The notes: generated by a model from the sequence alone, not told the origin. A stretch of DNA of 63,756 bases, filler included, from Bigelowiella natans CCMP2755 (GCA_000320545.1; 8 parts of 8 records of this genome joined end to end with filler, not necessarily neighbours in it), one strand, 5' to 3'. Numbered from the whole stretch's first letter, positions 1 to 63,756 are shown. Translations and numbers: made by a program.

Positions 1-37
1 ACTAAATCCCCCCACCCCCCCCACCCCTCGCTCGCAG

Positions 38-346
38 GTAACCTTCGCAGCAAATCGAGGCCGTTTTGAGGCAAAGCCTACTTATCAGGGCGTGAAGATG
101 CACGTGGGGTATTATGACACGGAGAGGGAGGCTTGGCAAGCTGCACAAGCGTATCGACTACGCACAGGTTGGCCCCCGGCTGCCTTCCCAAAACATATCG
201 TAAAGGAGATTGGTCGCGATTCCCTCCGCAAGGCCGAGAAGGAGAAGGAGGAGGAGGAGGAGGAGGAGGAGGAGGAAGAGAAAGAGGGGGGGGGTGGCGG
301 TGGGCCCTCTCTGGCCAATCCTGCTACTGGGAATCTCTACGGTTAG
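38..346 (+). CDS. Terminal exon of an AP2/ERF-like DNA-binding domain protein (5' part outside window)
   Basis: After acceptor ctcgcag the frame reads VTFAANRGRFEAKPTYQGVKMHVGYYDTEREAWQAAQAYR, resembling the AP2 pattern (G)V...W.A....G...LG.F.TE.EA..A; acidic poly-E tail, TAG at 346. Confidence 0.6.
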   Translation, partial: VTFAANRGRFEAKPTYQGVKMHVGYYDTEREAWQAAQAYRLRTGWPPAAFPKHIVKEIGRDSLRKAEKEKEEEEEEEEEEEKEGGGGGGPSLANPATGNLYG

Positions 347-1562
347 AGAGCTAGAGAAGAGGGCTGTGTGTATGGCGACGGAGCGAGGAAGAAAAGGTAT
401 GGGGACCACGACGAAGACAGGGTGCCTATGATGAAATATTAAGCTCTGATCACAGAGCAGGTGGGAGGCAACACAGCCGTGCGTGTACGCATCCTTGTTA
501 GCAGTAGTAGTGGTAGTACTAAGTAAGTAAGTAGGCACGGGTCTGCTGCCTCCCCCCCTCAGATAGATTACGTTTTGGCTTCTCACCGCTGCTTGGGTAA
601 AGCAAGTTGTTATAGTAGTAGAAGAAATAGCGGAGGTTGTTTTAAAACAGAAGAATTAAATTCTGGCAGCAGAAGAGTTGTAAATTGCGACTTCTCTTCT
701 TGGTAATATTGTAGCATTAGTGTGGTGTAAATTTAAAGTAGTTGCAGTAGTAGCAGTAGTAATAGCGTCGCAGTGTATGTAATGAAAGATGCCTTATCAA
801 TTTAATATTAGTAGCATTTTTCCTAATCGATGTCATCTATTTTGGGGAATGAAGATGCAAACCGGAGCGTGTGATGAACCCCACGAGTTACATAACGGTA
901 GTGCACGCGCGCGTAGCAGCAAGAGCAAGGTTACTTGTATTCAAGCAAGACAAAAGCTTTTCGTTCCCTTGACCTTGGATTTCGATGTAGCAATTGCCTT
1001 CGTCAAGAGGTTATTAACACCAAGAGGCCGTAGTGGAATTAGCATGAGATTCAGCGCGCGGGCGACGCTTGAATTGCACCTTTGCATATATTCAATCTAG
1101 CAATGCTAGAATGCTTTGAACGATTGTAAAGCTTAAATTCAACGACGCATGTATTATGCTGCGTCTATACATTACGTTCACGCGTCACGTACGACACATA
1201 GGACGCAGCAGTCTCATGCACAATAAGATGCATAGACGGAGCCGCTGATGTAATAGCGCACAAAAGCTGCCACAGCAGCACCCATCACTTTGATCACATG
1301 ATGCAACAATCTGATGAATAATGAAGTCACAGGCGGAATGACGACTAGGATGCACAACACCTCTCGGTCCGCATGCATGCCATCATTCATCTATATTGTC
1401 TTGCAATCGCTATCTAGCTATGATGACGCGTAGAAGCTAGCAGGTGTCATGTGACATGAATTGTTGGCACTTACGAACTAGCTTGGGCGCATCTTAGAAA
1501 GATGACTTATTTGGATATGTACACTAATGTATAGATACTTATATGTGCATATATAAATGTAC

Positions 1563-1601
<39 letters not shown>

Positions 1602-1606
1602 CAACA

Positions 1607-2566
1607 TCAACGACTTCGAGGAGAAGCGAGGAAAGCAGAGATTGCTCCAGGAGGCATACACGAACCAATCAGCATGATATCGACTAGCTTTGAGTCGTGC
1701 CTGCGAATGGTAGCGTCAACAGGATGCAGATTTTTAAGAACATTATGGTTCAGTTTCTGAAGTCTTTGAACAAGTGGTGATAATAGTTGCCAGAATCGTC
1801 GGCACAATAGCGGCAATGTCGCCACGCTCTGCAGCCCAAGATACGAGGAGATGTTATTCAGTGCCTTCGCGTCGATCTTCTGGACTATGTTTTGCATCCT
1901 CTCATTCATGATAACAGATACTGGTACTTCGCATTTGGTCAAAGGCGGGGACTGCCTGCAAAGTATCTTTGTGTCGGACTGCTGCGTTGGGTTGTTGTTA
2001 GCTGAATCTGGTAAGTTTCGAGGAGATTGAACGAACAGGAGCGGGGGCAGGTTGTTTCTTCGGAATGTCCTTCGTTGAATAGCTCTACTCCACATGCTTT
2101 TCTTCCTTTGGGCTCTTGGTGGGGGACACAATGTACGTGCTAGATTGGACTCCTCAGTGCTCGCCGTCTGGGTTGTAAGAGGCAACCTCTTCGTCTTGAC
2201 CATTGAGTAGTTCCTCCTGTACGCATACCTTGGAACTTCCTCGCAGGTAAACTTCTGGTCAAAATTATAGTGTTGTCGAGCTAAGGTTTCTTGAATCAAC
2301 CTCCTCCTACCCGACCTTGTTTGCCTCGAAGAGTACCCACTTTCGAACCTAAATCCGGGAGATTTCACCATCATCCTTCCGCAATGCTCCTCTTCGCTTG
2401 CTTCGCCAGTCGAGAAGGCATTTGAGCGTATTTTCCTCGGCAAAAGTGCTCGTTGAAGTTGCGAAGTGCGAGGAAGCGTGTTAGGAGCGGTCCGACGTTC
2501 GAAAAGGCGCGGGGGAGAAGTTGCACGGGACTTCATTCCGGGTTGGCTTGATTGACTCCTCGCCAT
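1607..2566 (-). CDS. Intronless hypothetical protein, R/S-rich N-terminus, possible F-box-like motif near C-terminus
   Basis: About 1-kb open frame free of microsatellites (track starts at TTG 2614; first ATG 2566); IDAKALNNISSYLGLQSVATLPLLCRRFWQLL resembles the F-box consensus. Confidence 0.5.
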   Translation of the reverse strand: MARSQSSQPGMKSRATSPPRLFERRTAPNTLPRTSQLQRALLPRKIRSNAFSTGEASEEEHCGRMMVKSPGFRFESGYSSRQTRSGRRRLIQETLARQHYNFDQKFTCEEVPRYAYRRNYSMVKTKRLPLTTQTASTEESNLARTLCPPPRAQRKKSMWSRAIQRRTFRRNNLPPLLFVQSPRNLPDSANNNPTQQSDTKILCRQSPPLTKCEVPVSVIMNERMQNIVQKIDAKALNNISSYLGLQSVATLPLLCRRFWQLLSPLVQRLQKLNHNVLKNLHPVDATIRRHDSKLVDIMLIGSCMPPGAISAFLASPRSR

Positions 2567-2878
2567 TGCGGCGTCGTCGTTGTTGTGGCGTGCAAGCACA
2601 CGCTGCAATTCCAAGTTTTCTTCAGAAATAGAAAAAAACGCCTCGATTTTTGGACTAAATTCTTTACCTTTGATGTCGCTCGATGTTTTTCCAAGTCAAA
2701 AAAAATCGATCAGCTCGATCCTCTTTTTTAGAGAACTTGTGCGAATTCGCAGAACATTTTGGCCCAAACGCCCTACATTTTCGGATTTTTACAGGGAAAA
2801 ATGCCTGTGTCGTTCAGACCATCCGACCGACCGCGAACGTGCCCTCACAGTACGTAAGGAGAGGAGGCAGACGCCATC

Positions 2879-3445
2879 ATGGCAGCCCCCCCCTCAGCCT
2901 CGCAGAAACTCGAAGTGGGAGCAGCAGTGAAAATGGTGAAATAATGCGAATAGCTCTAGCCAATAGAGTGTGGTGGGAGGGGGGGAGTCGGTTAATGTGT
3001 TGCACGTGGAGGTGATGATTCTAGGTCACGTCAGCTTCTCGTGATTTCATACGATGCGTGTAGAAGGGAAAAGGGGTTATGTCCTTCCTCGGAGCAGGAA
3101 AAGAGGGCGCTGTCGATTCGGCACTTCGAAAGACTATCTTCGCATTGTTAAAGGCGTGCAAGGCTATTTCATACATGCTGCGAACAGACACAGGGGACCA
3201 GAAAGGGTGGGGACTTCTCTGCTACCTCTGCTGATTCATGCTGCTGTAGAAATTGACTTTGTTGTCATTTAAACTTTGTGCAGGACTACCAACGCGTTTG
3301 GTGATGATCAACTGGACACCGATGTTATGGCCGACAAGCTCGTATTTGAACATCTCCAGGTTGTTGTTTCTCTGGGCTCTGGGGTGGGAGAGGGATTGTG
3401 AAGAACGACGCACAGTCTCTCTTTCTCCACAGTCTCTCTTTCTCC

Positions 3446-3542
<97 letters not shown>

Positions 3543-4367
3543 ATCGCTCTTTCTATCTCCCTTTCTCTCTCTCTTTTTCTATCTCTCATTTCTCTCTCAT
3601 TTTTCTCATTTCTCTCATTGCACTTTCCCGTCATTATTAGGCATGCGGCTGCGTGCACACGGCATCCTCCGAGGAAACACCAAAAGAAGTCAAGATTGGC
3701 GGCAAAGGATATTCCGTAGCGTTCGATCCCCTTGATGGGTATGCATGTGCTGCTAAGTCGTCTACGACATATTGTGCACTTCTTTGCTTGCAAGTAGTAG
3801 GAGGGAGAGTGAGTATCCCAATTTACACGTTGAGACGAATGTTCATCTTTTCTGGCGTCGTTGTTGTCGTTGTCGTCATCTTTGCTGCTTGTCCACCATA
3901 TGATTTCTCTACCCACGGTGGCATTCTGCCGTGCCAAAGCGATATCCTACACTGTGCTCGTGGAAGTATAGTAGTTCGGAAAAGGAGCGACGGGGGTCTT
4001 TTTCATATGCATACACGCCTAATCACACGCATGTACTTGCACAGATCCTCAGTAATCGGCAGCAACTTCAGTGTTGGCACAATCTTCGGTGTGTGGCCAG
4101 GGGATAAGCTGGTTGGGATTACAGGAAAGTCCCTCAAGGTAGTCGAGCGAAATAAGGAACCAGTGGAGTCAATGAGGGGGGGGGGGGGGGGGGGGGGGGG
4201 CAGAGGCCTTACTCATGAATCCCCATCAGGGGGCGGGGATGGGGGGTTATGGACCTCGGAAAAAAATAACCCTTGCAGTTGATGGGAAGTTGCAAAACGA
4301 CCCCATGGTTTCTTGTTTTAAACATCCCGATCAACGGAAAGTAGTAGGGAAAATCATCCCCCGGGAC

Positions 4368-4422
<55 letters not shown>

Positions 4423-5972
4423 CTGATATCTTAGGCATTCCAGGGGCACATGAGTTCATGCTTGTTGATGACCGAAGCGCCTTGAATGGTAGCTGGGTAC
4501 ACACGAAAGCTTTCACGAGCATAAAGGAAGGAAGGCTATTTGCACCGGGCAATCTCAGAGCTACGAATGATAACGAGGGATACGCCAAACTACTCGATTT
4601 CTGGTACTTAGACGTAACGAACGATGACGTGAAAATGTAGCTGCAGCATTATAACCTAGCGCAAATGGTGTTTCAATCCGTCGTAATCTCAAAGCGCTAG
4701 TATTGGTGAGGACTGGGGGCATTTCCTGGAATTTGTGTAGTGTAGCTTTTTTATGATGATGTTGCGGTTATATCGATGGTGGCATGTATTATGGGTTGAA
4801 GCTGCGATGGCCTCTTCGGATTTCTCATCCTTTTCGTTTAACTACAACCGCTATAACACGTTAGGAGGACTAATGCATACACTCTACGATATACGGGGGG
4901 AATGGTAGTACCGACATCATCCATCACCAAAGTGAAGAGAGGCCGCCATCATACTGAGACTCTTTCCCTCTCGCTTCTTCTCCTCCTCTTCTTCACTCTG
5001 CCATTTCCCCCCCCTTTTGCGCTGTCTGTGTGTTGGCAAGGTGCCAGATGTAAATCAGATACTCATCAAAGGAAAAGGTGTCTATAGATGAATGTGTATG
5101 ATTCCATACGTCTGTGAGATGGTGCTTGCTTGCAACGTACGTGTCGTTCACAACCGAAATCAGAATCACAATCCCCTCCTTCCCCCCTCCACCTCGCATT
5201 CTTGTCTCACACACACCTCCCATCTCTCCTGAGCCGCCATTGTCCATCTTCAGGTATCTTCGTAAATCCGGTTTCTAAGTCGCACAAAGCAAAACTCCGC
5301 CTCCTCTACGAGGTAGTAGCTGCATGTACATGCATCGACGGATGCGGTTTGGATGTTCTATTGCTATTCTGCCTCTCCGCGTCGTTGTTTTCTTCGTTAC
5401 CTGCATAGATCATATCCCTAATACGGACAATCCCCCCCCCCCCCCCCTTGTCCCACTCACAAACACTGTTGTTGTCGGTGATGCTATTCATGATCGTCTA
5501 TACACAGGCAATCCCGGGAGCGTACATCGTCGAGAAGGCAGGTGGGGCTTCTTCAGAGGGCGATCGCTCTCTTCTGGAGGTGAAGATTAACAGCACCCAA
5601 GACCGCACACAGGTATGGCTGCTGCTTGCTATTGCTGCCTCGTGATACTTGTCAAGAGCTCGATAGATTCCCTAGTGAGCTCACTTGTTAACTGCTTTAT
5701 GGCCACTGCGAGAGCTCTTGGTTCCACTGCCGTCACGCACAGAGAGTCCCTCTGCGATGTTTTGGGCTTGTTTTTTCCCCTAAATGGCGTTGTTGCTTGC
5801 GTGGTGGATGCATCGCGCGCAAGATAGTTTCTGCATGCGTGTGAGCCCATGATTTTACTGTTTCCCCCGACGCACCGCTACTACCCGCCCTCACCAGGTA
5901 GCATACGGCTCCGCAGTTGAAGTGAAAAGATTCGAGGAATTCGTTGGGAAGAAGTATCTATCTAGTCTTTAG
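2879..5972 (+). CDS. SBP: Sedoheptulose-1,7-bisphosphatase (FBPase class I family), multi-exon
   Basis: Stitched exons: [12 protein letters not shown]|[32 protein letters not shown]..|[23 protein letters not shown]|..[18 protein letters not shown]|[27 protein letters not shown]|..YGPR..|[14 protein letters not shown]..|YTLRYTGGM|[13 protein letters not shown]|[14 protein letters not shown]|..EKAGG..DRTQ|[14 protein letters not shown]; these are SBPase hallmarks. Confidence 0.92.
3449..3537. repeat. (CT)n microsatellite in SBPase intron; representative of the many intronic (AT)n, (GT)n, (AG)n, (CAT)n, (TTG)n, (CTA)n, (CAG)n tracts
   Basis: Directly visible perfect dinucleotide run. Confidence 0.95.
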
Positions 5973-7453
5973 GCACACCATCGAGACGTCAGCTGCATTT
6001 CACTTACTCTTCGCTACTCGGTTTGCTAGAAAATGCCATTATTACTAAATATCCGTGCGTGTATACACGATAAATAATCGATGCACCGGCCTCGAATCAA
6101 ACGCCGGAGTACGTCAATTTATTACGTGCACGCTCGATGACGTCGATGTCGCATTTGTCTACTGTTGGTGTTGCATGCAGTCTAGCAGTGCGCAGATGCA
6201 TATTCTAGATAATTCGACATGTGAGCATTCCTAGATTCTCCGAAAGGCAATACTTTGTATGACGTACGTCGTATTGAGTATTGAATGTGCGTGCGGAGAA
6301 CATATATCCCGTCGTCCGAAATCATGCTGCAGTAGAACATGATGGTGATACTATATTCCCGCTCGCTGTGTGCATGCGATGCATGTGCGCACGTACCGTC
6401 CTAGCGTCGTCATTGCCAACGTAGCTTGTACATATCTGCTTCTGCGCCGCGTAGCTATTCATGTGCTAGCTGAGCTGACCTATTGCACATACGATCTAGC
6501 GATGCGCCATCTCCAACGTGCATCTTGGCATTAATTCCGTACCGCTATCTATCTAGCTATATATATGCGACGCATGTATATTAATCTGTTAAGTATAATC
6601 ATGATCGAACGGCCATTGCATATCGTAAACATATAGCGGTGTAATCTGGTCTCTATCTTTTCGATGACGCTCGCGTTGCTTATCAATAAGCCTACACGAT
6701 GCGAATGTAAGCTCTACTAAGCTACTCCTGATGATAGACGCAGTGATTTCATACGTCTATCATCCTGCACACACACCTCGACGTACACGCTAGCTAGCTA
6801 GACACGCAGACTGCAGCTCCTCTACATAAACTGCAAAATATGATGACAAACATCACCATGTTTCTACACATGAAATATTTGCATGTATGGGGTGAGAAGT
6901 TGATCCATATGGCGCCGCGCAGCAGGACGACCACCATACGGTGAGTTTTTATGGGTTAATGACGAGAAATACATGTCGCGGCCTAGTTCGCACTGCCTTT
7001 CCTTTCTTTCCATTCCCCCCCCAACCAACCCACGCTTCGATGCACTCTTACAATTGTTCTTTCTTCTGGGTTTCGGATGTACTTGTTTATCGTGCATCAG
7101 GCGCCACGAGACTCTTCTGCTCACACAGCGGACTTGAGCAAAGACCCCCCTGCATTTATTAAAAACATGAAAGAGGACAATGCAAAAGCAGCTGAACACT
7201 TTGGTTTTGCACCAGCAGGAGGAAAATGAAGATCGCAGCGAAGGAATGGTGAGAGAGCACACGAGAACTTCCGATTTTCTGCCACTCTCTAGATATCGTC
7301 GTTCGTCTCTTCATTGAATCACCATCTTCCATCTTCTCATTGAAAGAAATACGCGTAAGAACCATCAACCGCAGCATCATCATCAGACACGTCGAGACGG
7401 CCCCCCCCCCCCCCCCCCCCCCCCCCTCCCTTCCCCTCCTGCTCGGTTATCAA

Positions 7454-7868
7454 TCATCTACCTAAGGCAGATGATCGTGGCTCATCACTGGACATCGTTC
7501 CATATTTATAGTCCTCAGCAGATTTTCCCGGAGTTGTGGTAGTCTCATCACCCGTCGTCGCATTGCCTTCTATATCAATGGCGATGCTCTCCCCCCCCTC
7601 TGAGGCACCGCTGGCAGAGAAGAGCTTTCTATGTATTTGCCGTACTATCATCGAGCCCCAGTGAAACTGCAGAAGGGTGAGGCCTAAGTGCGCCGGGGAG
7701 GGGGGGGGGAAGGCGAATGGCCGATGAGAATGGCATCGATGGTTTGCTACGGCGGTGAGGAATGGCGAGAAGAAGCATATCTTGCTTATTCTGCCTGGGC
7801 CTCAAACCGTGGCATTGAAGATACACCAAGGCAGGCCGTGGACGTGGATTTATTCTTTACAAATCTTC

Positions 7869-7909
<41 letters not shown>

Positions 7910-8263
7910 CATATCCCCCCCGTTCCCCCTAGTAGAGAGTCTTAGTTCCCAATTTGCGAGGCGCTATTCGGCTTTACTATCTGTTACAACAACAACAACT
8001 ACTACTACTACTTCTACTACTACCACCATTACCTATGTTAGCCATCATGGTGAATATCAGCTGGAACGAGTAACCCCTGCCTCGCGACAATGCGTCCAAG
8101 CTATCTCCCCAAAACTAACATGCAAATCGAGTCTAATCAGTGCGTTGAAAGTGTGTGTGTGTGTGTGTGTGTGGGCCTCTTGGGGATTGATATGGTGAAT
8201 CGTCAAAAGTCCAAAAATGGTTTCTCTATCGATATGAGAAGTGTGAGATCTCGGTTTGGTGCT

Positions 8264-8311
<48 letters not shown>

Positions 8312-8848
8312 ATTTTATTGATTCAGTAAGTGGCATTAGTGGGTAATATACCTGCATCGATATATAGGGCCAGTAAACGACACGAATCGATATGAACAAC
8401 GCCGCAAACATGATCCTGAGCAAGATTTCCATTCAATCACGTATAAAAACTCTCTCTCTCTCTCACACACACACACACTTTGTCTCTCACACACAAACAC
8501 AAACACACGTGGAGACTTGGCAATATTATTTGCATCGATTAACGGCGATCAAACGTGCGCCGCGTGTGCAACCAAACCTCGAGATCTCGTTGACTTGCGT
8601 AAGATATGGGTTGATGGCAGGGTTTCGTAGCCGGGGAAACTCCTTGAAGAACTCGACGAACGTCTGCGATATAGTATATTTGTGCATTCATGGAGAGGAT
8701 GGGAGAGGCAGAGTTGGGACATTGCATATGGATATAGTATTTGCACTCTATCATCGATGAGCCAAGATGCATTTGTATTGTTAATGTCCTCTCATCACAC
8801 GAAGTGGGAGCCCTCCGCGACGATTGCAGTAGAAGAAAACAGACACGC

Positions 8849-8885
<37 letters not shown>

Positions 8886-8983
8886 ATATGTATATATTTA
8901 TAATAAATGTTTCTCATTACCAGGAACACACTCGAAACCTCTGAGACACCGAAGAAAAAGATACCTGTAATCCATACCAGGCA

Positions 8984-9025
<42 letters not shown>

Positions 9026-9232
9026 AGATTGACTTCTGACAGTAACCTTCATTTGGAAGGCAATCATCGATATTATGGCAGCATCATCATCGATAGAGCC
9101 TCTAAATCTTTCTGGAACTTCTTTGGAAAATCTCCTTCAAATACCGCTCCTACATCTATGATTACTGTTCTGCCGCGGCCGTCCACAAATTGCACATTTA
9201 ATATATCAAATTTATTTAAACTATATGTATGT

Positions 9233-9267
<35 letters not shown>

Positions 9268-10045
9268 ATAACATATATGAACGTTCAAAGGGGAGGGGGG
9301 CTGGCCGCATACTGTAGTATTGGAGAAGGTTGTCGTGATAGGACCAGAAAGCAAGGATCATCGCTATGAAAGAAGAGACGATGCAACCACATTAAGAACA
9401 TTGCAAAAACAAAAGCAGGGGGGGGGAAGGGGGGGAGTGCAAAGGGGGGAGTAAACGCGATTACGAAGGAAACACAACACACACACACACACACACACAC
9501 ACATGAGGGTGGTTAGATAAAGAGAGCGATGTGTTATTCCTCTTCTTCTTCTTCTTCTTCTTCTTCTTCTCTCTTCCTGGTACCAATGCTGTGATGGGCG
9601 ACTCGATCTGTCTTCCTCAGCGTCTTCTCATATAAGCTAATCACTAAATCATATCTGGCCAACATCGAGCAATAGCACCAACAACAGACAGAAATGTGGT
9701 GAAGGAGGTTAAAGGTGAGGAGGAGGAGGAGGAGGGGAGAGTTCCTCAGTTGTAAAGGAAGTTGGTTGCGTGCTATTTCATATTTAACAGTCGGGAGGAT
9801 TGCGTTGTGGTAGGTGTGAATAGTATAGTAATGCTTTTCTTTCGTGCAGATGATAGTCTCCCCCTCGTGCATACTACATTTGAAAGCTGCAGTTAAACTC
9901 GGCGAGAAGGGAAGCCCCCTCGTGGTAACCGTACACGTGATCTGAGAACAAAAAGGCCCCAGAGTATCGAGAGAGGGGAGGGGGGGGGCATTCAGGGAGA
10001 TGGCCAACATCGACAAGAACAATAAAATGGAATAATTGAAAAGGA

Positions 10046-10082
<37 letters not shown>

Positions 10083-10513
10083 TTGTAACAAATAACCATG
10101 CTCAATTCACGCTGCAACAAATGGAAACCCTCTCAGCAAGTTGCTGCTAATTTGTCCTAACTACCTGTGATCTCGTCTGTCCTATTTGCCCACAGCCAGC
10201 ACCCGAATATCGCACAATAGCTCATGCAAAATAGGAAGCCTGACGGAAACCGCAAAAATTGTCAAACTAACGCCGGGAACACCCACCAAAACAGCCGTAC
10301 ATCGTACACAAGAAAGATCCTCAAAAAGGACATGATGAGAAGAGCAGATGCTAGAGGAGATCGGTCTATCCATGCCGGCAAACACAGCAGCAGCAGCAGC
10401 ACACAGTAATGGCAAGTTGGGGTCGTACATAGTTGATGGGCGGCGAATCCAGAATCCCTACGGACTGGGGACTTGCAGCACACTGAAGAGCGATCCAGAA
10501 CAACAACAATAAC

Positions 10514-10566
<53 letters not shown>

Positions 10567-10595
10567 CAATGGAGGAGGAGGAGCAAGAGCACTAG

Positions 10596-10635
<40 letters not shown>

Positions 10636-11341
10636 CTGACAAAGGCAACGACATCGTTAGAGATTGCATGGGGCATAATCATACAGGCTATCACATGCAT
10701 AGTATCCAAAAGACTTACAGATGAGGCCTTGGAACACGAAATGAACCGAGAAGAGGACGATCGTCGTACACAGAGCCTGCAGTCAATCAACACGCACATT
10801 ATTCGCACCTCCATCAGCAACAAATTCACTGGTTTGAAAAGGCCAACGCCCAAATCCCCTGTCCACTACTCCATCCTACTAGCTTCCCGCGAGCGTGCTG
10901 TCGCCATAGAAGCAGCAGCGCGTACTCTGTAATCCCCCATTGAGCCAGTGAAGGACGAAAGAGTCGTGATCTGTAGGCAATGTGCAAAACCCGCTTTCTC
11001 CTGAAAACACAAAAACCCTCAGCGTTTCAATATACAAGCCATATGGAATGCGAACCGGCCCGTTGGGACTCTTGGTCATTAACAAACCTCTGCAACTACT
11101 GGTGAGGCAACCGGTGGGGAGGAGATACGTATGGAGAATGTGCCCATCATGGTCAGACCTAATTGCATATTTATCGCGCGAATTGGATCGAATATCAAGA
11201 TAACCGGATGTATTTATGCATCGCGACACGCTTTGAAACCCAAATTTCACATGAATTTGAACTGATTTTCGGATCGTTAGAATTCTGTGTGGCCTGCAGC
11301 AAAAAACTCCTCCCGGAAAGACCACATCCATGTACTTTCAT
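7454..11341 (-). CDS. TLC (TRAM/LAG1/CLN8) domain membrane protein, multi-exon; both ends approximate
   Basis: Exons ALCTTIVLFSVHFVFQGLI, GFAAHQL, DHVYGYHEGASLLAEFNCSFQ, YDLVISLYEKTLRKTDRVAHHSI, GIFFFGVSEVSSVFL, LLRIMFAALFISIRVVYWPY match TLC motifs (YD..., HH, E.S..FL, F...F...R). Confidence 0.7.
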
Positions 11342-11532
11342 AAGCTACGACAAGGATGACTCGTTGTCGCTATTGAGAAACGGATTGGAGAAGGAACGGA
11401 TACTGAGGCGAGTGCGCTAGGAGTATCCGATGGTCACGGGATATCCCGGAAAAATCGTAAATTTATAAAAACGATCTGCATTTTTGAGGGAATTGCCAGG
11501 CGACGTGGCCTGTACGAGCGAAGCCGATCAAA

Positions 11533-12437
11533 ATGGAGAAGACGACTACGAACACCGATGCCCCTCCGTCTTCCCCCCCCTCTACGGGGATGGATAAGGA
11601 GGACCTTCAGCTTCACGTGCAGAAGCTAGAGTAAGCTCCTTACTGGATATACATGCGTGTTCAACCTCATCACTGCATCATCATCACCATCATCATCATC
11701 ATCATCATGATAATCGTCATCATCGTGCAATTCTGAGATTTCGGATGTTGTGCTTTCTCCCGTCGGCTATGACTACGCCGCTGCCGACTTATGCAGATTG
11801 GACCCCGAGCAAGTCAAGGTCAGGGACAGGATCAAAGAAGAGCTGAAGAAGGCAATAGACTAGAAGATGCGAGTATACATATACGTGTGTGCAAGTGCAG
11901 TGGATGTGTTTAGTGACGATGTGTGTGTTTCATTTGTCCCATTTCCCCAAGCTTCTATCCTCTATTTAACTGAGATTTCTCTGTCATCATCAACCAACCG
12001 TCCTGTTTCTCCTCCTTACGCAAATAAGCTGATCTTCCCCAACGAATGCTACCGTTGCAGGAAGGGCTTTTGGACAAAGACTTTTGCACCGATGAGGAGG
12101 TGGTGTGTGCGGTGTACGCGCAGCATGTCGTCGATGATTGATAGAGAGTTGCAGAATGAAGCTCGTTGTTATCGAGAAAAAAATTAAATTAAACCAGAGA
12201 TTTCTCTAAGTATGACCCGAGAAGTGACTATGGCTGAAAATGGAGGAAGTCGTGAAGGGGGGGGGGGGAGAGGTAACAGGGAGAACATAATGAGCAGCGG
12301 TCATAAACTTACACGATCGTACCAAATTAGTTGACTCGCTTCTGCAAAGCTAGGAAGTTCGAGTTTAAGAAGGTAGCAGCTGCCCATAGCAGAATGCTTT
12401 CACACTACGTGTGTTGGAATAACAGACACGCCCTCTC

Positions 12438-12491
<54 letters not shown>

Positions 12492-12514
12492 ACACACACT
12501 CTCACACACACAAG

Positions 12515-12546
<32 letters not shown>

Positions 12547-12934
12547 CACACACATACACACACATACACACACACACACACATAAATACATAACACATAC
12601 TCAATCAGGTCTTCAAGATGATAAAAGAAGCTATCGAATGGCGCCGAGTAGCTAAACCTCAAAACCTGCGGTATTTACAGCTATAAACAGTAAAAAAATA
12701 CTACAATTCCCCGCATCAAAATCACTGTCCTTTCCCCCTCTCCCCCCCCCCCCCTAATTTGCATGCCTATGAATATGTAGACCGGACGATGTGGAGGACC
12801 AGAGCATGACTGGGAAGACTTATATAGCTGGTAAAATAGCATATCAATTTCCACAAGATGAGCAATATGTATATCTAAATCATCTATGTTGTATAATATA
12901 GTAGCTATGTAGATCACTGTAAATGTGTATATTA

Positions 12935-12987
<53 letters not shown>

Positions 12988-13253
12988 TACGTGTGTGTGT
13001 GCGTCTTATGTACTATCTCACCTCATCATCTACCGGAGCCATCGTGCTACGATGGAAGCTGATGAAGTGTTGTTCCTGTTGGTGCTGATGTTGGTGGATG
13101 GGTGCTGCTAAAGGAAAGGACAAGTACGGAAGGCCGGTCATTGTAATGGATTCCAGCTGCGAGAATAGGTGTGCATTAGCTGTTAGTTGAACGCCTTTCT
13201 GCATTTGTATCCACAGACCCTCTAAGCGTAGTCGTTGTTGTAAGGCGTGTGCG

Positions 13254-13293
<40 letters not shown>

Positions 13294-13781
13294 GATATTG
13301 TGCATACGAAACCCATCAACAGCGACTCTCATCAGAAGAAAATCGTATTTTCTGCTCTTCAACCTCGAGCACGCCAAGCGCATGATGGAAGGGAACCGGT
13401 GGGTGCCTTCACAACACTTAGCAGACAGAATTAGAAGTGTCTGCTGGCTGCTCTCCATGTAGATTTCGCCTCCCTCGCTAATCCGATGTGCTGTTATCGC
13501 CGATAAATTAGTGGACAAGTGGGTGCTGTTTATCTATCTTGACAAGTTCTCCTTTTTCTCCTCCCCGCCCATGAAGACAAGGTCGGTCGTACGCTATTTA
13601 TCTCCCCCCCTAGAGAGAGATAGGGGGAGGGGGGGGGGGGAATTTGGATGATTGCTATAAGTCCCCTTTGTGACTCAAACCTGACAGCATCATCTACGAT
13701 TGTCTAGTTTTTTTTTTTACTTCATGTGAGCTTTCCCTACTCAATTTAAGGATGTATTCTCTCCCCCCCTCCCCCTCTCTC

Positions 13782-13838
<57 letters not shown>

Positions 13839-15580
13839 TTATCTCTCTCTCTCTATCTCTCTCTTTATCTCTCTCTCTTCGCCTCTCTTACCGCGTACGT
13901 TAGTGTGTGCGAGATTTATGTGTGTGAGAGAGCTCAGCACTTGATGCTCCTACTAATGATATTCTTATACCTTCGCCTACCCCCCTCTCAAATACAGCCT
14001 GGAGACGAATCGGTGTTTGATGCTAAGATATCCAGAGAGGATGGGGCACTGCTTTCTATACCAGGTTGGCTATTAACGGCTACCTCAAATCCTCACCAAA
14101 GCACTAGGAATCTTCGATTGTGGTCTCGAAACACGATGATCCACAATTCTCTTATTCTTTGCTCGATATCAACAGCCGCCAGGCCTCTTTAGCATGGTGT
14201 GGAAGATGGCAAGGTAGCTTCTTCTTTTCACCCCCATTCCCTATGCATCCACGTGAGGAAGTCGATGAGCACATTGCAGTATCAGCGGCAAGTTATGACC
14301 GATGTATTTGGGAGAGGTGGGGGAATCCTAATGGCCAATATTGAAAGATATTTCTACGCGCGCGCGTATTGAGTTGTTTGGTTTGCCTTTTTTTTTTCCC
14401 CAAATCTGCGAGTAATTGTAGATGATGAATGCACTAGTCTCCGGCTCTGCTTGATCGTAGTTCCAATTACCTCCCCCCCCCCCCCCCCTCCCCCTTTTTT
14501 CGTTTTTCTCACAGCCCCTTGATCGACCCCCGAACGAAGAAGAAGATTCAGTTTATGCATGGGTTCGTTTGTCAGGGATATGATGATGATGATCGATCAA
14601 AGCAGCGGATGATGATATTGATTTTTAAGCTTTGCTTGAATCATGCTAGCGATGAATTTATATGTACATATATATATTATGATATATTGTACCCATAATA
14701 TAGTTAGCGAAAAATTCTAGTAGTATTATCTTTCTAAGTATATGATATGTAAGATACGTGTGCATGTGTGTGCGAAAAACAGTAGCAATCGTTTTTGGAA
14801 TAACCTCGCCTTTATCATCTCGAATCTCCCTCCTTCGCCGCCTCGCCTCACCTCCCCTCCCTTTATGTCGTTCAACCCCCTCTATGTGCCTGATTTCTGC
14901 GATGGCCAGCTCCTTCGATAAGGGCTCCGAAAACGACCAAAAGCTTACAGATATCCTCGGTATGGCGAGAGAATCAACACACACACACACACACAGAAAC
15001 ATGACAGCGAGTTGAAAAAAACCCTTGTTTAAAGGTCAATGTGCGCGCGTATGGGCGCGTGTGTGAATTTGCGTGTGCGTGGCAGGTGATAAATGGCGTG
15101 CTTTGGTCGGTGTGGACTCGAAGCACTCAAAGCAGCAAGCGAGGGGATATAACCACAAAGACAACTGGACAACGGTTACAGAGAGAAGATAGTGCGCTCA
15201 GAATCTGCTTGTCAAAAAGCCTCTCTGCGAAGCACCATGCATGCAAACACAAAGCGCGACACATGATGGAAGTACACACATGCCCAACTGCGCTCTTGCA
15301 ACCGCACAGGGACATTCCGTACAGATGATGGTTAGTTTTCTCTTCGCGCAAATGAGGCCGATATGTAGCATGCCTTTCTAATAGACCCCAAGCTTTACAC
15401 ATTATTCCACCCTCCGCCCCTCCGCCCCTACCGTTCGATTCGCTATCTATTATACAGATCAGTAGTCTATACACCGATAAGGGAGGAGAGAAGTCCCCAC
15501 AGCAAGAGGAAAGCGTGGGGGGCAAGGAGGAGGAAAAGCAAAAGGCTGCGGATAATGATGGCCAACTAAAGAAAAGCTAG
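11533..15580 (+). CDS. CRAL-TRIO / Sec14-like lipid-binding protein, multi-exon
   Basis: Exons ..DFCTDEE|LTRFCKARKFEFKK|VFKMIKEAIEWRR|..GKDKYGRPVIVM|..LLFNLEHAKRMM|VDKWVLFIYLDKFSF|..PLIDPRTKKKIQF; CRAL-TRIO-N plus Sec14 pattern; includes a GC-AG intron starting at 11852. Confidence 0.85.
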
Positions 15581-16320
15581 CTCGAAGAGAGGACAGGGGG
15601 ATTGGAGAAACCTAGAAGCTACAAACGGTGATGAAGTGATTTGCAGGATGGGGGATGAATGAGAAATGGATAGCTCCATGACAGCTTTTGAGCACAAAAG
15701 TTTGCTACTCCTCCTTTGCATTTGATAGCAGCTGCCAGCTGCGGATGATGTGTGCGACAAGGACATGACGCGCTCGTTTTCACTGCTGTGCGGGCAGCAT
15801 ATGTGTGAATGATGCAATGAGACGAATGCATGTCTTGTTTAGGAGAGGTCATTGTTGTCATACGTGCACTTAGTTATCACTAGACCACGCAACCATGAGT
15901 GCACATGACATTGGCAATGCATGTCACATGTGCGGTGACTGCAGACACACAGCTAGCTAGCTAGACAGCTGTGTCAGTGTGGGCACAAGACCTGTGCCTA
16001 TGAACAGATCTAGAGATGCAGTTGACAACTTGGCAGGAATGTTGGTCACATATCTAGACATGCTAGCTCTAGAGCTTGGAAAATGCATGCGCGTTTGGTG
16101 CTGGTTGAAGCAACTTTTTTGCCAATCAAACTTTTGTTGTTTGCCCAACTTACATTGAAGCTTTTGCTATGCATGTGCTGCAGCTCAGACAAAACGAATT
16201 GAAAACCAATCTAGCAATGCAAGAATGCCAACCCCTAGAACTAGCAAGGCACATTGCACATTGACATGAAACGATTGAATTTGGAACGTGCTAGCATGTG
16301 CAATTCCGGAATGCGAGAAG

Positions 16321-16611
16321 CTAGCTGTGCATCTTGCTTTCTTGAGCCACATCATCAATGTCAGCCTCGCAGAACTCCTGCAGCGCATCCGCTTCCACTT
16401 CCGCAGCTTTGATCCCCGCTAGCCGCGCTAGCGGACTAGCGGGTGCTGGTTCTGTTGGCACTGGTAAGGTCCTTTCCCACCTTTCTAGCCTCACTTGAAG
16501 TCCTTAACTAGTTGGTCTCCTGCGCTTGCGCTCGTCTTCAGACACGTTCTGTCCTGTTGAATCCTGTCGATCCTCCTGTTGTCGCATCGTCGTTGTCTGC
16601 GTCTTTTCCCG
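16321..16611 (-). pseudogene. Decayed coding relic (about 95 codons with one internal TAA) inside a tail-to-tail spacer
   Basis: Frame EKTQTTTMRQQEDRQDSTGQNVSEDERKRRRPTS*GLQVRLERWERTLPVPTEPAPASPLARLAGIKAAEVEADALQEFCEADIDDVAQESKMHS*; the stop at 16504-16506 could derive from CAA. Confidence 0.3.
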
Positions 16612-17166
16612 TGTGTGGAAGCCAAATCTAAAGGTTGTCGCGCAGCGTTGCCAGAATGCACAAAGCAGGGCAGGCTGGTTTCTTTTGAATTGTGTCTTTC
16701 TAGCTTTGTTAAATCATCAAGTGTTTTGTCATTCGCAACATGCAGCACGCAGCGCATGAGACTCTAGGACTGTGCTCACACGTCTACGTGCATTAAGTGC
16801 AGCACACATCAAGTGTGTTGGCATGAGCCTGCCAAACACAAATCGAAGCACAGACATTCCCCCGCGTGCGACAGCTCTCGCATGCATTATGTCGCACGTG
16901 ACTTTCGGCTGCAAAGCACCACGCGCCAGCTTCTCGTTGCACAGTGATGTGGTCATTCAAAAGAACAAAGCTAGAAAGCAACGCTGGAACGCTTTCGATT
17001 GCCTCGTGGTGCGCCGCCTAGGCGCCACTGCCAGGCTGGACAGACTTGCGGAACACTCGAGCTGCCATCTTCAATGCGCTGGTGCGCATCACAACATTCG
17101 CCACATATCATGGTTCATCAAGTCCAGAAGTGAGCACATTGCTTGTGATGATTGACACCAACAAGA

Positions 17167-18132
17167 TCAACGCGGCAATCGTGCGTTTCTAGATCTTTTT
17201 CGGGTCGCGTTTTCCCTCACCAACGGCAGGGACGAGGAAGGAATCGATCCAACGAAGTTTCCCTTGGAATCATACGAGCTTCTAAGTTTGCCCGTTGCCT
17301 TCTGAAGATAGCGTTCGTCGTCCTCAGCATGCTCCGACCTAGCGACTGGGGCTCGCTGAGGTTGTGTTCCACACATTGAAGAAGAGAGATGAGAATGCCG
17401 CACAAGTATTTTCAGCGACACAAACAGATAAACTCAAACCCCATGCAAGCATAAACATGACCAGACACACGTGCATTGGAAAACCGGTAAAGAACACTAT
17501 TGTGGTGTTGGCTTGCGAATGAAGACACATCAGTGTCATACCTCGAATGCAAACATTGCGATTTCGTTGAAAATGGCCTCGATTTGCTCCGCCTCTGAGA
17601 CCGACTTCGTGCCTCCTTGCACAAACCGCTTCAGCTCGAAGCCGAACGTCTATTTTGTGATTCACTTAGAAAGATCCGCGACTATTCACGGTATCTCTAC
17701 CATCATTCATGCAAAGTATATATACTATAGTTATCGTATGCGTGAGCTCTCGCTCCCCACTTAAATCACTCCCCGCTCTCCTCGCCCCCCAGGAGGACAC
17801 CCCTCCCCACTAATGCACCTCAAAATCGTTGGTCCTCGTAGCCGCATCGAGGCCGATACGGAACGTTCTTTGATCAAAATTGATTTTGGAGGTAACCGCC
17901 TCCTTGCACACCTCTGCAGCAGATATCAGTGACGTGTCCACGTGCAAAAGAGGTGAGTTGACGATTCTAGTTTGCAATGTGTTGGCGCATGTAAATTCTC
18001 TCCACAGCACGGTGTCTATGCTTCGATCCTAAGTGCTATGCAGTGAAGTGCTGAGCACGAGAGTTGTACCAATTATGTTTTCCCACTGTTCTGCGACCTC
18101 ATGAGCAGAAACCACGAGCTCTATCGTTCTGA

Positions 18133-18177
<45 letters not shown>

Positions 18178-18325
18178 ATTATTTGCCTAGATCCACTCAC
18201 ACAACACAACACAACACACACACACTCACACACACACACAGACACACACTCACTCACACTGCATGCATGCATGAATACACACACGTTCTTTCACACAAAA
18301 ACGCCAGTTAACATGCTGAGAGATG

Positions 18326-18361
<36 letters not shown>

Positions 18362-18465
18362 GTAATGCTCACAGACGGGGACTGCACTCACGTAGAGTCA
18401 AAAACTATTTTTCGGAGCTTCATCCTTCGGTACAGCAGATCGATAGCTTTCCACCTTTTACGATT
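17167..18465 (-). CDS. Hypothetical spliced protein, 3' part (5' end lost at gap)
   Basis: Five GT-AG exons join in phase: NRKRWKAIDLLYRRMKLRKIVFDST|TIELVVSAHE|DRSIDTVLWREF..RTNDFE|TFGFELKRFVQGG..AMFAFE|RAPVARSEHAEDDERY..LPR*. Confidence 0.6.
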
Positions 18466-18596
18466 CTGATCACAAGGGAAGACACGTGGCTTAGATTGCG
18501 TTTGCATATGCATCAATATCTACTTTAGTCGTATTATTCGCTTCCTAACCCGTGCCTAATAGGCGATTTCTGCACAAATATAGATACAAAATGCAT

Positions 18597-18696
18597 NNNN
18601 NNNNNNNNNNNNNNNNNNNNNNNNNNNNNNNNNNNNNNNNTTAATTAATTAANNNNNNNNNNNNNNNNNNNNNNNNNNNNNNNNNNNNNNNNNNNN
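18597..18696. other. Artificial contig linker N44-TTAATTAATTAA-N44
   Basis: Exactly 100 nt with a six-frame stop cassette; identical copies elsewhere. Confidence 0.97.
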
Positions 18697-18879
18697 TAGG
18701 TATTGCGCGAGTTGGAATGTATTACGGATGCAGATTTCTCGGAATGCGGGCGGGTGAGAATATGTTTTGGCAGCGCTACGAGTAGTAGTAGAAGTAGTAG
18801 AGATTGAAGTTAATGCATTACTATTTAGAACCACTTCTCATGGGTGGTTCTCTTTTCATACGCGAATAATATTATCATG

Positions 18880-18918
<39 letters not shown>

Positions 18919-19501
18919 TGATGTTTGGCAAAGAAAACGCGGCCATTATCTACATTTAAGTTGGTAATTCTCTTTCTATTATCATTATTTATTATTTATT
19001 GATGTTCCTACCTAGTACCTGGTGACGAAACAATTCAACGGCGTGCAGATGTGGGACCTGAGAAGACTATCAGAGCCTTTTAAGCGGGTAGTAGTAGCAG
19101 CAGCAGTAGTTGTTGTTGTAGTAACAGTAGCAGTATTATCAAAACAGGAGGAATAGCCATCGTCGTGTCTTACATCATCGTTTTATTCTTATGAAGTCGT
19201 TCTTGTTGTTGTTGTTGTTGTTGTTGGCCCCTCATGTTTTGATTCTGTGTAACTTTTCTTACTTTCAGGTGTCGACATGCCAGACGGACCCCTCGTTATT
19301 TGACGAGATGTGCACCAGCGGCTGCCTCGTAGACGATTTCAGAGTCGTCTGCAACGAAAACGCGACTGGGTTCGTGACGGGGACTTACGACAACTTCTTC
19401 ATGATTTACGACGTCAAGGATGACAAGAAGCATTATATCCAGGTGGGAAGAGGATGAGATATAACGATGATGTGAGATTTGGTGAGGGGTGATGACGACG
19501 G

Positions 19502-19533
<32 letters not shown>

Positions 19534-20042
19534 ATTGTCGTGATGTTCATGACACAATCGTGATTGATGATGCTTTGCTATACAATCCACCATCACCAGC
19601 AGCACCTGCAGCGGCGCAGTGATTATTGCCAATAGCATTGTTATATTTTTTAATATTATTGCCATTCTTATTTGTTGATTATGTTTTTCCGATTCCTAGC
19701 GAATCGTCCTGATGATGGGCGCCATTGTGGGGGGCGGACGGCATCCTACACACATTTTGATGATGATAATGACTCTAGGAATAATAATGATGAATAATAC
19801 GCACCTCGCACATGTATGCACACAGGCAAGGCATCAGTATGATCAAAAACAAGCGTCAGCGCCAGTGATGGAGGAGTACACGAAGAAAGTGCTGCATGTA
19901 GACTGGAATAGGAGGAGGTCAGGATGAGCGCTGCCTTTGCTTTAATTCTTAACACTGCCAGCATAATATCACCACCAATGTACACAGATGATCGCTGCTA
20001 CTTCTCGATGTCTATAAAAGAGATTCTCTTTCTTTTTCGAAC

Positions 20043-20093
<51 letters not shown>

Positions 20094-20234
20094 TCCACTC
20101 GCAGGAACGTCGTGTCCGCCGCTTCAGCTCATTCTGTCTACATATACCAGCAGGAGAAAGTCAATGTAATGCCTAACCCCCCCCCCTCCCCCCTTCCGCC
20201 AGCCTATCTTGTTCGATGTTATTGTCAGAGTTGA
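18697..20234 (+). CDS. PP2A regulatory subunit B55/CDC55-like WD40 protein, C-terminal exons (divergent)
   Basis: ..ITDADFSECGR|YLVTKQFNGVQMWDL..|LFDEMCTSGCLVDDFRVVCN..FVTGTYDNFFMIYD|..YTKKVLHVDWN|RNVVSAASAHSVYIY parallels B55 ISDVKFS..GRY..TRDYL..WD, CIFDKF, TGSYNNFF, KKILH..W. Confidence 0.72.
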
Positions 20235-20280
20235 GTGGCTAGTGATTCCCCGTGTCATATGTCTCATATTATGATATGTA

Positions 20281-20317
<37 letters not shown>

Positions 20318-21204
20318 TTTATTTGTAAATGATCGTCGTCAGGCGGAATCCAAGGTCGGAGGATCACGTTCCATGGACATGAAAGCAATGGATAGCTAGC
20401 CGTGATAATGATGATGATGATGATGTTGTGATGAGATGTACGAAGATGATAATTGATGAGGAGCAAGAGAAAGACAATGCGGGCGCGTGTGCATGTGTAT
20501 GCACGAAGTGTCGTGTCGGAGACATCTACGTGCGTCACCTAGCCTATGTAAAGAGGGATGAATCACTTAACTAAACATTTAGCAGGGCGGTCGCATAGTC
20601 GTCGTCATAGCCATGATCACAACATGCATGCATGATGGCGCCATGACATGCATGGTCTGGACGGTGCATTGCAGTTTGTCCTGTCGTGCGTGACTTTGTC
20701 GTGCATGCATGCTATAGACACAGTTTATATATATAATATATAATATATATGATATATACGTATGTCTATTGTGCATGAGTTGCTTCGATCACAACGTAAC
20801 GCGCTCTGCTTGCCATGACGCACGGCTACTGCGCACACATCACATCACACACATGCATAGGCGATGTGCTGTACATGCCAACGTACAAAACAGATCTACA
20901 CACAGACGTGAAGTGAAGCCGACCGGCACTTGTGCATGAGCATGTGCCCACGCACGCAACACGACACCCAGGAGGCACAATGCGCTCACTGTGCGTACGC
21001 GTGCATCGTGTGTTCATGCATGACAATCGTGAGCATGTGTTGTTTGTACAAATGGCGGTGGCGGCGGTGGCAGAGCTATAGAGAGTGCGTGGCTATGGAG
21101 CGCAGCTCTAGAGTTATACCGCCTGTCTTACAGTACCAGATCAAAGTCGATAGGTTGTGTCACCACTCTTTGCTTCCTCAACAATCATCGGTCGATCATA
21201 CGTA

Positions 21205-22121
21205 TCACATGTTATTCTTGGCCTTAGTCAGCCATTCATCAAGAACTGTCGCCGCTTCGGCAGCGTTCGAGCGGCCATATCCTAGTCTGACACGCCCCGA
21301 GCCAAAGGGCGATTGATCCTGGACACCATGGAGCTGATTGCCTGGTAACACATCGTAGCACTCTCCAGGCAGCAAGAGGACGCCACATTCTGAGACAGCA
21401 AGTTCGCAGAACTGATAACAAATTAGTTGATCAGTGTTACTTCTCAGTCGTCTATCAAAGCCATTTCCCATCTTGGTGATTGTAGTGCAAAGGAGCATGC
21501 AAGGACATGGGAGGGGCAGGAGATTATGGGGGGTGAACAAATCGCCTTTTCCCTTTTTATCATTACTATTGTAAAGTCAAGTCGTCGTGCGCCGACCTTC
21601 TCCGCATCGACATCATCTTTAGTTAGCTTGAGCGACGGAAAGGCCGTGGAGCCCCCAGGTGGTTCATACCACGAGAAGATATCCTCATGTTTACCCATTA
21701 CCTGGAAGAAGGGTGAGGAGGAATGAAGGAGAATGAGGAGGAGAAGGAGGAGAAGGAGGAGGAGTAGGAGGAGGAGGAGGAAGGAGAGGAAGAAGAGACC
21801 GGTAGGAAGAATCACCCGTAAACACACAATCGTTCACCACTTGGCAGCAGAGAACAACAGAAAGGATGATAATGACCTGCTCGATAGCCTCGAGGCCTTG
21901 GGCGCAAATCATGCGGCAACGATCCATCAGTCGCTCCCTTTTGTTTCCAATAGGAAATGACATTCCCGGCAACCACTCCATCAGCGATAACATCATTAAA
22001 TATTAAAACATATGCAGGCACTATCAATCACAGTGCCATAGAGTTCCTCCATCGATGAGCGAAATCTTCTTCATTTCGTAATAGGAAAGCAGTACTATGT
22101 GCACGTGTACCAAGCAGCTTG

Positions 22122-22158
<37 letters not shown>

Positions 22159-22494
22159 AAGTACTTACTTTTGGCGAAGGCCAGCAATAGTGAGGATCTC
22201 AGATGGACCAGGACTAGAGCATTGATCAACAGATACCAAAGAATTCATGATGTGCTTATTGCTATTATTATTTGTATGTAAACTTCGTTTGCTCGTGGTT
22301 TCATTTTGAGATTGTTCCACTCGCGCATCCTCCTTCTCCTCATTATCATAATTCCTTAACGAAGTTAATTGCAGCACCTGCAGATGGTCGTATAGTCTTT
22401 CAGCTCCAATACCTACTCATATCAAATACTACAATCATTGCTTTGCGTCTGTTTCTTTTCAGAGCGCTTCCTCTGCCATCCTCGGTTTATGTGT

Positions 22495-22569
<75 letters not shown>

Positions 22570-23666
22570 ACATATGAAACTCCTCATCCTCCTCGTCTTC
22601 AGATAATACAGTCGTTGCGGAAGGTTCTCTTCCCCCCCCCCCCCCGTCCCTGTGTGTGTGTGTCTCTCCCCCCCTCTCTGTGTCCCTAATCCTCAAGGGT
22701 CCTTAAAAAAAAATTTCTGGGCAAACTCATCAAATAAAACCAATTCTGTTTATCTCCAGTCCTTTACCCGCTCGAAGCAATCGTCCAAATGACTGTCACC
22801 CTCTCCCCAGCATAGCCACCTTGGCAGTCGCATCAGTGTTAGAACATAGCGGAATGGGGGCTGGGTATGTATGGGGGCATCGAAGAAGCACAAAATTGTT
22901 CCCTTTTCTCTTCTTCGCTTCAGCAGAGCCCGAGAGCTATCATTTAGTACTTTTCTCCCACTCTACTTCTACTACCACCACCACCACCACCATACCACTG
23001 CCTACCACTACTACTACTGCTAGTGCTGCTGCTGCTACTACAATCTCTAGTACTAATAGTAGTGAAACTAGATAAGACCCTTGGCGCACTCCTGGCATTC
23101 CAAAAACCTGCGACAGTAACAACAACAACAACAACAACAAAAAGATTCCATCATCATTATCAATATCATCGTCATTTTCATCATCATTTTCATCATCCTG
23201 TATTGTTTGAATTATCAGTGCCTTGCTCATGCCCGAGAGAGAGATTCCCCTTTCATAAGCATCACAAATCGCTGGTAGCCTGTCTTCTTCCCTTAGTCCA
23301 TTATTTAAAAATAGCCGTTAGTAATACCGTCATACATCCCAACTGATCACTGTTTTCTATCGTCATTTCGGCACTTGATGATGATGATGATGATGGCGAG
23401 AGTGAGGAGGAGAAGGAGGAGAGGAGGGGCAATGAGAATAATAGATGCTGATGTGATGGAGCTTTAGTGCACAGACGCTGTATGTGCTACTACACGCACG
23501 GGCATGAATTACACAAATATAGCTTCAGTCGTAATATGAGGAAAAGGAAAAAAATATAGGGAGGAGGAGGATTTGACTCACTTGCGCTCCAACCCACGGT
23601 ACATCTAAGAAAACAATAGAGAAATATTACATGCAGACGCACACACTCTCTCTCTCCCTCTCTTTC

Positions 23667-23718
<52 letters not shown>

Positions 23719-24595
23719 TACGAAATGCTACAGATTCCAGGAGGGATGACTTGATTCACACCCTTGTTCTTTATCCGAAGTGAGAAATCCACCAAATTCA
23801 AAAATCAACGCAATAAAAAACAAAAGACGACGGTTTTCTGGGTTGTGATGCTGAGCTGTAGGTTGGATGATTGATGATGATGATGATGATGATGATTGCC
23901 GTAACGCTTCACCACCTCGTCCGAGAATATAGCGATACCGAACTCTCTACACAACGCGACCACACGCTCTAATTCTCCCTTGCTCAGCATACAGCCTACG
24001 GTGGTAGTAATGATGATGATGATGATGATGACGATTACTATTACTATTATCATTATCAAACCAAACACAGTTTTGGTCCCGCGACACGGAAAAAGGATAC
24101 AGTTTGAGGACAACCATCATCACCACTATCACCACCATCGTCATCACCATAATCATCATCTTTGGTGAATACGCACACATCGATTGTGGTTTTGATTTCG
24201 CTTCGGTCTCTTCTTCTACAAGTGCGTAGTCGCTTAACAGTCACTTGCCGCTACCGGTTGGGTTGTGAGGGAAGTTTATCACGAGCAGCTTCACTTGAGC
24301 GCCATCGTCGCGCCGAATAAGAGCTTCCTGTGATGAATGCTGACGATTATCTTCATGCTTTTATATCATTAAAATAGCATGCGTTGTGTGTAAAAGTGCT
24401 TAATATGATTCTATTGTGTTTCTCTACGAGAAATGACCAAATCATCGACATCGAAAAATACTGAGCCAGAGCCATCATCCACCTGATATATACAGTCGTT
24501 GGCAACGAACGACGACAAGTAGGAGAATATGGAATAAGAACCGTCGTTGCGGTGATAGGTGCGATGGTACTTCTCACCGATAACTTGTATATGTA

Positions 24596-24636
<41 letters not shown>

Positions 24637-25672
24637 AAGCATTTAGCGATTCTATTTGCAAACGCAGCAACGATTTCGTTTGCCGGTTTTGGCCCAATTA
24701 TACGCCCGCAGTAATGCTATTTCAGCTCGGAAGATGTCACGTTGTCGATGAGGACGATAACGGTTGAATACCTTCGGGGTCCATGCATCAACGTCGCACC
24801 CTAGATGCACAGCTACTTCTGTGAGGCTTTGGTACCCTGGATATGTGGCAATAACGCGCTGCTGCTGTAGTGCCTCGCCACTTGCATTGTCCCTATTTTT
24901 CTCCAGAAATGCACTGTGGGCATTAGAGAGAGGGGGGGGCGAGAGGAGGGGGAAGGGGGGGAGGGGGGAGAGTGAGATCGAAATTATAAACGAGTCTGTC
25001 TGTCTCTGTTTTGATTTATGGAGATACTACTCCTTTGCTAATGCATTCTATCCTATGCCCCCCCGTCTCCTCCGACGGAAAACAGCATCGTCATCGATGA
25101 TGGGTGATGACCATTCCACTTACGTCATGAACAGATAGATAAGTTCCTGCGGCACCCCAGTCACAGTCTTTGCCTCGCGAGCTGTCTCGTAACAAGCGCA
25201 TATTTCTTCAATGAGCAATGGATGCCCGCGACTCTCTGTGTACGCAAGCTTCAACGACCGCCACATCGTCTATGAAATCATGAGGAATTAGCTCAAAAGT
25301 GGTAGTTGGTAGTTTTATGCACCATCGATTATTGTTCTCAGCTGCCACCACCTGCACCTCCGGGTCAGCCTGTTCAATCACCTCGTGCATATTTATCGGC
25401 TCACAGTCGGACGAGCACAGCATATATGGGGCGGAGAATTCATGCCTAGAACAACAAACGCGTCCAAGAAGGATAAATGAGCACCGGCCGACATCCATGC
25501 CACACAGTGTGCGCTGCGCTGCTGATTCGGACTTAGCAAAGTAGCGCTCCAGCATGAACGGTGCCAGCTTGCGATGGTGTGCCGCGGGGCCAACTTTCGA
25601 CGAGAAGGCACGACTCTGAGAGGAGGATCGCGCCACCTTCCTCCGTGCTCGGCTCTGCAGCAGCAGCATCAT
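21205..25672 (-). CDS. PLP-dependent aminotransferase class I/II (capreomycidine-synthase/VioD-like subgroup) with putative mitochondrial presequence, multi-exon
   Basis: LAPFMLERYFAK|HEFSAPYMLCSSDCEP|LKLAYTESRGHPLL..GVPQELIY|YPGYQSLTEVA|LLVINFPHNPTG|..IFSDE|..VFGMPGVR..|..EPPGGSTAFP|..GVLLLPG..RVRLGYGR; R/S-rich N-terminus. Confidence 0.85.
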
Positions 25673-25884
25673 CGTTGCAGCTGGTTTCTCCTGCACCAGT
25701 GCCACTATTCAGAACAGATGGATAGGCCCCATTTTATCCCTGCGACTTCGTAATAAACTCACGAAAATGCATTCGTTTCTGGGTTTTAGCGCGGTTTATC
25801 TAGTTTAGGGTCGGGATTGGTTTTGACGCCATCTCAAAATCCCTTGCATTTCCATACATTTTTGCCCCAGTCGATCGGCAACGG

Positions 25885-27538
25885 ATGCTCTCGGCCCCCC
25901 TCCTCACGTCGCTCGTCGCCGCGACTATATCGATCGCAACGGCGGTTCCCCGCAATGGCAGGGTCCAACGCGCTGCCATCGCAGGTTTGGGTACGAAGCG
26001 TCGAATGCTTCATGACCCAGGCTCATCCTCTCCCTTGATATTCCAAGAGAGAAGGCACCGCTCAGTGCTGCGAATGCCTACCACAGGTTCGCATTCGAAC
26101 ACTGTTCATCCGACTCCTTCCCCGTGCACGCCTAAAGTTGCTGGCACGATGTCACGATCTGTAGACTCCTTGATCTCTCTCTCGTTCTTGTCGATTTGGT
26201 CCAGATGCCTCTGTTGTGCTCATTAGTAAAATGTCAATCAGTTTCGAGAGAAGTGATGGCTGGATCCCTATTTGAAGGATTTGCAGGCGGGCTGCTAAGC
26301 AAACCACCCTTTATGTCAAATGGTCGTGTCACGCAACTTATTAAACTGGCCAAACAGAGTGACAGGGGAAGAATCTCGCAGCGGTATAATTTGCCGTCTA
26401 TTTTTATCTCCAGGAGCAAGAAGGCTGTTCTCGAGCCGTGTCAATATGAACACAAACCGACACTATTTTTATCATTTTTATATCAGGAATGAAGAAATGA
26501 AGCGATTAGTTGACGAATTAAGGTGATTTGTTTGAGAACTGTAACATTGCTTCTCAACGAGAAGATAACTGTCGTGATGCTATGCCATTACTTTCTTTAA
26601 AGAGCCTCGATGCAGCCAATTGGGGAAGAAAAACTTAAGAAGCTTGTCAATGGGTCGTGGGTAAATATCAATTCGCTGACTATGTCATGAATTGTGCGTC
26701 CATTCATAAAGCGCCTACTTTTGTTCGTTCAAATTTTGCAATCATCATCAAGGTTGAGATGTGGACGACAGAGGAAGCTGTACTATCACTTGCCAACAAA
26801 GGTGATTCTTCTCTCCTAGAACAAACCGATTCTGCTGCAAATATGTGTGAAATACTATGCGGGAATGTGAGGTTGCTGGTGAAAATTATGTAGGGTTTCT
26901 CGGTTCGACCTTCGATTACGCGGGAGGCAGCATCAATATGTAGGAAGGCAAATAGGCAATGCTATGTTGCGTGTTAATTCAAGATCGTGTTTTTATGATA
27001 TAGGTATGAGGATAAATTTACTAATATTGTCGCCTTTCAGAATGGCAACAGTATCGAAGCAGGTTTTTGCTCTTATTTAAAAAATACAGATGTTATGGGA
27101 ACAAAACAAAGGAAAACAAGTTGGACGAAAATCAATGATCTTACGTGTGTGCCTTCTACTGCTTCGATATTACAATTTATCCCACGATTCAGATGGGGTG
27201 ATTAAGATAGATGAAGAGAACAATAGAGTAAGCTTCAGGTTTAATATTGCCAAGGTAAAGGGAATGGATATAAACACAGTAGTCCCTGAACTAATTCTGC
27301 GCTTAACATTTAGATCAAAATCGGTGGGTTCACCATTCCATTACCCTTTTCAGCTGGTGGATTCATAGACAATGTAAGTGGACAATTTACATTCATCGTA
27401 TCTTGCAATACTTATCTTATATTATCCTGCAAACGATAACTCACCGACCAGGTTTATGCAGATGAAAAGTATCGCATAGGCATTGATAGCAGGGGGGATT
27501 ATCGTGTATACAGGCGTCCAAATGTACCCGCAAACTAA
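25885..27538 (+). CDS. Plastid fibrillin (PAP_fibrillin, FBN9/PAP11-like) with bipartite targeting presequence, multi-exon
   Basis: Hydrophobic start MLSAPLLTSLVAATISIATA plus R/S-rich transit-like stretch; core SDRGR, LVNGSW|VEMWTTEEAVL..GFLG, RVSFRFNIAK|IKIGGFTIPLPFSAGGFIDN|VYADEKYRIGIDSRGDYRVY matches the FBN9 pattern (W..LWTTE, RV.F.F, Y.D...R...D.RGDY). Confidence 0.8.
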
Positions 27539-28043
27539 TAAAGCTGAAGCTTCTTATATACAGAAGAGAGTATGCGTTATACAAATTCAACTTGTGTGCT
27601 ATAGATGACACCTTACGATTGTTAGCCAATTGTATATTGCTGCTGCTTCTTGTCGTACATAGCAACCACCGCGCGCATGTACGCCTGCATGATCGATTCA
27701 CAGAACGTATCATAGAAAATGCCATGATTTAATGCCATGCCTCCACATTGTATAGTTTTATTCTTAGCATAACGATAAACGCCTTTATAACGTGAAAATA
27801 TACTGCGTCGTGCCAGATATATGTAGTTATAAAGCACTCGTTCGCAAAAAAAGATAATCATATGCGGCCCAGCGAGAATTCATTAAACGAAGTACAAGAA
27901 ATCGGTGTGTGCACTACGCTGTAAAAGTACGATAGCGTGATTATATCATCAACGTATAAAGCTGTCGCAGACGTTTAATACAGTCTGATATTCATGTGAT
28001 CTTATATTAACGCTGATGATGCTCCCATGCCTGCATCTCCATA

Positions 28044-29291
28044 TCAACAAGCTTCCGGTGTTGAGTTTCGAACATTCAAGACCGCGTGCTCACACTCAAA
28101 ACTTCCACCTTTCTTCGGATCACCGCCTTGGAACAGATTCACATTCTCCACAGTGATGTTGACACACGTCGCCTTGGGGCTACAGGTAAATTGTCCTTGG
28201 AGTTGTCTACGACCGCCACCGCGTATATTTCGAAATGTGATATCATGAAACAGGGTTCCAGGGTTGTTTCCATCCGGTGTATTGCACGGCCAAGGGCAAT
28301 AATGACCCAACAGCTGCAATGGAGTATACACTCCATCAAATACGATGTCTTCGAATATAATATCGTAGACGCTTCCCGTTGAATTGGGGTACGATTTTAG
28401 ACGCGCTCCTCCTGTGCTATATTTGCCTTGCGTGTTTCCAACCCCACCAGTCGCAGTGATGTTACGAAAAGTCACGTTAGAGACGGTTCCATGGCGCACT
28501 CCACCGATAGATATCCCGTGTCCACCACGACACGTAATATTTTGCACAACCAGGGAGCCTCCTCGGCACTCATCCCGACTGGACGGTTCCATGCTGCACA
28601 TCTCCGCAAACTCATTTAATGGGACCACCGACACGCAGTCGTCACCATTGGTGACCACGCTATTCGTGAACGACTGGTCTTTACCGCCATAAAAATTCAC
28701 GCCGTCCGTGTTGGGCGACAAGAGTGGAGAGTCCACGATTAGGTGGTCGACGCGTACAACGGTGCAGTTTTCGATTCTCATGTGGTGGTTGGGACTATCG
28801 TGCAGGCGCAGGCCAGCGCCCACAAACACATCAAACGCCGAGCTGAGGACGATCAGGTGTGGCCGCCAGCATCCGGTGTACTTGCACATCCACCATCTCA
28901 AAGGAGAGGTCGACTCGATTGTTCCACCCTCCCCGACGATAGCCAAGCCAACGAGGTTCGGGTCGTTGGAGATGAAAGGGTTCTGGTCGTGATAATTGAG
29001 ATACTGTTTGTAGGGAAGCATTTTCAGAGTCCCGGTTATGTCAAGAGTAATGTGCGAAACGTTAAGTCGTATGGGCCCCGACAGGTATGTTTTCCCAAAC
29101 ACCACCCGGCATGGTTCGTCCGCAAGCGTCAACGATGTGTTTCTATGGATCGCGCATGATGCGAGGGCATCCCGGATAGCGCCAGTGTCATCTTTGATTC
29201 CGTCCCCCGCAGCGCCATGTGCTTCTGGTGTAGTGGTGTATGTTCCTGTGGTTGCGAAGAGGTGGACCGTGATCAAAAGGAGACGCATCAT
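28044..29291 (-). CDS. Secreted glycoside hydrolase family 28 (polygalacturonase), intronless
   Basis: Single ORF with signal peptide MMRLLLITVHLFA, GAAGDGIKDDTGAI and the four PG motifs SPNTDG, NGDDC, GGHG, RLK. Confidence 0.92.
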   Translation of the reverse strand: MMRLLLITVHLFATTGTYTTTPEAHGAAGDGIKDDTGAIRDALASCAIHRNTSLTLADEPCRVVFGKTYLSGPIRLNVSHITLDITGTLKMLPYKQYLNYHDQNPFISNDPNLVGLAIVGEGGTIESTSPLRWWMCKYTGCWRPHLIVLSSAFDVFVGAGLRLHDSPNHHMRIENCTVVRVDHLIVDSPLLSPNTDGVNFYGGKDQSFTNSVVTNGDDCVSVVPLNEFAEMCSMEPSSRDECRGGSLVVQNITCRGGHGISIGGVRHGTVSNVTFRNITATGGVGNTQGKYSTGGARLKSYPNSTGSVYDIIFEDIVFDGVYTPLQLLGHYCPWPCNTPDGNNPGTLFHDITFRNIRGGGRRQLQGQFTCSPKATCVNITVENVNLFQGGDPKKGGSFECEHAVLNVRNSTPEAC

Positions 29292-29614
29292 CTTGACACC
29301 TTGACCAAAACTGTGCAGTGCATGCAAAATTATTTCAAATGAGGATACGGATGATGATGATAATGATTTTGTTCTGGTTGTTGATGATGTTATGTTTTAG
29401 TGAGTACTCATATGTAGAATTTTTATGTGCGCGTATGTGCTTTGATTGACCATCCTTCACGAATGGCTACCTCACACACTTGCGACTATCATCCGTGCAC
29501 ACAATGAATTACACACTCGCACAAACACAGACACACCACACACACGCGCGCGCGCGGAGACACACAACGGTATCATTACCAGGTTGGGGGTTCGACGCCG
29601 AGTGTCGCCTAAAG

Positions 29615-29670
29615 AAATTCCCCCAATATTCCCCGGTAAAAATATAAATCCCGGTATTTTCCCCGGAGAT
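29615..29670. promoter_or_regulatory. Candidate bidirectional promoter core between GH28 and CDC40 with repeated TCCC(C)GG words
   Basis: aaattcccccaatattccccggtaaaaatataaatcccggtattttccccggag; related words occur in the other four head-to-head gaps. Confidence 0.35.
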
Positions 29671-29704
29671 GCGTGGGAGTTGAATCTCACAAAGAACACA
29701 GGAG

Positions 29705-31040
29705 ATGGAGGCGCTTGCGGCTTACGCGGACTCCGATGAGGAGGACACAAAGCAGGGTTTGTTAAATCATCCGCACACATAAATTGCGCACCTTTTTCAT
29801 CTCTACGAGTTCCCTTCTCCCTAGCATATAAGAGGGTGCATACAAATTTACGCCGCAATCCCCGAGGAGGCGATTCCAATATGCTATGTTTGCGCCCTTT
29901 TTCACCGCTACTTTACCGCGAGTAGCGGTCGCTGCGTGCCAGCGTTTATCCTCATATTTACTCATGCTAATCTCAACCTGGGATCAAAATCAATGACAAT
30001 CTGCAACTCCCTCCCATCAGGAACAGAAGAAGAGCAGCAAGGGGTGAGCAAGGAGGGAGAGAACGACCACATTAAGAAGCCTTCAAGCTCCACAGTACAG
30101 ATTCAGGATCTAGCGCCTGCTGTGGACATATCTCTGGAATCAAACCCATACTATGTAAAACCGGACGCGAAAATGGTGTATCACAACCCGCGTGTACAGG
30201 ACCTCTGGCAGCCCGTCGCGGGCCCAAAGCATCCAGAGGACATCAACCCGCTAGGCGTTGCGAACAATACGTATCTGGGTCACATCGAGAAGACGCACAT
30301 GAACGAGTTCATATTTGCGGAACAATTCCACACTTTCAACAAGTGAGCCAACCGTTACTATTTTTATTATTGGGCGTTTGCATTAGAATGAGAGTGTTTT
30401 TCAATGAGCGGGGCGGGGAAGAATGATGTATAATAGCGGAGAAAGCAAATTAATATTTTCATATAGAAGGTGAAGGAAGTTCTCCTTCGCCTTTTTGTCA
30501 CCATAATCAGTGGAGAAATGTGATGAGGAGGAATATTCTTCTTTATCCAAGATGAATAGATTAGCTACTATAATAGTCGATCATATCATCACTGTGAGAT
30601 GATTTGCTGTTTATACCATGTCAGCTATGGGTACGCACAAAACCCAACGGACATGTCGAGCAACTATGTCGGAGATGCCGAAAGTCATCGAAAGAACAAG
30701 GTACTGTTACTTCATGCGAGAGTTTTACCATAGAAAATGCGAAATTTTTTTGATATGATCCCTAACTGTAGAAGAAATATGTGTACCATCAATCATGACT
30801 CTGTTGGAAACAATGACAACACCTACTACTATCTATCATCAGGGTGCCACGGTCTTTAGTGGATCAAACGGTCCGAAGAAAAAGAAGAAGAAGATCGACC
30901 CAACGCAGTGGAGGAAGGAGGTGGATGTGGAACCGCTCACGGAGGAGCAGAAGGAAGAAATCGCGGTAAATGCGTAGCACCAAAATCCATTAAAAAGACC
31001 CGTAGGGTTTTAGCCATAGATCATGCGTGAACAACTTGCA

Positions 31041-31080
<40 letters not shown>

Positions 31081-32373
31081 GCACGCACGCACGCACGCAC
31101 ACACGCACGTGTAGGCCTAAGTTGCGTTTATTTGCAAACTATCAGATGGACAGGGCTCGCTCGCGCGGTCGGCGCAAAGGCATCGAATCTGCTCCGGAAA
31201 CGACGGTATTCCACGGGAAAGTCTTCAAAGACTACCAGGATCGTACATACATGCATCCTCCCCACGAACTCAAGGTAGTAAGTACTGGTATGGAACAGGA
31301 GTAGAGATGAAAGAGGATTTTGGAGAAAACCGTCATTCTTTCTTATCATACTCCTCAGCTGCCATCATCATCATCGTCGTTGTTGTTGTTGTTGTTGTTG
31401 TTGTCGTTGTCGCAATCATCGTTTATCATCATCATCATCATGATCGCCCATCATAAATTGGACTTATAATATGTTGCGTCCTTGGTCCTACTCCTACTCC
31501 TATTCCACCCAGGCTGGAACTCCTCCAGACCACAAGTGCTACATTCCGAAGAAGTGCATACACACGTGGGGCGGGCATGCGAAGGCGGTTAATCGTATCG
31601 AGTTTTTCCCAAAGACTGGTCACCTATTGCTCTCCGGCTCCATGGATCACACCGCCAAGCTGTGGTCAGTCCATGGCCAGCGCACACTGCTCAGGACTTA
31701 CAAGGTAAGTGGGGGGGGGGGGGGGGGAGGAGGAAAAAGGAGAAGAAGATGGTGGTGGTGGTGGTGATGATGATAATGATGACGGCATGATATCACAAGT
31801 TGTTTTGCAACTGCTCCCTTTCTCTCCTTTACTCCTCTCACCTTATGACCCCCCCCCCTCCCCTCCTCATCAGGGCCATAGCGGCGCGGTGAGGGATATA
31901 AACTTCAACTTCGACGGCAGCAAATTCATGACGTGTTCTTACGACCGTTACGTGAAGTTGTGGGACACGGAGTACGGGAAGTGCATCTCCAGGCACACGT
32001 CGGGAAAGCTGCCCTATTGCGTGAGGATCCATCCCTCTGAAGAGAAGCAGTTTGAGTGCCTCGTCGGCCAGGTGATGATTTGTTTCACCCCAATGGATAG
32101 GACTGGGAAGCAGTGACAGCAGCAGCAGCAGCAGCAGCAGATAATGATGATACTGCACGATGATTAATCATCGAGAGAGTTCTATCTAGTCACTTACGTG
32201 GTGCTGGTGCTACAACTACCACAAAATGATAATCATGGTACTAATGATAATGATAATAATGATGATGATGATATTAGGGCAACAAATTGATCGTCCAGTG
32301 GGACATGCGCGCAGACGAGATAACGCAGAACTATGACGAACACTTGGTAATAATAACTAACTGTTACTAGCGC

Positions 32374-32408
<35 letters not shown>

Positions 32409-33179
32409 CTTTTTCTTGGTCGCCTGTCTTCACTCACCGGTGGTCCCTTGCCCAATATTGTGATTGTTATCATTATCATTATATTATTATTGTTGTTGTT
32501 GTTGTTGTTGTTGTTGTTCCATCTTCCTCCTCTTCCCATAGGCGAACGTGAACACTGTGACTTTCGTGGACGAGGGACGCCGTTTTATCTCAACCTCTGA
32601 TGACAAGAAGGTAGTGCAGTAACAGGCTGCTGCTGCTGCTGGTGGTGGTGGTAGTGGTGATCTAGTAGCAGTTTAGCAGAGGAGGTAGAGGGAGGGAGGG
32701 AGGGAGAGAGAGAAGTGGAGAAAAGTGGAAATGATACAATTTCACTCCCTCCTGCCGCTACCGCATCCGTCACACCATTATTTCACGCCTCTTCCTTTTT
32801 ACCCCGGTCCGCCTGCCCCCCTCCCATATCTATCATCACTTCACGACGACACGAATAATATCCACTACTACTACCGCTGCTACTACTAGGTATTCGTTTG
32901 GGAGTACGGTATTCCTGTCGTGATGAAGCACATTAGCGAGCCCGACATGAACTCAATGCCGGCAGTCGCTGTGCATCCTAATGGAAAGGTAACGTTATCG
33001 CTGCTGGTTTTCTTCTTCCACTTCTTACACACCTGTACTGCACCATACAATACACAGTGGTGGATAGGGCAATCGCTCGACAACACAATCCGTGTGTACA
33101 CGTGCGGAACCCGCTTCAAGGAGCATCTGAGGAAGGTAATGCCCCCTCAACTCTCCCCCTCCCCGTCTGGGGTGCTGTT

Positions 33180-33218
<39 letters not shown>

Positions 33219-33896
33219 GTCGTCGATTCCTATGTGTCATGTGCGATGGGATGATTTTGACGTTGGTGTTGATGCTGTTTCTAGGTTTTCAAGGGCCATC
33301 TGAACGCCGGATATGCAGCCCAGCTTGGTAATTATCAGGAGTGGTTGTGCTTATTATTATGACGATGGTGATAGCGGATGATGTTGGCGATGATGGTGAT
33401 GGTGTGGTGTTCGTGAATTTCAATGATTCGTGAGCGAGCGTACATAGTTAGAACAGCCTTTAAAAGAGGAAAAGAAAGCGCGAACGAGAGAGGGAAAGAA
33501 AGACACAGAGAGAGAAGCGAGATAAAATGTTAAAATGTGACAAATCTCTCGAAGGTTTTTCCCCTGATGGAAAGTTCGTGATCTCTGGAGATGGGCGAGG
33601 ACGTTGCTTTTTCTGGTACTTTTTGCATCTGCATCATCTAATAAGCAAGGACTCCTTCTCTCACGTTACATTCTTGCTCTTTCTTGTGACTGCTATCCGT
33701 CTACACACCCTCACACACGCACACAAATGAAAACACACATAAAAACATACATCCATGCAGGGACTGGAAGACGACAAAGGTGTTCAAGCGCCTTCAATGC
33801 CACGATAAAGTATGCATCGGAGCAGCATGGCATCCAGTCCTCCCTTCGCGAGTAGCGACTTGCAGTTGGGACGGCACAATAAAGTATTGGGACTAG
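29705..33896 (+). CDS. CDC40: Pre-mRNA splicing factor CDC40/PRP17 (WD40), multi-exon
   Basis: [141 protein letters not shown]. Confidence 0.95.
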
Positions 33897-35233
33897 TAGC
33901 GTGATAAGTAATACTTAGTGGTGGCCGGCCACAAGGCAATAACTATGAGCAAGCGCGCGTTGAATCTGAGGTAGTTTTGGTGTTTCGCAAATCAAGATAT
34001 TTGTGAGATAAACGCTAGAACGCCTCGACGATACTCTACCGATTCTGAGATTCACATTGATAGTCATTTATAATCCTACATTCATGAAAATAATTTAAAG
34101 CACATTTACATGATATTGATGACGCCAACATTGGTTTACTGCTGAGTTAGTGCTCTGGAATTATTGGAGTAAGGTCGTGTATGTGCTATCTAGGCTATGC
34201 CTCGCACGCACGCACGCATGCACTCACTCACGCGTATCTGAATGTCGAAATGCCTGCTTACTGCTTATCGCCTGCGTACGGAGTTTTCGTCATCATGCGA
34301 CGAGTTTAAAAGTCGCATGATCTAGTGATGACGAGAAATATCTCTGGCTCACGTGCCATCCAAGCGACCCGCACACCTATCTCGATCTAGATCTCTGGAC
34401 TACATGTAACAACAGGCACGCTGCATGTCACTTGCTAGCAGCTAGCTAGCTAGAGCTGGAACAGCATGGCGATGTCATGCATAGCTTTAGATATCTTTGC
34501 TGGTGCACAGCTAGATGAATTAATTGAGAGATCATCTATATCTATCTATCGTACAGATAGATGTGCATGGGTTACATGTTTGTCATTATTTGTTTTCTGC
34601 TAACTCCTTGCGTGCACTGTTCCGTCCAAGTGCGCTTATGCGAGGCATGCATGGTCAGGTAGCCGCATTTAGGCATACAATGGCACAGTTTTCAGAGCCT
34701 ATATAGCTACTAGCGATGCATCATCGATTGCACCTAGAGATGTGTCGTCCAGGTGTGCTAGTGTGACCTGTTTCTTGCGTGCATTGTGATGTTACAGCGC
34801 AGGCGCGGTGGATGACATCTAGACATGTGCAATTCGCTACGCGCGCTGCATTGCACAGCTACACATGTAGGATGACCATTGAACAAATTTAATTGATTCA
34901 TTACATCCGTCTTACATCTGCAAGCTACAATGCACTAAATACATAATGGACATAGTATGCAGTTTGTATGCATCTGCACACAGCTACATTAGGATGACTA
35001 CTGAAAAAATGTGTTAATTTCATTACACCCGTCTCATATATCATACACGTGTGTCTATAGTTATCCATGCGCAGCCAGTAGAAGCCAGATTGATTCTTTG
35101 CTGTGTCGAGAATGATGTATAAACTCTTTTGATGACACCATATATCCACCTGGCCGCATGCATGTTAGTATGCGACCGTAGTGAACATGCAAGGTTACTC
35201 GCTCGAATACAACAAAATTCGTATCTTATTACT

Positions 35234-37265
35234 CTAGAGATCGTATTTCTGTGAATAATGTGCTCGAAGTCTCGCGTGTTTTTCCCTCCGCTCCTGGTAT
35301 GTGTGACAACGTTACGATGAACAAAGGGAAGCAAATCAGTAACTGGCCAATCGATTGGAAGTGAGGAATTTTCGTCATGTAATAGCACAGTTGCATGCAT
35401 GCTATGCTATGGGTGCAAATTTCTAACCCTATTGCGAGAATCTGCTCTCTCTCGACGTTCCATGTCCTCGTAATCGTCCATCATCCGCTGCTGCTCCTCG
35501 TCATATCTCCGGCCTGCAGAAATAGTTTAAAACAATGCTTGTCATCGTGTGATGACACATTCATCATCTACACGAAAAAATTCGAGAATTTTTCGGCTTG
35601 ATTAGAATCTCCATATTGGCCGACTCGGAAAGAATCAACTGCATCGCATCAAATTAGAAGCATCTGCACATTATTTCCTTATTATTACTACCGTATTTGT
35701 AGCCGCGACTTACGCATATCCGAAGCACCTCTAAGACAGCAAGGGCAAAGAACCCTATACTAACAGTTAATATTCCTGAAGAAGGGTAGTAGGAGAAGAC
35801 ACGACAATAAGGCAGAGCGAGCGAATTAGATGAAATCTCGAAGTGATCTATCAACGAGCTGCAGAGGGGCATACGTGCATCCATCGCCAACAGAAATGGT
35901 CAGGCATAAAAAGAGCTTCCTTCGTACCATGCTTGAGGTGCTCCAGCTCATTATCAGAAATGTTATACTTTTGATGGTTCTGGTCCAACCAGTTCGAATA
36001 CTGATGATTTGATGATTTGATGATTATGATGATTATGATGATGACGGTGGTGATGGTGAACAGCAGCAGCAGCAGCAGCAACAACAACAGGAGGAGGTGG
36101 TGGTGGAGCATCAGAGGATCCATAATTCTTATCTTCTCCATCTCCTTCTTTATCATCCCCCCCGCTCATTGGCATACAGATGCAACACAAAACCTAGGAA
36201 AAGGAACACCACAAACCACCACGAGTGCGTGCCTATTACCCTTTTTCGATACGCAAGTAGCAAGGACCCAGCTGTGATTTCGCCGAGGGCCAGCAGGAAA
36301 CCCATCAACGCAGATATCTAAGCACCAAATCCATGTATTATTCTTCAAATATCTGTGCGTACGTACGTGCGTGCGTGTGCGTGTGCTTTGTGCTCCGAGC
36401 AGGATAGCAGAGCATTTGTGTGTTGAAAAGAGATATTTTAGGTTGAATACTCGTACACATGAGCATAGTTAGCAGTTATAATAATATTTTCGCGGCAGAC
36501 GACGCACCGGATAAAGGCAGCAAGCCCAGCAGCTATTCCAGCAGGAGGCTCCGCAAGTTGAGAAGAACACTGTGCAAATGACGAACATGCCTATAGCCGC
36601 GAGGGGAATGTATACATAATCTGCCGAGGAAGGAGAAAGAAAGGGGGGGAGGTGTAAGAAAAGAGATAAGACATGAGACAGTGAACCGCAATAAATGCAC
36701 GTACACAATGAAGTGCACAACAGGTAAACAGTTGAGACAGACCTGGCCCAAATTTCTTGTCATAAATGTAGAATCCGAACGCAATGAGACCCCCTCCTAA
36801 AAAAAGTATGAGAGAAGACGGAAGAAGGAGAAGGATTTGCTGTTAGTGATATAGGAACTCCACTGGGTATAAATTTGGCCTACCTCCGATGAAATCGAGC
36901 AGGTTAATAATGATGAGCAACTTCCCCTAATGACCAAATCAAACCCACCATCGGTCATGGAGATTCACGGAACAATAAAGCAGCACTTCACATCTAATTC
37001 GCATTGATATTATGAAAAGGAGTTGAAAAAAGAAGCAGGGGAGTCATACGGGGGAGGGTTGGAAGGAAGGGAAAAGAAAAAGGTAGCAGCGTTAAGCGAG
37101 AGACTATTCCGAAGCCCATCGTTTTCATGCCCAAGAAGTTAGCAGAGATAAGATGGAAAAACTGTATGAAACAATGACACTTTTCTCTCGAAGAACCTGG
37201 CACCAGCGGCAGCATGCTCGGCAGCATGTGTTCTGGTTCGGGGGTTCACGCCTGTAGGAAGCCAT
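35234..37265 (-). CDS. Four-TM tetraspanin-like protein resembling plant TOM2A, multi-exon
   Basis: MASYRREPPNQNTCCRACCRWCQ|GKLLIIINLLDFIG|GGLIAFGFYIY|..YIPLAAIGMFVICTVFFSTCGASCWNSCWACCLYP|ISALMGFLLALGEITAG|..|FFALAVLEVLR|..YDEE..|..ARLRAHYSQKYDL*. Confidence 0.6.
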
Positions 37266-37719
37266 AACTACCGCAGCTGGTTGTTATTCAGATCTTCTTC
37301 CCCGTTGAAAAGGTATGGCATTTCATCCAAAATACATCAAACAAAGCATGTCGCATAGAAGAAATTAAATCTATTCCTCGAGTATCTACAGTAGCCCTCG
37401 TCTTGAAGCAGCGAGAGTACCAATAGCGCAGGTCGTTTTATATCTACGACAAGGTATTATTTCCCGTTTAGATAGATGTTTGATGTGCTTTCTCGACGAG
37501 ACGGGTACTAAGAAGTGCTTCAAAACCCAGCTTAGTTCACTTTTTGTTTTCCTTGCGAAGAGTAGTAGAAGCAGTAGTAGTAGCAGTAGTAGCAGTACTA
37601 CTACTAGTACGGGTGTGTGATGCGCTTTTTACTTGTGCTATCTATTTAAGAGGATTTTTAATTGTGTGCATTGATTGGCTTCCTTTGGCTCTTGCTCACT
37701 GCTACATTGATTGATAGAC

Positions 37720-39111
37720 ATGGCTGCCGAGCAGCCGCCACGGAAAAAAATAGGGGTGCAAGACTTTGAGTTTAAGGGTCTGTTGGGTGAGGGATCCTAC
37801 GCAAAAGTCTATCTTGCTCAGAAAAAGAGCGACCAGTGTCAGTATGCGGCAAAAATGGTCAATATAAGAAAGATCCAACGGCTTGGTGAGATGAATTACT
37901 ATTGACCTGAGCTTTCTTGACTGAACTCACAATTTTTCTGTCTCGGCGTGGATATTTAGGAAAATCCCAGACAGTCATGCGAGAACGCAAATGTTTGGCG
38001 ATGTACGTATATCTATCTTGAATGTGCAGCTGACACGTATTGCTCACACCATCAGCCCAATGCATGACATTTCCCCTAATAATGTAGATGCGACCATCCG
38101 AACATCGTCAAGCTCCACTTCAGCTTCAGGGATACGGTGGGAAGGGAGGAAAGCGACAAGAAGGAAGAGGAGGATAGGGAGATGTGAAAATTAGAACAGT
38201 TGATGAGGAAGGCGGGGTTATTGAATAAAACATGACCACCACCACCACCTCCTCCACCTCCACCTCCACCTCCACCTCCACCATCCACCCGTTAGGCTCA
38301 CTTGTATTTCGTGTTGGAGCTTATCTCGGGAGGCGAGCTATTCGAGCTGATAGTGCGGTTAGGGAAGCTTCCCTTCCCTGTTGCACAATTTTTCACGGCA
38401 GAGATCCTGGACGCTGTCGGGTTCGTGGAGTGCCATGCAGCATTTCTATTTCTTCTAGTCCTACTTTGAACGCTGTATCGAATATAGAACGTTTATCTAC
38501 TCTGTTACAATCATTCTTCCATAAATACTTCCATGATAGTTATTTATCATCTTACCCACGTCATCTATCAAATGTTTCTCTCTCACGACACCGCAGATAC
38601 TTGCACAGCAAGGGCATCCTCCACAGGGACCTTAAACCTGAGAACCTGCTGGTAAGCATTGCATCAGCCGTAGTAGCGGTAGTAATAAGTAAAGAACATG
38701 CGCGTATTGATTGTAATTAGCCGTAGCGGTAGTAGTAACAACAGCAGCAGCGTAAACAAACATTATCATCCACATTACCATCTGCATCATCATCATGATC
38801 ATCATCATTATCACCATAATCTTTATCGTTAAACCGGTGTCAGGTCACACAGAATCGCCATTTAAAGCTTACGGACTTCGGCACAGCAGGCTTCTTCGAA
38901 CCAATAGTGTCCACACATCTTAATTCCCCCGGGAATCTCTCCCCTGGTTGCACACTATTCCTCTACCGTTGGCTTTATGACGCATGCACACACATGCACA
39001 CACACGCGCACATGCAAACACGTGCGTGCAGTACATCATATTATTGATCGAGACCCCACGTATGATGTTGCAATATGCACATGCAAATTTATATGTCGGA
39101 CTAAAACACAA

Positions 39112-39163
<52 letters not shown>

Positions 39164-42100
39164 TATTTTATAGTATACATTATTCGAGGATCCGTAACCT
39201 AAGATAACCTAAAGCATGATCGTCGTTGTAACTTTCCATTGTGGAATAGATGGTTCCACCGCTGGACGAGGGGTGGGGGGACGAGGGGTTGTTCCTCCAT
39301 CAACTGATAGGAAATCCTGTGTCGGTAATGATAATAATAATCCGAGAAGAGTGATTCTTGCATGTGCGCGGCGTAAATGCGCGCGCGCGCGCGTATGTGT
39401 GTGCTATTTGGGCATGTGTACCGGCTTCATTTGGGCCTCATTCCTTCTGCTGCTTATTACCATATTATCCCCTCTTCATCATAATCCAACAGCTTTCCAT
39501 TCTCTTTGTCTTTTCGAGCTGCTCTTTCCGTTTGAATCCCTCTCTGCTGCTGCTGCTGCTGCTGCTGCAATTCTCACTCACTTTCTCGCCCTGTTCTCCA
39601 TGGACAATGTACAGGGACAGCTGAGTACGTAGCTCCCGAAATTCTGGACGGGAAGGCACAAACGGGTAGTAGGGGGGGGGGATGGAGGACGTTTGGTATA
39701 TGTATCTGGCCAATGAAGCAGCACAGTCAGCTCTCCAAACATATGATAAACGAGTGGTGAATCCTATAGGCTATAGCGGCGGGTGATGTGGAAATACCTC
39801 TGCCCTTTCTCCTCTCTGTACCTTTAATGATATTTGTCGTTAGCTGCCTGCGATATCTGGTCGATTGGGTGTATTATCTACCACATGCTTGTCGGAAAGC
39901 CGCCATTCAAAGGTAGTAGTCAGGCACTGCGTTGGGCTTCACCATCATCTCGTTGATAAGGTCGATAAGGTCGGCCCTTATCAACGATGCTGTAGCTACG
40001 AGGAACATCACCGCTACCAACTACTGCTACTCCTACCACTACCACTAACTCCTCATCCAGTGCTAACCCAATTCCCATCTGCCATCGTTGTCATCATGGT
40101 CGCTATTTTGCTTGTTTTTAAGAAGTTCCACAATGTCTCGGCCCCCCCCCCCCCCCCCCCTTCTCTCGTTCTCTCTGTGTGTATGTGTATTTTATATAGG
40201 AAAGAGTGACTGGTTGACGTTCAAAGAAGTGAAAGCAGCCAACCCAACGTACAAGATCATAGAGGATCATGACGGAGGAGAAAGAAAACACACACACACA
40301 CACACACATCTCCTCAGTAATTCTGTCTTTTGCGGCGCGACCTCTCTCTCTCGCTCCTAACTTTCATTAATGTTGTCATTTTTGCACCTTTTTATCGTGA
40401 CCCCCCCCCTCTCCCCAGCTTCCCAGAGGATATGCCTCAGTGCGCTAGAGATCTGTTGTCGCGGATCTTCGTCACTGATCCGAGCAAGCGAATCGGCTCG
40501 AAGGTCCTGTACTTTTTAGAGACAGAGATGTAGCGTTATCTCGTCCACGCCGCATAATACGGCACAAATCATCGTCTTTTAGTGCGCATATATACCACAC
40601 AAGTACGAATTCTCCTGTCGGTTTGGGTGATCGATGTCTATCACGATGATGACGGCGCTGATTGCTGACTTTTTCCTCCATTAAGAGTCTTGATGAAATC
40701 AAACGCCATAGCTTCTTCAAAGGTAGTTCTGGCACGAATCATCATGTTGCGTGTGTGCATCATCCTCGATTGCATGCTGTAGTGCTGTCATCCCTTCTAT
40801 AACTGCTGTTACTGCTGCTACTACGACTAGCTTTCGATTGGGACAAACTAAGGGAAATGGAGCCCCCCACGTGGTAGCGGAGAAGTGAAATAACCCATTC
40901 GTACACGTACACGCACATGCACACGCACAGCACATGCACACACATACGCGCACACTCGACACATAGGATGCGGAAACGTTCTGTATCAGCCATCAATAAC
41001 CCACCCTCCCCATCATCGGTACTACTGACTTTACAATGTGTGTGCGTATGTGCGTGTGTGCGTGTGAAAATAACGATGAGGGCGAAAAACGATAACAATA
41101 GATAATAACGACGACAAATACATGTACATAGCAAACTTTAGCCACAAGAGCGGAACGTCAAAACCTGACCACCTTATGCACATTCCCAAGCTTATCAAAC
41201 ATAGCGTTGACTTCCCCCTTCATCAATTTCCTCCTCTCTCCCCTCCTCCTCCTCCTCCTCCTCCTCCTCCTCCTCCTCCTCCTCCTCCTCCTCTTCCTAC
41301 TGCCTTGCTATACCTCTCCTGGGGGCGGTGGTCGTTGTCGTCGTGGACAAAGACGCTCAAGTACGACGATTTCTCGGACGATGGAAGCTCAGACGAATTG
41401 GAGTCAGTCCCCGTTACAGAGGGGTTTCTTGGCGACAATGACGATGGCAGCACAAAGACGACAACCACAACCACGCGCGTCTCGAGCTACGCCGACGAAA
41501 ACGGGGTTGAGATGACCGCAATCACTACCACGACGAGACGGCATCATAGCGATAATAGAGCCCAGACGAGGAAGAAGAAGCTGTTATGGCAAGAAAATAA
41601 AAGTAGTTTATTAACAAGTGAAGTGAACAGTCGGGGGGGAGGAAGGGGGGAGAGTGCAAGCTACTTTCTGAATGCCATCATCACCATCATCGTCAATCCC
41701 ATCACCCCATCCTCATATCTCTGCTCTCTTTATTTCCCTCTCTCGTTCTCTTTACCGCAACCATGGCCACACGCCCCTCATTATCGGCATTAACATTAAA
41801 TACAGAGCACCACAGTGCTGATGCAGTTGGCAGCACCGGCACCAGCAGCAGCAGCACTAGCCCCGGCCACAGTCTCACCCCTGGCCCTGCCTCCTCCTCC
41901 TCATCATCACCATCAACGACGACGACGACGACGACGACGATGGCAACGAAGACAATCGGTATTCAGAGCACTTACAACCAGTTCAGGTCCATCGGGCTGC
42001 CAAGCACATACACTTACGTCTCGACCATCGGAAACTCGAGCACGTACAAGCTCGATATAAGCAAGAACAATCATGCAAAAAAGGGGGGCGGGGGAGCGCG

Positions 42101-43463
42101 ATCGGCGGCGACGATGATACCGACTGCGAGGGAGGGGGGGGGGGGACAGGAACAGGGCGAGGCAGGTGCTAATGCTGCGTGCTGCTGGTGGAGCGCGATA
42201 TTAATGGGGGATGATGATGGTGATGATGATGATGATGGTGGTGGTGATGACGATGATTACATGGCGACAAATGACAAAGATGAGCGCGACAACGATAAAT
42301 GAAAGGTTGATCGTAAGTTGATAATGGTTGCAGCGACAATGATGACTGATGTTTTTTTTTTTTTTTAAATCACGAGTCTTCTCCTCCTCTTACCAGAACT
42401 AGGAAACAGCACGGTCACCCCCCCAGTCTCACCGGGAATAAATCGCAGCAGTGGCTTCGAGGGACGGGGTCAGCAGCGACGAAACACGCTACCAACGTCA
42501 AGTAGATCATTTCGCCAAAATGGTGGCGGCAGCAGCAATAGCGTCCTTCCATTCATCAAGCTGAAGAGCGTCAAGGAGGTCATGATAGTTGTAGTTGTAG
42601 TAGTAGTAGTGGTAGCAGCAATAGTAGTAGCAGCTGTAGCAGCCTCGATTTTGTAGAAGCAAGCATATTCCCACTAGATATTGCTAGTTTGTGCTTCTTC
42701 TTCTTCTTCTTCTTCTTCTTCTTCTTCTTCGTCTTCCTAACCAGCCCGCTAACGCTACACCCTCTCCTCCTCCTCCTCCTTGTCCTCCTCCCTGTCCTTG
42801 TCCTAACTGCAAGATGAAGATAGGCACTCAAAACCTACTGAAGTACCTCAAGACCGACGAGAAGATAGTGTTTGCAGGATTGATCGTAAAGCACAGCTTC
42901 AGTGGCGTGAGTCTCATCCCCAGAAAGCGCGAGCTCATCCTGACCAGCTTCCCCCGCATTCTTTACATCGACCCGAAGAAGGAGGTCATCAAAGGTCGTA
43001 CCTGCTGTCATTCGTTGTCGTCGGCAGCAGCGTCGTTACTAAATGAAACAAACCAAGCAAATGAAGCTGTGACTACCTGCCAGGAGAGATCCCGTGGTCG
43101 CCCAAGATACACGCGGAGGCTAACTCGCGTAAGATGTTTACCATCACTTCCAAAGGTGCGGGTTCGTAGCAGCAGCAGCAGCAGTAGCAGCAGCAGGAGG
43201 AGGAGTGGGATGTGCGCGCGCGCGCGCGCGGGCGTGTATGTATGAAGAAGAAAAGCAACTTTGCTTGAAGGGAAAGGATTCAGGGTTAATCTACTAACAC
43301 TACTGGTGCTGCTGCTTATTGCGACTGAAAAATCCAATCTTTGAAACTTGAAGGCCGAAAATACACGCTGACGTGTTTATCACATGAGACGAAGTCTTGG
43401 GTCGAGATAATTACATGGTGACCGACTGTACTCTCCCCCTCTCACCCTTTCTCTCTACCCCCC

Positions 43464-43530
<67 letters not shown>

Positions 43531-43599
43531 TATATGAATATCCCTTCTTTTGATTCACCTAGGTCGTGTGTGTCCGACTTCCAGCTTCTGACGTATGTT

Positions 43600-43638
<39 letters not shown>

Positions 43639-43901
43639 TTCCTGCATGTACGACACCACAGCATGAAGAACGAGCTAAATGAGCACGTGATTCACATACT
43701 CCCCCAGGGGGGGAAGAAGAAGAACAACAAGAAGAAAGGCATTACTGCAGAGGGAGGAGCTAGAGAGGGGATATCGTCGTCGCCATCATCGATGGCGACG
43801 ACGACGACAGCACACTCGCGCTCGAGCCCTACTATGCTTGTTCAGGAGGGTAATCTTCTCATTTGTTATAGCTTGTGTGTTGGGGTGTGTGTGTGTGTGA
43901 G

Positions 43902-43940
<39 letters not shown>

Positions 43941-44168
43941 TGAGTGGCGCGTAGTCTATCTTGCTCTAAATCATTGATATCTTTAAATGAAGAAAAGGCT
44001 AGCTGAACGTTTTTCGCGACCTTGAATTTCCCCCCCTTTATCTTTGCATCATCTCATGACATGTGGATCTCGATGAGCGATTTCATCCTTCTGAACATGT
44101 GACATCACGCCTTATCTCATCTGCGTCTTTCCTTACGCGATCATGCCGTAGGTTTTGGAGCAGAGTAG
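37720..44168 (+). CDS. PDK1: 3-phosphoinositide-dependent protein kinase 1 (AGC kinase plus C-terminal PH domain), multi-exon
   Basis: DFEFKGLLGEGSYAKV..YAAKMV, HPNIVKLHFSFRD, LHRDLKPENLL, LTDFGTA, SCVGTAEYVAPE, DIWSIGCIIYHMLVGKPPFK; PH-like RKRELILTSFPRILYIDPKKEVIKG|EIPWS. Confidence 0.9.
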
Positions 44169-44488
44169 GTCATTAAATGCCCTGCTGGGATCGTACAGCC
44201 TGTCGCAGATACCGTATATCGTATGTCGAAATGTGCACACGCTCCAATGTGTTTTATAACCGTGTTGTTGGCGCTTGTGAATCATCTTATGAATAGCGCA
44301 TAATAGGCCCAGCCCTCATCGTACTTGCATCCATTACATTGTACATGCATGGCCGGCATGCTCGAGCGTTCCGTCACGCTACTTCGCACAGCAGTCTTGA
44401 AAACATTTGATACATGTCACAATAATATGAACTTAATTAGCTTGTTAATTTTGGCTATATGCGGCGGCTACACATATTTGCGATATAC

Positions 44489-44545
<57 letters not shown>

Positions 44546-44738
44546 TATAATATATTGCTCACATAATAATAATTGAATATATTGGCTGTATGTTATGTCA
44601 TCCATGCGCGACGACAAACATGCACCTCATATGCGGCATTTGCTAGTTAGCCTGCTACCTATTTAAGTGTAAATAATTCCATTGTTTGTCGACGTACAAG
44701 CATTTACATGATCCAAGTCAATGATTGGAAGCTTTGAA

Positions 44739-44995
44739 TTATGTTTCATAGATCGAGAGCTCTCTGATCATCGTTTGTCCCAAATTTAATTTCCTCATTC
44801 TCATCATTTGGGCATCCCCCTTCTTTGCTTCCCTGGCGGAAACATCATCGTCCTCCTTATCAGCAGTCGCCGGTCGAAATCCTCGCTCATGTTGTATAAT
44901 CAGGCTGGTGATGTTGCGGCTTTCCTCCAGCGCCGCAATCAGCATCTGAGTTGTTTGACACGAGAGAGACATTGAAAAGCAAATCACCGCAAATC

Positions 44996-45037
<42 letters not shown>

Positions 45038-46781
45038 ACGTGTGGGGAACACTGGATATAGGTCGATGCGACGATTGTGGCTAACCTCTTGCTCTCTGTC
45101 GAGCCCGGTCCGCAAAACGCGCGAGCCAGATCTCCAGTTCTATCAGCACAAAGCAAAACACACGCACGCACGCAAACGCGCACCCATGCACGCGCGCGAG
45201 AAAAGGGGAGAATGGCACAGAAAAGATTAGCATCTACATCTCTGATGATTCAACACAGCGAGCGATATATCCGAATCCGAGAAAGGAACAGGAGAGACCT
45301 CTCTGATGGTATGCTACGATCGCACTGTGTTAAGAGAGGAAGATGGTGGTATGGCTGATTATGGACCTTGATAGCTTCGCTCTTCTTTCTACGCTCTTCT
45401 CGCCGTTGTTCCCGCCTCATTTCTGCGCTACGCTTCATCCTGCATGTAAAAGTCATGCTGGTCAGCCGGATTTGAGGAGGAGGACGAAGAAGAAGAAGAA
45501 GAGGAAGAAGAAGGCGGTGACAATGGCAATGGTATTGGTGGGGATGGTGCTGGTGGAAGAGGAGGAGATTGGTAATATCCATACATACACACTCAAAGAA
45601 ACAAACCTCTTTAACATCGTTGCGTTGCCCTGAGACGATGTGGATGAAGAAGAAGAAGAAGAAGAAGATGATGATGATATTGGCGGTGGCGCTGGAAGGT
45701 GGTAGAGAGTTTTTCCCGCGCCTATAATATGAACGTAGTCAGCAAAAAATAACCGAGGTCTCAAACTGTTGTTTGCGAGATTGGGTTCATCAACTACCAC
45801 CAGATTGAATAATATAGTAATATTTTCATGAAAGCTCCCACAATGCAGCTCCCACAATGCTGATAGGCTCCGCGACACGACGCATTGCAGTGTTGCGGGA
45901 CAAATCCCATTGGTACTTTCGCCATGGGTTGGGAGGCACCTTGTTTCTGAGGAATGGAGTCCTCTATTCGCATCAGCTGCATCGTTATTCTGGGGCCTAT
46001 TTCCCACACCTTTTATTGTTTTTGGGTGAATGAATCGAGTAGTATGAGGCCATGCGGACGGCGAGGTTAAGTTTCTCACGGGCTGCGCTCACGCTATTGA
46101 TGTCGATCGGCACAATTCCAACATAAATGCCCTGAGGACTGGGGTACGATTGTCGTTCGCTCTTGTTGCTACTGTTAGTATTTTTAAACTAATCATATCC
46201 ATCCATCCGCACCCACCTGGATCTTTTTGTTTCCGAGCTTCGTGCACCCACTGAAACTGTAAATTAAAAACTCACTCCTCATCCTCCGGTGGCCAACCAG
46301 ACTCTTACAAGCTATGCATCATGCTGATGGAGTCGCCATCAAATAAATAGAGCCCCCGTCCCTTCCCACCCCTTCGCCTATCACTAGGCTGTCTACCCTG
46401 ACGGTCACAGATCACAGATCACAGATCACTACCTTTTCTCATCGAGAAAGAATTTTTCATCGACGACTACTGTTTCGTTACCGCTCTGTAGCCCCCCCCC
46501 CTCTTCCAAGCTGTATACCTTCGCCAGATAGTGCCTGGGTGAAGGGAAGGAAGGGGTGTATTAGAGGAGGAGAGGGAAGGGAAAAGAGCTCGATGATGAC
46601 GGTCACTATAGTCGATATAACATGCAACGATGATACATTTAGTGTACATCACAGCTCACAGTGAGTGTGGTGCGGCAGGTTGCTCTTGGCAGGGTGAATG
46701 GTGACCAACCTAATCTGAAAGGCGTCCGAAGACTCGTTGTAATGCATCGTCACCAGTCGCTTCATTTGTCGTGTAGTTAGC
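44739..46781 (-). CDS. Hypothetical multi-exon protein, 3' part (5' lost at gap)
   Basis: In-phase exons LTTRQMKRLVTMHYNESSDAFQI|RHYLAKVYSLEEGGGLQS|GRGLYLFDGDSISMMHS|FFSGCTKLGNKKIQ|GIYVGIVPIDINSVSAA ... terminal MLIAALEESRNITSLIIQHE..IYET*. Confidence 0.5.
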
Positions 46782-46913
46782 TGAGGAAGAGGAGGAGGAG
46801 AAGAAGGCAACAGACAGAAGGAGTGAAATAGCAGGAAACGTTTAGAACTCACAGCGCGTACTCTGTACAAGCTTCGCAGTTATAACCACTCAATCGCAAC
46901 CACTGCCCCCCCC

Positions 46914-47013
46914 NNNNNNNNNNNNNNNNNNNNNNNNNNNNNNNNNNNNNNNNNNNNTTAATTAATTAANNNNNNNNNNNNNNNNNNNNNNNNNNNNNNN
47001 NNNNNNNNNNNNN
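46914..47013. other. Artificial contig linker
   Basis: N44-TTAATTAATTAA-N44. Confidence 0.97.
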
Positions 47014-47014
47014 G

Positions 47015-47602
47015 TCAGAATGGCGGGAAAGTCACCGGCGTACGTGTTGATCTTGGCGGTGGAGAGGAGGTGGGGTGAAGTCTGTGACACTGAGGATGAT
47101 GATGAAGATGTTGCGTTACTACGAATACTACGAATACTACTACTCCTCCTCCTCCTCCTCCTACTCCTACTATGTGCATCATTGGTCCTACCCCCTCTCC
47201 CTGGAATGAATAGGCGGATATCCGTACCCCTGTAGTCGTCAACTGTGCTGGTAGGAGAGAAACAACGATATGAAGACGATGATGATAATGATGATAATGA
47301 TGGGAACATCACAGAGTAGATTGCGATGATTACAATTAGTGATGGCATTCATTGATGCATGAGTGGCTGTCAGCTTGATTGAGAGCCATTAGTCTCGAGA
47401 GCTCCTTGTATATCTACATTGATGCCTATCATTGTTAATTTTATAACCACCGTAGCCCTGTTTCTGCCTATCGTATCTTTCTCCTCCTCCTCCTTCTTCT
47501 CCCCCCTCTCCATTGTATTTATTTTTGTTACGTTTGCTCTCCGACAGGTATGTGGGCCAGACAGCTGGGGGAGGTAGGCCTCTTCTTCACCATTTGTTGT
47601 CG

Positions 47603-47635
<33 letters not shown>

Positions 47636-48026
47636 GTTGTTCCCATGGTGGCATCACATGTCTTCTTCTCCCCCCCTTTCCCAAATCCTTACTTATCCTT
47701 TCCCCCCTCTTGCCATTGCGCCATATCTAAGATGTCTGGCGTTGGCATTCCGAACCAGGTGTCTAATCTAATAGGGGGGGTAGAGCAGGCGGGAGGGAGG
47801 CAATGGGTTGCAAGATCGTATTTGCCAAAATTTTGGTCATATCATCAATATCAACAATGATAAATGTAAAAAGAATTGAGAATAAGGGAAATGACTCTTC
47901 CTCAATAGGACCTCTTCCCTTCCTTCCAGCCTTATTATACATGCATGCACCTAACGCTTTGCTTGTACTCAGGCGGCGGAACACTACTATCTCGTCACAG
48001 ACGAAATGCAGGTTAACACACACGAC

Positions 48027-48063
<37 letters not shown>

Positions 48064-48266
48064 CTACCGTCCATTGTTGATATAGCTGCAGCTGCCATCC
48101 CTCATGCGTGCGAAATCATCATCGTGTGCATGCTGCAGACTCTCACCAACAGCACATTGTTGTTATTGTTGTTGTTGGCATTATTCCTCTTATCATTAGG
48201 ATGTCGATCCTGATTGGCCTGTAATCGAAGACCCTTCTTCGTACACGTACATAAGGTATTTGCTGT

Positions 48267-48315
<49 letters not shown>

Positions 48316-48396
48316 ACAAAGGAGGAGAAATCCAATGAGAAGGGAGGCGGGGTTGAAAATCAAGGATTCTGCTGTGTGTGCGTGTGTGGGGCATGT

Positions 48397-48461
<65 letters not shown>

Positions 48462-48596
48462 TGTGTGTGTGCGCGCGCGCTTTTCCTTCTATAACCGTCG
48501 TCAAAAGTGGATGAATGTCCTGAATCAACCAGGCCGGAAGGGGGAGGGTTACTTGTAGGCTTATTCGAACCTGAGGCTGCAGCGTGGTGATGACAA

Positions 48597-48648
<52 letters not shown>

Positions 48649-49084
48649 GCATATATTTATATATAACTTTCACGCTTAGAAACCGCATACACGCACGCAC
48701 GCAACTGAAACACATATATGAAGACGCTGATGCATATTCATATTTCTCATCATTGTATATACTCTCCCTCTCCTCCTCCTCCTCTTCCTCCTCCTCCTCC
48801 CCCTCCTCCCTTCTTATCACTCTCATCGGTCATCATCGTAAAACCTGCCCCACCCCTCCCCTGTGCAAGTAAATACGTAAGCTATCATCATCAGGTGCGT
48901 AGATAACATCCCGCCGGACAGCAGCTTCACAGAGATCTCTCCCGACTGGGAGCGAATGTCGCCATTTCTCGAAACTGTACGTATTTGCTGCATGCCTTTG
49001 TGCGCGGCAGCTAAGTGCACGTGCTGCATGTTATGCACCTGCATCAACCCACGCGCGACAATCATATTGAATATGCATATTTAA

Positions 49085-49118
<34 letters not shown>

Positions 49119-49813
49119 TGTGCATGTACATATTACATATAGTTGAGTATTGTGATTCGATATCACCCTCTCCTCCTCCTCCCCCCACCGCCATCACCAT
49201 CAGCACAATATTCCAACCTTCTTTGCCATTTCTCACCGTAACAACCATAAACTGCAGGCGATGAGTCGAGTACCTCGGACTCTTGAGGTGGGGGCAAAGA
49301 ACTTCTTCTGTGGGCCTGAGAGCTTCACTCCAGATCTAGCCCCCATTGTTGGGGAGGTAGGTCGATCGAATAATAATGATGACAACAACAAAAACAACAA
49401 CAACAACAATAACAGCAAGATGGTGAAGATAAATTGTAGTAGTGACTGTCGGTGGGATGCAACGATGACACATCATCACCATCACCATCATCATCATCAT
49501 CATCATCCATCTCTTTGTCGATTGACAGGCTCCGGAACTCGAAGGCTACTTCGTTGGGGCAGGTGTGTAAGTGTGTGTATGTGTGTGTGCGTAATTGAGA
49601 GTGATAAATGATGTTCGGATAATAATCGCTCCTCTCTTCTTTGCTCTGGTTTTCTCTCGAATCGCCAGGCCTCAATTCCATCGGCATTCTGACTGGAGGA
49701 GGTGCCGCAGTGTCGTCGTCGTCGTCGTTGTCATGATCATTTACTACTCTCATCGTAACATCACCAACAACAGCAACAATAGCCACTTGTGACGAACCTC
49801 GTATTCTTCTGCG

Positions 49814-49847
<34 letters not shown>

Positions 49848-50753
49848 ATCTCTTACCACTGCTGCAGGCATTGGTAGGCTTCTTGCTCACTGGGTCAAAA
49901 CAGGCATTCCAGATATGGATGTAACCGGTGAGAACAGCAACAACAACAATAACACCACAAAACGAAATATCACGCACTCACATGCATGCAAGCGCACCTT
50001 GAAAGCAGCAGCAGCAAATACCACCATCGATGACAAATCCTCCCTCTTCTCCCAAATATGTATGCAAAAATTGTATCCCCACAAAATTAGGCATGAACAT
50101 TGACCGGTTGCACCGATATCAGTCAAATCCTCTTTATCGAGCACATAGGTATGGAGAAAGGAGTCATGCATACACTTCACCAGATTGCTACTCATATTGT
50201 GTTTGCCGTTGTTTCGTTGTGTTTGTCGCTGCCTTACTACTACTACACTGTATCTCTACAACTACTTTTGAAATTACTATATCATATGTAGGGTGGTGGA
50301 ATCCCTAGGCATGGTCTACAAGTGCCATTACCCATTCAGTACCACCAGCAAGCACAATAACAACAACAACAACAACAACCACAACGATAGCACCGCTCTG
50401 TTCCCACTCCATCATCATCGTCGTCACCACCTCGATGTGCATGTTTTCGTTGATGATTTTCCTCGTATTGTTCGCCCGACCCACATGCACAAAAGGTGCT
50501 CACCCCCTCCCCCTCCCCCTCCTCTACAGAGCCGTTGGAGACCGCTCGGAATGTGAAAAGGTCCCCTCTCCACACGCGTCTGGAGGTAAGGACAACAACG
50601 CTACTTGTTGTCTTCGCTTACTGCTACCTGTTGTATGCGGATTTCTAACATCCCTTGCCACTTGCCTCTTGTAGCTTGACTACAAAGATGGCGTGTGAGA
50701 ATATACACTACTGAATGCTTTTGCACCCGGCACGTTTCCGCGCCGTTGTACAC

Positions 50754-50793
<40 letters not shown>

Positions 50794-51088
50794 ACATTTA
50801 TATATGTATATATTTTCCGAGCATGAGCTGAACTCTCTCCTCTTCCTCTTCCTCCTAGCCCTGATCCTCCTATCCCTTATCCTCCTCCCTGTCGTTTGCT
50901 TTGTCTTGTTCTGTAGGCTCAGGGTGCTTACTTCAAAGATGTCAGTGGATGGGAGTCACCAGACTGGTAATAATATCGTAGGAGAATCAGCAGCTCGTAA
51001 CAAATAATATCCCCCCCCCCCCAATCCAAACTCTGTATTGACCAGCATCACTAAGGGGGGAGACAACTGCTTGTGTGGTGTGATGAGA

Positions 51089-51124
<36 letters not shown>

Positions 51125-51867
51125 TGTCTATTTGGCTACTGCCTCTACATGTTGTGATATAAAGGTACGCAGGGGAGGGCAAGACTCCGGAGCCAGGCCC
51201 CCTTTCCTTTGGAAAACATGTAAGTATGTTTTGACCAGTCAACAACCGCCGAATCAATAGCTGAACCAACATAATCGTCACTCGCCACGCAAAGGCAAGG
51301 AGGGGGAGGGGAGAAGAAATAAAAAAATGGGGGATTTCCACTTTTCCTAGATACGACAATTCGTACGAATACATGCACACACACACGCGCGCGCATGCAC
51401 ATACATTTGTTCTATCGTTAGCAGCAGCAGCAAAGTAGTGGTAGTTAGTACTAGTAGCAGCAGCAGTGCATGATGAGGACACGTCGTTACTGGTTCATGC
51501 TGCCTTCTACTAGGATTGGTTCCCGCAATGGAAAGCGGAGCACGATGCTGTGAGGCAGGGTACTACGACTCGCCATGTCAGGGCTGCAGCATTTCTTAGC
51601 ACTGTTGCTCTCGCAATCACCCCCCATCACTGCGATGTATTAGTACTCATTTCTTGCCTGTTCGTTACTGATTATCGTTGTCGTTGCTGATAATCACCGG
51701 CGCTTGTTGTCGCCACGACCGTCTACAACGCAGGTGTAGGTCTTATCGACATGTCATTCATGTCGAAGGTATGTTGTTGTTGTTGTCGCTCTCAGATAGC
51801 TAATAGAGAAGGATGGATGCATGGGAGGATTCATGCGTTTTTGCTTCTCAGTCTGTGTTTTTGGTGG

Positions 51868-51915
<48 letters not shown>

Positions 51916-52478
51916 TGTGCGTGTGCGTGTGTGTGTGTGTGTGTGTACGCACTACCACAGAAATTATCATTATCATTATCATTATTGTCATCTTCACCGT
52001 CATCCTCGTCGTATTCATCATTACCATACCCCGCCCATGCCATCTTAGTTTATGGTCGAGGGGCGAGACGCCGGCGCAGTTCTGAACGCACTTTCAACGG
52101 CCAATGTCGACCCAGAATCGGTTGTGAAGAGGAGGCCATAGTAGCAGCAATTGTGTCGTATATTCCACGAGAAGCGTAGGTATATAATACACGCCCCCCT
52201 GTGTGTGTGTGTGTGTGTGTGTGTTTGTGTGTGTGTTTGTGTGTGTGTGTGTGCGTGCGCGCGCGCGCGCAGGATATGATCACGTACACGCAATGGCTCA
52301 ACGAAACAGGGAAGATGGAGGCCGATTTAACGGTAGGCGCACTAGTTGATTGTGATTGTTATCACCCCTTCCCAACCCCCCCCGCAGCTACATATTTTTC
52401 ATCACCTTATTCACGTAAAACGATGATGTTAGTGTTGTGATGGCCAGTATATTTGTGCTCAATTTGAACTCAAGAGGG

Positions 52479-52560
<82 letters not shown>

Positions 52561-52739
52561 GGGGCATCATATTGGCACAGGTGGCTAAACTGGGGGAGGA
52601 TAAATTCTTCGTGGTTGCAACGGTAGGACAACTGCTGTGATGACACATTCTTGCCTCGAATAAAAAATGAAATTTAATCGTGAAGACTGATGGAAAAAGA
52701 TAAACATATACGATAGACGACTCCATTGAGCCTTTTTGC

Positions 52740-52770
<31 letters not shown>

Positions 52771-63756: not shown

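What the first reader, a model, noticed from the sequence alone, without database searches (positions are those of the whole stretch)
38..46781. Strict strand alternation: the genes are laid out as head-to-head pairs
Seen: the stitched gene models run +-+-+- in contig 1 and +-+-+-+- in contig 2, so all 12 within-contig adjacencies switch strand (about 1/4096 if orientation were random and independent; the weak relic at 16.3 kb is not counted). Start-to-start gaps are about 310, 190, 210, 410 and 455 bp; tail-to-tail gaps are about 0.5-1.6 kb. The paired genes are functionally unrelated (e.g. GH28/CDC40). Inference: a genome-wide rule of shared bidirectional promoters and shared termination zones rather than co-regulated clusters.
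Basis: partly seen in the sequence, partly recalled or inferred. Interest (0 to 1): 0.8.

Follow-up and report, generated by a model that had tools for sequence, protein, structure and literature searches.

The report
Back-to-back gene pairs in Bigelowiella
In 47 kb of nuclear DNA from the marine alga Bigelowiella natans, 14 mostly unrelated genes alternate strand, with back-to-back pairs starting 200-450 bases apart on what is likely one shared promoter region; brown algae are known for this layout, and one window cannot show that it is a genome-wide rule.

Summary
The DNA is Bigelowiella natans (a GH28 matches a JGI model at 261 of 261 aligned residues). My 14 gene models run +-+-+- and +-+-+-+-. 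RNA laid on 25,000-31,030 confirms four consecutive genes (-,+,-,+), with transcript 5' edges at most about 175 and 260 bp apart. All 5 head-to-head gaps (about 190-455 bp, rich in A/T tracts) are shorter than all 7 tail-to-tail gaps (0.5-1.6 kb, rich in palindromic ATGCAT/GCTAGC words). The inference is only partly supported. 1/4096 uses the wrong null: 62-66% opposite-strand neighbours are published for Ectocarpus, Cyanidioschyzon and Monosiga, and such a genome would hold about 26-49 perfect runs of 12. One possible extra + strand unit (6,840-7,229) and a - strand relic (16.3 kb) were not RNA-tested, and either would break the run. Best reading: an Ectocarpus-like bias towards divergent pairs that share a nucleosome-free region without co-regulation; strong, but probably not a strict rule. 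My searches found no report of it in B. natans. The scan noted similar alternation before in two other protist genomes.

The parts
38..345 (+). Gene 1, AP2-domain protein, 3' part (5' end outside the contig; true stop may lie further 3')
   Evidence: Pfam AP2 E 0.0038, below curated cut-off
346..1606 (.). Tail-to-tail gap 1/2
   Evidence: 27 palindromic hexamers per kb
1607..2566 (-). Gene 2, single-exon 319-aa protein, F-box-like features as a lead only
   Evidence: Held letter for letter in the ESM Atlas and the protein collection, with a 99% identical second record on a 1,003-nt contig; codon usage does not favour this frame
2567..2878 (.). Head-to-head gap 2/3, 313 bp ATG to ATG
   Evidence: 32 A4/T4 tracts per kb
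2879..5972 (+). Gene 3, FBPase-family enzyme (SBPase-like by recalled motif), 11 exons
   Evidence: Pfam FBPase or FBPase_C on 4 of 5 exons tested, in profile order; stop-free chain from exon 5 to the stop
5973..7453 (.). Tail-to-tail gap 3/4; palindrome-rich zone about 6,000-6,900
   Evidence: GCTAGCTAG at 6,789 and 6,793
6840..7229 (+). Unresolved possible small spliced unit (45-57 aa readings); would break the alternation if a real gene
   Evidence: Donor and acceptor scores 3.2-4.6 and 4.9, inside the range of true sites; no credible homologue; not RNA-tested
7454..11341 (-). Gene 4, multi-exon membrane protein (TLC-like by recalled motif); first ATG at 11,150 or 11,341
   Evidence: Last five exons stop-free with GT-AG borders, modelled frame best of six; 5' exons not resolved
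11151..11532 (.). Head-to-head gap 4/5, 383 bp (192 bp if the ATG is 11,341)
11533..15580 (+). Gene 5, CRAL-TRIO/Sec14-like by recalled motif, about 14 exons
   Evidence: 269-aa stop-free chain, two borders not canonical as first drawn; codon LLR 33 against at most 2.5 in other frames
15581..17166 (.). Tail-to-tail gap 5/6 holding a TpA-poor relic; - strand open stretch at 16,321-16,503
   Evidence: TpA o/e 0.44, most surviving TA in CTA/TAG; no homologue
17167..18596 (-). Gene 6, unknown protein, 5' end cut by the contig end
   Evidence: Stop-free 5-exon chain with GT-AG borders; codon LLR 17
18697..20399 (+). Gene 7, PP2A B55 subunit, 3' part
   Evidence: Stop-free 5-exon chain; PDB B55 E 0.024
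20400..21204 (.). Tail-to-tail gap 7/8
   Evidence: 38 palindromic hexamers per kb
21205..25672 (-). Gene 8, class I/II aminotransferase-like, about 15 exons
   Evidence: RNA joints CT..AC and a 1,473-nt contig; about 420-aa stop-free model with one non-canonical border; weak PDB hit E 0.038 below many DARPin hits
25673..25884 (.). Head-to-head gap 8/9, 213 bp; RNA 5' edges at 25,696 and 25,870
25885..27538 (+). Gene 9, 266-aa protein, fibrillin-like with a bipartite plastid-type leader (both recalled)
   Evidence: 9 RNA joints GT..AG and an open frame
27539..28043 (.). Tail-to-tail gap 9/10; main RNA edges at about 27,611 and 27,946
   Evidence: one low-depth contig at 27,642-27,798
28044..29291 (-). 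Gene 10, intronless GH28 polygalacturonase-like protein, 415 aa
29292..29704 (.). Head-to-head gap 10/11, 414 bp; RNA edges at 29,311 (a weak piece reaches 29,510) and 29,570
29705..33896 (+). Gene 11, CDC40/Prp17-like WD40 protein, 14 exons, 548 aa
   Evidence: 3 RNA joints, WD40 Pfam hits, stop-free model; the name CDC40 is recalled
33897..35406 (.). Tail-to-tail gap 11/12
   Evidence: 35 palindromic hexamers per kb; GCTAGCTAG at 34,441 and 34,445
35407..37265 (-). Gene 12, tetraspanin-like membrane protein (recalled), 8 exons
   Evidence: Stop-free chain
37266..37719 (.). Head-to-head gap 12/13, 455 bp
37720..44167 (+). Gene 13, PDK1-type kinase with PH domain; 3' end approximate
   Evidence: Pfam Pkinase on 3 exons and PH_3 E 4e-11
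44168..44738 (.). Tail-to-tail gap 13/14
44739..46913 (-). Gene 14, unknown protein, 5' end not resolved
   Evidence: Last four exons stop-free with GT-AG borders; weakest strand call

Best explanation
The genes here sit in back-to-back pairs whose starts lie 200-450 bases apart, and each pair likely shares one nucleosome-poor, A/T-tract-rich promoter region while being regulated separately, as in the brown alga Ectocarpus. Once most genes are paired this way, the spaces between pairs must be tail to tail, so alternation is a by-product of pairing and not a second rule. Shown: the strands, the gap lengths, the 5' edges of four transcripts and the two gap signatures. Inferred: the shared open chromatin; a genome-wide opposite-strand fraction well above 50% (my range 60-85%); and that this perfect run is the lucky tail of a strong but not absolute bias. 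Speculative: intronless genes such as gene 2 and the GH28 were kept because they landed behind an active promoter, and the palindromic words in tail-to-tail gaps serve 3'-end formation on both strands.
For: RNA confirms -,+,-,+ for genes 8-11, with 5' edges at most about 175 and 260 bp apart. All 5 head-to-head gaps are shorter than all 7 tail-to-tail gaps (p 0.0013). A4/T4 tracts run 13-32 per kb in head-to-head gaps against 1-10 in tail-to-tail gaps and 5-15 in introns. Ectocarpus has 61.7% of genes in divergent pairs, median gap 409 bp, a shared nucleosome-depleted region below about 600 bp and uncorrelated expression (bioRxiv 10.1101/2020.03.09.980763 section 9). Against p 0.62, the run favours p 0.75-0.85 by about 10- to 44-fold, or 4- to 7-fold if both doubtful units are genes.
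Against: RNA covers 6 of 47 kb, assembled contigs bound but do not map starts, and only 45 raw reads were laid. Five of 14 strand calls have no RNA or library support. The home-made gene finder failed its leave-one-out check, so missed genes are not excluded. The gap features were chosen after seeing the k-mer table, so their p-values are descriptive. No shared promoter motif beyond A/T tracts emerged from five gaps.
Confidence: 0.62

Rival explanations
1. Ordinary genome plus selection: B. natans has about 50-58% opposite-strand neighbours, and this run is chance, helped by post hoc choice of the window and by a fragmented assembly in which tandem duplicates and repeat-rich gaps fall at contig breaks.
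For: The median of 64 eukaryotes is 52% (Table S1 of PMC2871058). Even at 0.5-0.55 about 3-7 such runs are expected among 21,000 neighbours. The window is eight contig pieces, one ending in an exact 579-nt duplication.
Against: P(12 of 12) is 0.0002-0.0008 at these rates. Chance orientation does not explain why all five head-to-head gaps are under 460 bp and share A/T tracts.
Confidence: 0.17
2. Near-strict rule: 90% or more of neighbours are on opposite strands genome-wide, because lone promoters or tandem read-through are strongly selected against.
For: 12 of 12 is most likely under high p. AATAAA is found within 600 nt of only 2 of 13 stops, which leaves room for an unusual 3'-end mechanism. 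The genes cut at the ends of contigs 1 and 2 lack 5' ends and face outwards, as do the first genes of the next contigs.
Against: The highest value in the 64-species table is 65.8%, and brown algae are described as reaching over 60%. Two doubtful units in this window would already break the rule. Contig order and orientation in the window are unverified.
Confidence: 0.1
3. The run is not perfect: a small + strand spliced gene or non-coding RNA at 6,840-7,229, or an expressed - strand unit at 16.3 kb, adds tandem junctions (12 of 13 or 12 of 14). This can be true together with the best explanation.
For: A + strand intron-like segment has donor and acceptor scores within the true range, and one 57-aa reading is the best of its six frames, though only at LLR 0.9.
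Against: No homologue among longer proteins. The two profile hits are repeat proteins of an archaeon and an unnamed contig, matched by summed weak stretches. The 16.3-kb stretch lies in TpA-poor DNA and has no homologue.
Confidence: 0.25

Closest known systems
Divergent gene pairs of Ectocarpus and other brown algae (bioRxiv 10.1101/2020.03.09.980763; bioRxiv 10.1101/2024.02.19.579948)
   Same: Intron-rich algal genome, neighbours on opposite strands, divergent gaps of about 400 bp, partners apparently regulated separately.
   Different: There the bias is about 60-62%; here the local run is 12 of 12. Chromatin was measured there and is only inferred here. I saw no palindrome-rich tail-to-tail signature in the passages read.
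Cyanidioschyzon merolae, Monosiga brevicollis, Cryptococcus neoformans, Thalassiosira pseudonana (PMC2871058)
   Same: Named as genomes with non-random gene direction; 61-66% opposite-strand pairs by my calculation from Table S1.
   Different: B. natans is not in that table. These are mostly smaller, more compact genomes (recalled).
Head-to-head clustering in Chromera and Vitrella (PMC4501334)
   Same: Closely spaced genes are head to head more often than chance; read by the authors as stabilising transcription and not as co-regulation.
   Different: Data not shown there, no fraction given; a different lineage.
Vertebrate CpG-island bidirectional promoters (recalled)
   Same: Two starts under 1 kb apart.
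   Different: The gaps here are not GC-rich (0.41-0.47) and are marked by A/T tracts.
TpA hypermutation of foreign DNA in B. natans (bioRxiv 10.64898/2026.01.13.699255)
   Same: Gap 5/6 is TpA-poor and TpG/CpA-rich.
   Different: No 1-kb window meets both published cut-offs; the other six tail-to-tail gaps have TpA o/e 0.92-1.13, so this does not explain their signature.

Membership tests
Ectocarpus-type divergent pairs with a shared nucleosome-depleted region | Genome-wide excess of neighbours on opposite strands | not testable with these tools
   No genome held; locally 12 of 12
Ectocarpus-type divergent pairs with a shared nucleosome-depleted region | Divergent gap under about 600 bp | tested here: met
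   5 of 5 ATG-to-ATG gaps are 192-455 bp; RNA edges closer still at 2 of 2 gaps covered
Ectocarpus-type divergent pairs with a shared nucleosome-depleted region | One shared nucleosome-free region flanked by two H3K4me3/acetyl peaks | not testable with these tools
   Indirect only: A/T tracts. B. natans ChIP data exist (bioRxiv 10.1101/2025.03.17.643675, passages) but could not be loaded
Ectocarpus-type divergent pairs with a shared nucleosome-depleted region | Expression of the two partners not correlated | tested here: inconclusive
   Gene 8 to gene 9 contig depth 32:61, 69:11 and 46:30 in three runs; a poor measure
Vertebrate-type CpG-island bidirectional promoter | Starts under 1 kb apart | tested here: met
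Vertebrate-type CpG-island bidirectional promoter | GC-rich CpG island in the gap | tested here: not met
   GC 0.41-0.47; CpG o/e 0.86-1.48, overlapping exons and tail-to-tail gaps
Co-regulated functional gene cluster | Partners act in one pathway | tested here: not met
   Pairs join unrelated functions (parts list); only the TLC-like/CRAL-TRIO-like pair could both concern lipids, on recalled labels
TpA-hypermutated foreign DNA of B. natans (gap 5/6 only) | [quoted passage not shown] | tested here: not met
   3 of 6 windows meet the first cut-off (0.39-0.42) but reach only 1.35-1.49 on the second; 2 others meet only the second

The most novel reading that the evidence does not exclude
B. natans pairs most of its genes head to head (75% or more opposite-strand neighbours, above any value in the papers I read), and marks its tail-to-tail zones with self-complementary words (ATGCAT, GCTAGC, GCTAGCTAG) that read the same on both strands and act as a two-way 3'-end or termination signal in place of AATAAA.
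Probability: 0.25. Interest if true: 0.68.

Novelty: new member of a known kind. Interest (0 to 1): 0.36.

Why it matters
If the bias is genome-wide, a rhizarian alga has arrived at the same compact two-way promoter layout as brown algae and chromerids, in an intron-rich genome of about 95 Mb. It would give a clean test of why unrelated genes share promoters (open chromatin shared without co-regulation) and of whether incoming intronless genes survive by capturing the back of an existing promoter. It would also hand over short candidate two-way promoters for chlorarachniophyte transgenics. The count itself is an easy job on the public annotation. If the fraction is near 60%, this is one more example of a known pattern.

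Tried and rejected
A metagenome scan with the long CDC40 exon found 74 pattern matches and no relative. RNA could be laid on one stretch only, 25,000-31,030; the run list named no holder on record as RNA, though the spliced contigs laid show that they are RNA. A home-made spliced gene finder was first too permissive and then, left-one-out, failed to recover the RNA-confirmed genes 9 and 11, so I drew nothing from it. Counting strong splice sites per strand was uninformative. Pfam on 149 of the 154 stop-free stretches of 32 aa or more in the seven tail-to-tail gaps gave 3 weak hits, all below cut-off; the 34 stretches in head-to-head gaps were not scanned. This negative is weak: the same scan gave a family-consistent hit for only 11 of 32 true exon pieces, and none for 22 further pieces. 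PDB searches on single exons of genes 5 and 8 gave nothing fitting. The two profile hits to the 7.1-kb exon were rejected as repeat artefacts. A dispersed repeat as the source of the tail-to-tail signature is not supported: apart from simple-repeat-like matches, only one 22-nt match links two gaps. The TpA mutator as a general cause is not supported. The 2012 genome paper is not held.
Full report
Identity. The window is eight contig pieces joined by N spacers. The intronless GH28 at 28,044-29,291 has as best hit JGI model Bigna1|34518 of Bigelowiella natans, identical at 261 of 261 aligned residues apart from a 20-residue gap in the JGI model. The finding covers contigs 1 and 2.

Gene models. 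I rebuilt 14 genes from the sequence. RNA laid on 25,000-31,030 (one raw-read run and three contig runs) gave 14 joints: 2 CT..AC in gene 8, 9 GT..AG in gene 9 and 3 GT..AG in gene 11, plus an unspliced contig over the GH28. Of 45 raw reads laid, first mates lay on + over genes 9 and 11 and mostly on - over the GH28. Pfam placed genes 1, 3, 11 and 13 on +, PDB weakly placed gene 7 on +, and gene 2's 319-aa product is on record. Genes 4, 5, 6, 12 and 14 rest on stop-free spliced chains; their family labels are recalled. In a leave-one-out codon-usage test the modelled frame ranked first of six in 14 of 16 models; the exceptions were gene 2 and gene 14, whose model was out of frame in that run.

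Could missed genes break it? Two candidates remain. At 6,840-7,229 a + strand segment has plausible splice sites and a 45- or 57-aa reading. It has no credible homologue: one search found none among longer proteins, and the two hits are repeat proteins matched by summed weak stretches. At 16.3 kb a - strand open stretch lies in DNA with TpA o/e 0.44 and survivors mostly in CTA/TAG, close to but not meeting the cut-offs of the TpA-hypermutation preprint (bioRxiv 10.64898/2026.01.13.699255, parts 1-2 of 5 read), and has no homologue. Neither was covered by RNA. Pfam on 149 of 154 gap ORFs found nothing above cut-off, but that scan is insensitive on short exons.

Chance. P(12 of 12) is 0.00024 at 50%. 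From Table S1 of PMC2871058 (outline, sections 5 and 6 and supplements 1 and 3 read) the median opposite-strand fraction of 64 eukaryotes is 52% and the top values are 65.8, 64.7, 63.2 and 61.1%. Ectocarpus has 61.7% of genes in divergent pairs (bioRxiv 10.1101/2020.03.09.980763, passages and section 9), and brown algae reach over 60% (bioRxiv 10.1101/2024.02.19.579948, passages; its per-species Table S1 is in supplements I could not see and may include other algae). At 62-66% the probability is 0.003-0.007, and a genome with about 21,000 neighbours holds about 26-49 such runs. Ignoring selection, the 95% lower bound is 0.74 for 12 of 12, 0.64 for 12 of 13 and 0.57 for 12 of 14. The window was flagged because of the run, so these bounds are too generous. 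The data favour a strong bias; they do not establish a rule.

Anatomy of the gaps. All 5 head-to-head gaps are shorter than all 7 tail-to-tail gaps, the reverse of the yeast pattern as I recall it. RNA contigs end at 25,696 and start at 25,870, and end at 29,311 and start at 29,570, so the untranscribed spacers are at most about 175 and 260 bp; contigs bound starts but do not map them. Head-to-head gaps carry 13-32 A4/T4 tracts per kb against 1-10 in tail-to-tail gaps and 5-15 in the pooled introns of 8 genes, with no GC enrichment. Tail-to-tail gaps carry 24-38 palindromic hexamers per kb against 9-20 in introns, 5-20 in exons and 7-24 in head-to-head gaps. This exceeds a dinucleotide model in 4 of 7 gaps (at most 1 of 100 simulations) and not in the other 3 (6, 15 and 56 of 100). 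GCTAGCTAG was listed at three places, all in tail-to-tail gaps; one 70-nt stretch inside a tail-to-tail gap was left out of that listing. AATAAA follows only 2 of 13 stops within 600 nt. These features were picked after viewing the k-mer table.

How it likely works. Each pair uses one short open region, with a start site on either side; A/T tracts disfavouring nucleosomes is established knowledge from yeast, recalled and not tested here. Sharing does not imply co-regulation: Ectocarpus pairs are uncorrelated, and the rough depth ratio of genes 8 and 9 varies about twelve-fold between runs. Tail-to-tail zones follow from pairing. Promoter capture by intronless genes (2 of the 5 complete pairs contain one) and a two-way role for the palindromic words are hypotheses.

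Literature on B. natans. Searches joining Bigelowiella or chlorarachniophyte with head-to-head, divergent, bidirectional, gene orientation, TSS or polyadenylation (listings) showed no report of this bias. I opened passages of the chromatin survey that includes B. natans (bioRxiv 10.1101/2025.03.17.643675), which filters out head-to-head genes without giving a fraction, of the chromerid paper (PMC4501334) and of the Creolimax paper (PMC4739763). The 2012 genome paper was not held and may mention it. Earlier notes of this scan record near-perfect alternation in two other protist genomes, there with GC-rich spacers; I did not check them.

Verdict. A real local pattern and a likely new example of a known architecture. 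The genome-wide fraction, which decides between ordinary and striking, is untested.

Noticed in passing
window 6,840-7,229 (+): Possible small spliced gene or non-coding RNA between genes 3 and 4; splice scores in the true range, no homologue.
   Followed up: partly
window 15,600-17,200: TpA-poor, TpG/CpA-rich relic with surviving TA mostly in CTA/TAG, resembling the reported B. natans TpA mutator footprint but just short of the published cut-offs.
   Followed up: partly
window 6,789; 15,952; 34,441: A (GCTA)3-type palindromic run sits in three tail-to-tail gaps; a 22-nt near-identical element links 1,093-1,114 and 16,207-16,228.
   Followed up: partly
window 53,558-54,136 and 51,072-51,650: Exact 579-nt duplication at the end of contig 3, inside a + strand dehydrogenase-like gene (label recalled); probably an assembly artefact.
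   Followed up: partly
window 18,596/18,697 and 46,913/47,014: At both contig joins the flanking genes lack their 5' ends and point away from the join, which would extend the alternation if the contigs are in scaffold order; order not verified.
   Followed up: no
window 2,879-5,972: The SBPase-like enzyme starts without an obvious signal or plastid leader by eye, so it may be a non-plastid copy.
   Followed up: no
window 28,044-29,291: Intronless GH28 in an intron-rich genome; closest other relatives are 50-59% identical, mostly unnamed environmental or transcriptome records. The JGI model for it drops 20 residues that RNA contigs cover without a joint.
   Followed up: partly
window 11,851 and about 22,826: Open frames of genes 5 and 8 are most simply kept with GC-AG introns; not RNA-tested.
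   Followed up: no
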